A DNA stretch of 64,000 nucleotides from a virus: IMG/VR virus record IMGVR_UViG_3300010397_000002, positions 1 through 64,000 of that record; one strand, written 5' to 3'. Made by a program: the position numbers and the translations under genes. Numbering within the stretch: the stretch's first letter is position 1; each line of letters opens with the position of its first letter. Positions 1 to 64,000 of this stretch are shown piece after piece. The notes under the pieces were generated by a model. It searched no databases, was not told the DNA's origin, and saw only the letters and a list, made by a program, of their open reading frames with translations.

Positions 1-1433
1 ACGGCCCAATCTGGCGGCTTTACTGCGGCATCTATTTTAAAATTAAAAGCAAGAATTCTTTGGATAGCAACATCTGTAGCTGTGAACTGAAATACATCTG
101 TTGTAACACCTAAGCTTCTCCATCCTTTTGCCTCAAAATACTGAATACAAACTTTATACTTAGCTCTGGATTTAAATGTGAATTGACTAAGTGAATTCTT
201 CCTTAACAAATCATCTCTTTGAGGCGCAGTTAATGAAGCAAAATCGCCTGGTATGTCACTTCTCCAATCATTAGTAGGATCGGTAACAACAGCAATATCT
301 GTGATATTAAGGTCGGTAGGTATAACCTGTTCATTCAAACAGTCTCCATACACAAATCTATTGTCAATAGCCTCAACCGTTCCAGCTTTAAATGGCACGG
401 TGTCAAAAGGCTGATCAAAATCTTCTTGCGGAATAATCGTATTGTCTGCATCCCCATTATAATATTGCAACCTGGTAAATGAAGCAACTGGTATAGTCTT
501 CCATATTTTCCATAAATCAAGTTCTCCTTCTCGGTAAGCCAGCACAATACTATCTACGGCCATTGCAAATTTAACATTTGAATGGTCAAAATAATTGTAA
601 GACACATTAGCCCCTGGAACATCAAGAATCATCCCCGGAATATCTACCTCAATTGAGGTTATGAATCCTGGCGTATAAACACCAGCAATATTTCTTACAC
701 CTCCCCTTGCTGTAACAGCGGCTTTACTAATCGGGCTAAATCTAGATTTTAATTTACCTTTATAAATATATTGATAAGCAAATTGATAAGCTTTGTTCTT
801 TAGAATTTCAAAATTGTTATGTGTACCATCATCATAAACACGTGGTATTGGGGGCATGATCGGAGACCACTTATGGTGTGATAAATGGAACTCTCTAAAA
901 TTAGAAGCACCATACGTCACAAACATAGCAGCTATTGAATTGACATCAATAAGCCTTGGGTTATTATTCCTGTCGGTGAAGGCCATCCAATTATCAAGCT
1001 TTGCAGCTTTAACAAAATAGGTTGATTCCCAGCCCAAGTCTAACCTTAGTAATTCATAAATGGTATTTGTCGCTACATCCCATTTAGTGATCGTATCGTT
1101 ATTGTTTGAATTCCAATTGAACATGTAAATGCACTGGAATTCATAATCTTCATATCTGCCGATTGTCTTATTTGTTCCCGCAGGAGGAGATCCAGATGTA
1201 ATGCCATCAGGAAGAATGTATGCTGTTATTTGAGTGGTACCTTTTAAATTCTCAAGATCACCAAAATTATCGCCACGGCTAGAACCAATCCTAGCATTCA
1301 AAGCATAACGATAATCTCCTAATTCAAAAGGGGATTTAATACCTGCGGGAGTCGGTAAAGGAGTAACAATGCTGTCGTCTTGATTGAGACTGCCGAACGG
1401 GACAAATACAGATTGTTTATTATTAGTAGCCAT
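1..1433 (-). CDS. Tail stabilisation/muzzle-like virion protein, 5' part (runs off window start; not in ORF track)
   Basis: ATG at 1433 reads MATNNKQSVFVPFGSLNQDD...GDYRYALNARIGSSRGDNFGDLENLKG, resembling N-termini of crAss-like tail stabilisation proteins; follows the ring-protein genes. Confidence 0.65.
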   Translation of the reverse strand, partial: MATNNKQSVFVPFGSLNQDDSIVTPLPTPAGIKSPFELGDYRYALNARIGSSRGDNFGDLENLKGTTQITAYILPDGITSGSPPAGTNKTIGRYEDYEFQCIYMFNWNSNNNDTITKWDVATNTIYELLRLDLGWESTYFVKAAKLDNWMAFTDRNNNPRLIDVNSIAAMFVTYGASNFREFHLSHHKWSPIMPPIPRVYDDGTHNNFEILKNKAYQFAYQYIYKGKLKSRFSPISKAAVTARGGVRNIAGVYTPGFITSIEVDIPGMILDVPGANVSYNYFDHSNVKFAMAVDSIVLAYREGELDLWKIWKTIPVASFTRLQYYNGDADNTIIPQEDFDQPFDTVPFKAGTVEAIDNRFVYGDCLNEQVIPTDLNITDIAVVTDPTNDWRSDIPGDFASLTAPQRDDLLRKNSLSQFTFKSRAKYKVCIQYFEAKGWRSLGVTTDVFQFTATDVAIQRILAFNFKIDAAVKPPDWA

Positions 1434-1652
1434 TTATTCTTTTTCATCCACTTCTTCTTCAAGAGGATTTGTTTCGCGATAAGTCTTCTCACAGCAATAT
1501 TTACCAGATTTGTCATAGTATGATTTCTCTAAAATAAAACCATTACTGATCGGCTCAACCGTATATCTTGGCTTTTGAGACATATCTCCGCCTTCAGGTT
1601 TATTGCTTTTAACCTGAGATTTGGCTGAAGACTTGTTAGATTTTATTTTCAT
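1434..1652 (-). CDS. Small hypothetical protein
   Basis: 72-aa ORF filling the gap between tail genes, abutting the next ATG. Confidence 0.5.
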   Translation of the reverse strand: MKIKSNKSSAKSQVKSNKPEGGDMSQKPRYTVEPISNGFILEKSYYDKSGKYCCEKTYRETNPLEEEVDEKE

Positions 1653-1658
1653 AAACTT

Positions 1659-2429
1659 TTAAAGTTTTGTTGTCATTCTTGCTTGTGATCTGCTCAATGA
1701 AATTAATGTCTTTGGATCTAGATCGTTGTATCTAGCGCGCAACTTTCTTCCTTCGTCAAACAAATCTTTCCCGGCTTCATCCTTTGTGTAATTCGTTGCT
1801 TTTGGATTATTCTTTCTTTCGTAACGATATTCCATATAAGCAAAAATATAATCCTGTTCATAAGGATGGATGATAGTTTCGCCACAAGGATCAATGCCAT
1901 CTGAAATATATTCTAAGTAAACTTGAGGATATGGATAGTCGTAGTCTAAGAATAATTCCTTGCAATTTCCGTTATCAATAACCTTAAAAAATCCTTTACT
2001 TGGCAGTCCACCACCGAATGACATGAAGTTTGATCCATTGAAATTATTGAAGTAATAACCTCCGTACTGATTAAAATCAGTTCCGTTCGGCATATGTTGG
2101 CTAAGAAGTCCTGCGATTGTATTATCTCCAACATGACGTTCAGCGGAAGATAGATCATCGTTCAGCGCGAGGGTAATTACGTACTGACCTCTTTTAATTC
2201 CGATCTTCAGCCAATCAACGAAATCAGCAGGTAGCACTACTGTTTTCCGTTCTGTTACCGTTAATAGTTTTGTGCATGGTTGCTGGAAGATGTCGAAACG
2301 AATTTCTTTAACAGCTTTAATAGCCCACTTCAATGACTTCTGATAGAATGATGAATGTAACTCGTTTTCATCAAGAAAATCGTCGCAAATTGCGGACAGA
2401 GAATAGTAGCGTGATTTATCTAAACTCAT
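1659..2429 (-). CDS. Putative tail ring/tubular protein
   Basis: 256 aa, VVLPADFVDWLKIG and YLEYISDG motifs typical of crAss-like ring proteins; ATGA overlap with upstream gene. Confidence 0.6.
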   Translation of the reverse strand: MSLDKSRYYSLSAICDDFLDENELHSSFYQKSLKWAIKAVKEIRFDIFQQPCTKLLTVTERKTVVLPADFVDWLKIGIKRGQYVITLALNDDLSSAERHVGDNTIAGLLSQHMPNGTDFNQYGGYYFNNFNGSNFMSFGGGLPSKGFFKVIDNGNCKELFLDYDYPYPQVYLEYISDGIDPCGETIIHPYEQDYIFAYMEYRYERKNNPKATNYTKDEAGKDLFDEGRKLRARYNDLDPKTLISLSRSQARMTTKL

Positions 2430-3076
2430 GCGGCCACATCTTTAGCATCCCTAACCTGATCAGTTTGACCAGTTCGTTTCATTACAAAGTATTTTATCGC
2501 AAGAGCGATCACTTCTCCTTCTTTGTTTGCCGGCACTGGATATGCAGCCGTATCAGTTATATCAGCAGCACTTCTTATAACAAGCCTCAACCCAACATTT
2601 CCGTATTTCTTTTTAACACCACATGAGGTAAAGTAAAATCTTGTTCCTTGTGGATACCCACCAAGTCTACCTTGTAATCCACCGGCCTGTTGACTTTTAA
2701 ATCTTCTGTACTCCTGATGAGTCATAATTATCACAGAATGATCATCGCTATTTTGTCTAAATTTAAGCGGCCAAATTTCATCTATACCTCTATTCTTTGG
2801 TAACTCAACATAATTAGAAGGAAAATCAAAATAACTTGGTAGTTCATTATCTTGATCTGTAACAACTACCTCTGGCCAAGTTGTAACAAAATGTTCAGCT
2901 ACATGCTGCCCAGTAAATTTCCAATTATCAAAATAATCAGCCTCAGCCATCCTATTCACAATATCATCCACAACAGGAAAAACTTCCCGTTCCTGAATCT
3001 TAAAGTCAAGGTTCGGGTAATCATCTTGAAGTCCAAGAATCACTCGTTGCGCATAATATAGTTTCGTTTTTATCAT
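2426..3076 (-). CDS. Putative tail ring/structural protein
   Basis: 216 aa, coupled between two ring-like genes in the virion operon. Confidence 0.55.
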   Translation of the reverse strand: MIKTKLYYAQRVILGLQDDYPNLDFKIQEREVFPVVDDIVNRMAEADYFDNWKFTGQHVAEHFVTTWPEVVVTDQDNELPSYFDFPSNYVELPKNRGIDEIWPLKFRQNSDDHSVIIMTHQEYRRFKSQQAGGLQGRLGGYPQGTRFYFTSCGVKKKYGNVGLRLVIRSAADITDTAAYPVPANKEGEVIALAIKYFVMKRTGQTDQVRDAKDVAA

Positions 3077-3717
3077 GTGCCCTGAGCTTGTTTGGTTTGT
3101 GAGTACTGCAATATCATCTCCTTATTAAGGTTGATGCCTACCTTCTCAAGTATCATTGCGGTAATATCCATCATACTGATTAATCCTAGTGTGAAATCTG
3201 TCGATGTTGCTGCATTATACACAGGCACATCATTCACTACGTTGTATCCCCAAATTGGGTCATTCGGATATTTGATATACTGAAGCTTGAACGATCCAAT
3301 TGAATAAGGATCAATGAAGCCATATGGATTATTAAAAATGATGTATGGATACGCTTCCGTTGGCGGCAGAATAACATTCTTTTTAATGAATGGATATTCA
3401 TCGCTTTGTATCTCAACAATAGAAGAAAAATCATTCTTCTGCCAGGAGTCAGGCCACATAAATCCTGATGGGTAAACAAAGTCACCATTCGCGTTTATTG
3501 GGATGGTAATTGGCCCATAAAGAAATGGTCTCAAATCAACATCGGTTCTCCTGTTTGATTTATAAGCTGGTGATGGCTGGCGAAGATTACCAAGTCTTGT
3601 TGTAACAAATTCTAATTGACAGTTTTTAGCCAATAAATTAAATTGGGCAGGAGGTAAATATCCCCTGCCGTTTTTATCTGAAATGTAATTTACAAGTTGG
3701 TAAACCTCGTCTATCAT
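3073..3717 (-). CDS. Putative tail tubular/gatekeeper (ring) protein
   Basis: N-terminus MIDEVYQLVNYISDKNGRGYLPPAQFNLLA and YIKYPNDPIWGY resemble crAss-like tail tubular proteins. Confidence 0.65.
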   Translation of the reverse strand: MIDEVYQLVNYISDKNGRGYLPPAQFNLLAKNCQLEFVTTRLGNLRQPSPAYKSNRRTDVDLRPFLYGPITIPINANGDFVYPSGFMWPDSWQKNDFSSIVEIQSDEYPFIKKNVILPPTEAYPYIIFNNPYGFIDPYSIGSFKLQYIKYPNDPIWGYNVVNDVPVYNAATSTDFTLGLISMMDITAMILEKVGINLNKEMILQYSQTKQAQGT

Positions 3718-3720
3718 TTT

Positions 3721-4170
3721 TTAGTCAGGTTTAATAGCTTGAGGATCAAGTTTTGACTCTGATAATGCTGGATCATTCTTTTCATCAAGAACAATTCCAT
3801 TAAAGTATTGGTACCACATTGCCTCTAAGAATGGCGGCAATTCAGTAGCGAAGTGAGTCTCGATCTCAATTTCTTTTCTGCCTAGTTCACGTAAACTCTT
3901 TTGCAACTCTTTTGCTTTAGCAGGATCAATTACGTATGATCGCTTATCTTCACCAAGAGCAAAAGTTTTTGTCTTTTCATCAATCAGTGCACAATCTACC
4001 CGCACTTCATTTTCTGCATCTGCGTAATCCTCAAATAATGCTGTCGTTTTCTTTAAAGTTTTTTCTAACGCATAATGCAATTTTGTTCTGTCTGGATTTC
4101 GGTTGATGTAGTTTTGAGCTGCATTTCTGAAATCAAGAAGTTCAGTGTTTGTAATTTTTTTGGTTGCCAT
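3721..4170 (-). CDS. Hypothetical protein (possible fibre chaperone)
   Basis: 149-aa helical ORF directly downstream of the spike gene. Confidence 0.5.
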   Translation of the reverse strand: MATKKITNTELLDFRNAAQNYINRNPDRTKLHYALEKTLKKTTALFEDYADAENEVRVDCALIDEKTKTFALGEDKRSYVIDPAKAKELQKSLRELGRKEIEIETHFATELPPFLEAMWYQYFNGIVLDEKNDPALSESKLDPQAIKPD

Positions 4171-4200
4171 AATTATTTGTTTTAATTTATTTTATTTTGA

Positions 4201-6948
4201 TTAAGGTGTAGGCTGAACGATAAACCAGTTAAATGTACTTGTGTCAGCCGCGTTCGTGCTTGTTACAGTAAAAGAGGTTCCTGAACTTATTGTGTAAGAA
4301 AGAAATCCCTGAGTTCCTCCAGGTGTTGATACAGTTACAAATATTCTAGACCCAGTTATAGCTTTAGTGGTATTTACCGTCAATGTTCCAGCTACCAATG
4401 TTCCAACTCCTAACGTAGCATTAGTGCCCTCTTTAACAAAGAGGCCATTGCCAGCAGTTACCATTGCTATGCTACCATCTGTACCTATTGCGTAGTTATT
4501 AGTTAATGCGCCATTAGTCCCTGCGGCAGCGTCCTCTACATAAAGTCCATAAGGATTAGTAACAGTACGAGTACCTGATGTACCAGCATAAGTAACCCTC
4601 TTTATCCAAAAATTCCTTTGTGTTGCAGTTGTTCCGCTAGCTGCTGTTTGGATTGCTCCATCAAATCTAAAGTTTGGAAACTCTGTGGCGGTTGTCATGC
4701 CAGTACTTGCCCCAGGAGTTGCTATTAAAGTAGGTATCCAAGACACAGTTAAAACTGGTTGAGTAAGGTTAAGTAATGCAGTAGGTGAAGTCGCTAATGT
4801 GCCTGATCCCCCAATTATAGTATTCACCCCTAAGTTAAACCTAGTTCCAGCAGTCTGCCAAATATTAACCAATGATCCAGCATTCAAAACGTATCTATAA
4901 TTTAAGCTGCTATTCGTGGCGCCATTGGTTGTAGTTATATCTAATAACATTCTTCTTTCACTTGAACCTGTGCCAAGGGATGAATTTAAAACCTGGAAAG
5001 AGCCAACCGCATTAGCTGTACCTGTTTGATTAGTTATCAAACTAAGCCCGGCTTGTTTAGTATCATTAGATGTGGTCAATCCAGTGCTAATCTGGAAATC
5101 AGCATTAACATTATTCGCTGCACTAAATCCAGCGGCATTAACATAACCACCAGCTGTATTTGAATTATTAGCTATATATCTATCTGATGGAAGTAAATAA
5201 AGATTTGCTCCACCTGTATATGTAGATGCCAATGTACTAAGAGCGGTATTTGTAAATCTAAGTACACCAGTTGCAAGATTACTGGCGTCTGTAAAAAGAG
5301 TATTTGAGTCAAACCATTTTCCCCTTGCGTCATTTTCTACATGCATTGTAATATTAACAGGGACATTTTTAAGAGAACTACCATCAAAAATTATTTGAGT
5401 ATGTCCCGCATGTGATAGTATTTCCCCATCAGTTGAAAATGAAGATCCCCAAATTACATAATTATTATAGTTCCCAATCGCATAAGGTAAGTCAAGTCTT
5501 GTATGTTCGCCAATATTCCACCCATATTCAAATCCTGAAGCACATCCTCTACTTACAATGTTTGGACCATCATTTAATATCGTTGACACGTAAAAACCAT
5601 ATGTATTAGATCCTAAAGCAGTTGTCGAATTATCAAGCGGAACATCTATGTATGCAGTACAGTTATATATTGATATTGTTGCAAAGTTCTTACCAGAAAA
5701 CCCACTTATGTAGGGTGCGTGAGCGCCATTGTTAGTATAACAACGAATACCAAAATCTTGTAATACAATCTCATTAAACCCAAAAGCCTGATAACTTCCT
5801 GTAGGTCCTATCCCTCCAAAAACTCCAGATATTGCTCCTGATGTTGCGATCCTTGTTGAATAAAATAATGTTCCAGACCACGATATTTTAGTGTATCCAG
5901 GCAAAACTGATCCTTCGCCCTTTAAATTAATAGCAATTCTGTTCGAATTTGCATCAGATGTTTGAGGAAAATATATCTGACAATTAGGATTTGCACCTCC
6001 TACGCTAGATTGTAATGCCCCATCTATAATATAGATCCCCAATGGGGCAAATACCGTTCCTCCATTATTTGCAGAACATGCATTCAAAGCCGCTTGTATT
6101 GCCGCTGTATCGTCAGTGCCCCAAACTATATTTGAAGTTGTTACAGAAGTAGAAGCATTTGCAGCCAATGTTACTTGTGTTGGAGATGTATATGTTAAGA
6201 TAGTGGTTTTCAATGGTGCACCTGCTGCACCTGCACCAGACACAAGAATGATTTTGCCAACATCAGTGGACGCAAAAACGGCTCCGGCAGCACTAGTTAA
6301 AATTGCCGTTCCGCTTGTTATCGTGCCATCATTAACAGTGCTTACCTTACCATCATGGACAGCACCAAAATATTCTACATTAAAAATTTTTTCAACGCTT
6401 CTCTCTAAAGCTTCGTCAGATTCAGTCACATACCATACCGAATTGCTTGCTTTATATTGAAAATTTAATGTTCTCCCAAGCCTAGTGAGAGTAGTTGAAG
6501 TAGGCCCTGTTGTTCTATTGATATGATCACTACCACCCAGTGCTACAGTTATTGTGAAAGATGTAGCATTTGAAGGCTTAACTAACTTAACACCTACTCT
6601 AGTCCCATCAGCAGGAGCAGTTGGAATTGTTACTGTGAATGCTGAAATTGTCCCATCACATAAAACCAGATCGCCTGCAACTGCTATATAATTTGCTGTC
6701 TTTTCAGTAGTAGGTGTCAGTTTAGTTCCAGATGATGACCATGTTAATCCACCAGATCCATCATTAGTTAATACTCCAGAACTATTAGTTGGCCATCCAA
6801 CAATTCCGGTTACTGGTGGCAATCCAGTGGCATTTGTTAAAACTAATCCAGTTCCATTTAGAGCATTATATAATTCTGTAAAATTTCCATTTATCTTGCC
6901 CCTTGCCGAAGCTCCAGAATCTCCATTATTAACAATTTGCTGTGCCAT
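4201..6948 (-). CDS. Tail spike/fibre with pectate-lyase-like beta-helix
   Basis: 915 aa, G/T/S/N-rich; FNVEYFGAVHDG...GTDDTAAIQAALNA...GGTVFAPLGIYII beta-helix cap motif, interrupted by a ~75-aa insert. Confidence 0.75.
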   Translation of the reverse strand: MAQQIVNNGDSGASARGKINGNFTELYNALNGTGLVLTNATGLPPVTGIVGWPTNSSGVLTNDGSGGLTWSSSGTKLTPTTEKTANYIAVAGDLVLCDGTISAFTVTIPTAPADGTRVGVKLVKPSNATSFTITVALGGSDHINRTTGPTSTTLTRLGRTLNFQYKASNSVWYVTESDEALERSVEKIFNVEYFGAVHDGKVSTVNDGTITSGTAILTSAAGAVFASTDVGKIILVSGAGAAGAPLKTTILTYTSPTQVTLAANASTSVTTSNIVWGTDDTAAIQAALNACSANNGGTVFAPLGIYIIDGALQSSVGGANPNCQIYFPQTSDANSNRIAINLKGEGSVLPGYTKISWSGTLFYSTRIATSGAISGVFGGIGPTGSYQAFGFNEIVLQDFGIRCYTNNGAHAPYISGFSGKNFATISIYNCTAYIDVPLDNSTTALGSNTYGFYVSTILNDGPNIVSRGCASGFEYGWNIGEHTRLDLPYAIGNYNNYVIWGSSFSTDGEILSHAGHTQIIFDGSSLKNVPVNITMHVENDARGKWFDSNTLFTDASNLATGVLRFTNTALSTLASTYTGGANLYLLPSDRYIANNSNTAGGYVNAAGFSAANNVNADFQISTGLTTSNDTKQAGLSLITNQTGTANAVGSFQVLNSSLGTGSSERRMLLDITTTNGATNSSLNYRYVLNAGSLVNIWQTAGTRFNLGVNTIIGGSGTLATSPTALLNLTQPVLTVSWIPTLIATPGASTGMTTATEFPNFRFDGAIQTAASGTTATQRNFWIKRVTYAGTSGTRTVTNPYGLYVEDAAAGTNGALTNNYAIGTDGSIAMVTAGNGLFVKEGTNATLGVGTLVAGTLTVNTTKAITGSRIFVTVSTPGGTQGFLSYTISSGTSFTVTSTNAADTSTFNWFIVQPTP

Positions 6949-6966
6949 TATATCTTCAGTTAAAGA

Positions 6967-7107
6967 TTAGTCAATCCAAAAATCTTCATCATGCCAACTG
7001 CCAGAATCGTCCCAAAATCCAGTCCTTAATATCCAGTCATCTCCTGGAGTTGAGCCTGATCCAGCACCACTCTCTAAAATTACAATTGTAATAACTGGTG
7101 AAAACAT
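6967..7107 (-). CDS. 46-aa Trp/Asp-rich virion-associated peptide (not in ORF track)
   Basis: Reads MFSPVITIVILESGAGSGSTPGDDWILRTGFWDDSGSWHDEDFWID*, immediately upstream of the spike gene. Confidence 0.6.
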   Translation of the reverse strand: MFSPVITIVILESGAGSGSTPGDDWILRTGFWDDSGSWHDEDFWID

Positions 7108-7171
7108 CTGATTATGGCTTATAAATCATGAAATTAAGAAGAATCCATAATTATTTCTAACCTTATTTTGG

Positions 7172-7393
7172 ATGTTACGTATATGTCTGTATATTCGTAA
7201 TACTATGCGCATAATCAGAGTTTTATTAAAGAATGGGACAGAGAAATTTTACTCTTCACTAGATGTGGCCTTGTCATGGTTGCCTGGACACAAGAGAGCA
7301 ACTGTCGACTACCATCTTCAAAGGAAAAAAAAACCTTATAAAACTGATGAACTGACTTTGACAAGAATAAACGTAACCAATAAAAAAAAATGA
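7172..7393 (+). CDS. Small basic protein, possible DNA-binding
   Basis: Opposite strand to the structural operon; likely start is the second Met (MRIIRVLL); TATATTCG -7-like box just upstream of that Met. Confidence 0.5.
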   Translation: MLRICLYIRNTMRIIRVLLKNGTEKFYSSLDVALSWLPGHKRATVDYHLQRKKKPYKTDELTLTRINVTNKKK

Positions 7394-7875
7394 AAACTAC
7401 AATTCTCTCTATTTTGATTTTAGTAATGATGAGTTCGTGTGCTGATTTTGTGGATGATGATTATACGATAATTCCAAAATGGACTCGCCCACATATTCAT
7501 GAATTCTTCAGAATAGCAAAAAGTAAAAACTTAAATATTGATTCTGTTGGATTAAAGATTTTTTATAAAAAATTTAGTGGCACTATACTTGCAAACTCAA
7601 CACCTGATGATAAGATTATTAGAATAGACACAACTACATTAAGTTGGAAACTTTATCGAGAAGCTTTAATATTCCATGAGTTAGGTCATGTTTATCTTCA
7701 TCGCGGGCATAGAGATGACTTTTTTGTTAGCGGAAGGCCAAAATCCATAATGAATTCAATTCAATTACCAATATATACAGACAGCACTTCTCTATCAACA
7801 AATCCTGATTATAGAAAATATTATATCAATGAATTATTTAATGAGAATGAACCGACTCCATATTGGGATAAATGA
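7390..7875 (+). CDS. Lipoprotein with zincin metallopeptidase motif
   Basis: Lipoprotein signal MKTTILSILILVMMSSC; HELGHVYLHRGH zinc motif and SIM Met-turn. Confidence 0.75.
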   Translation: MKTTILSILILVMMSSCADFVDDDYTIIPKWTRPHIHEFFRIAKSKNLNIDSVGLKIFYKKFSGTILANSTPDDKIIRIDTTTLSWKLYREALIFHELGHVYLHRGHRDDFFVSGRPKSIMNSIQLPIYTDSTSLSTNPDYRKYYINELFNENEPTPYWDK

Positions 7876-7880
7876 TGTAT

Positions 7881-9860
7881 TTAAATTCTTACTGTAACAT
7901 TAAGGCATATATTAATACCTGATCCAGATATAAAAGTAAATGTTCCATAAGGAGTAAAAACAAGTCTTGTGTTGGCATTATCAACAGATACTATGCATGG
8001 TATATTTTGCCCAGTAGGAACGTTAACTGCGGCTCCGATCATTATTCCGTCAGTTCCATACTCGTTGTTTAGATATGTGCTCAATGTAGGTGGTATAGTA
8101 ATTTTAACTACTCCTGGTGTTGCGGCAAAAGCTATACCGATAACTTGTATCGCAACTATAACTTCCCTGTTTGATACTCTATACCTAACAAAATTTGCTC
8201 CAGTTATGGCTGTGGAGGCTGTACCAGCTTGATTTACAACATCACTAGTAAGGACATTATTTGAGGTATAAGCAGAATCAACTGCATTTAATAAAGTTTG
8301 AATGGCGCTTGATAACTTAGCCAGAGTCGTGCCTCCATCTTTAAGTCGCAAGGAATCTGAAGATATTTCTATAGTAGACCCATCAACATTAACATCAAAT
8401 GTTCTATTCGCGCTTAAATCACCACCGCCAGAAAGTGCATTGCCAGCCGATAATGAAATTGTCTTGTCGGCTTTACCTGATATATCTGTAGATAATGAAG
8501 CTGCTGTCCTATATTTTATTTGACCAGTGGAAGAGTCTCTAACTAAAACCTGTGTTAACGCATTGTCATTCGCTGGTGTAGTTAAAATATTGAAATTAGG
8601 TACATAAATCTGACTTGGATCAGCGGCCCTAGCTGATAGCCCATCACCACCAAGTATACCACTAAACGGAGAGTCTGATGGGATATGTTGATTTCTTCCT
8701 CCTAATATGAATGAATAATTCGCCAGAGCCCCATGACCTACTGTTTGAGAGTTATTATTTGAACTAAAATTAAATGAATGAATTCCAGCGGCAAGTACTC
8801 TTTGAGTAGGGGCTGGCGTTATTGCATGGCCAGCATCATCTTGATGTCCATATGCCCACGAAGCATATCCAGATGCCTCTGTCCACTCACCTCCAACTGT
8901 TGCTGACCTAGATGATGTTAATATATTATGGTTGCCACCAAGCATGGTGCCCTGTGTAGCATCTGTCGAAACATTATCATATCCACCAAGAATGACAGTC
9001 TCAAATATACCGGAGAATGGGTTTGAATCTGTAAGTAATATCCTGTTTTGAAATCCTGAAAGAATAGCATTATCACCGATACCATTACTATTAGATCCGC
9101 TTTTTGTCATATGGTTATCTTCACCAAATACAAAATTCCATGCGCCTTGATCAATACTACAATTCAATCCTAAGACAAAATTATAACTCAATTGATTGTT
9201 TGTATTACCAGTACCTATTGTTAACCGATTATTTACGTTGTCCCATAAAAAATTTGTGGTGTACGCAGGAAGTCCTGATTGTACTTGTAAGAAAGTGTTA
9301 TTTGATCCAATTGCTCTCCTACTTAATACATTTGTAGCAGACCCATAAAGTATGTCGCCTGTAGATATAGCATTTAGCCCAGTGCCTCCTGATGTAACTG
9401 ACAAAGGAGTAGTTAAACTTAAGGCCCCTGATATAGTAACATTTCCTCCAACCGAAATATTTTGAACGACAGATAGTGAGCCTGTCATTGAAATGTTATT
9501 GATCCCAGAGATATTATTATTTATAATAATTATACTTCCTGAATTTTGATAGGTAGAAACAAATGTCTGTATCGGATTAGGTATAACTGGAAATGAAGTG
9601 AGTTGGGCTGATCTCTTTAACTGTAAAAGAAGACGATTTAATGCCGCATCATTTTGCCCTATAGTATGGTCAATTGCTGTACCACCTGTATTTAAAACAA
9701 TAAATTTCATCAACAGGTTAAACAGTTGTCTAACACGAACCAATTGTCTTATTGTTTTTGGCTGCTTAGGAGTTCCTTCCTGATCAATGATGTCACTCCC
9801 TAAAGAGGCGATCTTTAAATTTGATTCTGATAAAATACTAAATGCATCAGGTATTAGCAT
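7881..9860 (-). CDS. Tail fibre-like virion protein
   Basis: 659 aa, G/S/N-rich repeats (ILGGYDN, MLGGNHN, ILGGRNQ; PLSVTSGGTG; SAGNALSGGGDLS). Confidence 0.7.
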   Translation of the reverse strand: MLIPDAFSILSESNLKIASLGSDIIDQEGTPKQPKTIRQLVRVRQLFNLLMKFIVLNTGGTAIDHTIGQNDAALNRLLLQLKRSAQLTSFPVIPNPIQTFVSTYQNSGSIIIINNNISGINNISMTGSLSVVQNISVGGNVTISGALSLTTPLSVTSGGTGLNAISTGDILYGSATNVLSRRAIGSNNTFLQVQSGLPAYTTNFLWDNVNNRLTIGTGNTNNQLSYNFVLGLNCSIDQGAWNFVFGEDNHMTKSGSNSNGIGDNAILSGFQNRILLTDSNPFSGIFETVILGGYDNVSTDATQGTMLGGNHNILTSSRSATVGGEWTEASGYASWAYGHQDDAGHAITPAPTQRVLAAGIHSFNFSSNNNSQTVGHGALANYSFILGGRNQHIPSDSPFSGILGGDGLSARAADPSQIYVPNFNILTTPANDNALTQVLVRDSSTGQIKYRTAASLSTDISGKADKTISLSAGNALSGGGDLSANRTFDVNVDGSTIEISSDSLRLKDGGTTLAKLSSAIQTLLNAVDSAYTSNNVLTSDVVNQAGTASTAITGANFVRYRVSNREVIVAIQVIGIAFAATPGVVKITIPPTLSTYLNNEYGTDGIMIGAAVNVPTGQNIPCIVSVDNANTRLVFTPYGTFTFISGSGINICLNVTVRI

Positions 9861-10504
9861 TGTGTACAGGTATCTTCAAGTTCTCTGATTATTTTCTCCA
9901 TGATCTCCGGATTGCCATTGGCAAAATTAGTATCCGCAGATTGCTTCTTTGCATAAAGCATATCAATATAAGTATCATCCTTATTCGCGCATCCACAGTT
10001 AGCATCATCCTTATCGCGAATGCATACATTAGTTCTGTACTCACTGTAAAAATTCTGGTAGTATGTCTCAATGCTTGCGTTACCAATGATGGTAGTCAAG
10101 TCAGTTACCTCAGTGAAATATATTGGATTGGTTGGTAGTTGTCCGGTAGATGATCCGATAGCAATATAATACTTACCGTTCGTGGTATAGTAAAAAACAT
10201 TTCCAGCAACATAAGCGGTAAGCGCACTGTAAAATTGTATGCGTAATCTGATTAATTCAAACCATCCATCTACCAGTGTTGATACTGAGTAAGAAAGATT
10301 AGTTAAAACATCACCTTGCTCAGGATTGGTAAACGTTCTTACAGCATTCACATCAGTCTTGGACCAAAGCACATATTCTGCAGCTTGATTTCGATCTTGA
10401 TTTGGACTTCCATAAACTGTTGTGTTTGTGGCAATGGCTGTGAGCCCGCCATCTTGCTGAGTAATTGGAAATATCGGAACTAAAGCCATAAAAAAAGGAG
10501 TCAA
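9854..10504 (-). CDS. Virion structural protein
   Basis: In the head-tail operon; probable start at MALVPIF; short carbohydrate-binding-like YVAGNVFYY segment. Confidence 0.55.
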   Translation of the reverse strand: MTPFFMALVPIFPITQQDGGLTAIATNTTVYGSPNQDRNQAAEYVLWSKTDVNAVRTFTNPEQGDVLTNLSYSVSTLVDGWFELIRLRIQFYSALTAYVAGNVFYYTTNGKYYIAIGSSTGQLPTNPIYFTEVTDLTTIIGNASIETYYQNFYSEYRTNVCIRDKDDANCGCANKDDTYIDMLYAKKQSADTNFANGNPEIMEKIIRELEDTCTQC

Positions 10505-10541
10505 TTACGACCCCTAAGTTACAAACTTTCTTAATAGTTTA

Positions 10542-11660
10542 TTATTCCCAATAATTTAGTTCCTCTTGGATGCGTTCGTACTTCTCACGATAGTCTGCTT
10601 TTTGAAGCATTTTAACAAGTGCCTCCATTGGATCTTCTCCTGGTAAATGCTGGCAAACAAGGTCACCATCGGTAGAAAAAACCCACTGACGTTTATCCAC
10701 TTCGTACTCAATGGTGCCAATATCATCAGCTTCCATAACGGCCATTTTTATAGCCATTGACTCATTTTTATTCAGCATGAAGAACTCGCGAGGGTTCTGT
10801 CTGGCAAATCTACGCAGATCAATTTTCACTGAATTGTCACCACTTTCTAGCATCCGGCCGGCAGTAGGAATGCCAATAGCGGTTGCGTATTGAACGATCT
10901 TTTCACGGGTTCTCATATTCACAACGGCAGTCTCAGCTTCAAAAGCCAAGTCCATTCCAGCGATAGTATCAGCCCAATTCCTACGGTTACCAACATCAAT
11001 TCTGCGGAAGGCTGGCGCTTGTGATCTATCCCGGCGTTTATTAGATTCGTTCAAAGGATGCAACTCCAGAAGAACATACTCCAAATAATTACGGTCGATT
11101 GGTACATTTTTGAATCCATCGATGAAAATAAGGTCTTCCACAACTTCTTCAACCATCTCTTTTCCATCGCGAACAACCTTTTCAGATCGAGTCACATTTT
11201 TCAATAACCTATGTCTGGCCAGCACATCTGATTGATATGGGTCGTAAATCACATATCTGCCTGGGATAATAAGTGGAGGAGCAATGACGGCCTCTTTTGT
11301 AAGAGGGTCAATCTGATCCTTACCCAATACCTCATATACAGCCACCTTTCGTTTTGTTATCGGAGGAAGCATGCTTGAACTTAATCCTTGACACTCAATA
11401 GGCATTCTTTTCTTGTAAACGCCATCTTCTCTTTTTATTCGAACAGATGTTTTATCACCCATTTCTTGAAGATGTTTTATTGATCGGGTGCGATGCGGAC
11501 CTTTTTCTACTTCGATTTTATCATCACCTTCTTCCTCTTCTTCTTCATCGGGTCCAAGATTTTCTGGTCCTTGTGGCTCGTCTAATACATCGCTCATAAA
11601 ATTCTTCTCGATATCCTCAATGCTTGGCAGTGGCGACATTTCTTTCTTTGTTTTTGACAT
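10542..11660 (-). CDS. Structural/cargo protein downstream of the major capsid gene
   Basis: 372 aa; position and LELHPLNESN motif match the gene that follows MCP in crAss-like phages. Confidence 0.55.
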   Translation of the reverse strand: MSKTKKEMSPLPSIEDIEKNFMSDVLDEPQGPENLGPDEEEEEEGDDKIEVEKGPHRTRSIKHLQEMGDKTSVRIKREDGVYKKRMPIECQGLSSSMLPPITKRKVAVYEVLGKDQIDPLTKEAVIAPPLIIPGRYVIYDPYQSDVLARHRLLKNVTRSEKVVRDGKEMVEEVVEDLIFIDGFKNVPIDRNYLEYVLLELHPLNESNKRRDRSQAPAFRRIDVGNRRNWADTIAGMDLAFEAETAVVNMRTREKIVQYATAIGIPTAGRMLESGDNSVKIDLRRFARQNPREFFMLNKNESMAIKMAVMEADDIGTIEYEVDKRQWVFSTDGDLVCQHLPGEDPMEALVKMLQKADYREKYERIQEELNYWE

Positions 11661-11711
11661 ATATTGTTGTTTTTAAAATTGATAATATGTTTAACTATTT
11701 TAGATATAAAT

Positions 11712-11741
11712 AAAAGGCCAGGGGTTTTACTCCCTGAGCCT
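11712..11741 (-). terminator. Intrinsic terminator after the major capsid gene
   Basis: Minus strand AGGCTCAGGGA-GTAAAA-CCCCTGGCC-TTTT. Confidence 0.7.
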
Positions 11742-11770
11742 CTCTTACACAACGTTTAGTTATGGCAACT

Positions 11771-13231
11771 TTACGCAGCCGGTTGTAAACGCTGACCTAA
11801 GATAAACTTAGATGCAGCAACCACCCGGGTGCCTTTGCTTGAGCGAATATGGATACGTCTCACGTTCTGATCATCCGTAGGAGTATCAGCCATGGCTCCA
11901 GTAGTGAACATTTGATAATGTCCGCGTGAACCACCTCCGATAGATTTCTTCCACATGATAGTGAATGCATCTTTCATGATACCTGTTTTCGCATCTTTTG
12001 TTTTATCCATAGGAGCGATAATGAAGTACCAAGGATAGTTAAATCCAGGAAGTGCGGTAATATCAGGATGGTTCAGGATCATAAGTTCCTTCACATTGAA
12101 TGTGAATCCACCAATTTTTACTTGGTCAATATTCAAATCAACTGTAGACCGGTTGTACACCAAGCTACCATTAACTCCGAATTGAGAGATAATGTCCTTT
12201 GCTTTCAAAAGGAATTCATAACCGCATTGCAATAAACATTCACGGCCTTGGTTCAATTTCCGGCGAAGACGGATAATTTGTTCGAACAATGCCATCGTTG
12301 GATTGTTGTCATAGTACAGTTTAGGCGCATTCAACTCCAAGTTAGGCATGTAACCTTGAGTGGTAGAGATTGTAACAGCCAAGCCGTTTTTATCAAAACC
12401 AGGGATTGCAGTACCAAAAGGAGTGAGGAAAAGACCAGCTTGTTCCATGAATGCAAAGCGCATTTCAGTATCAGAGAATCCACGTGGATAAACGAAATTG
12501 ATTTCCTTTCCTTGATACACAAAAGGATAAGTTTCGTTGGTCGCTTCTATGTCGGTTTGATCATAGTAATCCGCAAAACGTTGGATGTAATTGGTGAACG
12601 TTTTGCTGGTTGGAGAGATACCTTTTTGCATTCCATAAGACGCCTCCTCGAAAGCAGAGCCTATTACTGCAAATTGATCACCACCATAAACACCAGCGGC
12701 ATTGGTAATTGTATTGGTAAGAGAAGGGAATGAAGACACAACCTTCACTAAATACAACCTATGAGCGCCTGCAATTGACTCTCTTTTACCGCTGATACGC
12801 CACACACCTTTATTTTTGAATTGGATCAATTGACCAGTTCTAGGGTATGAGTATTTAAGAGCAAGAGCTCCTGTTTGTGGACTATGGCTTATGGAGGCAA
12901 GTTGAACGTAGTCCAAACCTACATAAAGCGCATCATCTCCATTAACCAAGGATGCTGTCCCGAACACGTTGGCCTGGGTAGAATCAGTGTTGATGTAAGG
13001 AGCATCAAATCTCTTATTGGCTTCATGATGGATAATTTCTTCACCCTTCACTTCTTCCATAAGACCCATTTTGAACATTTCTCCGATATCTGTTTCCAGC
13101 GGATTGACGTCAAACATCGTTGGTCCAACTTGAGGTTTATGGATAAAACTCATTTGGGATATAAGCGGATTTTCTTCACGTGCTGCGACGGAGAAGTCCT
13201 GCCAGGTATTTACTTCTGTGAATAATGCCAT
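11771..13231 (-). CDS. Major capsid protein (crAss-like)
   Basis: 486 aa after the scaffold/portal genes; GSAFEEAS...FTNYIQRF motif; followed by a terminator. Confidence 0.8.
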   Translation of the reverse strand: MALFTEVNTWQDFSVAAREENPLISQMSFIHKPQVGPTMFDVNPLETDIGEMFKMGLMEEVKGEEIIHHEANKRFDAPYINTDSTQANVFGTASLVNGDDALYVGLDYVQLASISHSPQTGALALKYSYPRTGQLIQFKNKGVWRISGKRESIAGAHRLYLVKVVSSFPSLTNTITNAAGVYGGDQFAVIGSAFEEASYGMQKGISPTSKTFTNYIQRFADYYDQTDIEATNETYPFVYQGKEINFVYPRGFSDTEMRFAFMEQAGLFLTPFGTAIPGFDKNGLAVTISTTQGYMPNLELNAPKLYYDNNPTMALFEQIIRLRRKLNQGRECLLQCGYEFLLKAKDIISQFGVNGSLVYNRSTVDLNIDQVKIGGFTFNVKELMILNHPDITALPGFNYPWYFIIAPMDKTKDAKTGIMKDAFTIMWKKSIGGGSRGHYQMFTTGAMADTPTDDQNVRRIHIRSSKGTRVVAASKFILGQRLQPAA

Positions 13232-13299
13232 TGTTTTCGGTAGTTAAAGATTTTTATCCTCAACCTCCGATGTTGCACAATATTAAGTAACAAGAGATT

Positions 13300-14565
13300 T
13301 TATCTCCTTGCCGCTTCTCTCTCTGCCTTTTTCTTTGCCATCATTCTATCAGTTTGGGCATCTATGCTCTCATCCTGAATATCACCACTTGATTTTGGTT
13401 TTCTGTCCGGTTTCTTTTTTCCGATGTCCTCGGCTTTAAGTATGTGTGCGCGACTCCGTGCGGATTTAAGCGCCTCTTCTACCATTTCTGCACCGAACAG
13501 TGCGAATGCGGCTTGTTGAAATTTTTGTTCCGGATCAAATCCACCCACTAAATTACCTTTCTCATCATAAGACCTTGGGTTGCTTAAATAGCCTTCTGCG
13601 ACCACTTTAATTTTACCTAATTTGTCTTTGTTGAATTTGTAGATAAATGGATTCTTTGGATCATCATCCAGTTCAAATACTAAATTATCTAATCCGTCAA
13701 GGTGCTCGTTGAATGATTTTGTATTGCTTGCGATACTTGAAACCACTTCTTGAGGAACCTCTTCTGGTTTAGGTTTTTCTTCTTCACTTATAGTTTTAAA
13801 TTCTTGTTGTTTCTCTTCAATGAACTTCTTGGCCTTTGAAGCATCGATTTTAAGATCGCTCTCTAAATCTTCTTTCTTGTCCTTATATGCTTCTATAGAC
13901 TCGAAGTCTTCTTCTTTAACAATGTACTTACTCTCAAATCTCCGGTTGAATTTTCTCCTGGACTCATCGATGCTGAGTTCTGGATGCTGCATGATGAATT
14001 CCTGTTCAAGTATTAGTTTAGGATCTGTTTTATTAACATCTATGCTAATAAGTGAGGCCATCATTTGAAGACCATCCTGAAGTCTGGCTGGATCGTAGTC
14101 CTTTAATGCTTCATAAACTAATTTTTGTTGTTCACTTTTGAAGACTGGTTCTTTCGGAGCGGCCTTTTCTAATTCAGCAACTTTTTTAATGAGGACTGTA
14201 TTTTCATCCAAAAGTTCTGCAGCGCGGTCAATTACCTCAATGAACTCCTCTTCGTTTTTGATTCCGTATTTATCGGAAAAATTATCGGCAATGAAGTTAT
14301 CAATTTCGGCAGGCTGATCTTCTTCTTTCTCCTCTTCATTTTCTACTTCTTCTTCAGGCTTATCGTCATCCTTAGACTCTTTTTCTTCAGACTCTTCCTC
14401 TTTCTTATCGGCATCAACTTCTTCATTCTCTTCTTCGGTTTCCTGTTCTTCCTCCTCTGTTTCAACCTTGTCTTTCGGAGCCTCTTTTTCAATTTTTGTA
14501 TCTGCGGGTTTGTCCTCTACGGTAACCATTTTGTCTTCATCGAACGAATAAATTTCTCTTGCCAT
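13300..14565 (-). CDS. Acidic scaffolding-like protein
   Basis: Extremely E/D/K-rich 421 aa between portal and MCP. Confidence 0.65.
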   Translation of the reverse strand: MAREIYSFDEDKMVTVEDKPADTKIEKEAPKDKVETEEEEQETEEENEEVDADKKEEESEEKESKDDDKPEEEVENEEEKEEDQPAEIDNFIADNFSDKYGIKNEEEFIEVIDRAAELLDENTVLIKKVAELEKAAPKEPVFKSEQQKLVYEALKDYDPARLQDGLQMMASLISIDVNKTDPKLILEQEFIMQHPELSIDESRRKFNRRFESKYIVKEEDFESIEAYKDKKEDLESDLKIDASKAKKFIEEKQQEFKTISEEEKPKPEEVPQEVVSSIASNTKSFNEHLDGLDNLVFELDDDPKNPFIYKFNKDKLGKIKVVAEGYLSNPRSYDEKGNLVGGFDPEQKFQQAAFALFGAEMVEEALKSARSRAHILKAEDIGKKKPDRKPKSSGDIQDESIDAQTDRMMAKKKAEREAARR

Positions 14566-14610
14566 AACTTATTTATTTCTATAAAGTTCAGAATACTTTA
14601 TCAGAAAAGC

Positions 14611-14638
14611 AAAAAGCCACTTTTTAGGGTGGCTTTTT
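14611..14638. terminator. Bidirectional intrinsic terminator
   Basis: AAAAAGCCAC-TTTTTAGG-GTGGCTTTTT. Confidence 0.75.
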
Positions 14639-14658
14639 GGGAGGTTTAGGTTAATGAA

Positions 14659-14964
14659 TTATTTCGTGTAGACTTCATCAATAAACTTGAAATGGTATCC
14701 TGCTGGATTTGCTGATTGATGAACAACGGATGTTCGATCTTGCATTGGCCCGCAGTCAGGAATAATTTTAATATTAACACATATTGGGCTCCATACTCTT
14801 GTTACAATTGCTGGAATATCATCATCATTGTGATTTGATTTAGCAATTGAATCATCTGGATTTGGTGTAAAAAGGACTATCTCGCCTATTTTTGGAGTTC
14901 GTCCTTGAACGAGAGTTATTGTCGTTCCTTCTGAAGTGGTACCGGTGTAAGTTTCATTTTTCAT
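14659..14964 (-). CDS. Hypothetical phage protein
   Basis: 101 aa with its own TATCTTTG box (14996-15003, - strand) and a downstream terminator. Confidence 0.6.
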   Translation of the reverse strand: MKNETYTGTTSEGTTITLVQGRTPKIGEIVLFTPNPDDSIAKSNHNDDDIPAIVTRVWSPICVNIKIIPDCGPMQDRTSVVHQSANPAGYHFKFIDEVYTK

Positions 14965-15007
14965 AATTGTAAAATTGTTTAGTTTTAAAGATATTCAAAG
15001 ATATAAA

Positions 15008-17449
15008 TTATTTTTCTTTCGATTTACTCATTGCTTTCTTCGCGTCATTATCGGCCTTTTTTGAATCGTTTTCAGCTTTCTTTGCGTCACCTTCTGCCCT
15101 CACCTGAGCCATGGCATACTTCGGTTTATTCTCAACAGCCTTCTTAATGATCTCATCAACACTGGTTTGTTTGGCAATTTGCTTTTTAACCTGATCAGAT
15201 TTGTCAGCAATAACTCCTTCGAGTTCTTTAGTTCTATTGAGTATATCCACGTCAATTTTAGCCTTCAATTTCATCATCTCTTCCTCGGCCATTGCTTTGG
15301 CTTGAATAACTGCAATTTCTCCATCTGTCTTATCAGAAGCAGCTTGACGATTTGCATCCATAGCAGCCTGTTGGTTGGCGACATTAGCTTGCCCTGCCTT
15401 CCGTTCATTGATCTTAATACGGATACCAAGTATCTGACGTGCCTTCTTGAGATTTTTTATCTCGCGGATAAAAGCTACATCCAAATGAGTAAGCGTTCCT
15501 TTATCCAGACCAATTGCTAAATCTTGGAAGAAAGCTGCCCATTCTTGTGCCGATGGAGCCCGCACTAAAAATAATCCATAATCGCATAAAGCGATACTAT
15601 CCGGGATGGTAAAGTGACGTCCCATGGCAGGAATGAATCCTTCAATACCAACCCCATCTCGTTTAGCCTGCTGAACGAGCAGTAATAGTTGATTGGTCGC
15701 TGCCCGATACATATAGGTGTAAGAATTGAAAAGATACTCCATATCTAGATCACCAGTAGCTTGCGATTGCTCCATAACACGAACAGCCAATCTATCTGGT
15801 GTTTCTGTAGATTCGGCCACAGTGGTTCCAGTCATTTGCTCAAGCATATTTATCCCAGTAGTGAACATATTCAGATAATCAGCCATCATTAATCCAGATG
15901 GATTGTTACCTACCGCGCTGCTGGAATATCGCTGGTCATACTTATTTATCGGAGATCTTTTTACCAAGGTACCAGTTTGAAGGAAATGCTTGTAAACCTC
16001 GCGCGGAGTCCAAGACTTTCCTCCCTTGCCAAAAGCTACAGCTTCCAGTTGGGTAAAATCAATTTCTCTGGCGCCCATGAATCCTTGAGCAAGGATTTGT
16101 TTCATTTTATTCCAAGCCACATTGATCATAAATAAAGGCTCGATCATCTGTGCAGCAAAGCTCACAGTCCTTCCTTCTTTATAATTTGGGGCAAAGGTTA
16201 TGATCGGTAATACGCTATTTACCAAATTTAACCGTGGATATTCTTTACGGCCGTAACCATAAACTACGTGGCTATCCAATACCCAAGTGCCACCGTACAC
16301 ACTGGTATATGAGTTTTTAATAATATCATACTCTTGATCATCAGCGAATTTTGGATCATCTTGTCTTGGCTTCCAGTTCAGACCGCGTTCCATTATTGTC
16401 TTATTGCCAGCTTTGTTCTTTCTGGTAATGAATACTCGATCATCTTGGCTTAAATAGTAAAATCGCATCACTGGGATATAATTCAATCCATCAAATTTCT
16501 GGTTAAATCGGTTGATGGCGTAAGTTGCCGGAATGCTATTTTGATTAGCGTATTGCTGTATTACTCTTTCGATTTCATCTTCGGTTAAATAAGCTGAAGA
16601 TTCTTTACGGAACTGATTAACGGTGGGGAAGTCAAGATATCCTGCATATTCCTGGTTTTGGAAGTTCTCATCCTCAACATAAGATCCAATGTAATACTTA
16701 GGGTTTATCCGGTCGCATCTTGGGATCCCGTTTTCATCACGGTAACAATGCATATGTCCACGACCAATAACAACTTTGTCATTGGCAACCATCCGCATTT
16801 TCTGATTGAAATCATTGATTTGATGGATCAGTGCAATAGACAATTCACCATCAATAGCCTTTTGCAGCTTAGGGTTGGTGAGCATCTCATACATTAATTC
16901 ATCTGGATATTCAGGTAAAACATCCACATCTAAGTCGGGAAAGAAATCCCGGGGATTCATTTTTATGTCAGTTATCCACTTCCTGAACTCGTAGTATGTC
17001 TGAATATTGGCCTCATATGTCTTTTTCTCATGAACGGAGACAGGATCAATAGCCTCCAATTGTACCTCATATTGCAGGTTCATCATCTTAGCCACCGCAC
17101 GATTTATGTACTTTGGCGCCAGATTTAATACCTGAATATCCAGATAAGCCAAGCTTGAGGAACCATCGTCTGCCGCATCATTGTGAACATCCTTAAAAAA
17201 ACCGAACATATTTCTAAGGTTGTCTACGCTCTGTCTTCCTTGAGAAACCTCGATCAATGCCTGGTATTCGCTATCGTTCCAAAACCGAGATCCTCCGAAA
17301 CGCCCGCTCGAATAGTACATAGCCTTCGCGTATTGGAGTCCATATTCCGGCAGTTCCTTTATATTCGGACTTACAAATTCGTTTGGAAATACCGATCCTT
17401 TGACAGCAAAGTCAGAATCTACTAATCGTGTTTCTTCTGCAGAATCCAT
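15008..17449 (-). CDS. Portal protein
   Basis: ~810 aa after the terminase; likely start MDSAEE at 17449; SLAYLDIQVLNLAPKYINR motif and C-terminal Q/A-rich coiled coil typical of crAss-like portals. Confidence 0.8.
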   Translation of the reverse strand: MDSAEETRLVDSDFAVKGSVFPNEFVSPNIKELPEYGLQYAKAMYYSSGRFGGSRFWNDSEYQALIEVSQGRQSVDNLRNMFGFFKDVHNDAADDGSSSLAYLDIQVLNLAPKYINRAVAKMMNLQYEVQLEAIDPVSVHEKKTYEANIQTYYEFRKWITDIKMNPRDFFPDLDVDVLPEYPDELMYEMLTNPKLQKAIDGELSIALIHQINDFNQKMRMVANDKVVIGRGHMHCYRDENGIPRCDRINPKYYIGSYVEDENFQNQEYAGYLDFPTVNQFRKESSAYLTEDEIERVIQQYANQNSIPATYAINRFNQKFDGLNYIPVMRFYYLSQDDRVFITRKNKAGNKTIMERGLNWKPRQDDPKFADDQEYDIIKNSYTSVYGGTWVLDSHVVYGYGRKEYPRLNLVNSVLPIITFAPNYKEGRTVSFAAQMIEPLFMINVAWNKMKQILAQGFMGAREIDFTQLEAVAFGKGGKSWTPREVYKHFLQTGTLVKRSPINKYDQRYSSSAVGNNPSGLMMADYLNMFTTGINMLEQMTGTTVAESTETPDRLAVRVMEQSQATGDLDMEYLFNSYTYMYRAATNQLLLLVQQAKRDGVGIEGFIPAMGRHFTIPDSIALCDYGLFLVRAPSAQEWAAFFQDLAIGLDKGTLTHLDVAFIREIKNLKKARQILGIRIKINERKAGQANVANQQAAMDANRQAASDKTDGEIAVIQAKAMAEEEMMKLKAKIDVDILNRTKELEGVIADKSDQVKKQIAKQTSVDEIIKKAVENKPKYAMAQVRAEGDAKKAENDSKKADNDAKKAMSKSKEK

Positions 17450-17450
17450 T

Positions 17451-17768
17451 TTAGAATAGACGTTTAAAAAGTTTATACGGTAAGGCCATTTTATTATTTC
17501 CGGAGTCAACAAAAAGGTAATCCCCTTTCCGTCCGATCTCAAAGTCATTATCCATTTGCCGATATTTTATAGACTTCGGAGAGGAGATGGCCGCTTCAAT
17601 ATTGAAGAAGGCCCGCTTCTCTAAAGCCAAATCACGCTTGATGGTCTTGAATGGTTCGGCTGATTTACAAAAATGCCAGTCATTAACATGGTCAGGATTT
17701 AATTCCGCAACGCTAACATCTTCCTCCAAAATCTGCTCCATTGTCTTTCGGTCGTTATCTTTTGCCAT
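17451..17768 (-). CDS. Hypothetical protein between terminase and portal
   Basis: 105-aa ORF filling the intergenic space. Confidence 0.6.
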   Translation of the reverse strand: MAKDNDRKTMEQILEEDVSVAELNPDHVNDWHFCKSAEPFKTIKRDLALEKRAFFNIEAAISSPKSIKYRQMDNDFEIGRKGDYLFVDSGNNKMALPYKLFKRLF

Positions 17769-17799
17769 AAAAGTTGTGTTAATTAATCAAATTTAGCGA

Positions 17800-19941
17800 T
17801 TACCTGTTAACATTCCCATATTCATCAAATCCTGGCATAATATCATAGATGTCCATGGGTGGTAAAGTATATGTTTTAGGCTGAATTTTACCTCCAAGTT
17901 CAGTGAACCCTGCCGCTACCGAATAGTCATATTCAGTGGTTTTCTTAGGATTGAATACCAATAAATCTTCCACCAAATCAATGAAAGGAATGGTATGCCC
18001 CCAATACTCAATATACGTTGCAAGGGCACTTGTATACTCCTGAATGATCTGCCCGCTGGCCGGGGTACCGTCTGCGTACACATTTTTCCTTGTTCCTGAC
18101 TCAGCTATGTATTTCTGCAAAATAAAATCTCCGCACCCATGTTCAATGAAATAATTCATGATCCCTGGCTTTTGAGACTCAGCATGCAGTGAGCACCCGA
18201 AATACCACATCATCATCAGTGCCCGTTCAAAAAACACATTTGGATCATTCGGGCGAACGTCCATCATCGCGATGTATCGATTGGTCTTATACTGATACTT
18301 CTCTTTGGCGCGTTGCTCCAAAATATCCTGCGTCAATATCCCATCAATTGATGAATCGTATTTACGTTTTACGAAAAGGACTGGCTTTGACCGGCGAGTG
18401 CTGATATATTCTTCATCTCCTCCTTTACCTTCCACGACAACTCCGTGATCTACCGGATCGACTCCTGAAATAAATTTAGCATCATTGAGCGGAGCAAAGT
18501 TGGGTCTATCTCCTCCTAATTTTCTTTGTACTAGATTTGTTTCTTTTGCATCATTAATGAGTGAGTGTACCCATGCCCATCCGGTGTATTGATTTGGTCT
18601 GAACCTGACTTCTGTAAATCTCTTATTGTCTACCCAATAAAATTCTCCTTTAACAAGTATTGACTCTGCGATAGATTCAAGTTCTGATTTACGGTCTTGG
18701 AGGACAGTGGCGTTGAATTCGCAGCGGTCTGTGTTGATGTAAAAAATTTCTTTTAAGTATAATGGATACCTTCTTATAACACCAGACAATTCTTTTGGGC
18801 TATCCTTATAAGATTCTCTTTCAAGTAATATCCATTCTTTAGCTTCCTTCCTTAATGGATGACCCCATTGATCTAAAAAACTTTCGTGAGCGCAATCACC
18901 TGGAAGGAAACAAACATATAGTCCACTCTTCGTTCTTCCATCTGGTTGACGTTGATCGAAGTCACTTTCATAAAACATTTTTTTGTATGCTCTACCACCC
19001 TTACCAGTAGAATCCATAAATTCAACGGTGGTCCCTATGAAGCATTTTCCTCGTAACTCTTTACCTCTTCTTAAACAAGGCTTTACAACGGCCCATCTAT
19101 CGTTTACATTACAATTTAAAATTTTACCGGCCTCCTCCATTAAATAAGTGTGAAGGATGCTACCATCATACTCACTTACTCCACTTGATCTATAATCAAG
19201 TTTTGATTCTAAATCTATTGAGTCATCATAATCACCAATGACCATTGACTTACTCCTAGCTGCTGGCTGTTCAAATTTTATATCCGATGTTAAGGCTGAT
19301 GTTGTGTCGTACGTTGGTGTAAAATAATATGGAAGCTTCTTGAATGGAGACTTGATCATTTGAGTGTAAAACAATCCTGCTTTATGATCATTTTCTCCTT
19401 GGCAGCCTGTATAATGATTTCTATTTCGTGTCGTTCTGTATATTGCCCATCCTCCCATTAATGATGACTTACCATAACGACGAACAGTGTTGAATAATAA
19501 TCCATAAGAGTTTGGATCTTCTTCACAATACTTTAATAAATATGTAAGTTCTTTATCTGTCTCTCGATATGTTGGGAATCCGAATGTTGTTTGCCATGCT
19601 GTTAAGTACCAATAGTAAAACCCAGTGATGTAAGTTGGTGTGCCGTTATTCCAAAACCAAAATCCTTCTTCAGATCGATCCCACTCTTGATCTGCCCATC
19701 TATTTATTTCTGATTGAAGTGGGTGAATATAATTAGGATCAAGCTGAACTCTTTTCGCGTATTCCCTAATTGCTTTTTTAATTGTTTCGGTTGGGGATGG
19801 GCGGGTCCATTTTTGTTCATTGAAGAAATGTATTTTTTTATCAGATGGGACTTGTGGCAAATAAACACACGGAATGCCTTGTCCGGTTATCGCGGTGATT
19901 AAATATTTTAGTTGATATGGATTTTTAGTCTCCTGAAACAT
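17800..19941 (-). CDS. terL: Terminase large subunit
   Basis: Walker A-like RRYGKS, Walker B-like LMEEAGK, GTT coupling motif, RNase H-like SGVDPVD, C-terminal YDYSVAAG. Confidence 0.85.
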   Translation of the reverse strand: MFQETKNPYQLKYLITAITGQGIPCVYLPQVPSDKKIHFFNEQKWTRPSPTETIKKAIREYAKRVQLDPNYIHPLQSEINRWADQEWDRSEEGFWFWNNGTPTYITGFYYWYLTAWQTTFGFPTYRETDKELTYLLKYCEEDPNSYGLLFNTVRRYGKSSLMGGWAIYRTTRNRNHYTGCQGENDHKAGLFYTQMIKSPFKKLPYYFTPTYDTTSALTSDIKFEQPAARSKSMVIGDYDDSIDLESKLDYRSSGVSEYDGSILHTYLMEEAGKILNCNVNDRWAVVKPCLRRGKELRGKCFIGTTVEFMDSTGKGGRAYKKMFYESDFDQRQPDGRTKSGLYVCFLPGDCAHESFLDQWGHPLRKEAKEWILLERESYKDSPKELSGVIRRYPLYLKEIFYINTDRCEFNATVLQDRKSELESIAESILVKGEFYWVDNKRFTEVRFRPNQYTGWAWVHSLINDAKETNLVQRKLGGDRPNFAPLNDAKFISGVDPVDHGVVVEGKGGDEEYISTRRSKPVLFVKRKYDSSIDGILTQDILEQRAKEKYQYKTNRYIAMMDVRPNDPNVFFERALMMMWYFGCSLHAESQKPGIMNYFIEHGCGDFILQKYIAESGTRKNVYADGTPASGQIIQEYTSALATYIEYWGHTIPFIDLVEDLLVFNPKKTTEYDYSVAAGFTELGGKIQPKTYTLPPMDIYDIMPGFDEYGNVNR

Positions 19942-20471
19942 TACGAAACATCTCTCATTTTAATCCTCTGCTCAGGTCTCAACATTTGCACAACATGATT
20001 AACGGCCATGTCTTTTACATCCTCTTGCGCATATATTTCAGAGTAAAGCCTATTTATCCGGGTCAATAATTCGTCGCTTGTCTTCGAAAGTTCTCCCCTG
20101 GCTTTATACTTTTTCATCAACTCCTCCTCATCGGTGGTGGCCGCAGGACTCATCAAAATACTCTGAATGTCCCAAAAAAGCTGCTGATCGGAGCATAGCT
20201 TGTGATATGCATTGCTATTCTGATAAGTAGATAAAAACGCGAAAATGAGCTTATTTACAGCTTCGTCCTTTAAATCCATGATATTTATAACATCCGGATC
20301 GCTTAAATTAAGTTTAGCTTGTTGGGCTGCTTCCCGTTTTCTCTCGGATAAATTTTGGGTATTATTAAGCGGAGAGTCCTTTGAATATAAAAGCTCGATG
20401 TATTTGCACAACTTTAATTTATCTTTGCCTACGAACCGCTGGCACACGTCCATGTCGGAGAACTTAATCAT
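19941..20471 (-). CDS. Helical protein coupled to terL (possible terminase small subunit)
   Basis: Probable start MIKFSDM at 20471; stop overlaps the terL ATG. Confidence 0.5.
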   Translation of the reverse strand: MIKFSDMDVCQRFVGKDKLKLCKYIELLYSKDSPLNNTQNLSERKREAAQQAKLNLSDPDVINIMDLKDEAVNKLIFAFLSTYQNSNAYHKLCSDQQLFWDIQSILMSPAATTDEEELMKKYKARGELSKTSDELLTRINRLYSEIYAQEDVKDMAVNHVVQMLRPEQRIKMRDVS

Positions 20472-20485
20472 ATTTAACCTTTTAA

Positions 20486-20493
20486 CAAAGATA
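20486..20493 (-). promoter_or_regulatory. Bacteroidota sigma70 -7 box (TATCTTTG) for the packaging operon
   Basis: CAAAGATA on + equals TAnnTTTG on -, 14 nt upstream of ATG 20471. Confidence 0.55.
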
Positions 20494-20966
20494 TGAAAAC
20501 ATACAGCAACAAAGCCATCGACCCACCAAAGAAGAAAGTGCAATCAAATGTTACGCTCGGGTTTCAGAAGGGATCAGAGAAAAAAGAATATACTCCAACC
20601 AGGGTATTATCGGGCCATCCGGAATATGGAAAAGAAAGTTCTTCTAATAAAGACGCAAAGTTTATTGAAGATGCCAGGGCTAAAAAAGAGGATATTGCTT
20701 ATAAAGATGGCAAGCCTTATCGCGCTGGTACTACCACTGTTACCAAGACTCCAGATAAATTCACTACGAATGTGACGGTGGATAAGCCTAATTTCAAGCC
20801 TGTTTCAAAGCCTGCTATGGAAGAAAAGAAGAAACCAGAGGCAAACAATACTGGTAAAAAGATGGCTAAACTTAAGCCGATGGCCATGACTTATGGTACT
20901 GACAGCCCGACTAAGGGCGGAGGAACGATGTATAAGAAGAAGGTAAGATCGTTATTGGGCCGATAA
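20493..20966 (+). CDS. Lys-rich low-complexity hypothetical protein
   Basis: 157 aa, K/T/P-rich, divergent from the terminase operon. Confidence 0.6.
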   Translation: MKTYSNKAIDPPKKKVQSNVTLGFQKGSEKKEYTPTRVLSGHPEYGKESSSNKDAKFIEDARAKKEDIAYKDGKPYRAGTTTVTKTPDKFTTNVTVDKPNFKPVSKPAMEEKKKPEANNTGKKMAKLKPMAMTYGTDSPTKGGGTMYKKKVRSLLGR

Positions 20967-20992
20967 TTTTAACAATCTAAAAAATAAGACAT

Positions 20993-21334
20993 ATGAAAAA
21001 GCTATTATTAATTGCACTCACATTCACGGTACTTGCATGCTCTACTGGTTCGTCAACTGACAATATTTCAAGTCCTTTTACGAAGGCTTCTTATGTGTTA
21101 CCGGTTGTTAACCGAAGCATACACCTAAGAGTTACTACTCTCAATGGTCAGAATTTAGTTAATGATAGTGAATTAAATGTCATAAACAGTGGGATAGTCT
21201 CTATTTCTAGAGATGGCTTAACTACTGATCCTAATATCTGGATACGAGATATGGGTTCTGATGTGATGGAAATAACGATTAAGATTGACGCGGTTAATCT
21301 AGAGAAGTTGATTCAATGTGCTAACACACAATAA
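20993..21334 (+). CDS. Putative lipoprotein
   Basis: MKKLLLIALTFTVLAC lipobox. Confidence 0.65.
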   Translation: MKKLLLIALTFTVLACSTGSSTDNISSPFTKASYVLPVVNRSIHLRVTTLNGQNLVNDSELNVINSGIVSISRDGLTTDPNIWIRDMGSDVMEITIKIDAVNLEKLIQCANTQ

Positions 21335-21345
21335 TATTTGTCTCT

Positions 21346-21729
21346 TCAATCAGATAGCCTCGCGCAGGCTATCTCTCCTTTTCTTACAAATCCTATTCTC
21401 CGGGCCTTCCTGTTTAAAATTAACTTTCTGTGCGGAATATGCCTTAACCATATCTCCAGATCAGAACCTTTCGCTAATACTTCGGCTTTAAAATGATGGC
21501 CTTTTGTAGGAGTTACATCACCATGCCTTAATCCTCCGTGGTAAACAGAAATAATTTTATCTATTCTGGCAGAGGCTTCTTTCTCCAGCACAGTATCAAT
21601 TTCAAGTTCTCTTAGTAAATGACTTCTACGGTACTCATTCAGCTTAACATAAAAATCCTGAGCACCAACTTGCGCTGATGTCAGGACTGCTATTGCCATA
21701 GCTAAAAAAGTCTTAATGATAACTACCAT
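21346..21729 (-). CDS. Secreted CAP/SCP-like protein
   Basis: Signal peptide; LNEYRRSHLL...WLRHIPHRKLILN...RIG pattern of CAP domains. Confidence 0.65.
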   Translation of the reverse strand: MVVIIKTFLAMAIAVLTSAQVGAQDFYVKLNEYRRSHLLRELEIDTVLEKEASARIDKIISVYHGGLRHGDVTPTKGHHFKAEVLAKGSDLEIWLRHIPHRKLILNRKARRIGFVRKGEIACARLSD

Positions 21730-22007
21730 GAATCGCTAGATCCTCCACCTCCAAAATCACCACCTCCACCGAAGTCTGAACTACCACTATCCGAAGAGGA
21801 TGATGAATAATCAATAGATGAACTACTATCGTTCATCATCATGTCAGCAATTAAAACTCCGGTCAATACATCAATAATGGAGTCATTACTTCCGCTTCGA
21901 CTACCAGAACATGAATGTCTGTTGGCTTCTGATTTACTATCAAAAGTCCGACCGCAAGAATTGCACTTGAATTTACTCATATATTTGTTTTTTAAAACAC
22001 TCTTCAC
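21723..22007 (-). CDS. Small Zn-finger protein with Ser/Gly-rich tail
   Basis: FKCNSCGRTFDSKSEANRHSC plus SDFGGGGDFGGGGSSDSW C-terminus. Confidence 0.6.
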   Translation of the reverse strand: MKSVLKNKYMSKFKCNSCGRTFDSKSEANRHSCSGSRSGSNDSIIDVLTGVLIADMMMNDSSSSIDYSSSSSDSGSSDFGGGGDFGGGGSSDSW

Positions 22008-22112
22008 ATTGGATCAGTCCTTTTTGTTTATTGTGATTTTCATCATGAATTGGATATGACTTTCCAATAAAGTTAAGTCCGCATGAATCACATAATTTTT
22101 TGATTATTTTTT

Positions 22113-22577
22113 TCATAACACAATCAACCAAACCCCAACAAATAAGAACACCAAGTAAACAATAGCTCTACCTCCCCATCCGAATGATCTCCACCACTTC
22201 TCTTTATCAGGCCATGCTCTGTCACTTAAATGCTTCACTACATGATTGAGAATCTCTGGCATAGTTAAGTACCTAAATCCATAACGGTGTGATTTTGGAA
22301 TGCCAGCGTATGTAGTAACGTTATTCTTTAAATGAATATAGTTTATCCAGTAAGGGAATAATGCTGCAAATAAGAATGTGGCTGCTGTGGTGAATCTAAT
22401 GAGATTAAGAATATAGTTTGTGTCATACATTAAAAAGGAGATGATACAAGCAACAATAAAGCAAGTTATACCTCTTATCCTCCAATCATAATTCGGATGC
22501 ACGTCTCCATATTTATCTCGGTATACTTCGAAAAGTGTTGGTAGGATGAGGATTACTATTGTCATGAATGTTTTCAT
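22113..22577 (-). CDS. Multi-pass membrane protein
   Basis: Several hydrophobic helices. Confidence 0.6.
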   Translation of the reverse strand: MKTFMTIVILILPTLFEVYRDKYGDVHPNYDWRIRGITCFIVACIISFLMYDTNYILNLIRFTTAATFLFAALFPYWINYIHLKNNVTTYAGIPKSHRYGFRYLTMPEILNHVVKHLSDRAWPDKEKWWRSFGWGGRAIVYLVFLFVGVWLIVL

Positions 22578-22582
22578 AAGTA

Positions 22583-22768
22583 TTATTTGTTTTTGAGTAG
22601 TCCAATAACCTCAATAATAATTTCAAAAGCGAATGTGGCTAAAAATAAAATGGACGCTATCTTACCAATTATCCAAAGATGTTGATAATCACTTGCTCCT
22701 GTAACCACTACATTAATGACCATTACGATGGCTAGAAATATTTGAAAATAAAATGCTGTCCTTATCAT
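22583..22768 (-). CDS. Small membrane protein
   Basis: 61 aa, two hydrophobic segments. Confidence 0.55.
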   Translation of the reverse strand: MIRTAFYFQIFLAIVMVINVVVTGASDYQHLWIIGKIASILFLATFAFEIIIEVIGLLKNK

Positions 22769-22959
22769 GGTTTTATTTCTAATTTTATAACTCTAATCTC
22801 TGATACGTTATGCTTTTTCATGTAGTCTACTCCATAAAATAAAGCAGAACTAATACATGTATAAGTTTTAGAGATGCCGGTTCCATTTTTGTAGTATACA
22901 TAAAGTCTATGTGTTGGAACTTTACTTTTAACTCCCATACAGAAATTTTTAAAGAACAT
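22765..22959 (-). CDS. Hypothetical protein
   Basis: 64 aa, ATGA overlap with the next gene. Confidence 0.5.
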   Translation of the reverse strand: MFFKNFCMGVKSKVPTHRLYVYYKNGTGISKTYTCISSALFYGVDYMKKHNVSEIRVIKLEIKP

Positions 22960-23061
22960 TTTGTCTCATCGACCAAGATCCCTCGCCACCAATCTAGCGA
23001 GGGACGACTCTGTTTTAAACCAATAAACTGCGGAACTCTCAAAACCGCAATCGCATATACA

Positions 23062-23081
23062 ATAGTAATATATATCACTAT
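23062..23081. promoter_or_regulatory. Operator-like palindrome, copy 1
   Basis: ATAGTAATATATATCACTAT (19/20 to the perfect palindrome ATAGTGATATATATCACTAT). Confidence 0.65.
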
Positions 23082-23351
23082 CTAATCCAAATTTAATAAC
23101 AAGAATTTTTCCCATGTGTCGATAGTATATACTTCTCCACCATGTTTGCGAATCTGTGAATGGACGTATTTTTGTAATTTTTCTGCATCTTTTTCTGGTT
23201 TTTTTACTTCAATTCTAATGGTTCTACCATTTTTTATAGCTTCTAAATCAGGCCATCCACTCTTTGAAACGATGATATGTTTAACGGCATACCATCCTCT
23301 TTTCTTTAAATGACTTCTTATCTTCGATTGAAGTTTTGATTCTAGAGCCAT
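23082..23351 (-). CDS. VRR-NUC family nuclease
   Basis: ESKLQSKI...GWPDL...IEVKKP...LQKYVH motif. Confidence 0.85.
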   Translation of the reverse strand: MALESKLQSKIRSHLKKRGWYAVKHIIVSKSGWPDLEAIKNGRTIRIEVKKPEKDAEKLQKYVHSQIRKHGGEVYTIDTWEKFLLLNLD

Positions 23352-23352
23352 T

Positions 23353-24633
23353 CTATCTTAATCCAAAATCTTTTCTGAAATAATTTAATGTGTAATCTAA
23401 CTTCTTCGAAACTGCTTTATACACATATTTTTCAATACCATTCTTACTGAATATCCAATATAACTTGCTTGCAATAGTTCTGGTTTGAGATTGCATTCGG
23501 GCTCGGAATTGGAAATAGGTTGTTGCCGAAAAGGCGATATTGTATGCCACTAGCGCATCAGCAGTACTTAAATTAACTCCCATTCTTCCACTTACAAATT
23601 GACACACAAATGTGATGTTTGCGTTCTCGTTGAATATCTCTGGATTATCGGTACTCAATGGAAATACCTTTCTTAAAATATTACCTTCTTCAATGAAGTT
23701 ATAAAAAATTGCTATTTTTTTACCTGCGAATTTTGATTTAATAAACCATGCCTTGCTCTCATCTAAAGTCTGTCTTTTTTCTTCGTCAGAGATGATGGTG
23801 CCAGAAGAAATTTGATGGAATGCGCTTTGCATTTTAGCTGGCGTATCACATACGATATGACCACCATTTTTTAACTTATAAATTCTATCTTTCTTAAGCA
23901 CATCCATTAATTGATATAATCTTTTATCAATATCAACCCATAGAATTTCTTCTTCAACATGAGAAGTAAATCCAGCCTCTTCTTGACTAAGTGTCACCAT
24001 GTAATGCTTGGTCACTTCTTTTATCTTTTCTTCAAGTCCTTCTGAATAATCATTCAATTGTAATCTATGCAAATACTTCTGTTTTACTTGTCTCTTTATT
24101 ACCTTGCCACTTCCATCTCTTACATCGTAATGCTTTACATAATCTTTTGCCCACGCATAGAAATTTCGGTAAATAGAGAATGGGCTATAATAACATACTG
24201 AGAATTGATGGAATATTTGGCTTGGAGATTCTGGAGTTGGACTACCTGACATTAATATGACTGGAGTCTTTCCTGCAAGTTCTTTTACTTTTTGACAATA
24301 GACTCCAGGCTTAGGAAAAGCTGAAAGAAAAGTTGCCTCATCACATATTATAAGATCGTACTCTTGAATTAAATTGCCGACCTGTTGGTAATTAGTGATT
24401 GTTATTTTATTGAATGTATGTCCAAGCTTTAAATAATCACTCTTTATACTTGATATGGCTTTTTTTACCGTTAAGAATAAAATTCTTTTGAATCCAAGTT
24501 CTTTGGCAATTGTCATGGACATGATTGTTTTTCCACAACGAACTTGAGCCGCTAAGTATAATAAATTATATCTTTTTAGTATAGCTACACTTTTAGCAAC
24601 TGTTTTCAGTTGGTCTTCTCTTAAAATAATCAT
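23353..24633 (-). CDS. SF2 (SNF2-like) helicase
   Basis: RCGKT Walker A, ICDEA, MSGSP, GVNL, QFRAR motifs. Confidence 0.8.
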   Translation of the reverse strand: MIILREDQLKTVAKSVAILKRYNLLYLAAQVRCGKTIMSMTIAKELGFKRILFLTVKKAISSIKSDYLKLGHTFNKITITNYQQVGNLIQEYDLIICDEATFLSAFPKPGVYCQKVKELAGKTPVILMSGSPTPESPSQIFHQFSVCYYSPFSIYRNFYAWAKDYVKHYDVRDGSGKVIKRQVKQKYLHRLQLNDYSEGLEEKIKEVTKHYMVTLSQEEAGFTSHVEEEILWVDIDKRLYQLMDVLKKDRIYKLKNGGHIVCDTPAKMQSAFHQISSGTIISDEEKRQTLDESKAWFIKSKFAGKKIAIFYNFIEEGNILRKVFPLSTDNPEIFNENANITFVCQFVSGRMGVNLSTADALVAYNIAFSATTYFQFRARMQSQTRTIASKLYWIFSKNGIEKYVYKAVSKKLDYTLNYFRKDFGLR

Positions 24634-25151
24634 ACAATAATAATGTCTGTAGTATTAATTGTCTTTTTAACAACTCTTTGAAGAGTATGAACTTTAATAT
24701 TTTTAGCTATTGCTGCTTGGGCTATTGAATCATAATAAATTCCGGTCTGTAAATCTAAAACCATTTTAGCTTCTGGTGATGTCTTGCCTAAAAATCTATG
24801 AGAGTGTTTTTCGTTTTGTGATGGTGTGCACCACTCTAAATTAGAAACATAATTATCAGTTTTGACTCCATTTTTATGGTTAACATGTGGAAGATTGCTT
24901 GGATTAGGGATGAAGGAAATAGCTACAAGACGATGGACTATAAATCTTTTTGTTTTATTATTAAGACAAAGAGTTATTCTTAAATAACCACCATTTATTA
25001 TATCTGATTTTAATATTTTTTCATGTATTTTATACACGCCACCACCAAAAGCCTTTGTGTCGGTATACCTGCCTACACTTTTAACTCTACCTAAATTACT
25101 AACTTGATAAGAACCATTATAACCATCTATGTCTTTCCACTCTTCAATCAT
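24630..25151 (-). CDS. NUMOD4-HNH homing endonuclease
   Basis: EEWKDIDGYNGSYQVSNLGRVKS; VHRLVA...VNHKNGVKTDN...NLEWCT. Confidence 0.9.
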   Translation of the reverse strand: MIEEWKDIDGYNGSYQVSNLGRVKSVGRYTDTKAFGGGVYKIHEKILKSDIINGGYLRITLCLNNKTKRFIVHRLVAISFIPNPSNLPHVNHKNGVKTDNYVSNLEWCTPSQNEKHSHRFLGKTSPEAKMVLDLQTGIYYDSIAQAAIAKNIKVHTLQRVVKKTINTTDIIIV

Positions 25152-25366
25152 ACCTTACCACTTTTATACAGTTCTAAATGTAACTCCCATTTTTTAATCA
25201 GCATCTCCATGTGTTGCTTAATGTCTTGCGGCATTTTATCAATACCTATTGTCAATAAATGTTTGTAGTGGTCGATCATGTACTCAAGACCATCTTTGGT
25301 ATGTCCAATCTTTTCACTACCAATCTGAATTTGATTTTCAAGGTATATTTCTTTTGGCCGATTCAT
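25148..25366 (-). CDS. Hypothetical protein
   Basis: 72 aa, coupled by ATGA overlaps. Confidence 0.55.
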   Translation of the reverse strand: MNRPKEIYLENQIQIGSEKIGHTKDGLEYMIDHYKHLLTIGIDKMPQDIKQHMEMLIKKWELHLELYKSGKV

Positions 25367-25755
25367 AGATATCCTTTTTCTTCAAGTAACATCTCGACTT
25401 TTTTCCAATCAACAAAAGGCTTTGGATGAATCTCTGGATCATAGATCAATTTTATCCCGATATTTTTGTCATCTATGAGAGCCCCGCAAAAAATTTTACG
25501 CGAACCGGTTTCAAATTCAGGATTACAGTTCAAATACTTCATTTCAATACCATGATTCCGTAATAATTCTTCCGCGTCATCAAGAAGATGATTCTCTCTC
25601 ATTGTTATAAGAATAAGAGTATGGCCCGCATCTTGTAATTTTTTTATAGTCTCAATGGCACCTGGAATTGGCTCTCCGATATATGGGTATTCATTGTAAC
25701 AAATCGTAGAGTCAAAATCTATTCCTATTGATGTAACTTTAATTTCCTTCTTCAT
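25363..25755 (-). CDS. HAD-superfamily phosphatase
   Basis: IDFDSTI motif I, ITMR motif II, K...IDDKN motifs III/IV. Confidence 0.8.
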   Translation of the reverse strand: MKKEIKVTSIGIDFDSTICYNEYPYIGEPIPGAIETIKKLQDAGHTLILITMRENHLLDDAEELLRNHGIEMKYLNCNPEFETGSRKIFCGALIDDKNIGIKLIYDPEIHPKPFVDWKKVEMLLEEKGYL

Positions 25756-25961
25756 AAGCTGTGCCTTTTAATATACAAATCCAACGAATCATTAATATCT
25801 CTTAACACTGTAACAAGAGACTTACTTTTTCCTTTTTTATATTCCTTCATCGCCTCCTCCATCCGCTCTTTACTGATGCGCTTAATAGGCACCTTCAACT
25901 TTGGCCGCATTTGGTTGTAGTCGAAAAGAGAAAATTGATGGTGAACTCGGATGAATTTCAT
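25752..25961 (-). CDS. Hypothetical protein
   Basis: 69 aa, coupled. Confidence 0.5.
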   Translation of the reverse strand: MKFIRVHHQFSLFDYNQMRPKLKVPIKRISKERMEEAMKEYKKGKSKSLVTVLRDINDSLDLYIKRHSL

Positions 25962-26251
25962 TTTATTAACTCGTATATTCTTTCAGGTTCAAAATCTGCA
26001 AGCATCCTATTCATATCATCATCCGACTCAACACCTTTTGGTCTTGGATAAATTAACGTTGGTGGCTTATCTTTTTCATGTAATCCAAAAACAATTTCGT
26101 GTCCATCTTTTAAATATCGAATATCCAATTTACCTGGACTATATGTAGAGAAGTAATCATCCACTGATGGAGCGTACGTCTTTACACCGTCTACATAATC
26201 AACACGAAAGGTAGAATATCCGATACTCAATAAATATTTTTGAAAACTCAT
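25958..26251 (-). CDS. Hypothetical protein
   Basis: 97 aa, coupled. Confidence 0.55.
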   Translation of the reverse strand: MSFQKYLLSIGYSTFRVDYVDGVKTYAPSVDDYFSTYSPGKLDIRYLKDGHEIVFGLHEKDKPPTLIYPRPKGVESDDDMNRMLADFEPERIYELIK

Positions 26252-27120
26252 AGCTTTAATAAATCCTCACTCTTAATCGCATACACTCCAGCATGCTTAC
26301 AAGTCTCTGCGGCAGCTTTATTCGCCAGTTCAAGCGAATCATCAATCAGCATTCCGCAAGCATAACACAATGCAATGATAGCAGTTATAGTATCGCCTGC
26401 ACCGCATACATCAACCACACCAACTTCTTCTCCTGGTAAGTGATCTCTTCCTGAAGATGAATACAGATACAATCCTAACTCCCCAATTGTGACCACAAAA
26501 TAATTTATCTTAAGCGTGGTCCTGATGGAGTCTATATCTAATCCTTTAGCTTCGTGCTTATTGCATTTTACAATGTTTGCCCATTTATATTTATGAAAAT
26601 CTTTTTTAGCATCCACAATAACAGGGACATGATTGTCGTTACATAAGTTTATTATTATCTGCGCAATACTAAGGCTAATGGTGCCCTTATGATAATCGGA
26701 GAATATAACTGCATCCAGCGATGGTAACAATTTCTCGAAATCTTCTCTCCAATGGACATCATCATAAGTTATATCTTCTTGGTTGGCATCTTCTTCATCA
26801 ATACGGAGAAGATGATGGTTGGACGACATGATCCTTGTTTTAACAGGAGTTACACCTGCATGGACAAAGACTGTGTGTGCTTTTTTAGCAGATGAACAGC
26901 GTGTGAATAGATAAGCATCAACACCAAGATTCAATAAATTCAAAAGAACATTTCCGGCACCGCCTAGATAAGAAGTTTCTGATGTCTTCATTACCACAAC
27001 AACAGGAGCCTCTGGAGACACTCGTTCAACATCACCAAAGATGTATCGGTCTTCGATAAGATCACCGATGATGGCAATTTTAAGTTTGGATGCTTTTTCT
27101 AGGAGTTCTTGGATATTCAT
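26248..27120 (-). CDS. hldA: D-glycero-D-manno-heptose-7-phosphate kinase (RfaE domain I, PfkB family)
   Basis: IGDLIEDRYIFGDVERVSPEAPVVV, LGGAGNV, KTRI...LLRIDEE, FSDYHKG, DVCGAGDT. Confidence 0.88.
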   Translation of the reverse strand: MNIQELLEKASKLKIAIIGDLIEDRYIFGDVERVSPEAPVVVVMKTSETSYLGGAGNVLLNLLNLGVDAYLFTRCSSAKKAHTVFVHAGVTPVKTRIMSSNHHLLRIDEEDANQEDITYDDVHWREDFEKLLPSLDAVIFSDYHKGTISLSIAQIIINLCNDNHVPVIVDAKKDFHKYKWANIVKCNKHEAKGLDIDSIRTTLKINYFVVTIGELGLYLYSSSGRDHLPGEEVGVVDVCGAGDTITAIIALCYACGMLIDDSLELANKAAAETCKHAGVYAIKSEDLLKL

Positions 27121-27143
27121 TTTAAACTATTTTGTAATTTTTT

Positions 27144-27353
27144 CTAATAAAAATATACTCCAGATTCATTGTAAACTTCTTCTCGCCTACGCTTATATTC
27201 AGTTTTTATGATAATCTTAGGTATTTCAATCCCCCTTAATGCCATAATTTTACACGCTGCTTCTACCCAAGTATTTGGCCAGTATTTACTAGCTTCCTTT
27301 TTACCATCATTAACTATATGATAAATTAATTTTTGTAGTGTTGTCTCCTGCAT
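27144..27353 (-). CDS. Hypothetical protein
   Basis: 69 aa between hldC and hldA. Confidence 0.5.
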   Translation of the reverse strand: MQETTLQKLIYHIVNDGKKEASKYWPNTWVEAACKIMALRGIEIPKIIIKTEYKRRREEVYNESGVYFY

Positions 27354-27754
27354 GCCTCAATAATTTTAGTTGATGAAAATCTCTTGTCTCTTTCAAAGAA
27401 GATTACTTTTGCATGTTCGCTGCCGACTACATATTTGTCTTTGTAGTCGGAGCCTACTACGATGTAGTCAGGTTTCATTATTGATATCCTCTCTTCAAGA
27501 AGATTATTATCATCATGAGAGTCAATTGCTGAAACTACTTGATTTCCATAACAAGTTAATGAAGCGATAGCATCATGCCGTTCTGAAAATTTAAATATTG
27601 GTCGATTTATACCTTTATCTATTGTTATTTTTTTATCAGAATCAAGGCTTACGATAACAGTGCCGTTTACTCCTGCTATTTGTCGACAGAATAAAAGTAG
27701 GTTGATGTGTGCAACTGTTAGGACATCATATGTCCCATTTGTAAATATCTTCAT
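27326..27754 (-). CDS. hldC: Heptose-1-phosphate nucleotidyltransferase (RfaE domain II, cytidylyltransferase-like)
   Basis: IFTNGTYDVLTVAH, LDSD...KG..RPI, KPDYIVVGSDY, FSSTKII. Confidence 0.82.
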   Translation of the reverse strand: MKIFTNGTYDVLTVAHINLLLFCRQIAGVNGTVIVSLDSDKKITIDKGINRPIFKFSERHDAIASLTCYGNQVVSAIDSHDDNNLLEERISIMKPDYIVVGSDYKDKYVVGSEHAKVIFFERDKRFSSTKIIEACRRQHYKN

Positions 27755-27757
27755 AAA

Positions 27758-28039
27758 TTAAAATGGAATGTCATCCGTATTAACATTACTATCTCCAGCG
27801 GGACTCGCATAAGTATCACCACTATTTGGTCTTGTGGGACCAATGATCTTACCGTTGCCGAGGATATTTCCTTTCTTTCCGGCATCACGTTCTTCTTTCG
27901 AAATTTGCTGGATAGCCATGTAATCATTACCATAGGCTTGTTTGTCAATAAGAACAATATCCAAGTACATGGCCCCATCCTTGCCAGGAAACAATCTTGT
28001 CTTATCTATTTTTTTAACATTTATCTTAATCGTGATCAT
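27758..28039 (-). CDS. Putative single-stranded DNA-binding protein
   Basis: KIDKTRLFPGKDGAMYLDI core and acidic DDIPF C-terminus. Confidence 0.6.
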   Translation of the reverse strand: MITIKINVKKIDKTRLFPGKDGAMYLDIVLIDKQAYGNDYMAIQQISKEERDAGKKGNILGNGKIIGPTRPNSGDTYASPAGDSNVNTDDIPF

Positions 28040-28040
28040 A

Positions 28041-28310
28041 CTATTCGTTTTTAATCTTGTTAAACTCTTCCATATTCACAACATAAAGTATGGCGACATA
28101 TTCACCATTTCCAGTAGCCATTGAACTCATTAATTTTTGACCGGTTATTTTATCTATTCCCATGGTTACCTTACAACCTGTCTTTACTGTATCACAAGAT
28201 ACAATGGTGGTACTACATGCGATGTCTCCATTTCTTTTAGACATCTCGCTCATAACTTCAAAATCACCTTTACTTTTTGCCATAACTATACAAATCCAAA
28301 TTGTTTCCAA
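28041..28310 (-). CDS. Hypothetical protein
   Basis: Probable start MAKSKGDF. Confidence 0.5.
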   Translation of the reverse strand: METIWICIVMAKSKGDFEVMSEMSKRNGDIACSTTIVSCDTVKTGCKVTMGIDKITGQKLMSSMATGNGEYVAILYVVNMEEFNKIKNE

Positions 28311-28882
28311 ACACCAATTGCTCTCTCTATTTTAACCTGACCACTTTTATAATACTCATGGTCTTTTGTTAAGAGCCTTTTAAATAATCGTCTAGGGTCT
28401 TTCTTCGACACGCCAACGATAAGATAATTTTCATAGCCAACAACATTCAAATAAAAGTAACAGGATGCATCATAGTCGTGATTTATGATGGCATTGTCAA
28501 ATCCATTCTCTGTTGTTATCGCAAGTCCTTTATATTCAAAGATGGTGGATAGCACTCTGCTGTCCCCATCTGTCTTACACCTAACTCCCTTGAGTCCGAA
28601 TCTATCAGTCCGGTACCATTCACGCTCACGCCTGAAGTCATGCATCATAATTAACTTCCTGCACAACTCATCTTTCAAAACTGTCTCTGCCATCATCTTA
28701 GCTAAATTATAACCGCTATGTGTTTTATCAGCTTTGTATGGCTCAAGTAGAGCATTATGGTTTAAAGTTCCTGCTTCAAAAATTTCGTTCAAGTTCTCCG
28801 GCGCTTCTCGCTTGGGAGCAATTTTATTTACGATCGATTTAAGATCAGAGTTTGATACAAAGTCGTGATCAAAATATCCCAT
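28286..28882 (-). CDS. RecE/ExoVIII-like PD-(D/E)XK exonuclease
   Basis: VSNSDLK, GTLNHNALLEP, VRCKTD...FEYK. Confidence 0.65.
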   Translation of the reverse strand: MGYFDHDFVSNSDLKSIVNKIAPKREAPENLNEIFEAGTLNHNALLEPYKADKTHSGYNLAKMMAETVLKDELCRKLIMMHDFRREREWYRTDRFGLKGVRCKTDGDSRVLSTIFEYKGLAITTENGFDNAIINHDYDASCYFYLNVVGYENYLIVGVSKKDPRRLFKRLLTKDHEYYKSGQVKIERAIGVWKQFGFV

Positions 28883-29444
28883 TCTCTTTCATCTTTAAAA
28901 AACAAGCCATTGTAGCCTGACAATCACTCAATGCATCATGAGCTCCAATAAAGTCCATCCCGAATAAATGTTTATGAAGTTCTTCTAATTTAGGCCACTT
29001 AAATGATTTCCCATATTGTCCAGGGATTTGACAAATGTCAGTGCCTATCTTCATCGTGCAAATTTTATCAGTCTTAGCAGTTGCCCTTGCTTTATACCGA
29101 ATCATTTCAGCACCTAACACATTGTAATCAAAATCTACATTATGCGCGATCATGTACTTTGATCGGTTGATGTCTTTAACAAGCATCTCAAGAACCATTT
29201 TCATTGGCATGCCTTCGGCTTCGCATCGTGCTGTATTGTATCCTTTATTAGTCCAAAAGTCTTCTTTCGGAACTACCCATCCATCTGGCTTGATGAAGAA
29301 TTTATTTTCTGATTTAGTTTTTAAATCTTCCGATAAGAATATCCAACCAAGCTGGATTACACGCGGCCAGTTATCAACATTGAACATAGATGCTTTGTAA
29401 TCTTTAGGAAGTCCGTTGGTTTCAGTATCGAAGAATGTGTACAT
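28869..29444 (-). CDS. DEDDh 3'-5' exonuclease (DnaQ-like)
   Basis: FFDTETNG, AHNVDFD, AHDALSD. Confidence 0.88.
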   Translation of the reverse strand: MYTFFDTETNGLPKDYKASMFNVDNWPRVIQLGWIFLSEDLKTKSENKFFIKPDGWVVPKEDFWTNKGYNTARCEAEGMPMKMVLEMLVKDINRSKYMIAHNVDFDYNVLGAEMIRYKARATAKTDKICTMKIGTDICQIPGQYGKSFKWPKLEELHKHLFGMDFIGAHDALSDCQATMACFLKMKENGIF

Positions 29445-30655
29445 TATTTTCTGATTATTACCTTCGAAATTTCTTTGACTTCGAGCCCTTGAATATTCAC
29501 ATCACAATTCTTTAAAAAGAAACTAAGCAATGAGTCAACCCAGTCAACATAAACCGGGAATCCGTTCTCATCCATCTTAGGCTGCTTAGTCTTACTATCG
29601 ACTTTAATAATATTCGGAAACTTATCATTCATGAAGCAATGATACATGATCTCGGTCAATGGCTTCAAAGGCTTATCATCCTTAAATTTAGCGATCAGTT
29701 TTATAGCACCTACTTCTCCTAATTGTTGTGTAACTGCTTGCTCACGAAAGTCATTTTGCACCTTGTCAATCTCTGCCTCCCGATTAATGTTCTCATCGCT
29801 TTCCTTCTGCATATTGGCCAATTCTTTCTGATGAGCAGCCTCTTCTTCTGCGGCTTTACGCTTCTGTTCCTCTTGTAAGATTTTTTTAGCCTCAGCATCA
29901 TTCTCTGAATTTTTAAGATCAATCAAATTCTGTTTAATCTCTCCAATCTTTCCTCTCCACTCATTTATAACAGGGATAATTTTATCAGAAACAGCGGCAT
30001 CCCATTTAATGTAATTCTCTTCTATACCAATCAGAGCAAGTAGTTCTTCGAATTCTTCTTTGGTAATAAGGTTGTTGTTATATGATACTGAAAAACATTT
30101 GTTGTACATCTCTGTTTTAAGAGTAACCTTAAAAGACATAAATGTTTTTTCTCTGGCATCCCACGTTTCAAGCGTAGTATCATCCCAAAATTTCTTACTG
30201 CCTTCATGCACTTCCTTAACCCGAGTGATAACCAGATCAGCAAGATTCTTTTTTATCCTGGCAGTGATGTCAACTTTATGATTTTCTTTCTCCTTTTGCT
30301 TTTGGGCCTTAGCCTCTTCTTTCCGTTTTTCTTCAAGCTTCACCTGGTTATGAGCGCCAACTAAAGAACGTAACCGTACAGCTTCTTCATTCACATCTTT
30401 CTCATACTGCATAAGAAGTTTTTTCAGTGAATCAAACTCCTCAGTAATAGGCTTGCGTAGATTCTGCATGGCAGTGCCTGTGTTCTCTGTGGCGATGATG
30501 GTGGCACTAACATAAGCAAGAGACTCATCGTCTACAGAAGTAATTGCCTGTGTGGCTAGTAACGTCTTCTCACGTCCTTTTTGCATGCGGGGCACGATCT
30601 CCTGCATTTGCTTTACTATCGGCTCTAATTTGATTGGTACCAATTCTTCTGCCAT
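29444..30655 (-). CDS. Coiled-coil hypothetical protein
   Basis: 403 aa, E/K-rich helical, within the recombination block. Confidence 0.6.
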   Translation of the reverse strand: MAEELVPIKLEPIVKQMQEIVPRMQKGREKTLLATQAITSVDDESLAYVSATIIATENTGTAMQNLRKPITEEFDSLKKLLMQYEKDVNEEAVRLRSLVGAHNQVKLEEKRKEEAKAQKQKEKENHKVDITARIKKNLADLVITRVKEVHEGSKKFWDDTTLETWDAREKTFMSFKVTLKTEMYNKCFSVSYNNNLITKEEFEELLALIGIEENYIKWDAAVSDKIIPVINEWRGKIGEIKQNLIDLKNSENDAEAKKILQEEQKRKAAEEEAAHQKELANMQKESDENINREAEIDKVQNDFREQAVTQQLGEVGAIKLIAKFKDDKPLKPLTEIMYHCFMNDKFPNIIKVDSKTKQPKMDENGFPVYVDWVDSLLSFFLKNCDVNIQGLEVKEISKVIIRK

Positions 30656-30669
30656 GATGTTAGTCTTTT

Positions 30670-30912
30670 TTAGCCCAGCAATAATTTCTCAACGATGTTC
30701 ACGATATCACTAACCGTTTTAATATTATCTTCAACATCTGCATCCGGGATGCGAATGGAGAATTTTTTCTCGATCATGATGACAACCTCAATTTCGTCCA
30801 GACTATCCATGCCAAGGTCATCACGTAGATTTTCTTTTTCCTCAACGTGATCATGGTTTGTCACTACGCACAAGATGTTGGATACTGACTTTAAAATTTC
30901 TTCTCTGCTCAT
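30670..30912 (-). CDS. acpP: Acyl carrier protein
   Basis: [27 protein letters not shown]...IKTVSD with the phosphopantetheine Ser. Confidence 0.88.
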
Positions 30913-31130
30913 TAGCTTACTTTTTTATATGGATATTGTAGTTTGATATGTTCGTTTACGAACTTGCCGATTGATTTCACTTCAAGTGCCATGTCAAATA
31001 CGTGACGTGGTACATTAGCATAATCATATACCTTACCTGTAATGTAAGTGATGGTTAAAACTTTAGTTTTATCATCGTACTTAATGGCACGGACTGTGCT
31101 GGAATCGACGAATACTTTTTCGTTTGACAT
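30912..31130 (-). CDS. KTSC domain protein
   Basis: [12 protein letters not shown]...YDYANVP...[11 protein letters not shown]. Confidence 0.85.
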
Positions 31131-31132
31131 AA

Positions 31133-31337
31133 TTATATTGCTTCAAGGCAAGATTTCATTTTTAAAATAATTTCATCAATGGTTGCACCTTCAAATTTTT
31201 GTTCTGCTACTGTATTCCCATTTTTAAATTTAATGGTACCGCTGGCACTCCATTTATCATCGAAAAAACTTTTATTGAAATGGGTCTTTAATCACACTAG
31301 GCATTTTTTCGTTTCCAAAACCGATTAATAAATCCAT
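31133..31337 (-). pseudogene. Frameshifted small gene
   Basis: MDLLIGFGNEKMPSVIKDPFQ* continues in another frame as FNKSFFDDKWSASGTIKFKNGNTVAEQKFEGATIDEIILKMKSCLEAI*. Confidence 0.4.
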
Positions 31338-31522
31338 TAGAATAATTTTGGTTGAGTTTTTTCTTGTTCGTATTTCTCTATGAAAGCATCAACTTGTCTT
31401 TCTAAACTTTTACTGTCCGTGATAAGGATTCCGGTCATAAGGCTATCGTTCCTTTTCCTGGCTGTAAAATAGTTCTTCTGCGTCTCGCGCATTTTTTTGA
31501 CAAGTTTGATAAAGTCTTCCAT
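31337..31522 (-). CDS. Hypothetical protein
   Basis: 61 aa, LVKKMRETQKNYF...SKSLERQVD. Confidence 0.6.
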   Translation of the reverse strand: MEDFIKLVKKMRETQKNYFTARKRNDSLMTGILITDSKSLERQVDAFIEKYEQEKTQPKLF

Positions 31523-32383
31523 TTACATGAAACTTTTAGGTGTCTCCTCTTTTACATTTGGAAGAGGATTAACTTCTCCAGATTCGGTATCAACAGTTTC
31601 TCCTTCTGCTGTAGTGTATACCGGAGCATCAGGCATATCACCAACCTCTGTATATCCGGTATCCTCAGTGTCTTCTACTGGAGGACCATACAGAACAACA
31701 TTGTCTGGGTATTTATGGTACAGACGGAAAGCGCGATTGGTCGCTGTTTTCTTTGCCATCTCCACTGGCCACGTATTCCATGGAGAGTCATCACTTTTGG
31801 TTTTAGACTTGGTTTTCGCTTTCAAAAGATCATCCTGATAAACAACGGTGTCTACAATAGATCCGTCTTTATAAAAGAGTCTTTGATACACTGCGCGCAC
31901 ATTATCCAGTACATTTTTCTCAACAGTCTTATCGGTTGAATAATGCTCTTTAACTACGAAGTTTGCCTTATCATGAATAAAGTGATCTCCTTTATAAACG
32001 ATAACAGCTTCGGGTGCCTTCTTAACATCCGGCATCATCTCAAACATTTCGCGTTTACCAGCGGGTGAAGATTGTACTTTAAGTCCTCCTCTGCCGTTGG
32101 GATAAACGTAGAGTTTACTGTCGCGGAAACTTAGGCCTGTTGTACCGGCATAAACAAGACTCGCAACATGGTAAAAATTGTCAATTTTCTGCAGATCTGG
32201 CTTATCGGCAATAATTTGAAGATACGCGAATCGTTCTTGCTCCAACCTATTCTCTCCGTCTTTACGTCCAGTCACAGATTCGTAGTTCTTAATGAATCGT
32301 TCCCTTACATCCGGTATCTGGAATAATTCCTTAACACTTTTTGCTTCTTTAATAGATTGCTCAAATTTTTGTAGTTGTCCCAT
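31523..32383 (-). CDS. RecT-like single-strand annealing protein
   Basis: GLSF...YVYP, VYKGDHF, SPWNTWPVEMAKKTATNRA. Confidence 0.8.
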   Translation of the reverse strand: MGQLQKFEQSIKEAKSVKELFQIPDVRERFIKNYESVTGRKDGENRLEQERFAYLQIIADKPDLQKIDNFYHVASLVYAGTTGLSFRDSKLYVYPNGRGGLKVQSSPAGKREMFEMMPDVKKAPEAVIVYKGDHFIHDKANFVVKEHYSTDKTVEKNVLDNVRAVYQRLFYKDGSIVDTVVYQDDLLKAKTKSKTKSDDSPWNTWPVEMAKKTATNRAFRLYHKYPDNVVLYGPPVEDTEDTGYTEVGDMPDAPVYTTAEGETVDTESGEVNPLPNVKEETPKSFM

Positions 32384-32386
32384 TTT

Positions 32387-32881
32387 TTAAATTATATTTA
32401 ATTTTGCGAATTCACCATGATATTTTAAAGCGGCATTATTATAAGCTTTTGCGGCTTCGGTTAATGAACGAAATTCACCTAAACTGATTCTTTTTTTATT
32501 AACCCCTATTCTAGATTTAAATTTTCCTTTATACCCTATAGTAACCCCTTTAAATCCTGTAGTATTTATTGTAGAAAGTCCTCTATTCATGGAACTTTGT
32601 GATGGATTTACAATTCTTAAATTAATCCTCCTATTATCAAGTCCATTCCCATTCTTATGATCCACAATTTCTTTGTTTTTTGCATTTAATATTAATCTAT
32701 GCATAGATATAGTTTCCCTTTCCGATCTAGACTTACTTATATCAGAACACGCATAAAAATTATTTGTCTTATGAATAATTTTTAAACACCAAGTATATTT
32801 AGATACTAAATCAAAATCAATAGGATCTATTTTTACTACTTTTTTGCCGTGTTTTTTACTATTGATAATAATTTGCCTCAT
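32387..32881 (-). CDS. HNH-AP2 homing endonuclease
   Basis: MHRLIL...VDHKNGNGLDNRRINLR; TGFKGV...EAAKAYN...HGEFA. Confidence 0.88.
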   Translation of the reverse strand: MRQIIINSKKHGKKVVKIDPIDFDLVSKYTWCLKIIHKTNNFYACSDISKSRSERETISMHRLILNAKNKEIVDHKNGNGLDNRRINLRIVNPSQSSMNRGLSTINTTGFKGVTIGYKGKFKSRIGVNKKRISLGEFRSLTEAAKAYNNAALKYHGEFAKLNII

Positions 32882-32967
32882 GATGTATCAAAACAACAAT
32901 AAAATATTTTAACATCAAAATTTTGAGTCTGAAATTTTTATTGTATGTTTGTTGAAACGAAAGGAAT

Positions 32968-33162
32968 ATGTCAATTTATAACATTTCAGCAATAAAAAAT
33001 TTAATTCCTGGCGGCAATCATTATTCCTACACCAGAATAAAGAATTTGCTTATGGGGTTAAAAGGTAATTCTTCAAAAAAAGATATACAACAAGTTAGAA
33101 AACTTCTAAAACAAGAATGGGTTGAAGTTGATAATACACTTGAAAAACTTGAAAATCAATAG
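32968..33162 (+). CDS. Small hypothetical protein (possible HTH)
   Basis: First gene of the divergent + block; TATGTTTG box at 32944-32951. Confidence 0.55.
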   Translation: MSIYNISAIKNLIPGGNHYSYTRIKNLLMGLKGNSSKKDIQQVRKLLKQEWVEVDNTLEKLENQ

Positions 33163-33190
33163 TAAAAATTAACTTAAAATAATACTTAAA

Positions 33191-33733
33191 ATGCTACATC
33201 CCTGTTTACCTTCAACATTTACTCCAGAAAAATTAGCTGGATGGATTACTGATAATGCCATTGAGGTTCTTGATCATATTGAAAAGATAGAACTAGAAAC
33301 CGAACAGATTCACGAACTTGAAAGCAAATCATCCTTAGCTTCTAGAGCTATCGATAGATTGGAAAAAATAAAAAAAGATTTTATGGATATCTTAACAGAA
33401 GGAACGCCTGATGAAGAGAATCCTGTCGATATTATAATCTATCCGACTAAAGGTTTTAAAATCCTTAAAGCCAATCGGGCCTTCGCAGACAAGCAATTAG
33501 AACAAGGATTCCAAGAAGAAGTTATTCCTCTTTACATCATCCCATATCCTGAAGATTCACAAATGGTTGCTGTGGATATTGTTGGCAACGAATGGCCAGA
33601 GTTTACAAAGGATATGACTTCAGAGCAAATCAATCAACACAAGCCGATGTTGAAGAAGGATAAAAAAGTAAAGAAACAAACATCATTTTTAGATCAAGAA
33701 GATGATGATGAACAATCTACTCTGGATCTTTAA
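33191..33733 (+). CDS. Hypothetical protein
   Basis: 180 aa, acidic C-terminus. Confidence 0.6.
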   Translation: MLHPCLPSTFTPEKLAGWITDNAIEVLDHIEKIELETEQIHELESKSSLASRAIDRLEKIKKDFMDILTEGTPDEENPVDIIIYPTKGFKILKANRAFADKQLEQGFQEEVIPLYIIPYPEDSQMVAVDIVGNEWPEFTKDMTSEQINQHKPMLKKDKKVKKQTSFLDQEDDDEQSTLDL

Positions 33734-33950
33734 TACGCGCAACTTTAATATAATACCCTAGCTCAGTAATGAAGGGATTTATCGCATCATACAAAGCATT
33801 TACAAGTTTACTTTTCTCTAGTGCGTTCAAAGAAGTATAAGTGCCTTTGAGATTAGAGTAAACTTTATGATGAGCTACACCAGATTCTTTACAAAGGGCT
33901 AGTAAAGAGATAACGGAAGGTTTTTTTTTCTTTCTTTTAGTTTTTGCCAT
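33717..33950 (-). CDS. Small HTH-like protein, candidate repressor
   Basis: SLLALCKESGVAHHKVYSNLKG helix-turn-helix-like; lone - strand gene; TAATTTTG box at 33954-33961 and an operator copy upstream. Confidence 0.55.
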   Translation of the reverse strand: MAKTKRKKKKPSVISLLALCKESGVAHHKVYSNLKGTYTSLNALEKSKLVNALYDAINPFITELGYYIKVARIKDPE

Positions 33951-33974
33951 ACCCAAAATTAGTATAATATATCA

Positions 33975-33994
33975 ATAATGACAAATATCACTAT
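33975..33994. promoter_or_regulatory. Operator-like palindrome, copy 2
   Basis: ATAATGACAAATATCACTAT (17/20) in a divergent intergenic region. Confidence 0.5.
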
Positions 33995-33997
33995 TTT

Positions 33998-34240
33998 ATG
34001 AGTAAAAGTCCAATGGAGTGGCGCTATTCAGTTATTGAATATCAGCAAAAAAAGTCTGAAATAATTTTAATCGGACAATATAATGCACCGGTGAAATCGG
34101 TTTGGAATATCCTATTTTCGGCTCCTTATGATCCGATGGGTAATGATGAAATTATTGCATTTGAGGCGTGTCAGATGTGGCTTGAGCAAAATAGAGTTGA
34201 GGGTAGTAATTATATCATCACTGAATTGTTTTTCGCATGA
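33998..34240 (+). CDS. Hypothetical protein
   Basis: 80 aa. Confidence 0.55.
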   Translation: MSKSPMEWRYSVIEYQQKKSEIILIGQYNAPVKSVWNILFSAPYDPMGNDEIIAFEACQMWLEQNRVEGSNYIITELFFA

Positions 34241-34779
34241 ATAACGACATTACAAAAAAGCTTGAGGCTTACACTGCCGCCAATAGTAACTTCGAAACGT
34301 CAAGAAGTTACATCTCCATGTCCCACGCCTCCTCAACGGTAGAAGAAATTATCAATTCATGGAAGAATGGGTTTGAAGATTCTCTGCAGATCAGACTACG
34401 ATGCTACAAAGGATACCAAATGGAAAAAGATTTGGTTGGTAGAATTCTTAACACATTCCCGGCTGAGGCTAAAAAGCATCATGAACTAACGGCCTTTGGT
34501 GGATTAGTGAAAGGACATCCTGATTTTGCTTTTTATAATTATCCTGCCGATGTTAAGGCTGTTCCTTTAGAGGAACATCTCCCAGGATTTAAGTTGCCGC
34601 GTAGGGTTTATGCGCAGATGCAGTCGTATATGCTTTACGGTAATAAGAACAAAGCACTTGTGGTATATGAGGCGCGTGATTCCGGTAAGATCCAACATTA
34701 CTGGATTGACGCCAACCATAAAATTCAGCAAGATATTGATCAGAAGTTTAGGACTGTGATTAAAGAATTGGGGTTATGA
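34237..34779 (+). CDS. PD-(D/E)XK nuclease-like protein (Cas4/YqaJ-like)
   Basis: GYQME...KGHPDF...ADVK...YAQMQSYM. Confidence 0.6.
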   Translation: MNNDITKKLEAYTAANSNFETSRSYISMSHASSTVEEIINSWKNGFEDSLQIRLRCYKGYQMEKDLVGRILNTFPAEAKKHHELTAFGGLVKGHPDFAFYNYPADVKAVPLEEHLPGFKLPRRVYAQMQSYMLYGNKNKALVVYEARDSGKIQHYWIDANHKIQQDIDQKFRTVIKELGL

Positions 34780-35219
34780 AAGTAAATATCAAAAATTATA
34801 CTTCCACTGTTGCTGCATCCAAATCGGTTGCTCGTATTGAAGAGGTACTTGTCTCTATTGGTGCTGATCATATCAATAAAAATTACAAAGATGGACAGTT
34901 GGTCTCCATCTCATTCATGGTAGTCGTTAACGGCAATACCATTCCATTTAAACTACCAGCAAAAGTTGATAATGTTTATCAGGCATTAAAAAAGTCTTAC
35001 AAAAGATTGTCAACACCTGCACTTAAAAATTTAACTGAGCAATCTGCGCGTACCGCATGGAAAATATGTTGTGATTGGGTAGAAATTCAAGCCACGTTAA
35101 TTCGTCTTGAGCAGGCTGAGTTTATTGAAGTGTTCTTACCTTATGTTTATAAAATTGATACTGATCAAACGTTTTTTGAGTCGTTGAAGCAGAAGAATTA
35201 TAAGGCGTTGTTGGAATAA
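34776..35219 (+). CDS. Conserved phage hypothetical protein
   Basis: KNYTSTV...EQSARTAWKICCDWVEIQ...FLPY. Confidence 0.6.
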   Translation: MKVNIKNYTSTVAASKSVARIEEVLVSIGADHINKNYKDGQLVSISFMVVVNGNTIPFKLPAKVDNVYQALKKSYKRLSTPALKNLTEQSARTAWKICCDWVEIQATLIRLEQAEFIEVFLPYVYKIDTDQTFFESLKQKNYKALLE

Positions 35220-35245
35220 AAGATATTTTTAAAAGGCAAAAGGAT

Positions 35246-36894
35246 ATGAATGAAACAGAAATAAAAATGCTTGAACTTTTATTAGGCAAGCTTCAAATGG
35301 ATCTAAAGCATAACATTTGCATTACAACAGGATTTGTACAAGATGGGTTTCATATAGGTGTTTACCATGATAAAACAGGAGAAGTTATTATAAAAGAATG
35401 CGGTCACGATTTAATGACAGCTATAAATAACTGTAAGTTAAAGCTATGAATAAAATCATATACCACACAAAGCCGGGAACGACAGGGTTCTTTTTGATGA
35501 ACGTGCCTGAAGAACCTGTTTATTTACCACTTAATTGTGCATGTAATGCTTGTAGAACAGATTATAGTAGGAAATTTCAGAAGTACACCGCAGACCTACA
35601 ATCCTGCAAAGAAGAAGCCATTAAGAATGGAGAAATAACAAACCCTGAAATAATTTATATCATTGAGTTACGAAATGATCATCCAATATCTACTTACTGG
35701 AAATACAAAGACACTTTAAATATAATCCGTGATGGTGATACATTTGACTTACCAAAGGGATTGAAGGTTGAGGAAGTAAAGCTTTACAGTGATTGTCAGG
35801 ACATTCCTATTATATGGTCAGAAGTTGATGACGATGATTGTATTCAGTCAAAAACAGTTATTTGTCTAGTACCTTCCGATAAGGAAGAGAAAGAACCGGT
35901 TGAAAGTCAAGATGAGTTATTTGATTCGCTTGGTAAGATACTGCACCATGATATTACTTCAAATGGGTGGGAGTATGATAAGCATACAGCTATGAGTTTA
36001 TTCACCATAACCCGTAAAGAGAAATGAGAAAGTTAAAAACACCTGAGGAGATAATCCTAGCAGCTTCCACTCAACGTGGATATGATACACCGGAAGATGC
36101 TTACAAAGCTTTGATCATAACCGCTCAACGTGATGCTTTAGAGTGTGCTGCTGAAAGTGCCAAAATAACATCCAAATTAGATGATTCAGAATATCATCGT
36201 GGTTACATAACGGTAGTGGATAAGTCTAGTATTTTGAACCTAATGCCTAAAGAGAAATGAGCATCGAAGAAATAAAGGATCAGGTTGCTAAAGAATTATT
36301 GTTTAGAAACGCTCAACATCTATACGATTCGGGGAGCGATCATGAAATAAATAATTTATTAGAGCAAACATGCAAACGTTACGCAACCGAGTGCTGTAAG
36401 GCATCGCTTGAAAAGGCAAGTATATACGCACATTTTAATGTAACGTGTGAAGGTAAATCTCACGTACTTCAAAGTCAACTTGCAACGAAAGACAACTTTA
36501 CTTACAAGTTAGATAAATCCTCAATAACAGACGAATCAAACATTACACTTTTATGACCGATCAGGACAAAGAACCCAAAAGTGAGGACAAAGAACGAATA
36601 GAGAAGGCTGAAATTTTAGAAGTTTCAACAGGAGCAAATCCTATATTTTTGTATAACTCAGAACTAAATTCACTATTCAATATCTGTGAGTTTAAGCCAT
36701 ATATGATGCATTTGGAGAAAGAAATAATTCAACCGATTATAAGAGAATCATACGATAAAGGTAAAATAGAAGGATTCAATGAGGGGATAGAGGCTTTAGA
36801 AAAAAGTTTAATTGCCCGTGGCTTCAATAAAGAAGATTACAATGGAGTTATAATATTTGAAGAAATTGAAAAACTAAAAACCCATTCTAAGTAA
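35246..36894 (+). CDS. Run of five small coupled hypothetical genes (35246-35449, 35446-36027, 36024-36260, 36257-36556, 36553-36894)
   Basis: Consecutive ATGA-overlapping ORFs. Confidence 0.6.
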
Positions 36895-37043
36895 GCTATG
36901 CTGATAAGACCGAAACACAACGTTGATCTTAAATGTTCTAAAAGCTAAGATCAACAATTTTATAATCGTATTCTTTTCAATTGGGGTTGTTGGGGTACGA
37001 GGAAGTTAAATGTGGGATAACGGTTGCTTAGAATTGGGTTTTT
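36876..37043 (+). ncRNA. Candidate structured ncRNA
   Basis: Outer 19-bp stem (36876-36894 with 37024-37043) enclosing a perfect 10-bp hairpin (36922-36955) and an 8-bp hairpin (36966-37000). Confidence 0.5.
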
Positions 37044-37056
37044 TAAATGAAAAATT

Positions 37057-37311
37057 ATGAAATACATACTAATGATCTTTGCTGTATTAACATTCTCATG
37101 TAGTAAAAATACAGATTCTGTACAGAGTCAGGGAAAAATAAGAATTATAAATATACCAAAGGGCTATAGATTAATGAGTGCTTCGTGGGAGCATACTACA
37201 CTTTGGTATCTTATTGAACCTATGCCAAAAGGATACGAGTCTAAAGAAAAAATTTTCTGCGACAATGATAAAGTTAATCAATCTAAAATTGTATTTAAAG
37301 AAACAAAATGA
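37057..37311 (+). CDS. Small lipoprotein
   Basis: MKYILMIFAVLTFSC lipobox. Confidence 0.65.
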   Translation: MKYILMIFAVLTFSCSKNTDSVQSQGKIRIINIPKGYRLMSASWEHTTLWYLIEPMPKGYESKEKIFCDNDKVNQSKIVFKETK

Positions 37312-37978
37312 ACTCCAGCGACTACATCGACAAACGCGTCACAATAAAGTCTTCTGAAGCAGAAGGCACAATCAAAGAAGTAATCCCAAAGCGCGGCGCC
37401 GATGGAAGCCTTGGTGCCAGGTTCATCGTGATCGATGATGATGATAAAAAGTATGAGTTGAGACCGGATGAAATAAAGATACATGTATGAAGTGGAGAAA
37501 CATGAGTGTTTGTTTTGAATGTGAACATCCGTTAAATTCTCATGAGGAATGCTACGAGGGGAGTCTGCCCACATTGTGGCTATGATAGTGGTAGCACGAT
37601 CTGCAAAACGAAAAAGTTAATTTATACAATTGTAAATGAAGGCACTTTCTTCTTTCGTAAAATAAAGTATATAGGTAAAGATGAGTTTTTAAAGCAATGG
37701 ATTGAAAAATATAACAAATCATGAAAGGACTTACACTAGAAATATTTGAGCATACACCTCAAACCAGATCTTTAAGTGATGCTGGTCTTAATTTTGAATA
37801 TGAAGATTGCGATATTATAAATATGACTTTCTATCACATAAATGCTGTGTCGGAAGAAAAGTATGGCGATAAAATTTATTCTGGTATTTTTTCAAATGGA
37901 TCAGTTTTCATGAGTCCGTTAAAAATAAAGGAAGTTCGGAGATCAATTAATTTGGCTTATGAAAATGGATTGCTATGA
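37308..37978 (+). CDS. Small hypothetical genes (37308-37490, 37542-37724 Zn-ribbon, 37721-37978)
   Basis: Short ORFs; CPHC motif in the second. Confidence 0.5.
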
Positions 37979-38502
37979 GTCGCGTAATAACTTTTAGTAC
38001 TACATTTCCTTCTTATCATCCTCGTAAAGGCGAGCCAACTAGGTTTATTGAAAAGATCTACGCATCACTTGCTGATACGGTCGAAGGATTTAAAATACCA
38101 AACGATGCAAATGAGTATTGGGACTGGCATGAATATTATAACTGCAGGCATCCAAAACATCACACCGTCCGCGCAGGTCATCGCTTTAAAGTCGGAGATT
38201 GGTTCAGTCCTCGTATCTGGTCTGGCATACCTTATAGATCACCTCAGATCGTCATTGGACCAGACATCCAAATAAAAAATATCTGGGATTTTGAAATTAA
38301 GAAAGCATGGAAAGAGTTGCCGCTTGATTACGATACCGATATAATTATAAATCATATGTTTTATCATTCCGATGATGAAATAATAACATTACTAGCTAAA
38401 AATGATGGGCTTACATTACCAGAACTATTACAATGGTTTAAGTATCCAAAGCCTTTTGATGGCCAAATAATATGTTGGGGCCAAAATATTAACTACTCAT
38501 AG
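37975..38502 (+). CDS. ASCH/PUA-like domain protein
   Basis: KHHTVRAGHRFKVGD...LAKNDGL...WF...FDGQIICW. Confidence 0.55.
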   Translation: MSRVITFSTTFPSYHPRKGEPTRFIEKIYASLADTVEGFKIPNDANEYWDWHEYYNCRHPKHHTVRAGHRFKVGDWFSPRIWSGIPYRSPQIVIGPDIQIKNIWDFEIKKAWKELPLDYDTDIIINHMFYHSDDEIITLLAKNDGLTLPELLQWFKYPKPFDGQIICWGQNINYS

Positions 38503-38518
38503 TGATATATATTACAAA
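38499..38518. promoter_or_regulatory. Operator-like palindrome, copy 3
   Basis: ATAGTGATATATATTACAAA upstream of the helicase gene. Confidence 0.55.
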
Positions 38519-38621
38519 ACTTTTTTACCTTCAATCCCTCTAGTCAAGTTTTATCCCGAGTGCAACGTATGATTTACCCGATTTTTTGGTCAAAATTCCC
38601 ATCCTTTAATTTTTAACATCT

Positions 38622-40196
38622 ATGGATGAGAAGAAAAAATATGATAAAAAATCGACCAGCTTAAGGCTAATCCCTCGCGATATTAGTGAATCGTTAGGAA
38701 AGCTGCCACCACAAGACATTGCTCTGGAAGAGTCTGTCCTTGGTGCCATCATGCTGGAGAAGCCCGCAATAGATACGGTTAATAAGTTTTTAACGCCTGA
38801 ACACTTTTACTCAGAGGCTCATAAAGAAATTTATACTGCTATCCTGGCTTTAAAGACAAACAATGATCCCATCGACATGCGGACCGTTGTTGACATCTTG
38901 CGAAAGACCGGGAAAATAGAGTTGGTTGGAGGGGCTTATTATATCGCCGAACTAACATCTAAAGTTTCTTCCGCTGCTAATATTGATTATCACGCTCGAA
39001 TCATTGTGGAGATGTCGATCAAGAGATCGATGATTGAACTGGCCAGCCGAATACATGAACAGGCTTATGGTGATACGGACTGTTTTGAATTATTGGAGGA
39101 TGGGATTAAGAAACTGCAGCATCTTCATGACTCATCTACTTTAGAGAATACTGAAGCCAAAATAAAAGAGCTATGGAAAGAACGCCAACTCACCATAGAA
39201 CCGCCTGCCGAAATCCCTCTCATCACAATCAATGGTGTCACAGTATGTACCGCTGAAAACCATTCTCTCATCATCGGGAAGAAAAAAAGCCGTAAGACTT
39301 TGTTTATCACATGGCTCATCCATCAGTTTTTTCTCCAAAACAAAGGTAATGAAAATGATATTCTTCTTTTTGATACCGAGCAGGGCAAGTCCCACGTATG
39401 GAAAGTCCGTAAAAAAATAAAAAAATTGACTGGCTTTGAACTCCCAATATTTTACATGCGCGGCATGTCTCCAAAAGAACGCCGGGATTTTGTTGCCAAT
39501 ACCGTGAAGTACTGGCCGAAGAAACCAAGGATTATTGTTATCGATGGTGTGCGAGACATGATGAGTAACATTAATGACGCAGATGAAAGCACTGAACTTA
39601 TCGTTTGGCTTGAACAAATTATTCTCACCTACAATCTTCACATCGTTGAGGTCCTCCATCAAAACAAAACGGATAATAATGCCCGTGGGCATATCGGCTC
39701 TGAGTTGCTGAACAAAGCTCAAGTTACTATTGAACTGGAACTCGATGAAAAGTCTGGTGTTACGATTGTGAAGTGTGAGAGCTCTCGCGAACGCGACTTT
39801 GAAACATTCTCCTTCACCCATGGTGCCGATGATTTGCCAGAAATTGTGGGAATGCCAATTCAAGGAAAAATTATACCGAATGATACTCGCAGGGCAATGC
39901 TAGTTGAAATATTTGATGATGGCCCAATGAAGTATAAAGAACTGATCAAAGAAATGATGACCACATTCGGAGTATCAAAAAATAAATGTGAGTTTATGGC
40001 TAAGGAGTTTAATCGTATGGGATGGGTTATCAAGTCAGGAAAGCGCGGTGACCCGACTTCGTTGTGGAAGCTTGCGATATCGGAGAATGGGCACTCACAA
40101 GAGCACGGAAATTTAATACCGTTCGCTGAAGCTGTGAAGCAGGCTGAGTTGTTTGATAATGGGCAAGATGATAAGCCAGAAGATATGCCTTTTTAA
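38622..40196 (+). CDS. Replicative helicase-like: DnaB N-terminal domain + RepA-type AAA + wHTH tail
   Basis: LPPQDIALEESVLGAIM...HFYSEAHKEIY (DnaB-N); GKKKSRKT Walker A, FDTEQG, IVIDGVRD Walker B, ARGHIGSEL; DMPF end. Confidence 0.8.
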   Translation: MDEKKKYDKKSTSLRLIPRDISESLGKLPPQDIALEESVLGAIMLEKPAIDTVNKFLTPEHFYSEAHKEIYTAILALKTNNDPIDMRTVVDILRKTGKIELVGGAYYIAELTSKVSSAANIDYHARIIVEMSIKRSMIELASRIHEQAYGDTDCFELLEDGIKKLQHLHDSSTLENTEAKIKELWKERQLTIEPPAEIPLITINGVTVCTAENHSLIIGKKKSRKTLFITWLIHQFFLQNKGNENDILLFDTEQGKSHVWKVRKKIKKLTGFELPIFYMRGMSPKERRDFVANTVKYWPKKPRIIVIDGVRDMMSNINDADESTELIVWLEQIILTYNLHIVEVLHQNKTDNNARGHIGSELLNKAQVTIELELDEKSGVTIVKCESSRERDFETFSFTHGADDLPEIVGMPIQGKIIPNDTRRAMLVEIFDDGPMKYKELIKEMMTTFGVSKNKCEFMAKEFNRMGWVIKSGKRGDPTSLWKLAISENGHSQEHGNLIPFAEAVKQAELFDNGQDDKPEDMPF

Positions 40197-40213
40197 AATT
40201 AAAATTTAATTGT

Positions 40214-40912
40214 ATGAATAGAAAAGAACATTTATTAGACATCGCACAAGAAGAATGTGCGGAAGTAGCACAACGCATAAGCAAGGCGTTAAGATTTAGT
40301 TTGGAGGAAATTCAGCCTGGGCAATCGCTAAATAATGCAGATAGAATCATGAAAGAATATTACGACTTAAAGGCCATGATTAAAATTTTACAAAAAGAAG
40401 GACATCTTCCTGAATGGTCTGAAGAAAGAAGTTCATTTCAAATGAATGCTAAAATAATTCAGATTGAAAAATATATTTTACATAGTAAGTCAGTGGGCAC
40501 TTTAACAGAAGACATCTGCAAAATTGAGGTTCCCACTGAGCCTGTGGCACTAGAGAGACATGTGTGTATTTCGCAAGACCATGACCACTATGAATACGAT
40601 AGTTACACAACAGGCCGTAAACAGGACTACGGGCATCACACTCTCAATACAGAAAATGGTTGGGATTGCTACAGCTGGGATCGTGACGAATACACCGAAA
40701 CAATGTACATGAAGCGTCCAAAGGAAGGTAAAGGATGGAAGTCATTCAGGGTTATCACGTATACATCAACTTTTGAAGATTTCCTATCTGAAGTCATGGC
40801 TAGAGCCTACTATGAATCGGTACCAAATTTTGGGTACAAATCCATTGTTGAAGTCGATACGGTATCTGGACAACAGGTTAAGATACTTGAACAGTCTATG
40901 CCGGGTGAGTGA
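40214..40912 (+). CDS. MazG-like NTP pyrophosphohydrolase domain protein
   Basis: AQEECAEVAQRISKALRF...KEYYDL at the N-terminus; unknown C-terminal half. Confidence 0.65.
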   Translation: MNRKEHLLDIAQEECAEVAQRISKALRFSLEEIQPGQSLNNADRIMKEYYDLKAMIKILQKEGHLPEWSEERSSFQMNAKIIQIEKYILHSKSVGTLTEDICKIEVPTEPVALERHVCISQDHDHYEYDSYTTGRKQDYGHHTLNTENGWDCYSWDRDEYTETMYMKRPKEGKGWKSFRVITYTSTFEDFLSEVMARAYYESVPNFGYKSIVEVDTVSGQQVKILEQSMPGE

Positions 40913-40933
40913 ACTACATAATCATACTGATAT

Positions 40934-41117
40934 ATGATCACCTACCACATCTACCCGGAAAATGATTCATCTCCACATAAACTTGATGGATACCAATGCT
41001 CTTGTGAGCCCAAGGCTGGAGTATGATGAGAATAATGAAACGGTACTCGTTGTCCATAATTCTTTCGATGGTAGAGAATTGGTGGAAGAGGCTAATAGGA
41101 TTTTAAAAGAAAAATAA
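40934..41117 (+). pseudogene. Small phage gene interrupted by a +1 frameshift
   Basis: MITYHIYPENDSSPHKLDGYQCSCEPK then, in +1 frame, LEYDENNETVLVVHNSFDGRELVEEANRILKEK*; its TAA overlaps ATG 41117. Confidence 0.55.
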
Positions 41118-42136
41118 TGTGGATAATACCAAGAAATCACCCAGAGTTATCTCGTTTTGCTCAGGAATCCGTGGAATCGAAAGAGGAATTGAGCAAGTTA
41201 TTGGTCCATTACGAATCGTGGCCCATGTGGAGATCGAAGCCATCATCATTGAAAACATGGTGTGTGAGATGGAAGCGGGTGCCGTGGCTCCAGCGCCTAT
41301 TTGGACGAATGCTCGAACCTTCCCATCGCATCTCTTTCGAGGCTGTGTTGACTGGATTGTGGGTGGATACCCCTGCCAGGGAGAATCACTTGCCGGAAAA
41401 AGAGAACTCGAAAATTATGCTGGATACCTTTGGCCGGCTATACGAGAAAGTATTCGCACAATTAAACCTATGGGATGTTTCTTCGAAAATGTCGACGACC
41501 ACCTCACAGGAACTTTCAAATACGTACTTGATGACTTACACCAAATGGGTTACTCAGTTGAGGCAGGAGTATTCTCAGCGGAAGAAGTTGGCGCGCCACA
41601 TGAGAGACAGCGAATATTCATCCTCGCTGTTCACAACTCCAGTCGCCACCGATTCAGTGAGGTTACAAGTAAAATGGGCGACTCCAACAACCAACAGATC
41701 AACTCGAGCAAGCGAAGGATATGGACAGAATTTAATCCAACAAGTAAAGTGGTCAACTCCTCAAAACAGAGATTATCGGTCTCCCGATTTGAATGGATCA
41801 GGCAACATGGAAAGGAAAAGATTACAGGGATGGACCGAGGACTTGAACAGTCAAGTAGTGAATTTGGGAACACCAACAACCCGGGATTGGAAGGACGGAA
41901 CGGCCCAGTCTGTAAAAAATGTACCACACAATGGACTACTCGGGAGAATGGACCATTCTCCCGAGTTCGTAAATGGCCAGCAACCGCAGGGCAAAATCAG
42001 TTTAAATGGGAACATCCAAGAACTATCTCGCGAGAGGCTGAATCCACTGTGGGTTTGTCAGCTAATGGGTTTCGATTTCGAGAAGACTTTCTTCGTGCAC
42101 TTGGAAATGCCTGTGTTCCCGATCAAGCCGAGTTAG
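41117..42136 (+). CDS. Alternative-frame partner (beta-type subunit) of the C5 methyltransferase
   Basis: 339 stop-free codons overlapping the MTase; repeated TP units (FTTPVATD, WATPTT, WSTPQNRDYRS, GTPTTRDWKDG) and motif IX-like RLNPLWVCQLMGF. Confidence 0.7.
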   Translation: MWIIPRNHPELSRFAQESVESKEELSKLLVHYESWPMWRSKPSSLKTWCVRWKRVPWLQRLFGRMLEPSHRISFEAVLTGLWVDTPARENHLPEKENSKIMLDTFGRLYEKVFAQLNLWDVSSKMSTTTSQELSNTYLMTYTKWVTQLRQEYSQRKKLARHMRDSEYSSSLFTTPVATDSVRLQVKWATPTTNRSTRASEGYGQNLIQQVKWSTPQNRDYRSPDLNGSGNMERKRLQGWTEDLNSQVVNLGTPTTRDWKDGTAQSVKNVPHNGLLGRMDHSPEFVNGQQPQGKISLNGNIQELSRERLNPLWVCQLMGFDFEKTFFVHLEMPVFPIKPS

Positions 42137-42165
42137 CGTTTAGAACTTTGGTACAGAAATTTTAA
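41119..42165 (+). CDS. DNA (cytosine-5) methyltransferase, alpha-type subunit
   Basis: Motif I SFCSGIRG, IV GGYPCQ, VI FENV, VIII HERQRIF, X LRALGNA; GTG start. Confidence 0.88.
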   Translation: MDNTKKSPRVISFCSGIRGIERGIEQVIGPLRIVAHVEIEAIIIENMVCEMEAGAVAPAPIWTNARTFPSHLFRGCVDWIVGGYPCQGESLAGKRELENYAGYLWPAIRESIRTIKPMGCFFENVDDHLTGTFKYVLDDLHQMGYSVEAGVFSAEEVGAPHERQRIFILAVHNSSRHRFSEVTSKMGDSNNQQINSSKRRIWTEFNPTSKVVNSSKQRLSVSRFEWIRQHGKEKITGMDRGLEQSSSEFGNTNNPGLEGRNGPVCKKCTTQWTTRENGPFSRVRKWPATAGQNQFKWEHPRTISREAESTVGLSANGFRFREDFLRALGNACVPDQAELAFRTLVQKF

Positions 42166-42347
42166 ACATTCACTTTCCCAAAATACCCGAAAGCACCAAC
42201 TGCCTTCAGCAACCATATCACCACCGCAACAATAACCACGATGTTTAATATCTGCTTTATTTTCCCATCCATCGGAATAAAGCTATTGATGCAGTACAAG
42301 ATCAGGCCCACTACGACCAGCACGATAACAATGGTAAGTAAGCTCAT
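42162..42347 (-). CDS. Small two-TM membrane protein (Thivi_2564-like)
   Basis: LLTIVIVLVVVGLILYCINSFIPMDGKIKQILNIVVIVAVVIWLL. Confidence 0.7.
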   Translation of the reverse strand: MSLLTIVIVLVVVGLILYCINSFIPMDGKIKQILNIVVIVAVVIWLLKAVGAFGYFGKVNV

Positions 42348-42463
42348 ATAATTTTCGTTTGTGGATATGAGCTAAATTATCGTGCCGATGGAATAATTTT
42401 AGAATAAAAAGTGGAATATTTTGACTGCAAAAAGTAACTAAGACTCACAAATCTGTACCATTT

Positions 42464-42501
42464 TAGTGTCCTGATAGTGTCCTGACCAAGCTTAGGACAC
42501 T
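42464..42501. repeat. AGTGTCCT repeat cluster, left
   Basis: TAGTGTCCTGA x2 + CCAAGCT + TAGGACACT. Confidence 0.8.
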
Positions 42502-42957
42502 TTAATTGTTTATTTCTGGCTTGTTCTTGCGGTATTTTGCTTTAATCTGATTATACAGATCAAGCCTCTCCTGCTTTTCTTCATCAGTAAGTCTTCTTCG
42601 GGTTCCCTTACTTATGGTCTGATAAAGTTTGATCATAAGTTTAGCTAATTCTTTATCCCTCTCAAGTTCATCTATAACCAGTTCAAGAAGCATTATTGCG
42701 CGCCGGTCCTGAGTATCATGCCAATAATAAAGTTTACCATCTTTCTCTTGAACTGACCTTGCTCCACCAAACATTTCGTACATAAAATCAACTTCCTCTT
42801 CATCCTCCGTCCTAATACGAACGAAAAACTTATACCCAACATATTCCCCAACAAACTTCTGTGAAGAGCCTATAAAAGCATAAGTTTCGACAATATCAGC
42901 AGCTTTTGAAATAGTAAAATCATCTACATCATTGAAAATAATTTTGATTTTTTTCAT
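42502..42957 (-). CDS. Degenerate single-domain LAGLIDADG-like protein
   Basis: Probable start MKKIKII at 42957; V-R-I-R-TED...MFGG...YYW...A..LL..V pattern of phage LAGLIDADG proteins, but the motif helix reads KAADIVETYAFI. Confidence 0.55.
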   Translation of the reverse strand: MKKIKIIFNDVDDFTISKAADIVETYAFIGSSQKFVGEYVGYKFFVRIRTEDEEEVDFMYEMFGGARSVQEKDGKLYYWHDTQDRRAIMLLELVIDELERDKELAKLMIKLYQTISKGTRRRLTDEEKQERLDLYNQIKAKYRKNKPEINN

Positions 42958-43081
42958 AAAAACAAAAAACCCATGCAGTCTAGTAAGTACCTGCACGGGC
43001 TTTAAAGATGGATATGGAGACCCGATCTTGATACCCCGCTTACTAGTTCGAAATAGCAAAATCATTACCGCATCAAAGGTA
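42958..43081 (-). promoter_or_regulatory. Promoter plus structured attenuator-like leader
   Basis: TACCTTTG -7 box; hairpin GCCCGTGCAG/CTGCATGGGT followed by a U-tract just before the ATG. Confidence 0.55.
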
Positions 43082-43123
43082 AAAAGATTATTAGATTTAC
43101 CAAATTTAAACACTCATTTATGG

Positions 43124-43310
43124 TAGTATCCTGAGTGTCCTGATAGTGTCCTGAAGTGTCCTAGGACACTCAAAATACAAGGTCTCTCTCTAGTGTCCTG
43201 CTTGTCCTAGTAGGTATAGGAATACCCTAGGACAGCAGGACACTAGGAGTATGCGGGTAGTAGGACGCTTAAAAAAAATAATATATTTTACTATTTGGTC
43301 AGGACACTAG
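43124..43310. repeat. AGTGTCCT/AGGACACT repeat and palindrome field (candidate origin or recombination site)
   Basis: About ten exact or degenerate copies, including the perfect palindrome AGTGTCCTAGGACACT (43155-43170) and an inverted repeat (43190-43210 with 43227-43246). Confidence 0.8.
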
Positions 43311-43329
43311 AATGCTATATTTTCGTTCC

Positions 43330-43599
43330 ATGCTAAACGAATCACAACTCAGAATCCTAAACCTACCTAACGTCCAAGAACTCATCAAGGCCCTGGACTG
43401 TGAAGTCCACGACTCAGGGGTTGAAACCAGAAGGAAAGTATCAAACCGTGTCGAAGATATTCTTGGTAAAATTCAGAAGTCAGAAACCAAACCCCGGATT
43501 CTATCGGAAGATGCTCCGGTAAACGACCCGTTCTCAGACAAAGCAGCATGGGTAGAAGCTCAGAAGTCCATTCACGGTGAAGGATGGTCCCCGTTTTAG
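43330..43599 (+). CDS. Hypothetical protein
   Basis: Probable start MLNESQ. Confidence 0.55.
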   Translation: MLNESQLRILNLPNVQELIKALDCEVHDSGVETRRKVSNRVEDILGKIQKSETKPRILSEDAPVNDPFSDKAAWVEAQKSIHGEGWSPF

Positions 43600-43919
43600 G
43601 AGATCGTTGCTCTAATGGGCTGTATTGAAGCCGAAATATTCTGTAAGGATGGGCGCTTGCGCCACCCGGTACCCCAGGCCCCGGTCGATCGATCATTGGG
43701 CAAGTCGGTTTTTCAGACCCGGGGGCCTCGAAAAAGAAAAAATATTTTTGCAAGCATTATGCTTATTGCTATATTTGAGCGGAAACAAAGCGTTTCTGTT
43801 GTTAGAGAGTAAAACAAACTCTAGTTTAATTGACAACGAGTGCAACAATAGAAAATTTGGCGGTATATGTCTCAAAATCAACACATTATTCCCATTCTGG
43901 TTCTATTTAACATAAGGTA

Positions 43920-44432
43920 ATGGCGCGCCGCGTCGTTAAGCCGATTGGACCATCAAATAATCGCTTAGAGGATTTCTTTTCAAAGAGTACAAGCGAAGTT
44001 CGTATAGCATTAGGTTTAATCTCAAGTATTCGCTTTCGCGATTCTATCTACCAACAATTTAAAATTAATCGGTCTGAGGTTTGGGCGCTTACTTCCTTAG
44101 AATCTTACCTTGCGGTTAACGATAAGGTTATAGTAAGTCAGCAAATGTTTATTGACCATTGTTCTGGCAACTTTCAGCAAAAGCGTAAGATTATGGGTTT
44201 TATGTCTGGTTTGCTGAAGAAAGGTTGTTTAGGCTCTTTCGAGTATGTTAATACCAAGGGTTCATTCTCCGTTGGCATTACAGATTTTGGTTTTACGGTC
44301 ATTAATGCGTATTACAATGATGTTAATGCATTGTTTGGCCGATACATTAAGATGCCAAAGATTAACAATCAAAGATCCATTGATATTACGACCAATATAC
44401 CGATTCGTTACCGCTCTTTAATGTGTGCATAA
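43920..44432 (+). CDS. Hypothetical protein, possible winged-helix
   Basis: 170 aa; GLLKKGCL...SVGITDFG resembles a wHTH wing. Confidence 0.5.
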   Translation: MARRVVKPIGPSNNRLEDFFSKSTSEVRIALGLISSIRFRDSIYQQFKINRSEVWALTSLESYLAVNDKVIVSQQMFIDHCSGNFQQKRKIMGFMSGLLKKGCLGSFEYVNTKGSFSVGITDFGFTVINAYYNDVNALFGRYIKMPKINNQRSIDITTNIPIRYRSLMCA

Positions 44433-44537
44433 TTTTGCTATTTTGTTCTTAAATAGTTAGTAAACACCATTCCATTCTCAAAAACTTTCTAACTCATTAT
44501 CAGCAACTTACATCTTTTTTCTTTAACAGCTATTGAC

Positions 44538-44557
44538 ATAGTAATATATATCACTAT
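44538..44557. promoter_or_regulatory. Operator-like palindrome, copy 4, overlapping the early promoter
   Basis: ATAGTAATATATATCACTAT between TTGACA and a TATGTTTA -7-like box. Confidence 0.65.
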
Positions 44558-44593
44558 GTTTACATAACAATTCGAAACAAAACGACTAAAGTT

Positions 44594-44815
44594 ATGCGAA
44601 CCTTAGATAAAATAATTACAAAAGTGAGCACTAAATATGGCGCTCCAATGGGTCGGGTAAATGTTGGTTCATTTCCTGATGATGTAAAAGTATTTGATTC
44701 AGCGGTGCCAATGCGTGGAACTTATGACAAAGGCGGCGCTTATTGGGGTTTAGGTACTCAGTTAAGAGTATCGTACACTAAAGACCTTTCATACATCAAT
44801 TTTTACAGGAAATGA
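44594..44815 (+). CDS. Small early protein
   Basis: KYGAPMGR...YDKGGAYWGLG motif. Confidence 0.7.
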   Translation: MRTLDKIITKVSTKYGAPMGRVNVGSFPDDVKVFDSAVPMRGTYDKGGAYWGLGTQLRVSYTKDLSYINFYRK

Positions 44816-44925
44816 AAAAAGCCACCCTTTTAATAATCGGCATATTGACTGTAATAGTTGCGGTTGCTTTATGCCCAAGGCCAATTGCGATGCGATCTTT
44901 AAATGTATTTAAAACGACTAAATAA
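44812..44925 (+). CDS. 37-aa membrane peptide (not in ORF track)
   Basis: MKKATLLIIGILTVIVAVALCPRPIAMRSLNVFKTTK*. Confidence 0.45.
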   Translation: MKKATLLIIGILTVIVAVALCPRPIAMRSLNVFKTTK

Positions 44926-44933
44926 TAACGACT

Positions 44934-45269
44934 ATGAAAACATTAACAAAAGACATGGTAAACTTTTCAATCAATTGTTTATCAGAATACGAGCCAATTA
45001 CTAAGTCTCTTTCATTTGAGACAACCGGTGCAGATCACTCTGAATACATACAAAAAGTACAACTTGACAACGGCGAAAACCCTTGGTTATGGTGTGCGGT
45101 TGAAGTGATTGCAGAGTTCAAAGGTATTCGTGGCGCGGCTTATTTAGGTGGCTGTGCATATGAAGATGAGCAAGGGTTTAAAGTTGGCGGCTATTATGAG
45201 CAAATGATTGATGAGGCTTTCGAGGAATTGAAGTCTAAAGTAGACGAAATAGTTAACGCCTTAAATTAA
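44934..45269 (+). CDS. Small acidic early protein
   Basis: NPWLWCAVEV...YLGGCAY...GGYYEQMIDEA. Confidence 0.65.
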   Translation: MKTLTKDMVNFSINCLSEYEPITKSLSFETTGADHSEYIQKVQLDNGENPWLWCAVEVIAEFKGIRGAAYLGGCAYEDEQGFKVGGYYEQMIDEAFEELKSKVDEIVNALN

Positions 45270-45275
45270 AAATTT

Positions 45276-45404
45276 ATGATAACCTTTAAACAAATGCCAT
45301 TATGCCCGAAATGTGGGTGTGCTATGGTAGGAGGTGCGCCTCATGGGCCTTGGCCTGTGCAGTATGAATGCCATTCATGCGGTCATATACTGATACCTAA
45401 ATAA
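45276..45404 (+). CDS. 42-aa Zn-ribbon peptide (not in ORF track)
   Basis: CPKCG...ECHSCG. Confidence 0.5.
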   Translation: MITFKQMPLCPKCGCAMVGGAPHGPWPVQYECHSCGHILIPK

Positions 45405-45542
45405 TCAAGATCATGAAACCCACCGAACAAATCTTATTCTTAACCAAAGACGCTGACATAATTTACGTGCCCTTCATTGGAGCGATTAAAAGCGTACTTG
45501 TTTTTGAGTATGTGAGTGTTAACAATTAAACGACTAAATATT

Positions 45543-45776
45543 ATGGAGATAACAACGGTAATTTTTTATAAAGAAGATGATGGGAGCATATTAGCGGTAT
45601 TCCCATACGAGCACAAAAGGATTCATGAAGTTGAATGTTATTCTTTTATCGGTCAGCATTCCAGTGCGGGTACTGAGTATTGCAACAAACTAAAGAAGGC
45701 AACTAAAAAAGAGTATGCTTCACTTAAAACAGAACTTGAAAGTAAGCCATATAATTACAAATTGAATGTTATTTAA
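45543..45776 (+). CDS. Small early protein
   Basis: Start at ATG 45543; LAVFPY...CYSFIGQHS...EYASLKTELE. Confidence 0.65.
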   Translation: MEITTVIFYKEDDGSILAVFPYEHKRIHEVECYSFIGQHSSAGTEYCNKLKKATKKEYASLKTELESKPYNYKLNVI

Positions 45777-45930
45777 AACATCTTAAAAGATCATGGAACT
45801 AAAAAAAGAAATAACTAGGCTTGCGAAACTAAAAGGCTATCCGCACATAAAATTGTCAGCGTTACAATATCTCGACATTCTTACTCAGGCGCATAAAAAT
45901 ATTTATAAAACCTCTTAAACGACTACTAAA

Positions 45931-46506
45931 ATGAAAACGACTATTAAAAAATCAATCACAATCAAGCAAGCTTTGAAAACTGCAAATGACGGCAAGAATC
46001 AAAGTATCAAACAAAAGTTTGTAGGTCAACATGTTTATTGCAATGTGGGTTCTCTCTGTGAATATGTTGTTAATAAGGGCTTTGAAGATCCAAACGCGCC
46101 TTTTACGTTGGATGATATTGAGAACTATTATTCTTATCCTGAATACAACGGAATTTCCGCAAGCTTTGACGGTGGCAGTGAAGATCAAAGAAATGAAGAA
46201 ATTGAACGTCTACGCGATTTAATTACAGATAATGATCATAAAAAAGAAATGTGTGATACAATTGAATCTGAAATTGAAGAACTTAAAAATCTCGAATCCG
46301 AACCGCAAGAAATATTTGAATGGTGGGCGGTATCTGAGTACTTATATGATAAGCTAAAAGATATGGGTCATTGTGTTGTAGACGCTGGAAGCTGTTACGT
46401 TTGGGGTAGATGCACAACCGGTCAAGCTATTTTACTAGATCATTGTATTAGTCAGATATGTGCTGACATGGGAATATTAGAGGGACAAGCTAACAGTTGG
46501 GCATAA
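45931..46506 (+). CDS. Early hypothetical protein
   Basis: EIFEWWAVS...VWGRCTTGQAI motif. Confidence 0.7.
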   Translation: MKTTIKKSITIKQALKTANDGKNQSIKQKFVGQHVYCNVGSLCEYVVNKGFEDPNAPFTLDDIENYYSYPEYNGISASFDGGSEDQRNEEIERLRDLITDNDHKKEMCDTIESEIEELKNLESEPQEIFEWWAVSEYLYDKLKDMGHCVVDAGSCYVWGRCTTGQAILLDHCISQICADMGILEGQANSWA

Positions 46507-46922
46507 TGAAACATCTATTTGTCCCCTACGAAATTGCAAGGCAATTAAAGGAAAAAGGATTTAATGAACCGTGTTTTTTAGTCTACCATGATAAAAAACT
46601 GGTTGCTATAAAAGATCATGTTTCGTCTAACTTTTTAATTCCAATAACAACAAATAAAGAGTTAGGTGTAAAAACATTTTGTGCCCCACTATACCAACAA
46701 GTAATAAATTGGTTTAGGGATACACACAAAATATACATGAGTATTTTCCCCGACTATAATTCTAAAGATGATTATAAAACATGTTGGGGGTTTAATATTG
46801 TCCAACTTGAATGGGGCGAAGATAAAGAACACCATCTAGCCAGTTATGACCGAGAATATGAGACCTTATACAACGAAGCACTAACCAAAGCAATCGAAGC
46901 AGCACTAAAACTCATCGCTTAA
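46506..46922 (+). CDS. Hypothetical phage protein
   Basis: MKHLFVPYEIARQLKEKGFNEPC...APLYQQVINWFR. Confidence 0.65.
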   Translation: MKHLFVPYEIARQLKEKGFNEPCFLVYHDKKLVAIKDHVSSNFLIPITTNKELGVKTFCAPLYQQVINWFRDTHKIYMSIFPDYNSKDDYKTCWGFNIVQLEWGEDKEHHLASYDREYETLYNEALTKAIEAALKLIA

Positions 46923-46936
46923 TTAACCTAAGCACT

Positions 46937-46975
46937 CCAGACCGGTTTTACTTAGTCGTTTGCCGGTCTGGTTTT
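46937..46975 (+). terminator. Terminator-like hairpin with a 17-nt loop antisense to the early leader box
   Basis: CCAGACCGG-TTTTACTTAGTCGTTTG-CCGGTCTGG-TTTT. Confidence 0.7.
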
Positions 46976-47010
46976 ATCTCAAATGACTTTATGCAAACTA
47001 AATTTGGATC

Positions 47011-48426
47011 ATGATACTGCATTACATAAATAACAAATTAATTGGAATTGCTAATGAAAATTTATTCTCGGTTAATCTTTTTGATTATCAGTTATTACAG
47101 CAAGACATCATACAAGAAATAGATAACTCTCGGTGGGTTGATAATCATATCTTAATTATAGATAACAAAAAACGATATGAGTTTACGCATAGAGAAGAAA
47201 AAATTTATCTAGGCGATGAACTTATAAGTAATGATTTTAGAGATTTATTTATATCTCTGATTAATCCTGAAATGTGTAGACTGAAAAACAGATTTAAAAC
47301 ATTTACGGATTAACCATCTTCAAAACCTTTCGGTGTATAGGCCAACCGTTGATTTAACTGCAAACTAAATTTAAAACAATGAAACCAACAACTAAAATCC
47401 TCAAAGTATTCACCACCTATTGGACTAAGCAAAGGTATGCACTAGTTCGTATCAATGGAGTTGGTGTATTTATTAAGCTAAACTTTTTAACTGCAAACTA
47501 ATTATGAAAACAATAGACTTACATAAAAATTACATCCTCATTCATAAATTTCGTTATCCAGATGAGCCCATGAAGCAATGGGTTGTAGAAGATGAAACAT
47601 CAATCGGGCAGTATCACAATGATTGGAATGAGTTGATGGAAGTAGTTGATAAGATTGAATCATTAGGTTATGATTCTGGTATTTGTGGCGTAGTAATTAA
47701 AAACGAAAAACTGACAGAGATACTATTTGCCCCACAAGTCAAAAGTAATACCATAGAGGTTCATACCAGGACAAGAAAATCAAAAATAATGGCTACGTAT
47801 GAAGCTGTTGTTATGTGGATAGAATTACATGGAGAAGAAATCCTTAGAGCAAACTAATTATGAAAACTGAACAACAAGTTTTATTCGAAGCAAAAGCAAT
47901 TTTATTTGGCCTATTAGTTAATAAGTCTGATAGTGAATTAACACTTGTTGAAGCTGAGATTTTAGAGGCTATTTCCAGGGATCACCAAATCCAAGAGAAA
48001 CTTAATCTCCCCAAAGATCAAGCTGAAATTGATCGAAGACTGAAAGAGCGAAACACAATCACAAAGCACAATAGCGAATTTCCTTTACCGCCTTACGAAT
48101 CGTATGAAAAAGAATAGACTCCCGCGCAAACTAAAAAAGAAAATTAAAAATCGTCCAAACTTTTTAATTAAGAAGCTGGCGAAAGAAAACGGGCATCTCA
48201 TTTAATCGACTCAAGAAAAATTATAAAGAACGGAAAGATGACCAACACCGAAAAAATAGACACCTTCTTCCATAAGCTTACAGAGGATGAGAAACATGAG
48301 TTAGTATGTCGAAGTGCAAACAGCCAATGGAATTGGCAAACTAATACTGTGATTTTGGGTTGGAGCTCTATGAAGCATTTAGAAAAATACCAAGAAATGT
48401 TAATCACTAAATATTACAACAAATGA
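47011..48426 (+). CDS. Small early genes (47011-47313, 47379-47501, 47504-47857, 47860-48117, 48238-48426)
   Basis: Consecutive ORFs, most preceded by GCAAACTAA. Confidence 0.6.
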
Positions 48427-49133
48427 AAGATGCAATTGGCGACCGAATGAAAAACTACTATGAAGATAGAACAAGATTCTCTCTCATTCGCAGATCATAC
48501 ACGATCATACGCATAGATGGCAAAGCATTTCACACCTACACAAAAGGACTGCAAAGACCTTTCGACGATCAGTTAATAAATGATATGGATCAAACCGCAT
48601 GCTTTCTTTGTAAAAACATTCAAGGTGCTAAGTTTGCATTTGTTCAGTCAGATGAGATTTCAATATTATTAACTGACTTTGAGGAATTAACTACTGATGC
48701 TTGGTTTGATGGTAACATTCAAAAAATGGTTAGTGTATCGGCCAGCTTGGCAACTGCAAGGTTTAATGAATTGCGACCTAGCAAACTAGCTTTTTTTGAT
48801 TCACGCGTATTTCAAATTCCAAGTAAAATTGAGGTAGAAAATTATTTCATTTGGCGCCAACAAGATACTGTTAGAAATAGCATTCAATCTACTGCTCAGT
48901 CAGTGTATTCACACAAAGAACTCGAAAATAAAACCACGGATCAGCAACAAGAGATGATCTTTCAGAAGGGTATAAACTGGAATGATTACGAACCAAAATA
49001 TAAAAGAGGGCGAATTATTCTTAAAGAAAATTATTTGAAAGAATATGCTATTAGAAGTCGTTGGATAAGTTCGGAGGCCCCCACATTCACCAAAGACAGG
49101 GAATTTTTATCAACTAAAATTCCTATCTTATGA
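48423..49133 (+). CDS. thg1: Thg1-like (tRNAHis guanylyltransferase family) 3'-5' nucleotidyltransferase
   Basis: IGDRMKNYYE, IRIDGKAFHTYT, QSDEISI, FDSRVF, WRQQD..RNS, GINWND. Confidence 0.9.
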   Translation: MKDAIGDRMKNYYEDRTRFSLIRRSYTIIRIDGKAFHTYTKGLQRPFDDQLINDMDQTACFLCKNIQGAKFAFVQSDEISILLTDFEELTTDAWFDGNIQKMVSVSASLATARFNELRPSKLAFFDSRVFQIPSKIEVENYFIWRQQDTVRNSIQSTAQSVYSHKELENKTTDQQQEMIFQKGINWNDYEPKYKRGRIILKENYLKEYAIRSRWISSEAPTFTKDREFLSTKIPIL

Positions 49134-49717
49134 TCCGAGGCTACGCCCGCGTTTCCACCCAACACCAAGACCTTGGCCGACAGATCCAAGACCTCAATCA
49201 ATACGGTTGTGAGATCATCTACCAAGAGAAGATTTCAGGCAAACTAAATAAGAGACCTGAGCTTGATAGGATGCTTGAAGAGATGCAAGCGGGTGACGTG
49301 ATTGTCATCCATAAGCTGGACCGACTAGGGCGCTCCCTTCAGCATTTGATTGAGCTTGTGAACACGTTCAAGGACCGAGGCGTTGACTTTATATCGCTCA
49401 AAGATAACTTCAACACCACCACCCCACAGGGCAAACTAATTTTCAATATCATGGGCTCCATCGCAGAGTTTGAGAGAGAGCTAATATTAGAGCGAGTGAA
49501 CAGTGGCATAAAGCACACTAAAATCCATGGCACTAAAACAGGACGGGCACATGGTAGGCCAGACAAAAGCAAGGACCCGAAAACTATTGAGGATGTTGTT
49601 AATTTATATCAATCTGATACAGCGATAACGGTTAAAGAAATTTCGGAAAAGATGAAGATTAGCAGACCAACTGTTTATAAAATTTTGAGGCAAAACACCG
49701 AATTAGTCATTCGTTAA
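49130..49717 (+). CDS. Small serine recombinase (resolvase/invertase)
   Basis: GYARVST..Q, KLDRLGRS, AEFERELI.ER..G, GRP, C-terminal HTH ISRPTVYK. Confidence 0.92.
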   Translation: MIRGYARVSTQHQDLGRQIQDLNQYGCEIIYQEKISGKLNKRPELDRMLEEMQAGDVIVIHKLDRLGRSLQHLIELVNTFKDRGVDFISLKDNFNTTTPQGKLIFNIMGSIAEFERELILERVNSGIKHTKIHGTKTGRAHGRPDKSKDPKTIEDVVNLYQSDTAITVKEISEKMKISRPTVYKILRQNTELVIR

Positions 49718-49777
49718 ACAAAAACTTTATACCTAATAATCAGGTATTTAACTAATAATTGTTACATAGTGCATTAG

Positions 49778-49802
49778 ATAGTGATATATATTACTATATT
49801 TG
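49778..49802 (+). promoter_or_regulatory. Operator-like palindrome, copy 5, overlapping a TATATTTG -7 box
   Basis: ATAGTGATATATATTACTAT; 25-nt identity (reverse complement) to 23062-23086. Confidence 0.7.
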
Positions 49803-49826
49803 AACAAGCAAAACAAAAAACTCTTT

Positions 49827-49923
49827 ATGGAAACACATTGATTTGGAGCCAGGGACCTACGAATTTACGATTCAGAACGCATACAATCCTTTCAAGAAAG
49901 TATTTGAAAGAGTGATTGACTAA
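49827..49923 (+). pseudogene. Truncated gene remnant
   Basis: METH* in frame; another frame gives HIDLEPGTYEFTIQNAYNPFKKVFERVID*, resembling a C-terminal fragment. Confidence 0.35.
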
Positions 49924-49929
49924 AAATAC

Positions 49930-49995
49930 AAACTAAGCCCGGGCGCGAGAGTTTTTGAAGAGGGTCTTTTTCTCTCGTTGCCCGCTTAGTTTTTT
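49930..49995 (+). terminator. Long hairpin/terminator
   Basis: AAACTAAGC..GGGC.GCGAGAG pairs with CTCTCGT.GCCC.GCTTAGTTT, followed by a T-run. Confidence 0.6.
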
Positions 49996-50016
49996 ATCAA
50001 CTAAAATCTAATAATT

Positions 50017-52935
50017 ATGAAAGTAGGCGACATCACCCGCACAGTAATCTCTACCTCTAAAAAACTAAGAGGAGAATCAGAGGTAGTATACAAAACATAC
50101 CTCGGCCAGCACAAAGGCAAGGCTCGGTATAGTTCGAAGACCAAGCATGAGAAGGTTAAAGCGAACTTATAGTATTCTCATTAAATCGATAAATGAATGC
50201 AAAAGACATCTTGGTTAGAATTCTATAATGAAATGATTGTGTTGGATGAAATGCCATATAATGGTATTTGTCCAAACCTATGGAAAAATTATTCACACGA
50301 AATGGAGACTGATCTGATACTTTATATGAAACCGGAAGATACTAGTTACTTTAACTATTGGGCTGACCCTGAATCTAACAAAAAAGAATTCTCGCCTCAG
50401 CGTCAAAACATAGTACTATTAATGGCGGCACTAAATAATGAATTATGAAACACAACATAATCAAAACCGATTCCATACACATTGCTCTTGACTTGATGCA
50501 AAGCGCAGAGGTTAATCTGTCTGTACATTGGAGTTGGAGATATTTTAAATTCATCTATCACATTGAGTTTCTGGCAGCTTAAATATTTCATTATGAAATT
50601 TAAAACTTTTATTAAAGAAACAATGCACTTAAGACGTAGTATGTCGGGTGTTTCCCTTGATTTTGGATGGGGTAATGGATATGTATGTATTCCGAACTGG
50701 CATCCATTTTATGGGCTTGGTTATGATGATATTCACGATATCGCAGAAATAAGCATAAATGGAGGGCTAACATTTTCATCTCACGCAAAAGATATTGCAA
50801 ATTGGCCAGAACTTCCTAAAGATTGTACAGATCATTGGGTCATTGGATTTGATACTGCACATTATCGTGATACCCTTTTGGAATGGCCAATTAATGCTGT
50901 GCAGTTAGCTGCGGATAATTTAGCATTGCAGATATCTTCTTTAAACATCATTGTTTTGTGGTACAGAAGAATCAAGTTGTTGTTTTTAAAATGGATACAT
51001 AATAAAACCGCATGAAAGCACAAACAATCATAACCGTTTTCTCTTGCGTCATTCTCCTTCTGATAGGATTCTTTATAGGCTTTGCCTGGGGTTCATATTC
51101 AAATTATCATCTGGTAGTAGAGCCAGATAAAGGTAGAACAGGATACACTGTGATTGATCATGATAGTGTGGAGTGGAGCGATGGGAAAAGAGAGAAGTAT
51201 AATTGGCATGTGCATACAAGGAAACATAAAGCAAAATAAATTATGAAAAAATTCAAATATCCTCTTGCTATTGAAGGCACAAAAGAACAGTTAGCCAATC
51301 TGGAACCATTGTTAATTTCTTTAGGATACATGATGGTAAATGAATGTAGGCAATATAAACATTCTTCTCCGTGGCTATTAACACGTTTTGGCGTACACCG
51401 TTACCACATAGGATATAATCAAACCCGAGCAAATCATTTAGTAGTCAATGCCTCCAATCCAGACCTTGTATTAGCATTGGCGGCAATGGTTGATGATGGT
51501 GAATTTTATGAAGGTGAGATTGTAAAATATATTGGTAATGATCATAGATGGTGTACGGCTGTTAGTGGAGGACAAGGGAATACATTCATAGTTGATAAAC
51601 AAACAGGCAGAAAGGAATATCTATATGTTAAACCACCTCCAAATGCGATTTGCAATACACCAAATACTTATATTCATCATTTCTGCAAGGCAACAAAAGA
51701 AGAAATTATACAACATTTCACTAAACATACTGATCCCACGGAAAAGAAAATTATTGGATATAAAGTCGTAACAAATATTTTACGATGGGATTACGGAACT
51801 GTCCTAGTAAAACAAAGTACAGGACAATGGGCACCTGAAGGAGCTAGGCCGGGACAAGAATGCGTTAGCAATAATCATTTATTACTTGAAAAAGATCTCT
51901 TTGATCCTGTGTACGAAGAAGAAATAAAGATTATAACTCTCCGTTGTGAAGGAGGAACATTTGAGATTGAGGTGAGTAAGAAAGGGATTTATTATAAACC
52001 GGAGGATGTTTACTTAAGTCTCATTCTATTGAGAAAAGCTATTGATAATAAAATTATGGTTAGTTCTACCAATAAAGACTATTCATTTGTGCCATCACAT
52101 ATAAACTCCGGTTGCAAAAAATCGGTTCCGGTATGTGATTGGGTTAAAGTTCTTGACGCTTACGATGATATAAGCAAATGATCAAACTCCCATCTCTATA
52201 CGCCCTAAAAAAACAACCTCCAACACAAGACATTGTGTATGTCAAAACGGTTAATAAACTTTACCGGTACATTGATGGTGAATGGATTGAGAGAGCATAT
52301 TATACCAATGCTGAGTGTGCGGATATACTAGGGATTAAAGTTGATCGGATGAACCGCATATTCAATAGACTTGGTGTGAATAAGAAATTATACAAGACCG
52401 TAAACTTAAATTACGAACAACTTATTTTGCTTGTGAAGATTTTGAAAATGAAGAAAGAAAATCCTCAGTTGAGGTATAAGGATATAAAACTAAAAATGAA
52501 GTTATAAATATGTTCAACACGACCCACATCCATAATACAAAAGACAGACTAGTTCCTTATGAAAAGACAGTTACTGTTACTGAACATCGGGCGCCAACTG
52601 ATCATTCTGTAGAATTACTGAATGAATTCACTGAGAAGGCGAAGCAAAACATTATTGATACAATTCATATTAAGAACAACGTTATAGAATGCGTTGTTGT
52701 GTATTACTCAGATGATCTTTTGAAGGATAGAATTAATTTCTGGCTTAGATTCAAACTCAACGATAAAGAATATAAGTTAAATGGCGATATCGAAAAAACT
52801 GAATTAATGGAAGTTCACTCTGCGCATGGACTCAGAGTTCAAAAAGTTTTTGATCTTTTAGTAAAAAAGTATTCAGAGATAATAGCTATTGAAATACTCA
52901 AACAAACTCCACAATCACATCAAATATTCTCATGA
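50017..52935 (+). CDS. Run of hypothetical genes (50017-50172, 50197-50448, ~50593-51015, 51012-51239 TM, 51243-52181, 52178-52507 HTH-like, 52510-52935)
   Basis: Closely packed + ORFs. Confidence 0.55.
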
Positions 52936-53510
52936 AAGACATCATCAAACAAGAACTCCAACAAGCCAGCGATGTGCTGAATAAATTCATGGCCGATGAA
53001 GTGAATATTCAAACCATTTGGAATGCCGCTGATGTTATGCGTCATGCTATCAAGTATGGAAAAAAAGTTATTTCATGTGGTAACGGAGGTTCTATGGCTG
53101 ATGCTATGCATTTCGCAAGTGAACTAACTGGCAGGTATCGACATACAAGACGACCATTTAAAGCAATGGCAATTAGCGATCCTTGCTACATTAGCTGCGT
53201 TGCAAATGACTTTGGGTATGAAAATATATTCCACAGATGGATTATGGCATTTGGCGAGCCAGGTGATGTTTTACTCGCCATTAGCACAAGTGGTCAATCA
53301 GAGAATATAATTAAGGCTATTCATGCTGCTCACGATAAGGATATGCATATAGTTTTCCTCACTGGTAAAGAAGGAGGATCAGTTAGGCCAATATTAGATA
53401 TTAATGATATTGAGATAAATGTAGACCATATTGGATATGCTGATCGCATCCAAGAATGTCATATCAAAATCATCCACATTTTAGTTCATTTAATCGAGCA
53501 AGGAATATGA
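52932..53510 (+). CDS. gmhA: Phosphoheptose (sedoheptulose-7-phosphate) isomerase
   Basis: SCGNGGSMADAMHFASELTGRY, NDFGYENIF, ISTSGQSENI, ADRIQECHIKIIH. Confidence 0.93.
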   Translation: MKDIIKQELQQASDVLNKFMADEVNIQTIWNAADVMRHAIKYGKKVISCGNGGSMADAMHFASELTGRYRHTRRPFKAMAISDPCYISCVANDFGYENIFHRWIMAFGEPGDVLLAISTSGQSENIIKAIHAAHDKDMHIVFLTGKEGGSVRPILDINDIEINVDHIGYADRIQECHIKIIHILVHLIEQGI

Positions 53511-54336
53511 CAAACCATGACTTTAAACTCTTATCGAAACAGAACCAAATCCATCTCACCGTATTTGATGCAACTTATTTATGCTCCAGAGAAGTGAATG
53601 GATGTAGCGTATGCCTTTATTATTACGAAGGATTGTTCATCGAGGTATATCACATTAATTCAGAGCACGTAGATGTGATGCTTAACTCTTTTACAGGAAG
53701 CGTTCCTCTTGATTATTATTTGGATAGTATTGATTTGGAATTTTTAATGGATTAAATCCTTATGAGGCACGAAGATTACAAATTAATTCCGTTTAATGAT
53801 ATATCGGACGATGCGCGTAAAATTGCCGTGGATTGGTTTGAATATAAGCCAATGGGTTTTGATCTACACAATAGGCATAAACTTGCAAGTGATATTATGA
53901 ACTACTCAAATGTTCAGCTTGCAGAATATAAGACGAAACTTAAAAAAGCAATATCTAATTCAATTGATGGGACACTAGAAGCAAACACATTTTATCTACA
54001 CAAAGATTTTATTGAAACAATTATTGATGCCTTATGAAAAAACGATTCCATGACGGTGAAGAGGTTGTGTGCGTTGACAGAAATATGTTTCCGAACTCAA
54101 TTACTGGTATGTATGCGCCAGACTTATCGTATAAAGGAAAGTATATTATAGATCAATATGATAACTTCCGTGATGGTCATTGGTGGCTAAAAATAATAGG
54201 TATTCAAGATGGCGCTGTGTATTCAGAAAATAGTTTTTGTAAACTTACTGAAGCTACCGAACGATTTGAATCGCATATAAGAGAAGACTTATTTGTGCAA
54301 CACATGAAAACTTTACGCTATGAAAAGACAAGATAG
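53507..54336 (+). CDS. Three small hypothetical genes (~53507-53755, 53762-54037, 54034-54336)
   Basis: Consecutive ORFs. Confidence 0.55.
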
Positions 54337-54428
54337 ATACTACGCAAAGAAAATGTTACAAAGACATGCTGGATGTAGAACAACTATGATTATTTTATTC
54401 GTATTAATAATGATGGCTATCGTTTCTT

Positions 54429-55349
54429 TTATTTGCAGTGTTGTTTAGCCCATTGCCACCAAATAAGATTAGCCGTTTCAGTTACGGAAGCACGTATTAT
54501 ATTTTCATTTAAATTTCCTGTTCTGATTAAGAAGTCACAAGCAAGCTGTTCATCAGATGATTTAAAAGGATCAACCTCTCTTTCACTTGCCCATTGTTGA
54601 ATGAACTTAGGTAGCTTCTCTTGGATTGGTTCTACATCTGCTGGTGAGAATCCAAATTTCCAGCAATCAAAGCCATCAACACAATCATGTATTCTTTTGT
54701 CGGCTTCACCGAATAGGAATATGTCTTCTTGGATGTGTTTAATTTTTACGAGGTGTTTGTGTTTGTCGCGGACGAAGCCGGTATGATAAATACGGATATC
54801 ATTTAAAAAATCAGGCGAAGCTGATGGCATAAGTCCTAAGCTTTCAGCATCTCCTACACACCTGTATTTAGTTTTAGCAAGACGAATGACGTGTGTGCTT
54901 ACTGGTTTCCTTTCATTTGATACGTTAAGCACAGTATAGGAACTCGCCCAGCAATTCAATCTATGGCAAAAGAATGACTCCTCATCAGTTTCAATTGCTT
55001 GTCGTATGGCATTGGCGCAAGACTCATGAACGCACTCGTCTGATTGAACGTATAGGTTATAATCGGATGTTAAATTATCGATAGCTTTATTCGAGAAGTA
55101 AGAAAGCTTTTCTCTCCCTTGTTGTGAGGCCCATTCTTCTTCACTTATTGGATAAAGAAATATAGGCTTTAATGGAGATGGTAATGATCTTATCCAATTA
55201 TAAACTTCTTCGTTAGTTCCATCCGTACCCCCATAAGCAATGGATATCTGATCACATAGTTCGTAAATACAATTGAATGTTTCTATAAAGCTATAGTCTT
55301 GAGATATCCCATTATAAACGAAGCTGCTTCCACCTAAAGTTATGGCCAT
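54429..55349 (-). CDS. Glycosyltransferase, GT-A/GT2-like
   Basis: YNGISQDYSFIE...LCDQI...GTDGT, YVQSDEC, IYHTGFVR. Confidence 0.75.
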   Translation of the reverse strand: MAITLGGSSFVYNGISQDYSFIETFNCIYELCDQISIAYGGTDGTNEEVYNWIRSLPSPLKPIFLYPISEEEWASQQGREKLSYFSNKAIDNLTSDYNLYVQSDECVHESCANAIRQAIETDEESFFCHRLNCWASSYTVLNVSNERKPVSTHVIRLAKTKYRCVGDAESLGLMPSASPDFLNDIRIYHTGFVRDKHKHLVKIKHIQEDIFLFGEADKRIHDCVDGFDCWKFGFSPADVEPIQEKLPKFIQQWASEREVDPFKSSDEQLACDFLIRTGNLNENIIRASVTETANLIWWQWAKQHCK

Positions 55350-55351
55350 AA

Positions 55352-55858
55352 TTACAATTGATTTATATTAGCAAATTCCCCATGATGCATAAGAGCCAAT
55401 TCATTATATTTTTTGGCAACATCTATAGCTGTTTCAAAATATCCTGCATGAATATGGATACGATTAACCTTAATTTGACATTGAAATTTTCTCTTATCAG
55501 GTCTCCATGAAACGCCTTTATATCCACTTTTATTCCATTTTTTCTTAGGCATATTATACATATTTTGAGAACCGTTTACGATTCTTAAATTCTGCCTAGT
55601 ATTATTTAATCCATTCATGTCTTTATGATCGATAGATTGAGAGGGGAATCCCATTATTAATCTATGCATTCTAAATTTTTTAGTATTTTTTCTACCACCA
55701 ATCTGAGTGGAGGCATATTTAATTGTTACTTCACCGCTATATCTTGATTTATAACAACTTAAAGTCCAAGTATACCCAGAAACCAATTCGTAATCTTCAT
55801 CATCAACCATCACCTCATGCCTCCCATACTTAGGAGAATTAATTACAATCACTTTCAT
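55352..55858 (-). CDS. HNH-AP2 homing endonuclease
   Basis: MHRLIMG...IDHKDMNGLNN...NLR; SGYKGVSW...HGEFA. Confidence 0.88.
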   Translation of the reverse strand: MKVIVINSPKYGRHEVMVDDEDYELVSGYTWTLSCYKSRYSGEVTIKYASTQIGGRKNTKKFRMHRLIMGFPSQSIDHKDMNGLNNTRQNLRIVNGSQNMYNMPKKKWNKSGYKGVSWRPDKRKFQCQIKVNRIHIHAGYFETAIDVAKKYNELALMHHGEFANINQL

Positions 55859-56463
55859 GCCGCAGTATTTTTATAAAGGGCTATATTGCCCATAGTCTTC
55901 ACCTCTTCAAGCTGCGGATGCTTAGCAATGGCCGGTAATACACCGGGCCCAAACTGACTAAGAATATCATCAAAAGCGAACCACTTAATTTTCAGATCAA
56001 GCGCAAGTTTAATGTCGGCCATGACGTGGTGTTCGAGATGGCCCCCATCGATAAACGCGAGGTCATACTTACGATAACACACATCTGGAAATACCTGAGC
56101 GCTGTCTTTTATAACAACATGAATCCGAGTATTGAATTGTTCGAACAATAATTCAGCGGCCCGCATCGTTTCTGCCTTATCACTTATATCAACAGATACA
56201 AGTGTAGCATCAGTCAAATTAAGCCAAATAGATGCCGAGTACCCGAGGTTAAAACCAATTTCTAGAATTGACTTAGGTTTCACAATATCGACAATCTCCC
56301 GAAAGCATCTCACAGAGTGAGGTCCAACACCCCAAGGTATTCTTTCACCTTTAGCATCAAATCCAGTTCCACTAAATCCTTCTACACCAGGTAATCCAGC
56401 GGTGCATTTATGGAAGAAGGCAATATCCTCATTAGAGGCGTACATTAATTCTTGTTCGGTCAT
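55855..56463 (-). CDS. Class I SAM-dependent methyltransferase (Methyltransf_24-like)
   Basis: ILEIGFNLGYSA, SVDI, YDLAFIDGGH, FDD. Confidence 0.85.
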   Translation of the reverse strand: MTEQELMYASNEDIAFFHKCTAGLPGVEGFSGTGFDAKGERIPWGVGPHSVRCFREIVDIVKPKSILEIGFNLGYSASIWLNLTDATLVSVDISDKAETMRAAELLFEQFNTRIHVVIKDSAQVFPDVCYRKYDLAFIDGGHLEHHVMADIKLALDLKIKWFAFDDILSQFGPGVLPAIAKHPQLEEVKTMGNIALYKNTAA

Positions 56464-56648
56464 TTTGAAAGTCTTATTAAGTTTTTTCTTAGTATTTGTA
56501 ATGTGGCAACATGGCCATCTCTTTGAATAAAATGTTCTGGAATAGGATTTTTACGCCACTTTCTATCAAATAAATACAGAGCACCTTTCTGAAAGGCAAT
56601 GCGCTTTTTCGTTTCCGCTATTTTTCTTTTGATGTAATTACAAGTCAT
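56460..56648 (-). CDS. Small basic hypothetical protein
   Basis: 62 aa, coupled. Confidence 0.5.
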   Translation of the reverse strand: MTCNYIKRKIAETKKRIAFQKGALYLFDRKWRKNPIPEHFIQRDGHVATLQILRKNLIRLSK

Positions 56649-57193
56649 AATTTTCTTAGTATAACGAAGAAACTATAGCAATTAGGACGTAAATCCATTC
56701 CCGAATCAATTAATTCAAAAATCTTCGGCAAGTGATTTCCTTTGAAGTCTTTCCCTTCTCCGCAGAAGGCGCGTTTAATCCAAAACATGAATGGTTCATA
56801 TTTCATATCTACCATGTGTTCAGGATTCTCTTTATTGTCGTAGTGGTCTCCGTCTGGAAGATAGAGTATCATGTGTCCTCCTGGCTTCAACATCATTTCC
56901 CACATCTTAATAGTACCATGTTGATCAGGCATATGCTCCAAAAAATGACTAGAGTATATGGTGTCAAATACATTTATAAAATGATTATCTTTTCTATGCA
57001 TTCTAACCTTCTCCCAAATATCTTCATGTTCACACACAACATCAACACCGGGTAGTAATCTGCCATCAACCCCTGTGGCCTCTGGAGTAATCTTGTGATC
57101 ACCAGACCCAATATCTAAAATGTCTCCAGTAATATACTGCATCACTTGCGGTAGGTCTAGAACCTTATCTGTCTCCGATCTATAATCCCTCAT
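56645..57193 (-). CDS. Class I SAM-dependent methyltransferase (Methyltransf_11-like)
   Basis: LDIGSG, FDTIYSSHFLEH, LKPGGHMILYLP. Confidence 0.85.
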   Translation of the reverse strand: MRDYRSETDKVLDLPQVMQYITGDILDIGSGDHKITPEATGVDGRLLPGVDVVCEHEDIWEKVRMHRKDNHFINVFDTIYSSHFLEHMPDQHGTIKMWEMMLKPGGHMILYLPDGDHYDNKENPEHMVDMKYEPFMFWIKRAFCGEGKDFKGNHLPKIFELIDSGMDLRPNCYSFFVILRKL

Positions 57194-57501
57194 TTTTCAT
57201 TTTCTTTACGTAATTCTATTCCCCTCTTAATTAAGAGTTCGCCTATTTGAATAGCTTGTACAGAGGTAAATCCTATCCAATGGACTTGTTTACCAAAATC
57301 AATAACTACAGTTCCGTTTGTCTTAGTAATACCTATTGCAATTTCGCCCTCATCATTAGCGTTTAGTTTGCCATTAGGAAAACTTCCTGTTGGTCCTAAT
57401 ACGTCAGATATAGTTCCCTCTTTTTGTTTTATGAATTGTTTCATAAAATCAGAATCAAAAGGTTCTTGCTTGTAAAATGGTTGGTCTCCGTGATGTGCCA
57501 T
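57190..57501 (-). CDS. Hypothetical phage protein
   Basis: LGPTGSFPNGKLNANDEGEI...VIDFGK.V.WIG. Confidence 0.6.
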   Translation of the reverse strand: MAHHGDQPFYKQEPFDSDFMKQFIKQKEGTISDVLGPTGSFPNGKLNANDEGEIAIGITKTNGTVVIDFGKQVHWIGFTSVQAIQIGELLIKRGIELRKENEK

Positions 57502-57506
57502 AACTT

Positions 57507-58898
57507 TTATTTTTTCCTGTTATATAAAATTACTTCTAATTTATTAATTACTGATTCAGTTGTATGCGTAATACAAGGAGGAGTTGCTTCCTGAACTTCA
57601 CATCCAACACCCTCAACACTGATCACGGAGTGATAGCACCCATCTTTTTTGATCGGGCATTCATTCTGGATGACATGGATGTTGCTTAGATCAGCATACC
57701 GTAGCTTAGCATCAACGCTGCCGAAGAAAATGATTGACTCTACGTTAAGACCAACTGATATTTGCGCCACGCCGCTATCAATACCGATGAAATAATCTGC
57801 ACCATTCAATAAATATAGCATTGAACTTTTATTATGTGCAACCCATCTCAGCCCTACTTTCTTTGATCCATTACCAACGCACAAAATATCATAACCATAA
57901 GCTTTAAACAAATTAGCCACCTCGTACCAATCCACCCCATGCACATTCCTATGATCCATCGCTGTGTCATCAATATGAAACACCACGTATTTCTCAAATA
58001 TTTTCGGCGCGGGGAAATTAAGCTTTGGATTTTTCAGTACACCATCAGTGATCCCGCACACTTCGTAATAAGACTTCAATACCAATTGCTTTGGATTAAC
58101 CTCATAGGCCATGTCCAGGTTAATGGTCTTAGCCTTAATGCCAGGATATTGCTGTACATGAAAGACAGGATAATGATGATGATCAAATAGACTGAAGAAC
58201 TCCGGCATCACGTCGATAATAACTCGATATCCATGATCGTTGAACCATGACATCACAGGCTCCATCATAATAATGTCACCCATGGCCGCTGTACGCTTCA
58301 GGATGATTGGTTCTTTGTAAGGAGGATGGAATTTACCGTGAAAGCCGAACGTGGGCTGCATGGGCTCATGGCATTCATAGGCGAATTGATGTGCAAGTTC
58401 CTCGGGAGCGAATTTTAATCCATCAAGCTCAAGAAGATTGCGATATAATCTACAAATTATTTCATCTTCAGGATGGTATGCCTCTGGTTCAGAAAGGACG
58501 TCGGACTGCATTAATCTTTTAGATCTCAAAGAGAACCCACCATTCCCAACATTCCTCCCATCCTTATAAAACCAAGGAGCGCCAATATAATCGTACTCTA
58601 AAAATTCATCCGTCCACACAGATCCATCGAGTACGTATCCATCGTTTTGAATTATAAGAACGTGAGATGTTATGATATATCTCCACAATTCCTTAACAAT
58701 AAATTTGGAATACTCCTCTTTAGAATTTATTCTTGGAATAACAATTGTTTCGAAGTTATCTGCTTTTAAAGGCTGATCGGTGAAGAAAATTACGCTATGC
58801 GGTGTTATTTGCTCAAGCGTTCGTGTGATTGCCATTATAGCTTCACCGTAGTTTACACAGTCGACGATGATGATGGTTACATTTGGAAGGTGCTTCAT
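57507..58898 (-). CDS. Two-domain glycosyltransferase: DUF5672-like GT-A + GT9 heptosyltransferase-like GT-B
   Basis: LIIQNDG...YDYIGAPW...VGNGGFSLRSK...PED; then LKRTAAMGDIIM..P, FIGIDSGVAQI...FFGS. Confidence 0.8.
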   Translation of the reverse strand: MKHLPNVTIIIVDCVNYGEAIMAITRTLEQITPHSVIFFTDQPLKADNFETIVIPRINSKEEYSKFIVKELWRYIITSHVLIIQNDGYVLDGSVWTDEFLEYDYIGAPWFYKDGRNVGNGGFSLRSKRLMQSDVLSEPEAYHPEDEIICRLYRNLLELDGLKFAPEELAHQFAYECHEPMQPTFGFHGKFHPPYKEPIILKRTAAMGDIIMMEPVMSWFNDHGYRVIIDVMPEFFSLFDHHHYPVFHVQQYPGIKAKTINLDMAYEVNPKQLVLKSYYEVCGITDGVLKNPKLNFPAPKIFEKYVVFHIDDTAMDHRNVHGVDWYEVANLFKAYGYDILCVGNGSKKVGLRWVAHNKSSMLYLLNGADYFIGIDSGVAQISVGLNVESIIFFGSVDAKLRYADLSNIHVIQNECPIKKDGCYHSVISVEGVGCEVQEATPPCITHTTESVINKLEVILYNRKK

Positions 58899-59421
58899 TT
58901 ATAAAGGATAGCTCGTGGAATATTATTTATATTAGAATATTTGACTTTTCTTCTTACAATTTTCCCCTCGATCATATCATCCTCCAAAATTTTCATATTC
59001 CCGCATTTACATATAAAAATTGTGTGTAATAAGAGATATGGACCATGATGATCTTGTGGAGATTTATTTGTTAATTTCCTGAAATGAATGCCTAATTTAC
59101 AAAGAATGCTCATTTTTAATTATTCAAATGAGGGTAATAAAATCTTAATCTTTGATATTCGTCCATTTGATCTCCATCAAGTTTACTTAATTCTGGATAC
59201 ACATTTCCAGATATATATAATGAATAGCACACGTACAAAAACATCTCTAACTCTTCTTCCTTGATCATGACTTGACCTTCATCTAAAGTATAAGACTCAG
59301 AAACGCTTGTTAGATACCATTTTAAATCCTTACGATTTTGCACTCTAACCGATGTTGAAATAGTTATTTGTTGTCCCTCTTTATTAATCTTAAGTTTTGG
59401 GTATATGTAATTTTTATACAT
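58895..59421 (-). CDS. Two small hypothetical genes (58895-59113, 59116-59421)
   Basis: ORF track. Confidence 0.5.
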
Positions 59422-59426
59422 GTTTT

Positions 59427-59810
59427 TTATTTTAATAGTTCTGGATTTTGATGGATGTTACCGATTACCTCTTTATTATTTACGTGAATCCATCCATTAG
59501 ATATACTTCCACATTCACGATCCGTTTTTAAATCAAATATCATAAATCTAGCTTCTGAATCAACCCATTTAACTATATGCCTACATGGTGATCCGTCTGA
59601 ATAAAGTGACTGTATAATATCTGAATCATAAATTTCTACTCGGTTTTTATCTTTAAGTCCGGTATACTGCATAAAAATAATATTGTCTTGCCAAGTGCGT
59701 TCAATAAGATGACTTCCATCATTAGGCTGTATGAATGTAGATATTTCTTGAAGGGTAAAAGTCTTATTCATCCCAGTGATGCCAAACGTTCTAAATTTTA
59801 ATTCCCTCAT
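59427..59810 (-). CDS. YopX family protein
   Basis: MRELKFR...MQYTGLKDKN..EIYDSDI...EVIGNIHQNPELL. Confidence 0.88.
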   Translation of the reverse strand: MRELKFRTFGITGMNKTFTLQEISTFIQPNDGSHLIERTWQDNIIFMQYTGLKDKNRVEIYDSDIIQSLYSDGSPCRHIVKWVDSEARFMIFDLKTDRECGSISNGWIHVNNKEVIGNIHQNPELLK

Positions 59811-60241
59811 TTCACTTCCCCAAAACAGTCCGCAAATCTCATGATCAAATACTTTACCTCATCAATAGTGAAGTCAGTACCGGCGTAGCTGCCGTAAGCA
59901 ATCTTCTGTCCTATATGCAAAGGCAATGCCTTTTCTTTACCTGGGCCGAAAGCAACTACAGTTCCAATCTTTGGCTTCTCTTTATTAATCAGTTCTTCAG
60001 GCTTGTACAAGCCACCCTTTGTCATGGTCTCAACAGGATCAGGATAAACAAGAATGCGATCCTCGTAGGGAGCGAACTTCTCCGTCATGAAGTCTACAGC
60101 GTTTTTCTTTTCTGTACTTTCCTGATGCCTTTTTGATAAGAACTCAGTTTTGTCCTGCATTTCTTTCTGCGACATCTGCTTCACCGCTTCTCTTTCTTCG
60201 TCAGTGAGTTTTGTGCCGGGCATTAAATACGTTTTTTGCAT
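59807..60241 (-). CDS. GroES-like co-chaperonin with N-terminal extension
   Basis: PYEDRILV...TKGGLY...GTVVAFGPG...GTDFTID...YLIMR. Confidence 0.8.
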   Translation of the reverse strand: MQKTYLMPGTKLTDEEREAVKQMSQKEMQDKTEFLSKRHQESTEKKNAVDFMTEKFAPYEDRILVYPDPVETMTKGGLYKPEELINKEKPKIGTVVAFGPGKEKALPLHIGQKIAYGSYAGTDFTIDEVKYLIMRFADCFGEVK

Positions 60242-60244
60242 AGG

Positions 60245-60613
60245 TTATTTTTGATTGATTGTTAATTCTTCTCCAGTTAATGCGTAAAAAAGATTCTGTA
60301 ATTGATGCACATAATAAATTCGTTCTGCTATCAGGGCTTTTAATACATAATTGAACATTGTATAGCTACCGCTTAAGTCACGCCATTGAAGATTCATTCT
60401 TGCGTCTCCATTTGGATATTTTTCATAAGATTTACATTCCTCATTCCATATCCAGCCAAACTTTATCAACCATTCTTCATTTAATGGAATGGGTTTTGGT
60501 TTTAAATAATCTGCAACCTGTTCAATAATTTCAAAATCTACAGCACTAACTTGAAAAATATCACCTGATAGATATTGAATATAATTTCCGAGCATTAATT
60601 CTGAGGCTTTCAT
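60245..60613 (-). CDS. Conserved Bacteroidota-phage hypothetical protein
   Basis: ASELMLGNY...PIPLNEEWLIKFG...YVHQLQNLFYALTGEEL. Confidence 0.7.
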   Translation of the reverse strand: MKASELMLGNYIQYLSGDIFQVSAVDFEIIEQVADYLKPKPIPLNEEWLIKFGWIWNEECKSYEKYPNGDARMNLQWRDLSGSYTMFNYVLKALIAERIYYVHQLQNLFYALTGEELTINQK

Positions 60614-61470
60614 TCTCCCATCAATTTATTAACCCAATACTCAAACAACTCCGTCACTCGAAAATAATAACCACCATCCCCACAAGGATGCACATTTGGA
60701 GCAAAGTCACAAACCTCTAATAATCTAGGTACTTTCATTGCCTCGGCAATCGCGAAGCACATGGATTGGTTGCCTATGAAAAGCTTACAGGAGTTGATGG
60801 CAACGGCCAGTTCATAAAAATCTTTTACTTCAAGTAGTGGTAATTCGAGGTTCCAGTCATGTTTGAAAGTCTCGTATTCCTCTTTAGTACCGGTAAATAT
60901 TAATTTCTCTTCGTATTTTTTGAGATGGAAATAATCGATCCAGTGGCATTGGTAACGTGAGGTACGGTTGATGAGAATTTTACCTCTAAGTTTTATTATT
61001 AATGGATTCTCGGGATAATAATCAGGATCAAGACTTGTAATATCTTTCCTTTCCAATTCAATCCAATGCTTCCAATACTCCGGCCTCATCTCAGCAAACA
61101 CCATTGGCAACCAAGTGACAATATTCCCATAAGGCATGTGAGACTTGACCTGGCGAAGCATATCCAAATCCACCATCACCTTCTCCCCTTTCCACTCATT
61201 AAAAGACTCTACATAAGGCTGCGCTTCGATCAGCGGCTTCAGCATATCAAAGGCGTACCGATTCATCATGCTATTACCATAAGGATGGTTAGCGCCATCG
61301 TACAGGCGCCCTTGCTGGTCCAGCCATTGGTAGATTACAGCCTTTTGGCCGTAGGTATCGCAGTAACTTTTAATGCCCGCAAGCGCATAAATAAGGTCTC
61401 CGGCAAAGCACCCGTGCTTAAATAGTAATTTATTCTCCAAATTTGTATCTTTAAACCTGTTAATTAACAA
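60610..61470 (-). CDS. GT9-like (heptosyltransferase-fold) glycosyltransferase
   Basis: HGCFAGDLIYAL, LIEAQPYV, FYELAVAINSCKLFIGNQSMCFAIAEAMKVPR; start uncertain. Confidence 0.75.
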   Translation of the reverse strand: MLINRFKDTNLENKLLFKHGCFAGDLIYALAGIKSYCDTYGQKAVIYQWLDQQGRLYDGANHPYGNSMMNRYAFDMLKPLIEAQPYVESFNEWKGEKVMVDLDMLRQVKSHMPYGNIVTWLPMVFAEMRPEYWKHWIELERKDITSLDPDYYPENPLIIKLRGKILINRTSRYQCHWIDYFHLKKYEEKLIFTGTKEEYETFKHDWNLELPLLEVKDFYELAVAINSCKLFIGNQSMCFAIAEAMKVPRLLEVCDFAPNVHPCGDGGYYFRVTELFEYWVNKLMGE

Positions 61471-61486
61471 TTAAACTAATTATACC

Positions 61487-61726
61487 ATGGCTACCAACAT
61501 TTTAATCGACGTGTACGAATTCAGCACCGGTATGGAGTTGAACCAAAAATACACTCAACCATTTGTGGCTGCTGAGATTACGTATCAACCAGCCAGTATT
61601 TACAATTTCAAGAACGTTTATTTTACCGGCGTTCGGTCTAAAATCACGTCCAAATTTGGCGGCATTCTGAAAGACTACTATGTAGCTCAGACTCCAGCAC
61701 AGATCAAAACGCTCTTAGACGCCTAA
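61487..61726 (+). CDS. Small protein, possibly virion-associated
   Basis: 79 aa with its own terminator (AAAGCCC/GGGCTTT, 61730-61759). Confidence 0.6.
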   Translation: MATNILIDVYEFSTGMELNQKYTQPFVAAEITYQPASIYNFKNVYFTGVRSKITSKFGGILKDYYVAQTPAQIKTLLDA

Positions 61727-61799
61727 TTTAAAGCCCTTCGATTTACTTCGTTGGGCTTTGCTTTGCCTAAATATTTATCAAATATAACATTTTTTTTAA

Positions 61800-61824
61800 A
61801 TAGTCATATTTATCACTATTTTTG
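61800..61824 (+). promoter_or_regulatory. Operator-like palindrome, copy 6, with a TATTTTTG -7 box
   Basis: ATAGTCATATTTATCACTAT (18/20) just upstream of ATG 61829. Confidence 0.55.
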
Positions 61825-61828
61825 TTTT

Positions 61829-62623
61829 ATGATTTCCATCCTCCAAGACTATTTCACCGTATCCATCGAATCCCGTTACAACGAGACTAAATCCAAATCA
61901 GGCATTATCCTGGTAAATACTGCATGGATTGACGATACGGAGATGGACCGCAATGAACATAAAAGAATTTATGGTACTGTGCTGGCCGTACCTGAGGTGT
62001 TCTCTGATACTCCCTACCGTGCTATTGATGATGGAATGCCAGCGTATCACAAGTATGTAGGACATGACGATATTGTAGATAAGATCAACCGAGGATACAC
62101 AAACCACAACGACAAATCTTACTACCCGAGCACATTTGAGCGATACACCGTGGTGACCATGGAGGATATTGCCAAGAACATTGATATTAAAGTTGGCGAT
62201 AAGATTTATTTCTTACCTCAGTGTACAGAAGATGAGCACATGATGGAGAAGAAAAAAGGAGAGGAGATTTACCGGATTAATGTCAGTGAGATAATTTGTG
62301 TGGTTAGAACTATGATTCTTACTGATCGCACAAATAGCATTGAGGTTGGTTTTGAGAGAAGAATCATCATGCAAGGCGAATGGGTACTCATCAAACCAAA
62401 CACCGAATCATGGTCAGAGATCACCACCAAATCAGGCATTATTATGAAGCCACTACCAACGGCTAAATGGCTTGAGGGAATTGTGGCGCACAGCAGGCAT
62501 AAGCATTTAAAAGTTGGCGCTAAAATAGTTTATCTGCCTAATGCTGACTGTCCAGTGAAGATTGAGGATGAAGATTATTATGTGATGCCTGCGCAGGATA
62601 TAATTGGGGAATTAAAGTCATGA
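61829..62623 (+). CDS. Tandem GroES-like domain protein
   Basis: Two units: ETKSKSGIIL...GTVLAVP...IKVGDKIYF and WVLIKP...TTKSGIIM...GIVAH...LKVGAKIVY...IEDEDYYVM..QDI. Confidence 0.7.
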   Translation: MISILQDYFTVSIESRYNETKSKSGIILVNTAWIDDTEMDRNEHKRIYGTVLAVPEVFSDTPYRAIDDGMPAYHKYVGHDDIVDKINRGYTNHNDKSYYPSTFERYTVVTMEDIAKNIDIKVGDKIYFLPQCTEDEHMMEKKKGEEIYRINVSEIICVVRTMILTDRTNSIEVGFERRIIMQGEWVLIKPNTESWSEITTKSGIIMKPLPTAKWLEGIVAHSRHKHLKVGAKIVYLPNADCPVKIEDEDYYVMPAQDIIGELKS

Positions 62624-62667
62624 GCGCGAGTCCATCCAATAAAAAAGCTTAACAAACAATAAAATAT

Positions 62668-63522
62668 ATGATAGGTATTTATCACAACCGTGATCTTGAC
62701 GGATTCGCATCTGGGGCGATAATAAAGAAAAAATATCCTGATGCGAAAATGATTGGATATGATTATGGGCAACCACTTCAATTAGAAGCTAATGGTGATT
62801 CCGTTATTATGGCTGACGTATCATTGCCCATGAAGACAATGTTAAAAATAGCCCAAATGGCTAATTATAATTTTACTTGGATCGATCATCATATCTCTGC
62901 AATGAATGATTATGAATTATTTGTTGGTAATGGTGAGTCTTTCTGTACGGCCATTTTGGATTCTAAAATATCAGCATGCGAAGGCACTTGGAAACACCTT
63001 TTCCCTAATGAAGGTATCCCAAAAGGAATCCAATTACTCGGTGAATACGATACATGGAGAAATGGTGATATAGAAAAGTGGAACAATGAAATTCTTCCAT
63101 TCCAGTTCGGCATCCGAATGTACTGCAATTCACTTGATACTTTCCCAGATAATGTATTTTGGAATGAGGACTGGATTAGAAAAGTGATAGAAAAAGGCAA
63201 AACAATTCTTCAATACCAAGCACAAGTAAACGAATCAGCATGCAATAAGTCTGCTTTTGAGTTTAATTTTGAAGGACTCAAGGCAATTTGCTTAAACGGT
63301 GGTGGATTTAATTCCGATGTTTTTAAATCTGTCTATAATGAAGAGATACATGATATTATGATGCCATTTGTTTTTAATGGTAAGTTCTGGGTAATTAGTC
63401 TGTACACAACAAAGGATATTGATTGCTCAAATATTGCTAAAAAACATGGTGGAGGAGGTCATAAAAAAGCTGCCGGATTCCAAGTTTATGATATTAAGAC
63501 CATATTCACAAACATGAAATAA
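62668..63522 (+). CDS. DHH/DHHA1 phosphoesterase (NrnA-like)
   Basis: HNRDLDG, MADVS, WIDHH, YDTW, GGGGHKKAAGF. Confidence 0.88.
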   Translation: MIGIYHNRDLDGFASGAIIKKKYPDAKMIGYDYGQPLQLEANGDSVIMADVSLPMKTMLKIAQMANYNFTWIDHHISAMNDYELFVGNGESFCTAILDSKISACEGTWKHLFPNEGIPKGIQLLGEYDTWRNGDIEKWNNEILPFQFGIRMYCNSLDTFPDNVFWNEDWIRKVIEKGKTILQYQAQVNESACNKSAFEFNFEGLKAICLNGGGFNSDVFKSVYNEEIHDIMMPFVFNGKFWVISLYTTKDIDCSNIAKKHGGGGHKKAAGFQVYDIKTIFTNMK

Positions 63523-63548
63523 AAAACCCCAGGAATAAATCCCTGGGG
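63521..63548 (-). terminator. Intrinsic terminator of the - strand lysis transcript
   Basis: CCCCAGGGA...TCCTGGGG-TTTTTT on the minus strand. Confidence 0.7.
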
Positions 63549-63602
63549 AAAAAGGCTTCAATCTTCGGAGTGCAACGTCGGAAGACGGATTTGATTACAA
63601 AA

Positions 63603-63896
63603 CTAATCAGTTTTTTCAACTTTCTCCACTTTTGTCTTTTCAGTGGTAGTTGTCGATGAAGATACCTTACCAGCCCTGAAATCTATCACCTGTTGTAAGG
63701 TTATAATTCCCATGCATAATAATGCGAACAGCAGCCAAGCGATAATAACATCAACCAATATTTTTTCATCACAAAATCGGAACGTTGCAATCATCGCTAC
63801 CATTACGCCAGCGAAAGCACTGAGCTTCCTGGCAGAAAAACCTTCCGTCTTACTGTTGTTATTAAAACTATTGTAGATGTCATCAATAAGTTTCAT
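63603..63896 (-). CDS. Putative holin
   Basis: 97 aa, SARKL then two TM helices, charged C-terminus. Confidence 0.6.
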   Translation of the reverse strand: MKLIDDIYNSFNNNSKTEGFSARKLSAFAGVMVAMIATFRFCDEKILVDVIIAWLLFALLCMGIITLQQVIDFRAGKVSSSTTTTEKTKVEKVEKTD

Positions 63897-64000
63897 TTCT
63901 TATGCAGTCTATATCCTTCCTCAAACGCTATAGGAACGGCAATAATAAAGATCCATTTTAATATTTTCTGCTTCCTTCGGTCTTTCTCACAATCGGCAGT
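63893..64000 (-). CDS. 3' end of a membrane-anchored protein (partial, possible spanin)
   Basis: ...KQKILKWIFIIAVPIAFEEGYRLHKK*; TGA overlaps the holin ATG. Confidence 0.35.
   Translation of the reverse strand, partial: TADCEKDRRKQKILKWIFIIAVPIAFEEGYRLHKK

Follow-up and report, generated by a model that had tools for sequence, protein, structure and literature searches.

A candidate nucleotide-heptose pathway co-conserved with GT9-fold glycosyltransferases in an uncultured soil phage

Introduction

Virion glycosylation in the chlorovirus PBCV-1 involves methyltransferases. Capsid and tail glycosylation is also described in mycobacteriophages (Freeman et al., 2023, cited in PMC12801897). In other phages, 5hmC is decorated with mono- and di-heptose by the products of gene clusters that combine a HAD/APH enzyme with a cytidylyltransferase and a GT-B transferase (Pyle et al.; bioRxiv 10.1101/2023.12.21.572611), and TibC is a transferase that uses ADP-D,D-heptose (PMC4358343). 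Viral enzymes of NDP-heptose synthesis have already been reported (Tang et al., Science 2024). Commentaries on that study (PMC11461863, PMC11573728) describe a virus-encoded isomerase, kinase and nucleotidyltransferase, and the in vitro synthesis of ADP-heptose by enzyme sets from every kingdom sampled; they report the phosphatase as absent from viruses and state that the physiological role in viruses is unknown. The cyanomyophage Prochlorococcus phage P-SSM2 carries contiguous HldC-like, HldA-like and small HAD-motif genes (PSSM2_309-311), and tblastn gave no match to GmhA in it. Its small HAD-motif protein is mislabelled 'phosphoheptose isomerase'.

A first-pass annotation of the DNA described here had proposed a phage-encoded heptose pathway and overrated its novelty, as both Tang et al. 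and the annotated cyanomyophage homologues of HldA and HldC precede it. However, this phage differs from the viruses described there in having a candidate phosphatase beside HldA and in a pathway co-conserved with GT9-fold transferases, which suggests a concrete downstream use. It also belongs to a lineage unrelated to P-SSM2, with a different host phylum, different downstream genes and an HldA only about 30% identical.

The phage genome and its relatives

The phage is uncultured and its complete 77.3-kb genome, with terminal repeats, comes from a soil metagenome; the window analysed spans its first 64 kb. Bacteroidota are the hosts of its nearest relatives in culture. The genome encodes a small, resolvase-type serine recombinase, whereas neither an integrase nor a repressor was found in it and no lysogenic state was identified. 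Two complete genomes of about 77 kb, G001 and G002, whose TerL is 82% identical to that of the phage, served as relatives for comparison.

All nine heptose, transferase and methyltransferase genes were located at the positions given below. They form three loci, 25-36 kb apart and on different strands, with the donor-pathway genes scattered over two loci within the phage replication and recombination modules. Overlaps of 4 nt between starts and stops of these and neighbouring phage genes, which the first-pass annotation had described as translationally coupled, are real. One such neighbour, a small ORF (25958-26251, minus strand) that begins within the last 4 nt of HldA, is not kept in G001 or G002. 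All the pathway and transferase proteins have a pI of 5.1-5.8 and none has a predicted transmembrane segment.

Heptose donor genes

Profile and PDB matches, together with retained catalytic residues, uphold the presence of GmhA, a stand-alone HldA and HldC, and we regard these family assignments as real. GmhA, a predicted sedoheptulose-7-phosphate isomerase of 192 aa (52932-53510, plus strand), scored 264 bits in a profile search with NF001628, for which the cut-off is 265, matched PDB 1x94 and 2i22 (E about 1e-65) and retains the H..E and Q..H metal/catalytic residues. It is 57-58% identical between the phage and its two relatives, and in all three genomes it directly adjoins the transferase locus in convergent orientation. 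The stand-alone, PfkB-type HldA-type kinase (26248-27120, minus strand) matched TIGR02198 (209 bits, 7.5e-62) and Burkholderia HldA (PDB 4e84, 1.5e-30), retains the GAGD catalytic motif and is 58-62% identical in the relatives. The HldC-type heptose-1-phosphate nucleotidyltransferase, of 142 aa and cytidylyltransferase fold (27326-27754, minus strand), matched TIGR02199 (58.7 bits, 5.5e-16), phrog_7878 (1.8e-27) and PDB 5x9q (6.5e-6). Both HldA and HldC fall well under the NCBIfam equivalog cut-offs, which are 345 and 181.5 bits, respectively. While TIGR02199 and phrog_7878 support the HldC family, its HxGH site is degenerate, reading T-V-A-H in the phage and H-V-G-H in the relatives. The (F/L)xxGxSTT motif used for NTP-range prediction reads R-D-K-R-F-S-S-T and the nucleotide is not predictable from it.

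The three proteins are thus homologous to those of the bacterial heptose pathway, with the same four-step logic and, apart from the HldC HxGH site, the same catalytic motifs. The phage set differs in its divergent HldA and HldC, in a phosphatase that is BT0820-type rather than GmhB, and in the lack of HldD, which the first-pass annotation had also noted; no SDR epimerase was found anywhere in the 77.3-kb genome. The phosphatase gene (25363-25755, minus strand), previously placed about 500 bp from HldA, is separated from it by 493 bp and encodes an intact HAD protein of 130 aa with DFDST, T and K..DD motifs. Matches to NF046079 (2.7e-22) and PDB 2obb (1.5e-17) place it in the BT0820 mini-HAD family, and its identification as GmhB was rejected. 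The gene order HldC-HldA-x-HAD is kept in both relatives. BT0820-type proteins occur in 255 phage records, and none was found near bacterial HldA in 80 loci. Because the family is widespread in phages, mostly without HldA, we only infer a heptose role for the mini-HAD, as a candidate heptose-1,7-bisphosphate 7-phosphatase.

Glycosyltransferases and methyltransferases

Two transferases had been given a GT9 fold in the first-pass annotation although neither matches Pfam GT9; structure prediction and fold searches confirm the predicted fold in both, and many of their homologues match Pfam Glyco_transf_9. The larger, of 463 aa (57507-58898, minus strand; AF2 model pLDDT 93), joins a DUF5672/GT-A domain (residues 1-192) to a compact GT9 GT-B domain (residues 195-463). 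With VIA-align, the DUF5672 domain matched GT-A enzymes at Z of about 12 (PDB 2p72 among them, Z 12.0), and the GT9 domain matched TibC at Z 22.5, WaaF at 20.1 and WaaC at 19.6. TibC was the top match by VIA-align, Foldseek (3.9e-10) and profile search, with 260 residues of the GT9 domain aligned at 2.7 A, but WaaF trails it by only about 2 Z units and TIGR04414 scored 20.6 against a cut-off of 200. Residues G207-D208 and D374-S375-G376 are invariant. Across 97 distant relatives of this domain, conservation of C421, C433 and C442 reaches 90% or more. Of these relatives, 90 match LPS heptosyltransferase (RfaQ/HepIII) models, and the wider relatives fit such models more closely than they fit the one for TibC. 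In common with TibC/AAH (PDB 4rap, 4rb4), the protein has a reduced N-lobe, the catalytic Asp position and a Cys-rich, metal-finger-like C-lobe insertion. It differs in having a GT-A domain in place of the N-terminal beta-barrel, and its conserved cluster at the site of the TibC iron finger comprises three Cys and one His instead of four Cys.

The second protein (60610-61470, minus strand) has 286 aa from a TTG start and 276 aa in the database gene call, by which we refer to it. GT9 structures took the top ten ranks in fold searches with its AF2 model (pLDDT 90; Z 14.3-17.4, next match 10.5), with WaaC, WaaF and 3tov at 16.2-17.4 versus 14.8 for TibC. It is the best conserved transferase of the set (70-76% identical in the relatives), with K8 and D15 invariant and N-Q-S in place of the GT9 D-T/S-G. 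Its bacterial homologues sit in envelope-glycan loci, giant-virus proteins are among its nearest viral folds, and viral compact-GT9 clusters include fusions with methyltransferases and other transferases. In both phage proteins, the catalytic Asp equivalent to WaaC D13 and TibC D110 is invariant (known residues from PMC4358343). Both share the GT-B fold, the K/R...G-D motif and the C-terminal nucleotide-sugar loop of WaaC/WaaF/WaaQ (GT9; PDB 2h1h, 1psw, 3tov), but are about 50 residues shorter, acidic and trimmed in the acceptor lobe, in addition to the GT-A fusion in one and the N-Q-S in the other.

A third, soluble protein of 306 aa (54429-55349, minus strand) looks like a GT2-like glycosyltransferase of GT-A fold, as previously proposed. 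It had no Pfam, NCBIfam or PHROG match, and the assignment draws on language-model features (ESM Atlas feature score 0.98) and a predicted-structure match (TM 0.72-0.77 to GT2 clusters). It lacks a transmembrane segment and is 58% identical in G001 and G002. The two SAM methyltransferases called at first pass both exceed Pfam cut-offs. MT182 (182 aa; 56645-57193, minus strand; Methyltransf_23/11 class, PF13489 42.1 bits) is 49-65% identical in both relatives and adjoins the 463-aa gene there. The other (202 aa; 55855-56463, minus strand; Methyltransf_24 class, PF13578 43.9 bits) is O-methyltransferase-like, with weak matches to O-methyltransferase and CmcI families, and appears accessory, with a 69% identical copy in G002 and none in G001. 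An HNH homing endonuclease gene (55352-55858, minus strand; phrog_99, 8e-36), not part of the pathway, is inserted within this locus and absent from both relatives. The gene for a GroES-like protein with a Cpn10 domain (59807-60241, minus strand; PF00166, 1.8e-15) lies between the transferase genes of each of the three phages.

Conservation and bacterial neighborhoods

The HAD, HldA, HldC, GmhA, 306-aa, MT182, 463-aa and 276-aa genes are open frames in both G001 and G002, at about 50-76% identity, and the three-locus layout is shared by the three phages. Homologues of HldA and of the 463-aa or 276-aa protein also appear together on at least 19 contigs of 60-82 kb, recognized as shared by their equal lengths, down to about 40% identity. 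Co-occurrence in relatives, whose failure the first-pass annotation had named as grounds for refutation, is thus found in two complete genomes and at least 19 contigs, and the heptose and transferase genes have long been part of the phage family. This long residence favors the earlier view that they are not a captured host LPS operon, but homologues of the GT9, 276-aa, GT2-like and DUF5672 modules are grouped beside an MsbA-type exporter in Mucilaginibacter. The order in Mucilaginibacter limnophilus is GT9, GT4, GT2, MsbA-type ABC exporter, 276-aa homologue, GT2, DUF5672, DUF5672, and an Arcticibacter MAG has a comparable ABC-GT2-homologue order. All five Bacteroidota genomes carrying a 276-aa homologue have their own HldA and GmhA.

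A proposed pathway and its acceptor

We infer, with a probability of roughly 0.6, that the phage makes activated heptose and builds a heptose glycan, probably methylated, with its own transferases. The enzyme inventory, folds, catalytic residues and co-conservation support this earlier proposal, while activities, donors and acceptor are read from sequence and predicted structure. GmhA would isomerize the substrate, the HldA-type kinase would add the beta-1-phosphate, a phosphatase (probably the neighboring mini-HAD, otherwise a host enzyme) would remove the 7-phosphate and the HldC-type enzyme would attach the nucleotide. Without an epimerase of its own, the phage would produce the D,D form. 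A short glycan would then be assembled in the cytoplasm by its soluble, acidic transferases, with heptose transferred by the two GT9-fold enzymes, further sugars added by the DUF5672 and GT2-like GT-A domains, and methylation by one or two SAM methyltransferases. Heptose use by the transferases is suggested by fold, one catalytic Asp and co-conservation, the last being what ties donor to transferase since the gene sets lie up to 36 kb apart. The sub-cut-off scores of HldA and HldC, the T-V-A-H site, the generic mini-HAD and the N-Q-S of the 276-aa protein argue against this reading.

The separation and opposing strands of the loci would also fit an improbable alternative in which they are functionally unlinked, the heptose genes being an auxiliary metabolic set that replenishes host LPS precursors or else depletes sedoheptulose-7-phosphate, and the transferases drawing on different sugar nucleotides made by the host. 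In its favor, no donor is predicted for the GT-A domains, the canonical D-T/S-G is missing from the 276-aa protein and likely host groups already make heptose. However, the gene sets stay together on the long contigs across deep divergence, the catalytic Asp is kept in two separate GT9-fold proteins and GmhA remains convergent with the transferase locus in every genome compared. Of the three targets proposed at first pass, DNA is very improbable. Heptose on a hydroxymethylated base could shield the genome from host nucleases, as phage sugar activation and a GT-B transferase also place heptose on a macromolecule in the 5hmC clusters, and the phage encodes a C5 cytosine methyltransferase (41119-42165). 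Those clusters, however, need a cytosine methyltransferase, a TET-like dioxygenase and T4 beta-GT-like transferases. Whole-genome searches detected neither a Tet/JBP-type dioxygenase nor a ThyA-like hydroxymethylase, the C5 methyltransferase is missing from G001, which retains all heptose and transferase genes, and the transferases are GT9-like, with T4 beta-glucosyltransferase not among the listed fold matches of either model.

For the heptose glycan that we favor, virion proteins and the host envelope remain the candidates. The phage's own virion proteins are our tentative first choice, short of an even chance, the host's LPS core, or a different glycolipid of its envelope, comes second, and something else takes most of the rest. 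TibC as top match of the 463-aa protein, the Cys/His cluster, viral compact-GT9 fusions and giant-virus folds count for virion proteins. Mycobacteriophages and PBCV-1 (A064R, PDB 2p72) likewise have soluble, sometimes multi-domain transferases, although virion proteins are decorated there, with no heptose reported, and are only a proposed acceptor here. The RfaQ/HepIII-like relatives, the small TibC margin and the homologues beside an MsbA-type exporter point instead to an envelope glycolipid. A possible but rather unlikely account is host envelope remodeling, in which lipid A-core, or a different lipid-linked glycan, would be modified by the transferases at the cytoplasmic membrane's inner face and then exported in its altered form by host MsbA/Lpt, with the phage pathway boosting donor supply. 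GT9 is overwhelmingly an LPS-core family, the 276-aa protein is nearer to WaaC, WaaF and 3tov than to TibC, and the Bacteroidota genomes with their own HldA and GmhA indicate that heptose-glycan acceptors and export routes exist in likely host groups. Yet surface conversion usually pays off in lysogeny, for which this phage has no integrase or repressor that we could find, the enzymes are all acidic and without membrane segments, the 463-aa GT9 domain is closest to a protein-modifying enzyme, and compact GT9 proteins of this kind are also found in giant viruses, whose eukaryotic hosts offer no LPS as a substrate. If the envelope is nonetheless the target, the changed surface would block superinfection or keep progeny off infected cells and debris.

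The phage genome and the heptose donor pathway

The complete phage record is 77,300 bp long with 123-bp direct terminal repeats, the 64-kb window being its first part. Among its products are the portal, the large terminase and virion proteins, one of them a putative capsid protein (11771-13231). A soil metagenome, possibly the source, contains the DNA, and no RNA run is listed as containing the sequence. Its nearest cultured phages are Flavobacterium and Cellulophaga podophages, with a terminase identity of only 26%. Two complete relatives (G001 and G002; 77,248 and 77,943 bp) have terminases 82% and portals 72% identical to those of this phage. GC content is even over the region (0.33-0.39) and therefore nothing in it looks recently imported.

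Three enzymes of nucleotide-activated heptose synthesis had been proposed in the first-pass annotation, and HMM and PDB matches bear out GmhA and the HldA-type kinase and, for HldC, the fold and the best family match, with HldA and HldC falling under equivalog cut-offs. The SIS-fold isomerase at 52932-53510 (plus strand) is, on sequence comparison, unambiguously GmhA; it scores 264 bits against NF001628 (1 bit under the cut-off of 265), its closest structures are the Vibrio and Escherichia coli enzymes (PDB 1x94/2i22, about 1e-65) and the H..E and Q..H metal/catalytic residues align and are in place. The PfkB kinase at 26248-27120 (minus strand) is of HldA type, with TIGR02198 (rfaE domain I) as its top model at 7.5e-62 compared with 2e-10 for ribokinase. 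It aligns over its full length with Burkholderia HldA (PDB 4e84, 1.5e-30) and keeps the GAGD catalytic motif, and its 209 bits on TIGR02198 are well under the curated equivalog cut-off of 345. The 142-aa nucleotidyltransferase at 27326-27754 (minus strand) has a cytidylyltransferase fold and is of HldC type, with TIGR02199 (rfaE domain II) as its best family (5.5e-16) and a match to phrog_7878 (1.8e-27); its score is likewise well under the curated equivalog level.

The HxGH motif of HldC (residues 11-15) reads T-V-A-H in this phage, compared with H-V-G-H in G001 and G002 and H-x-G-H in the family generally, and the enzyme may thus be weakened or altered. Outside this motif its conservation is on par with neighbouring genes. 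In all three phages the C-terminal motif is R-D-x-R-F-S-S-T in place of (F/L)xxGxSTT, the motif that Tang et al. use for predicting NTP range (PMC11461863), and that prediction is therefore not applicable here. The earlier observation that an HldD epimerase is missing also held, as a PF01370 (SDR) search of the complete 77.3-kb genome was empty at E <= 0.1.

The phosphatase step

The first-pass annotation also had a HAD phosphatase close to HldA complete the GmhA-HldA-GmhB-HldC series. An intact HAD protein does lie by HldA (25363-25755, minus strand), with its DxDxT, Thr and Lys/Asp-Asp motifs all in place, but it is a mini-HAD of the BT0820 family (NF046079, PDB 2obb). It is not a member of the GmhB family, and no GmhB model is among its matches.

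Gene order argues for a connection with heptose. The arrangement HldC-HldA-x-HAD is retained in both relatives, and in the unrelated cyanomyophage P-SSM2 the HldC-like and HldA-like genes are followed by PSSM2_311 (L073:8719-9063), whose 114-aa product opens with DxDGT and aligns with the phage mini-HAD at E 1e-5. The annotation of PSSM2_311 as "phosphoheptose isomerase" is wrong, and the same misnomer is attached to PHROG 1238 and many phage records; the PHROG 1238 proteins are mini-HAD phosphatases (DxDxT, BT0820/PDB 2obb type) and not SIS-fold isomerases.

The wider distribution of the family argues against such a role. Mini-HADs are spread over 255 phage records, from Listeria, Klebsiella, Enterococcus, crAss-like and other groups, whereas HldA homologues occur in only 31, none of them from these groups. 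No mini-HAD was found near bacterial HldA in the 80 loci examined. Scanning metagenomes with generic motifs from an alignment of 24 HldA sequences returned only bacterial-type loci (GmhA-HldA-HldC), none of the phage family and none with a mini-HAD. A literature search on BT0820 found no paper. Overall, we consider a GmhB-like role for the mini-HAD an evenly balanced question, and a host phosphatase could substitute for it.

Glycosyltransferases and methyltransferases

The first-pass annotation had described two GT9-fold transferases, and the predicted structures of both proteins agree. The larger, of 463 aa (57507-58898, minus strand), was modelled from an alignment of 40 sequences (pLDDT 93). 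Its residues 195-463 form a compact GT-B fold whose best structural matches are all GT9 enzymes, led by the protein heptosyltransferase TibC (Z 22.5 over 260 residues, 2.7 A) and followed by WaaF (Z 20.1), a Veillonella GT9 (3tov; 20.0) and WaaC (19.6). TibC also ranked first by Foldseek and by a profile search of PDB sequences. In alignments of its relatives (A1 and A6), R202, G207 and D208 each show full or at least 90% conservation; HMMER placed this motif, taken from A1, on the N-terminus of WaaC, and the Asp matching the catalytic residues WaaC D13 and TibC D110 (PMC4358343) is invariant. The D374-S375-G376 loop, in the place of the GT9 D-T/S-G, is invariant as well. Going by its model, the 463-aa protein is a GT9-type enzyme. 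On PF01075 it scores 13.5 bits itself, under the cut-off of 22, and many homologues carry a precomputed match to this model.

The likeness to TibC has clear limits. TibC and AAH (the BAHT group) begin with a beta-barrel (TibC_1st), whereas residues 1-192 of the phage protein (DUF5672) have a GT-A fold resembling GT6/GT8 enzymes and chlorovirus A64R (Z about 12). The structural alignment starts at TibC residue 96, and the protein scores 20.6 bits on the BAHT model TIGR04414 against a cut-off of 200. Among 97 wider relatives, RfaQ/HepIII heptosyltransferase NCBIfam models are matched by 90 and the TibC model by 37, the RfaQ/HepIII matches also being the stronger. TibC has a four-Cys iron finger inserted in its C-lobe (PMC4358343), and the phage protein has a conserved Cys/His cluster that is metal-finger-like by position. 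C421, C433 and C442, at least 90% conserved in the 97 relatives (some only about 20% identical), occupy the equivalent stretch together with H423, which is nearly invariant among closer relatives. A literature search on DUF5672 found nothing relevant.

The second GT9-fold protein (60610-61470, minus strand; 276 aa, or 286 aa from a TTG start) has no Pfam match and no family match at all. Its model is confident (pLDDT 90) and GT9-type structures take the ten best ranks (Z 14.3-17.4), the next fold class reaching 10.5; LPS enzymes rank above TibC. K8 and D15, the counterparts of the K/R-x-G-D context with the catalytic Asp, are invariant (A2, the alignment of its relatives), and so is N224-Q225-S226 at the aligned place of the GT9 D-T/S-G loop. 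T4 beta-glucosyltransferase is absent among the fold matches listed for either model.

The 306-aa protein (54429-55349, minus strand) has no Pfam match but carries an S-D-E motif; it has an Atlas feature score of 0.98 and a TM of 0.72-0.77 to GT2 clusters, and we call it GT2-like from these features and the model comparison only. Both methyltransferases (MT182, 56645-57193, and MT202, 55855-56463, both minus strand) are above Pfam cut-offs. A database protein of 407 aa (P0238) joins a homologue of the 276-aa protein to a C-terminal TylF-type (PF05711) sugar O-methyltransferase domain. All of the sugar-pathway and transferase proteins are acidic and none has a membrane segment.

Conservation across the phage family

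Both complete relatives retain the genes for the mini-HAD, HldA, HldC, GmhA, the 306-aa protein, MT182, the 463-aa protein and the 276-aa protein, at 50-76% identity and with the three-locus layout unchanged; MT202 is present in only one of the two. The two GroES-like genes (Cpn10 domain; 59807-60241, minus strand, and 61751-62623, plus strand), which flank the 276-aa gene in all three phages, are also retained within this identity range, and one of them has a 200-residue N-terminal extension.

In a large protein database we found at least 169 homologue clusters for the 463-aa protein and at least 270 for the 276-aa protein, mostly from contigs of 67-82 kb. HldA homologues lie on at least 19 of the same contigs, down to about 40% identity; contigs were equated by matching size across three protein searches, so that this number is a minimum rather than a full count. 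The expected co-occurrence of heptose and transferase genes in relatives was thus recovered, both in the complete genomes and in the shared contigs. Near-identity DNA searches of the phage collection with both loci gave no match, and scanning viral contigs with a single HldA sequence found nothing; an alignment-based HldA scan of the viral contigs recovered only the same two relatives and one fragment.

Several further features were observed in the window. HNH homing-endonuclease genes lie at 24630-25151, 32387-32881 and 55352-55858, one with a NUMOD4 and one with an AP2 domain. The gene at 55352 is in neither relative and that at 24630 is variably present among relatives, which identifies both as recent mobile insertions adjoining sugar genes. 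A Thg1-like tRNA-His guanylyltransferase (3'-5' polymerase family; 48423-49133) shows translational coupling with a small resolvase/invertase-type serine recombinase (49130-49717). Both relatives have kept the recombinase, and the Thg1-like gene has no match in either. Two plus-strand genes, for a DHH/DHHA1 phosphoesterase (62668-63522) and for a fragment of a MazG-like NTP pyrophosphohydrolase (40214-40912), possibly modify nucleotide signals or nucleotide pools. The 20-bp palindrome ATAGTnATATATATnACTAT occurs in five copies between gene blocks (at 23062, 38499, 44538, 49778 and 61800), and promoter/operator analysis found no specific link to the heptose loci. The regions upstream of these loci are mostly occupied by small ORFs.

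Possible acceptors of the proposed glycan

The most far-reaching reading, to which we give a probability of roughly 0.35, is that a large and wholly uncultured phage family (67-82 kb, soil and freshwater) attaches heptose to the proteins of its own virions from self-encoded NDP-D,D-heptose, the mini-HAD replacing GmhB; at the same level, it would extend to a virus-dominated compact GT9 clade with a conserved Cys/His metal finger. Taken by itself, a virion acceptor seems plausible at somewhat less than even odds. We count in its favor that TibC is the closest match of the 463-aa enzyme, which also has a metal-finger-like cluster, that all of the enzymes are soluble, that fusions to methyltransferases and other transferases are seen in thousands of compact-GT9 proteins from viruses, and that giant-virus proteins are among the viral folds closest to the 276-aa protein. 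Ser/Thr richness across virion proteins showed only the expected enrichment, in a tailspike-like protein (4201-6948, minus strand; 915 aa, 24% Ser+Thr). This protein matches a pectin-lyase-type beta-helix and, C-terminally, a polysaccharide deacetylase-like domain, which suggests a polysaccharide receptor; it is also conceivable as a beta-helix acceptor for a TibC-like enzyme.

The glycan may instead be built on the host envelope, a reading that we hold tentatively, with the odds leaning against it. Homologues of the 276-aa protein are found in bacterial chromosomes, including that of Mucilaginibacter limnophilus (NZ_SACK01000002.1; L081, locus 5126-13138), which places one by an MsbA-type ABC exporter in the order GT9, GT4, GT2, exporter, 276-aa homologue, GT2, DUF5672, DUF5672. 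This is likely an LPS-core-type locus with the same uncharacterized modules as the phage, and polysaccharide genes accompany the homologue in other bacterial loci. All five Bacteroidota genomes tested, each with a 276-aa homologue, carry their own HldA and GmhA; these may not include the true host of the phage. A host without heptose as the explanation for a full phage pathway was ruled out on the same five genomes. Modification of phage DNA, the other target considered in the first-pass annotation, is very improbable. Heptose on 5hmC does occur in phages and a C5 cytosine methyltransferase is present at 41119-42165, but such heptosylation needs a TET-like dioxygenase besides the methyltransferase (bioRxiv 10.1101/2023.12.21.572611), and the whole genome has no match to PF12851 (TET/5mYOX) or PF00303 (ThyA-like), searches that a very divergent dioxygenase could escape. 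The C5 methyltransferase is moreover missing from G001, which retains the whole heptose set. Within 41117-42165, matches to DNA methyltransferase models (PF00145, 96.6 bits; phrog_363) are confined to the frame from GTG 41119. The overlapping frame from ATG 41117 has no family match, which weakens the case for a methyltransferase encoded in two frames.

What viral heptose may be for

Viruses were reported in 2024 to encode functional NDP-heptose enzymes, and commentaries on that work say that the phosphatase is missing from viruses and that the role of the enzymes there is not known (PMC11461863, PMC11573728). Homologues of HldA, HldC or GmhA are also present in cyanomyophages and Lak-type megaphages; a literature search found no cyanophage heptose paper. 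We found no description, in the literature searched, of such a family-wide module, in which a full donor pathway and methyltransferases are conserved together with a GT2-like enzyme, a fusion of DUF5672 to GT9 and another compact GT9-fold enzyme. The mini-HAD adjoining HldA is a concrete candidate for the viral phosphatase missed by surveys. Conservation of the donor pathway goes together, in this phage family, with that of methyltransferases, two GT-A domains and two enzymes of heptosyltransferase fold, and the purpose of viral heptose therefore becomes testable on named genes. If the glycan is on the host, it would represent surface conversion by a phage without detectable lysogeny genes. 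A virion-borne glycan would mean a new type of coat decoration for phages, bearing on adsorption, stability and recognition. Should the virion reading prove true, these phages would have the first protein heptosylation system known to be encoded by a virus, and the use that viruses make of heptose would be explained.

Follow-up and report, generated by a model that had tools for sequence, protein, structure and literature searches.

Introduction

Start-associated sequences (SAS) are known from Cluster K mycobacteriophages (Pope et al. 2011, PMC3203893) and from Cluster EF Microbacterium phages (Jacobs-Sera et al. 2020, PMC7302621). In the Cluster K report, SAS are described as 13-nt elements with an AGGAG Shine-Dalgarno core that occupy the ribosome binding site; a subset, termed ESAS, carries an upstream 17-bp inverted-repeat extension, a reverse copy is reported for K1 phages only, and SAS are contrasted with stoperators (PMC3203893). 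The function of SAS was termed ill-defined in papers from 2024-2025. Since 2011, catalogues of these elements have grown to cover hundreds of actinobacteriophages, with no function assigned.

Several other systems bear comparison. In phages P1 and P7, the gene for the c4 antisense RNA lies upstream of the target sites, RNase P excises the RNA from its transcript, and covariation between the two phages proved the pairing. The 3′ UTR-derived small RNAs CpxQ and SroC share the terminator of their mRNA, carry a single-stranded seed before that terminator, and use Hfq. L5 stoperators are double-stranded DNA sites for a repressor that occur genome-wide and are not tied to start codons. The PeSLs of T4-type phages, said to have been described by Arbiol et al. 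in 2010, reportedly combine an early promoter with a stem-loop and serve as mobile regulatory cassettes.

Here we describe box A of a soil phage (IMGVR_UViG_3300010397_000002), whose genome has at least two start-associated boxes, each specific to its own gene block. The window analyzed is a 64,000-nt stretch, positions 1-64,000 of the record; the whole genome measures 77.3 kb. Two genus-level relatives, G003 and G004, were used for comparison.

Results

Across the whole window, AAACGACTA is matched exactly at 44580, 44912, 45528, 45917, and 45935 on the plus strand and at 46953-46961 on the minus strand. The original prediction had placed the box beside four start codons, with a partial copy at 44927 and an extra copy at 45935, and these positions were confirmed. 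The six matches compare with 0.34 expected by chance per 64 kb, and six or more were reached in none of 100 shuffles, so that the count against a shuffled background bears the motif out as well. The five plus-strand copies all fall within 44580-45943, beside four ATGs, and the single reverse complement lies in the 17-nt loop of a hairpin at 46937-46971; no further copies occur in the remainder of the 77.3-kb genome. All copies are confined to 2.4 kb. The 8-mer AACGACTA also picks up the partial copy at 44927, together with one unrelated reverse copy at 34921. Box A is thus a genuine motif, oriented with the genes and adjoining start codons.

The gap between box and ATG is 4-5 nt at three of the four starts. 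Copy 1 (AAACGACTAA, 44580-44589, plus strand) lies 4 nt before ATG 44594 of a 73-aa gene; copy 3 (45528-45537, plus strand) lies 5 nt before ATG 45543 of a 77-aa gene, and the stop codon of the upstream ORF overlaps this box (TAAACGACTAA); copy 4 (AAACGACTAC, 45917, plus strand) lies 4 nt before ATG 45931. At ATG 44934 of a 111-aa gene, the full box (copy 2, 44912-44921, plus strand) ends 12 nt upstream and also encodes the C-terminal KTTK of a 37-aa membrane ORF, and the partial copy AACGACT (44927-44933, plus strand) directly abuts the ATG. Copy 5 (45935-45944, plus strand) forms codons 2-4 of a 191-aa gene, within the coding start MKTT.

The block that holds these copies consists of nine tightly packed small ORFs of no known function (44594-46922, plus strand). 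Extending the box to all upstream early genes, as had been suggested, proved too broad, with the box standing at the start of only four of the nine. The ORFs are not paralogous, so the boxes are not remnants of gene duplication. Apart from a weak match for the 37-aa ORF, they are without homologues in the two relatives, and no close relatives of the block were found by DNA or by block proteins in the phage collection, IMG/VR, or the JGI metagenomes. The 138-aa protein of the block has a 58%-identical homologue. Upstream of the block, a consensus scan identified a promoter-like site, TTGACA-16-TATGTT (44533-44560, plus strand), which would serve the block; its TAtgTTTa resembles the Bacteroidota −7 box. 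A 20-nt near-palindrome (44538-44557) overlaps this site, recurs at 23062, and has an exact inverted copy at 49778-49797. Judged from the host-type promoter at 44533-44560 and the small accessory genes, the block would belong to the early class.

Shine-Dalgarno-like words occur in 6% of leaders versus 11% of background, and the leaders are A-rich, which agrees with the predicted host type that does not use Shine-Dalgarno pairing. ACTAA is 8-fold enriched before starts in all three genomes. With the conserved 3′ domain of 16S rRNA, box A is complementary over one 6-mer only (ACGACU to AGUCGU), within chance. Scans of the window for tRNAs and Rfam families returned no matches.

Beginning 14 nt after the stop codon at 46922, the terminator-like hairpin (46937-46971, plus strand) is the sole predicted terminator of the box-A operon. 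Its stem, CCAGACCGG/CCGGTCTGG, has 9 bp, seven of them G-C, plus a closing U-G; the loop spans 17 nt (46946-46962), the tail is TTTTATCTC, and the whole folds at −19.1 kcal/mol (z = −4.0). Inside the loop lies the anti-box TTAGTCGTTT (46952-46961, plus strand), the exact complement of box A, which is unpaired in both the minimum-energy and the centroid predicted folds. The 9-bp stem, 17-nt loop, T-run, and perfect box complement on the transcribed strand were therefore as originally predicted. In line with an intrinsic terminator, the hairpin closes a gene block with a G+C-rich stem and a U-tract (TTTT). Intrinsic terminators usually have loops of 3-8 nt, whereas this loop has 17, and a consensus terminator scan with a 3-8 nt loop limit missed the hairpin. 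Among the genome's strong-stem T-tailed hairpins that resemble true terminators, this loop is the largest, the others having 5-10 nt. The U-tract is short, however, and the gap to the next gene is too small for a promoter, so that transcription may continue past the hairpin into a longer RNA. When all T-tailed hairpins were scanned for TTAGT in the loop, a second case appeared in G003 (16888), a word too short to count. A 23-codon antisense ORF after the reverse box lies 36 nt from it, unlike every other copy, and was not taken as a gene.

Box A and the anti-box are complementary at 10 of 10 nt, and at copy 2 complementarity extends to 16 of 19 nt. As with c4, an unpaired loop is exactly complementary to sites that overlap translation start regions. 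Among 131 start regions ordered by predicted energy of pairing to the loop, the four with box A take ranks 1-4; the duplex is weak, at −12.4 kcal/mol versus −10.7 for the best unrelated start region. The odds against chance vary with how the question is framed. For exactly this 10-mer to fall in the loop, the naive chance is 1.7e-5; for a loop of such composition to contain the complement of any 10-mer that recurs at three or more start regions, it is 0.002-0.004 per loop; and under a broad definition, with about a dozen T-tailed hairpins, it is approximately 0.02-0.05 genome-wide.

Directly after the hairpin, a second motif takes over, box B (GCAAACTAA, n = 8). Four copies (46993, 47360, 47493, and 47849, plus strand) lie 2-10 nt before ATGs 47011, 47379, 47504, and 47860, and one (48126-48134, plus strand) is intergenic. 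Three further box-B words lie inside ORFs (48336, 49239, and 49431-49439, plus strand); the last encodes the conserved resolvase peptide GKLIFNIM and is probably a coding coincidence. At two copies the TAA of the box is the stop codon of the upstream gene, whose protein ends in ...AN-stop. Boxes A and B share the core ACTAA. Box B with its following bases was also considered as a Bacteroidota −7 box (TAnnTTTG), which fits at 46999 and at one G004 copy and fails where the box abuts the ATG, and which was therefore rejected as an account of the box in general. Box C (TTTTTATCAACTAAAAT, 49104-49120, plus strand) stands before the resolvase ATG 49130; the 17-mer is identical at 49991-50007 before ATG 50017, and a gene-sense copy occurs on the minus strand at 27364. 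The box-B block ends in a long hairpin (49928-49991, plus strand) with an outer stem formed by a box-B-like word, ACAAACTAAGC, and GCTTAGTTT; its inner loop, TTTTTGAAGAGGGTCTTTTT, is kept in G003 on a different stem. An antisense loop for box B was found in none of the three genomes.

Box B recurs in both relatives as a clustered gene-sense repeat, with seven copies in G003 and six in G004, before non-homologous genes; relatives included, the end of the box lies 2-17 nt from the ATG. This recurrence of box B at genes without common ancestry means that the boxes are selected signals rather than sequences inherited with one gene. Neither box A nor the hairpin was found in G003 or G004. Since box B is kept without a loop partner, and the relatives do without box A and the hairpin, the boxes need no antisense RNA.

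The box copies all lie at 44.6-49.4 kb among small accessory genes, with the portal, terminase, and tail genes at 4-20 kb, so that the boxes, in common with SAS, are restricted to non-structural genes. The island at 44.6-49.1 kb is almost without protein homologues in the relatives, in which the flanking genes are conserved, and Pfam and PHROGs named only a Thg1-like enzyme and a resolvase within it. A 24-nt stretch around box B is common to the source phage and G003.

Outside the source genome, box A was found only in short metagenomic fragments. Positions 44565-44596 are identical in a metagenomic variant with differing flanks. In one variant, another box-A gene stands straight after the 138-aa gene, at the place of the hairpin, which counts against a pairing of loop and box. 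Exact hairpin patterns gave no matches in IMG/VR or the JGI metagenomes, and a generic box-plus-ATG pattern gave single, chance-like matches in IMG/VR; on one contig (L100), two leaders resembling the box are separated by 328 nt, with nothing further. A search for RNA sequencing runs containing the phage found none.

The reverse SAS copy of the K1 mycobacteriophages offers a second case. This single copy lies in the 10-nt apical loop (CCUCCUAUCC) of a hairpin on the transcribed strand. The hairpin region is present in 128 phage records, the loop is kept in 10 of the 12 sampled, and the stem has two compensatory pairs; SirPhilip and Ekdilam have altered loops. In TM4 and Pixie, which also bear SAS, the final 9 kb contained no reverse copy that we could find. 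By analogy, the K1 reverse-SAS hairpin is an independent parallel to box A and its anti-box.

Discussion

We propose that box A is a start-associated leader element and that the anti-box loop pairs as RNA with the box-A start regions, a reading that we regard as possible rather than probable. Block-specific boxes (A, AAACGACTAA; B, GCAAACTAA) would mark where translation begins on the small accessory genes of a hypervariable island, with box A read on the mRNA in a host without Shine-Dalgarno pairing. Within its operon, the partner of box A would be the open 17-nt loop of that operon's own terminator hairpin. After completion of the transcript, the loop would be free to pair with a box that lies 5-14 nt ahead of the AUG or directly behind it. 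It could do so while still attached to that mRNA at its 3′ end, or as a 3′ fragment that persists longer than the mRNA itself. If initiation relies on an unstructured leader, pairing would hide the start region, and the four genes would be turned down together. Such a switch presupposes an RNA that is made and stable, a pairing that takes place, and an effect that is repression rather than protection. Since box B works with no antisense partner, the antisense layer would be an add-on to the box system and not its core.

With the K1 parallel, a wider claim can be framed, albeit one that is somewhat unlikely to hold: in phages of unrelated hosts (Bacteroidota-type and mycobacteria), a start-associated box on non-structural gene sets, together with a hairpin bearing an anti-box loop, may constitute a compact riboregulator of the one-to-many kind, in which a single element switches translation of all tagged genes.

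The boxes may instead be mRNA leader elements recognized by a protein or by the ribosome, each block having its own address for a phage or host translational activator, repressor, or site-specific endoribonuclease (cf. RegA and RegB of T4), with the loop copy functionless. This alternative is somewhat doubtful. It accounts for boxes that follow gene orientation at 2-17 nt from ATGs, for a box B kept in three genomes before unrelated genes with no antisense partner, and for a switch from A to B that falls at the block boundary; the literature reads actinobacteriophage SAS likewise. However, Pfam and PHROGs gave no RNA-binding protein or nuclease in the island, only the Thg1-like enzyme and the resolvase, and this model explains neither the K1 parallel nor why the loop of the operon's own terminator contains the exact complement.

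A role in gene exchange, which we consider unlikely, would make the boxes junctions at which phages trade gene cassettes (cf. PeSLs), kept as recombination there spares stop and start codons, with the loop copy as a scar. The near absence of protein homologues from 44.6-49.1 kb between conserved flanks is what such exchange would leave, and short islands of identity do sit at boxes amid unlike sequence (44565-44596 in the variant; 24 nt with G003). Copies are doubled or partial at 44912/44927 and 45917/45935, and the box stands before the ATG in some cases and after it in others. Box B supplies the stop codon, so that unrelated proteins end in the same ...AN-stop. Yet 9-10 nt is short for homologous exchange, a 237-nt gene difference in the variant has no box at its 3′ end, and the strict start-codon placement is equally expected of a signal. 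The junction model is compatible with the regulatory models and is not their competitor.

That the boxes are real and the loop complement a chance match in a T-rich loop is distinctly unlikely. A T-rich loop facing A-rich leaders raises the odds of such a match to 0.002-0.004 per loop and to a few percent over all hairpins, and the instance is single, without conservation. Nevertheless, the match is to the same operon's one non-trivial motif, with a specific chance of 1.7e-5, and the same layout appears in the K1 mycobacteriophages.

Least probable of the four, and in our view very unlikely, is a box that acts as an orientation-dependent DNA site for a sequence-specific transcription protein in the manner of the L5 stoperators, the reverse copy marking where the controlled unit stops. 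Like stoperators, the boxes are asymmetric motifs that point in the direction of transcription and occupy short gaps between genes; a palindromic operator is found at the operon promoter, and HTH proteins are encoded nearby. Against this, the register to ATG and stop codons is tight, the copies are local rather than genome-wide, no repressor is linked to the box, and a double-stranded site needs no place in the spacer of a strong inverted repeat. A phage-type promoter, which ACGACT and CACTAAA recall from T7 and T3, was rejected, as no single-subunit RNA polymerase appears among the large proteins by Pfam and PHROGs and 2-5 nt to the ATG leaves no space for a transcript start.

A pairing of loop and box would bear on the SAS themselves. 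The anti-box loops here and in K1 give a concrete hypothesis that mutants of culturable phages, Adephagia and Anaya among them, can put to the test. Should it be true, a riboregulator would explain the purpose of SAS, a question open since 2011, and would provide a very small programmable switch for gene sets. Should it be false, the boxes are still useful as markers of the joints within a hypervariable gene island, an aid to reading phage mosaicism.

Among the known systems, PeSLs resemble the boxes in being regulatory repeats found between genes, in hyperplastic regions of small unrelated genes, where they are possible recombination joints; PeSLs are much longer and include a promoter, whereas the boxes have 9-10 nt and no promoter. 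The L5 stoperators are likewise short asymmetric sites in intergenic gaps, oriented with transcription, but the box A copies are not spread over the genome, all lying within 2.4 kb and beside start codons. With CpxQ and SroC, the candidate shares a regulator that would be the 3′ end of a coding transcript, intrinsic terminator included; it differs in that the seed would be the terminator loop itself, as in kissing-loop antisense RNAs. The comparison with c4 is one of a single small RNA from the same operon, with loops directed against repeated sites that overlap the ribosome binding site, and hence of one-to-several control; unlike c4, the present candidate, known from sequence alone, would act through the loop of a 3′-terminal terminator.

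The closest resemblance in layout is to SAS. SAS have a Shine-Dalgarno core, whereas the boxes lack GGAG or AGGA and belong to a host type that does not use Shine-Dalgarno pairing; with the SAS layout present in such a host and without that content, the boxes are not simply strong ribosome binding sites. A genome carries one kind of SAS, in contrast to the several block-specific boxes here, and alignment of the box flanks by eye, for all copies, revealed nothing conserved upstream of the box that would correspond to the ESAS extension. Both are short asymmetric repeats (five copies and one partial of box A, eight of box B) a few nucleotides before ATGs, in one orientation and at non-structural genes only; and both sometimes overlap an upstream stop codon. 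Conservation across relatives before unrelated genes, as in SAS, is seen here for box B in G003 and G004 and not for box A in those two genomes. With the SAS of K1, box A further shares a single reverse copy, placed in a hairpin loop.

Results and Discussion

The sequence AAACGACTA (box A) occurs on the + strand at 44580, 44912, 45528, 45917 and 45935, and its reverse complement lies at 46953-46961, within the loop of the hairpin at 46937-46971. By chance, 0.34 matches would be expected in the window; no shuffle reached the six seen, and the whole 77.3-kb genome holds no further copy. The ATGs at 44594, 45543 and 45931 each follow the end of a box-A copy by 4-5 nt; the ATG at 44934 is preceded by a full copy and then by a partial copy that abuts it. 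The copy at 45935 forms codons 2-4 of a 191-aa gene. The four proteins encoded behind these copies show no kinship to each other. In the hairpin, a stem of 9 bp encloses a 17-nt loop and is followed by TTTT; the predicted fold is -19.1 kcal/mol (z = -4). Ten of the 17 loop nucleotides are taken up by the complement of box A (the anti-box). As a sequence observation, the original prediction of a start-codon box and its antisense loop was borne out in every detail.

The prediction also assumed a host that does not use Shine-Dalgarno pairing. The window, which covers the first 64 kb of one 77.3-kb virus record, encodes a portal, large terminase, tail proteins and a DnaB-type helicase. A single soil metagenome contains it in full and is its probable source, whereas it was found in no RNA run. 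Because start codons are not preceded by an excess of Shine-Dalgarno-like words (6% of leaders versus 11% background), leaders are A-rich (43% A, with A the commonest base at position -3), and one block protein has a homologue named from a Bacteroidota genome, the assumption is reasonable as a premise about the type of host rather than its identity.

Directly after the hairpin, box A gives way to box B (GCAAACTAA), with eight + strand copies between 46993 and 49431: four lie 2-10 nt upstream of ATGs, one is intergenic, and three fall within ORFs, one of these encoding the conserved resolvase peptide GKLIFNIM. The 17-nt box C precedes both the resolvase gene (ATG 49130) and the next gene, with a gene-sense copy on the other strand. 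The core ACTAA is common to all of them, with an enrichment of ~8-fold within the 20 nt upstream of starts. The boxes are genuine signals under selection; they sit near starts and run with the genes, an orientation that points to mRNA or transcription-coupled events.

What might read box A? The only tangible candidate partner is the antisense loop. Of 131 start regions, the four with box A take ranks 1-4 for predicted pairing with the 17-nt loop (-12.4 to -11.4 kcal/mol), compared with -10.7 kcal/mol for the best unrelated start region and a median of -5.2, making a loop-to-linear contact plausible but weak. Should pairing take place, its most likely effect in a Shine-Dalgarno-independent host would be repression through masking of an otherwise open leader; alternatively, it could protect the mRNA. 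We regard this antisense pairing as a tentative possibility because the case comes from sequence rather than from RNA or covariation, box B is independent of any anti-box, and the duplex is weak. Like every functional statement made here, it is inferred.

The behavior of box B bears on a second reading, in which a protein or the ribosome reads the leader and the loop is incidental; we consider this slightly less likely. Two complete IMG/VR genomes, G003 and G004, found through their large terminase (83% protein identity), are all the full relatives present in collections. They conserve the flanking genes (among them a 170-aa gene, the resolvase and downstream genes), with almost no protein homologue of the island at 44.6-49.1 kb. 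Box B is nevertheless a clustered gene-sense repeat in both (seven copies in G003, six in G004), mostly 2-17 nt upstream of the ATGs of unrelated genes. Several copies provide the preceding gene's stop codon, yielding proteins that end in ...AN*. Neither box A nor the hairpin occurs in either relative, and none of the three genomes carries the full box-B complement, TTAGTTTGC, in a hairpin loop.

That the boxes are a recombination joint is unlikely, and would be compatible with a signal role. Amid unlike sequence, the window matches G003 exactly over 24 nt around one box-B copy, and three further soil and rhizosphere runs contain contigs with pieces of the block. One contig matches 44565-44596 (leader, box A and ATGCG) exactly; its preceding sequence is unlike, it lacks the 73-aa gene, and the box-A leader leads directly into the small membrane ORF. 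On another, TAATC-ATG-AAAACGACTAAA takes the place of the hairpin after the end of the 138-aa gene, giving a further gene in which box A comes immediately downstream of the ATG. Box A thus travels at gene joints as a short, conserved island, and the 138-aa gene is not always accompanied by the hairpin.

A chance match between loop and box is quite improbable. The specific 10-mer has a probability of 2.2e-6 per position, which amounts to 0.17 expected copies on the genome + strand and to 1.7e-5 across the eight positions available in the loop. Under a broader definition, the complement of some 10-mer repeated at at least three start regions arose in 0.2-0.4% of trials with loops of the same composition or random genomic 17-mers; with about a dozen T-tailed hairpins in the genome, this becomes a few percent genome-wide. 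The loop, however, complements its own operon's single non-trivial motif. Least likely of all is a DNA site of the stoperator kind.

Several other features accompany the island. A seven-codon uORF (46990-47013; ATG CAA ACT AAA TTT GGA TCA TGA) starts shortly upstream of the first box-B copy and runs across it; the uORF stop overlaps the ATG of a 100-aa gene (ATGA), a hint of translational coupling immediately downstream of the terminator. The box-B block includes a Thg1-like 3'-5' nucleotidyltransferase gene (48423-49133; Pfam Thg1, 7e-27) that a DNA search did not find in G003 or G004; the window contains no tRNA gene. A small serine recombinase of the resolvase/invertase type (49130-49717) ends the 5.2-kb island, which is flanked by exact 20-nt inverted copies of a near-palindrome (44538-44557 and 49778-49797; also at 23062). 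This word is absent from G003 and G004 and could represent an operator regulon or delimit an invertible or mobile segment. A long hairpin at 49928-49991, followed by a T-run, has an outer stem made of a box-B-like word and its complement; its inner loop, TTTTT(G/C)A(A/G)AGGGTCTTT, is conserved on the G003 minus strand (about 32140-32095), whereas the stems differ.

Upstream of the island, short palindromic repeat fields occupy the same relative place in all three related phages (window 42464-43301, AGTGTCCT/AGGACACT; G004 17318-18576, CCGGGATAGTCCGGGAGAGT; G003 35969-36184, ACTGTACT/AGTACAGT), conserved in position and not in sequence. G004 (L228) also has a long 15-bp tandem repeat array (GCCCGAATT...) at 13200-13540, within a 329-aa gene after a box-B copy. 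In an unrelated virus (L100, IMG/VR contig 3300020388_000038), CCAAAACGACTAACAYTATG, the box-A core, precedes two genes (1885 and 2213, 328 nt apart) at the ATG distance of box A; with two copies only in 33 kb, this may be chance.

The closest known system is the start-associated sequence (SAS) of Cluster K mycobacteriophages, 13-nt asymmetric motifs located 3-7 nt before ATGs, in a single orientation, in the non-structural arm only, and conserved before different gene families (Pope et al. 2011, PMC3203893). A SAS-like motif also occurs in Microbacterium Cluster EF phages (PMC7302621), and the role of SAS was still termed ill-defined in 2024 and 2025 literature. In Anaya, Adephagia, CrimD and Angelica, we found that a reverse SAS copy forms the loop (CCUCCUAUCC, 10 nt) at the tip of a long hairpin, which lies on the transcribed strand in an intergenic gap near the right end. 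The reverse copy is a single one in Anaya (L236:39835-39925, Anaya record 59834-59924) and likewise in L237, L238, L239 and L242-L249. This region occurs in 128 phage records; among 12 sampled phages, 10 keep the loop (SirPhilip and Ekdilam have it altered), and two pairs of the consensus stem carry compensatory changes. Neither hairpin nor antisense SAS copy is mentioned in the recent SAS papers examined. The last 9 kb of the SAS-bearing TM4 and Pixie yielded no reverse copy. The parallel shares a limit with the case here: some lineages have the boxes and lack the anti-box. The Cluster K1 phages, an unrelated group, share the layout of an anti-box within a hairpin loop, and this parallel raises the odds of antisense pairing here.

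Follow-up and report, generated by a model that had tools for sequence, protein, structure and literature searches.

Bacterial small RNAs such as CpxQ, SroC and DapZ are derived from a 3' UTR or share the terminator of another transcript, and act by base pairing. In a further group of antisense RNAs, comprising c4 of the phages P1 and P7, CopA/CopT of plasmid R1, RNA I/RNA II of ColE1 and OOP of phage lambda, the antisense stretch is displayed in a hairpin loop, and loops of 7-8 nt begin the pairing with the complementary stretch of the sense RNA. c4 is itself a phage RNA, the loops of which match short leader boxes and block translation, and OOP is transcribed from a promoter that lies at a gene's 3' end. 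Phage T4 has the translational repressor RegA and the endoribonuclease RegB, which cuts GGAG; its late promoter is the single element TATAAATA, and in T4-type phages promoter/stem-loop cassettes shuffle genes. Bacteroidota hosts initiate translation without relying on Shine-Dalgarno sequences. To our knowledge, studies of base-pairing RNAs in this phylum cover only a handful of examples, and we know of none from a lytic phage. For Bacteroidota, base-pairing sRNAs acting at initiation regions as well as UTR-derived candidates have been shown or mapped, as in Bacteroides thetaiotaomicron with the trans-acting sRNA GibS and UTR-derived candidates, and TAnnTTTG was described as the -7 promoter box of the primary sigma factor (PMC7366714).

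The uncultured phage under study, G000, is known from a soil metagenome as a virus contig of 77.3 kb; the window analysed here is its first 64 kb. Its DNA is listed in three DNA runs from soil and rhizosphere and in no RNA run. A Bacteroidota host would fit this phage, because no more than 6 of 94 genes carry a Shine-Dalgarno-like 4-mer, the sequence preceding the start codons is A-rich at positions -14 to -10, TAnnTTTG boxes are present at a density of about one per 2 kb and strand, and a contig identical to the related phage G002 over the 2.3 kb compared was binned with a Cyclobacteriaceae genome. The start codon typically follows the TAnnTTTG box after 3-5 nt, implying that transcription starts 4-6 nt downstream.

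The locus of interest lies behind the final gene of a long minus-strand late block, in which the genes nearby encode DUF5675 and unknown proteins (Table 1). As the product of this final gene matches no PHROG or Pfam family, we infer the label 'holin' from its small size, its two hydrophobic helices and its last place in the late block; relatives of the protein are found on 75 IMG/VR contigs, 7 of them close. Between the holin-like stop codon and the terminator, the original prediction had placed a hairpin complementary to the leaders of the capsid, helicase and orf43920 genes, and the minus strand from 63585 to 63562 indeed reads TCTTCCGA-CGTTGCAC-TCCGAAGA. Hairpin and terminator are separated by a spacer of 12 nt in G000. 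The 96-nt stretch that contains both elements folds with a z-score of -3.2 relative to shuffles. The terminator also adjoins the end of a plus-strand DHH gene, and its stem has no U run when read on the plus strand.

Table 1. Positions, strands and layout of the elements discussed in the text.
Feature	Position	Strand	Description
Capsid-leader box	13264-13278	minus	GTGCAACATCGGAGG; ends 33 nt before the ATG at 13231; GTGCAAC at 13272-13278, 40 nt before the ATG
orf30912-leader box	31182-31188	minus	intergenic GTGCAAC, 51 nt before the KTSC-domain gene orf30912 (30912-31130)
Helicase-leader box	38558-38568	plus	GAGTGCAACGT; GTGCAAC at 38560-38566
Upstream ORF of the helicase gene	38569-38616	plus	15 codons; starts right after the helicase box, stops 5 nt short of the helicase ATG (38622)
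orf43920-leader box	43838-43846	plus	GAGTGCAAC; GTGCAAC at 43840-43846; ends 73 nt before the ATG
Second motif family, sense copies	44580-45943		AAACGACTA; 5 copies at gene starts
Terminator with inverted copy of the second motif	46937-46975		17-nt loop; same strand as the sense copies
Plus-strand operon ending at the junction	61487-63522	plus	
Intrinsic terminator	63521-63548	for minus-strand transcripts	9-bp G+C-rich stem, then U6
Hairpin	63561-63586	minus	6 outer pairs including a closing G-U, C.C mismatch, 2 inner pairs, 8-nt loop
Hairpin loop	63570-63577	minus	CGUUGCAC (anti-box); plus strand GTGCAACG (box)
Candidate -7 box	63598-63605	minus	TAGTTTTG; perfect TAnnTTTG; overlaps the holin-like stop codon; 11 nt 5' of the hairpin
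Holin-like gene	63603-63896	minus	97 aa, two-helix membrane protein; ends with TAG

The same module is present in the two complete related genomes G001 and G002, with a GCAC-loop hairpin, a spacer of 8-15 nt and a terminator carrying its U run on the holin strand. GCAC is invariant and located in the loop in all three genomes, with an unpaired probability of 0.77, 0.92 and 0.99 in G000, G001 and G002, respectively. Among the three modules, the stem sequences show conservation for the most part instead of covariation. On the opposite strand, which carries the box, the hairpin has energies of -8.5, -7.7 and -7.0 kcal/mol versus -7.3, -5.5 and -4.3 kcal/mol on the holin strand, and is thus more stable by 1.2-2.7 kcal/mol; several G-U pairs form solely on the box strand, their holin-strand counterparts being A.C. 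The -7 box that overlaps the end of the holin-like gene may be the own promoter of a minus-strand RNA, judging from its sequence, and G001 and G002 carry TATAATTG and TACAATTG at the equivalent position. In G001, an opposite-strand gene of 101 aa with its own bidirectional terminator is located between the holin-like stop codon and the module, and the junction box lies 69 nt upstream of this ORF, in sense orientation as for every other box. A search of the whole window against Rfam 15 gave no family at or above its gathering threshold. Only sub-threshold matches to generic sRNAs or terminators were found on the minus strand at 63519-63636, the highest score being 23.7 bits versus a threshold of 52 (Ref84) and the lowest E-value 0.0019 (anti-hemB, 22.5 bits versus a threshold of 49.5).

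The boxes proposed for the helicase and orf43920 leaders were found where they had been predicted, and together with the capsid box they are all in the sense of the downstream gene; a further leader copy, that of orf30912, had been missed. GTGCAAC thus occupies five intergenic sites, i.e. four leaders, all in sense orientation, and the hairpin at the convergent junction, and the base preceding it varies among them. For the capsid leader, the proposed pairing at 14 of 15 positions with one G-U is correct, as it comprises 13 Watson-Crick pairs and one G-U pair, with a C.A mismatch at the remaining position. The capsid gene, which adjoins the portal and large terminase genes, has a match to a family of virion structural proteins, and the helicase carries a DnaB N-terminal domain. 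The boxes other than the hairpin loop share no consistent structure (unpaired probability 0.01 to 0.8). They often follow a small hairpin or terminator, in several cases with a small hairpin 7-21 nt upstream of the box. A bipartite GTGC-N-TCGGAG motif with a spacing of 1-8 nt is restricted to the capsid and junction sites, and the distance from box to start codon ranges from 0 to 329 nt. Sequence inspection of the boxes led us to reject a sigma-54 (-24/-12) promoter, a CRP/FNR site, an NtrC site, an ECF-sigma promoter, a DnaA box (TGTGnATAA) and the crossover site of a DNA invertase, as the required partner element or dyad symmetry is missing.

Within G000, the statistical evidence is modest. 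The window contains 8 copies of GTGCAAC versus 4.7 expected, a count reached in 9 of 100 shuffles, so the motif is not enriched overall, but five of the eight copies lie in the non-coding part, which makes up ~11% of the DNA (binomial P=6e-4). Among the 8192 possible 7-mers, about as many would be expected to show a bias of this kind, and the short cores TGTGC and GTGCA are not enriched in intergenic DNA. The longest perfect complements of the hairpin 24-mer in the 116 leaders measure 11, 9 and 8 nt; in composition-preserving shuffles, 11 nt was reached in 16 of 1000 and the summed length of the top three in 7 of 1000. Duplex energies calculated with the whole 3' UTR were no better than those of shuffles. 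In a crude empirical test, 20% of intergenic 24-mers, mostly A/T-rich, scored equally high, and this test is uninformative because A/T-rich windows and terminal repeats dominate it. A/T-rich words also dominate the 6-mers enriched in upstream regions. On its own, G000 would not carry the claim of a link between loop and boxes; that the link is more than chance follows from its conservation in relatives.

A case of this kind at 46937 had been pointed out as well, and the layout is indeed found there: the motif AAACGACTA has five sense copies at gene starts and one inverted copy, in the loop of a terminator on the same strand. It is unlikely that both families placed their sole inverted copy in a loop by accident, because only ~9% of intergenic 7-mers sit in a simple hairpin loop.

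Six related contigs were identified via the capsid protein, namely the complete genomes G001 (77.2 kb) and G002 (77.9 kb), the partial genomes G003 and G004 and the fragments L001 and L020. They are syntenic with G000 and show 65-74% nucleotide identity where alignable. A metagenome scan contributed only two new short contigs, IMG/VR scans yielded five close and eight distant relatives, and a scan of genome contigs gave nothing but a copy of G002; the close relatives of the capsid protein number 16. In the alignment of the capsid leaders of the six relatives, TGTGC is the sole invariant run of five columns, at a mean column identity of otherwise 54%. A fragment of 71% identity keeps TGTGTGAAC-TCGGAAGG, and the box is lost from the capsid leaders of relatives with a capsid identity of 65% or less. 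In the helicase leader of all four genomes G000-G003, an ATG lies 1-5 nt behind (T)GTGC. It serves as the helicase start codon in G001 and G003, and in G000 and G002 it opens an upstream ORF of 15 or 24 codons, which ends at, or overlaps, the helicase start. The orf43920 homologue of G001 is preceded by GTGTGCAT at a distance of 329 nt, and in the leader of its orf30912 homologue the G001-type box recurs over 18 nt, with 15 identical positions and a 1-nt gap. A pattern scan for the box of the G001/G002 type returned these two genomes and 14 chance matches. The distant relatives G005-G009 (48-53% capsid identity) have no junction module and no holin homologue, except for one marginal match in G009 (E=0.004) at a non-syntenic site, and for this reason could not be used for covariation.

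The sequence of the box differs between the genomes in a concerted manner. The sites of G001 read GTGTGCA, of which five of seven genomic copies are intergenic, all five in sense orientation (P=1.7e-4), and those of G002 read TGTGC(A/T). Between G000 and G001 the core has changed at four orthologous sites, i.e. in the capsid and helicase leaders, at the junction and upstream of orf43920. The shared core equals the content of the own loop, with GUGCAACG in G000, UGUGCAU in G001 and UGUGCUG, the complement of CAGCACA, in G002, and both the hairpin and the placement of the loop are kept in the three genomes at ~60-70% identity. When a 26-nt holin-strand RNA of each genome with the module was paired with the leader boxes of all genomes, the RNA of the own genome gave the best duplex in six of eight leader tests, for which the chance of at least six is ~0.02. 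For the capsid leaders, it was best in three of three cases (-22.7, -22.3 and -22.3 kcal/mol), and the capsid duplex ranked second of 116, third of 102 and first of 103 leaders in G000, G001 and G002, respectively. Control strands attain similar top energies against some leader. The substitutions between loop and leaders show no bias in the wobble direction (18 allowed versus 19 disallowed), and the similarity among leaders is as high as that between leaders and loop, the helicase and orf43920 leaders for instance sharing 10 nt. Since the relatives keep both the boxes and the module, and the core matches the loop of the own genome, the elements are most likely functionally linked. We conclude that loop and boxes appear to form a functionally coupled set, read by a shared trans-acting partner with which it co-evolves. 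This supports the original prediction in part, namely its idea of a real set; the proposal that an RNA from the lysis transcript throttles capsid and replication genes found no support.

As the best explanation, which we advance tentatively and with somewhat less than even confidence, the partner would be a terminator-proximal antisense RNA of ~75 nt that pairs with the sense leaders. We infer the production of this RNA, its pairing and the sign of its effect. Its source would be the 3' UTR of the late or lysis transcript, or a separate RNA of ~75 nt (~63596 to 63521) starting from the -7 box. The 8-nt loop would act as the antisense seed in a loop-to-strand 'kissing' interaction that could be extended into the stem arms, and the targets would be the sense boxes (GA)GUGCAAC(GU) in the mRNA leaders of capsid, DnaB-type helicase, orf43920 and orf30912. 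In the helicase leader, the predicted duplex ends right at an AUG, which belongs to the helicase in two relatives and to the coupled upstream ORF in G000, and pairing would therefore block initiation. The capsid duplex, which would be formed by the box plus UCGGAGG and the 5' stem arm, lies 33-47 nt upstream and would more likely alter mRNA structure or stability. The order of stop codon, hairpin, spacer and terminator, kept in three genomes, resembles the architecture of a terminator-sharing small RNA and speaks for the antisense RNA, as do the accessible loop, the orthologous boxes, their joint drift, the preference for own-genome pairing, the tolerance of altered spacing, the second family, the candidate promoter and the base-pairing sRNAs already described for the phylum. 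Several observations argue against it. The capsid, orf43920 and orf30912 boxes lie far from their start codons, at a distance of 33-73 nt. The stems of the only three module sequences show conservation more than covariation, and folding energies favour the opposite strand in each of these genomes. The likeness among leaders, the balanced wobble counts and the energies of the control strands also count against pairing, and so does the gene insertion in G001, where the junction box lies upstream of the inserted gene in sense.

The boxes could instead be sense cis-elements that a protein reads on the DNA, either as a promoter-proximal variant of the -7 box (TAnnTTTG altered to yAnGTGTG) served by a modified sigma factor or an alternative one, or as the operator of a phage regulator. 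A DNA motif for a phage factor was the alternative named in the original prediction, and it is the main rival of the antisense RNA. We consider it rather unlikely, although a good part of the data would suit it. The junction copy would then be the opposite-strand start region of the gene that is present in G001 and was lost in G000 and G002, and the complementarity of the holin 3' UTR a by-product. Every box faces a downstream gene, at four of four leaders in G000 and for five of five exact copies in G001, including the junction copy in front of the same-strand 101-aa ORF. The TACGTGTG and TATGTGTG of the relatives match five of the six specified -7 positions, and the 2-3 nt to the helicase ATG are close to the spacing in the leaderless promoters of these phages. 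The frequent location behind a small hairpin or a terminator, reminiscent of operon boundaries, the leader-leader similarity and the better folding of the hairpin on the box strand would likewise be accommodated. However, when 8-mers were placed so that their last two bases are the TG of the GTGC core, by which the relatives score 3-5 of 6, four of the five G000 boxes, GAGTGCAAC among them, matched only 2-3 of the six specified positions of TAnnTTTG, and the capsid leader has TAATATTG, with 5 of 6, two bases upstream of that alignment. The boxes are accompanied by no -33 element or other partner at a fixed distance, their distance to the start codon is highly variable, and no sigma factor or RNA polymerase was detected among the 46 G000 proteins scanned with PHROGs and/or Pfam. 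The sole output of a plus-strand promoter at 63570 would be antisense transcription of the late genes. The capsid gene is already downstream of a conserved canonical -7 box 5' of the preceding gene(s), orf14659 in G000 and the orf13300 homologue in G001, and the capsid box is therefore most likely transcribed. A rigid protein site is further disfavoured because the capsid complementarity survives a change of spacing in G002, with 8 nt between the half-boxes versus 3 in its own loop RNA, and because of the 1-nt gap in the orf30912 copy of G001. Finally, reading by a protein gives no reason for a junction copy in a conserved loop beside a terminator in three genomes, and binding to double-stranded DNA does not predict inverted loop copies in two families.

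Alternatively, the box could be a sense-RNA site for an RNA-binding protein or an endoribonuclease, following the logic of T4 RegA/RegB, by which polycistronic transcripts would be cut or marked at the leaders and at the end of a plus-strand operon whose transcription crosses the terminator from its weak side. The boxes are sense, intergenic and variable in their distance from start codons, a hairpin 7-21 nt upstream could protect the 3' end of the upstream fragment, and it is possible to place the junction copy at the 3' end of the plus-strand operon, where the terminator has no U run and the G-U pairs favour the plus-strand fold. Yet no candidate protein was found, the other boxes have no consistent structure, and both the conserved core that tracks the content of the loop and the inverted same-strand copy in the AAACGACTA family are left unexplained, so that we regard this as quite improbable. 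It is also improbable, if slightly less so, that the elements have no common function and reflect local conservation, a relic at the junction or an old duplication of a short cassette comparable to those of T4-type phages, with incidental complementarity. This would be in line with the modest one-genome statistics (7 of 1000 shuffles, and a comparable bias expected for other 7-mers), with short cores that are not enriched, with the loss of the box from more distant capsid leaders and with the insertion of a gene beside the module in G001. It is at odds with the concerted change of the core at four orthologous sites, with a capsid box that is invariant within otherwise diverged leaders, with the hairpin and loop placement kept in three genomes and with the own-genome duplex being best in six of eight tests.

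If the antisense RNA exists, it would be a phage-encoded regulator with multiple targets, and transcription of the lysis block would be tied to capsid and replication genes by a loop of 8 nt. If the box is read by a protein, it marks out a regulon that is small and conserved, and possibly a class of non-canonical promoters, in a so far unstudied family of ~77-kb soil phages. Under either reading, the element is short and conserved. The second family with its like layout would, if the RNA reading is right, point to a common undescribed timing mechanism in Bacteroidota phages. More speculatively, and we consider this doubtful, such phages may routinely use operon-terminal hairpin loops as trans-acting anti-leader RNAs, in which the loop mirrors an 'address' box; here, an RNA from the late or lysis end would couple capsid, primase-helicase and two further genes to late transcription, the AAACGACTA family would do likewise for an early operon, and both would belong to a general post-transcriptional timing code.

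Compared with described systems, the box is reminiscent of the -7 box and of T4 late promoters in being a short single sense element upstream of genes, with up to five of six matching positions in the relatives and an ATG 2-3 nt downstream. It differs from the -7 box in the low match of the G000 copies, in the conserved GTGCAAC, which reaches the would-be transcript start, and in the one copy that points into antisense late genes. As with RegA and RegB, a short motif recurs across the leaders of a group of phage genes, and in T4 it serves their joint shut-off or processing. The T4 proteins need no complementary hairpin, however, their motifs overlap the ribosome-binding region, and no homologue was found in G000.

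Like the 3'UTR-derived small RNAs, the putative RNA would lie between a stop codon and its own intrinsic terminator, expose a short, accessible and conserved seed, possibly have an internal promoter at the end of the parent gene, and address several targets on other transcripts, in a host phylum that uses base-pairing sRNAs without Hfq. Unlike them, it would be encoded by a phage; its seed is located in a hairpin loop, theirs in the single-stranded 5' part, and three of its four target boxes are 33-73 nt upstream of the start codon. The loop-displayed antisense RNAs are similar in that an 8-nt loop is complementary to boxes in sense leaders, with no relationship to them in sequence or in Rfam. 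While c4, CopA, RNA I and OOP each have one neighbouring or overlapping target, the loop described here would address four to five unlinked leaders on both DNA strands.

At the start of the gene for the DnaB-type helicase, the reading frame lying directly behind the GTGCAAC box of the leader (Table) has a counterpart of 24 codons in the complete syntenic relative G002, where it overlaps the helicase start. In the second complete relative, G001, and the partial relative G003, the equivalent of its ATG serves as the start codon of the helicase itself, making the protein longer there; the G001 helicase carries an N-terminal, primase-like CPxC zinc-finger region.

G001 carries an insertion between the holin-like gene and the module of hairpin, spacer and terminator: a 101-aa ORF (16488-16793, minus strand) that has a bidirectional terminator of its own. 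A homologue of the ORF is absent from the phage studied here and from G002. Among the IMG/VR contigs with distant holin-family genes (L069, L072, L073, L084 and L087), one distant lineage has TGTGCAAC immediately after the holin-family stop codon, with the ATG of the next gene 10 nt beyond it; its sister contigs have TACTCAAC at this place. The position of TGTGCAAC behind the stop codon may be a coincidence.

At several genes of the window, G001 and G002, canonical -7 boxes of the Bacteroidota promoter (TAnnTTTG) are found just 3-5 nt upstream of the start codons, a spacing which implies that leaderless mRNAs would be numerous in these phages. In G001 the palindrome GTAACAnnTGTTAC, a putative operator, often lies ahead of these boxes. 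Regarding the host, the contig DATJHZ010000497.1 (77,957 nt), which is 100% identical to G002 across the 2.3 kb fetched, was binned with a Cyclobacteriaceae metagenome-assembled genome, which gives a weak indication of the host.

Features of the window and its relatives
Feature	Genome	Position	Remarks
TAnnTTTG near start codons	window	33717-33956 (minus), 47011, 61829	
TAnnTTTG near start codons	G001	17284-18030	
TAnnTTTG near start codons	G002	25782, 26565, 73431	
Upstream ORF, 15 codons	window	38569-38616 (plus)	begins immediately 3' of helicase-leader box; stop 5 nt ahead of helicase ATG
Small serine DNA invertase	window	49130-49717	phrog_125, E=5e-67
Thg1-like tRNA-His guanylyltransferase	window	48423-49133	phrog_4717, E=1e-87; unusual for phage
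Protein with C-terminal GroES-like Cpn10 domain	window	61751-62623	unusual for phage
Small KTSC-domain protein	window	30912-31130	unusual for phage

Two repeats were observed elsewhere in the genome. A 20-nt sequence directly 3' of the invertase gene (49774-49797) recurs as an inverted copy 26.7 kb away, at about 23062 (23059-23082), and the pair may therefore represent an invertible segment or a recombination site. In the full contig from which the window is taken, the end (77200-77300) repeats roughly the first 90 nt (1-90), which would be explained either by terminally redundant DNA or by overlapping ends of a circular assembly.

Between 44580 and 46975 lies a second loop/box family. Five exact plus-strand copies of AAACGACTA are present in the window (at 44580, 44912, 45528, 45917 and 45935), mostly with a start codon 5 nt downstream, and a single inverted copy is located on the same strand, in a terminator hairpin (46937-46975) with a 9-bp stem, where it lies within the loop of 17 nt. 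This arrangement of loop and boxes is identical to that of the hairpin behind the holin-like gene and its GTGCAAC leader boxes.
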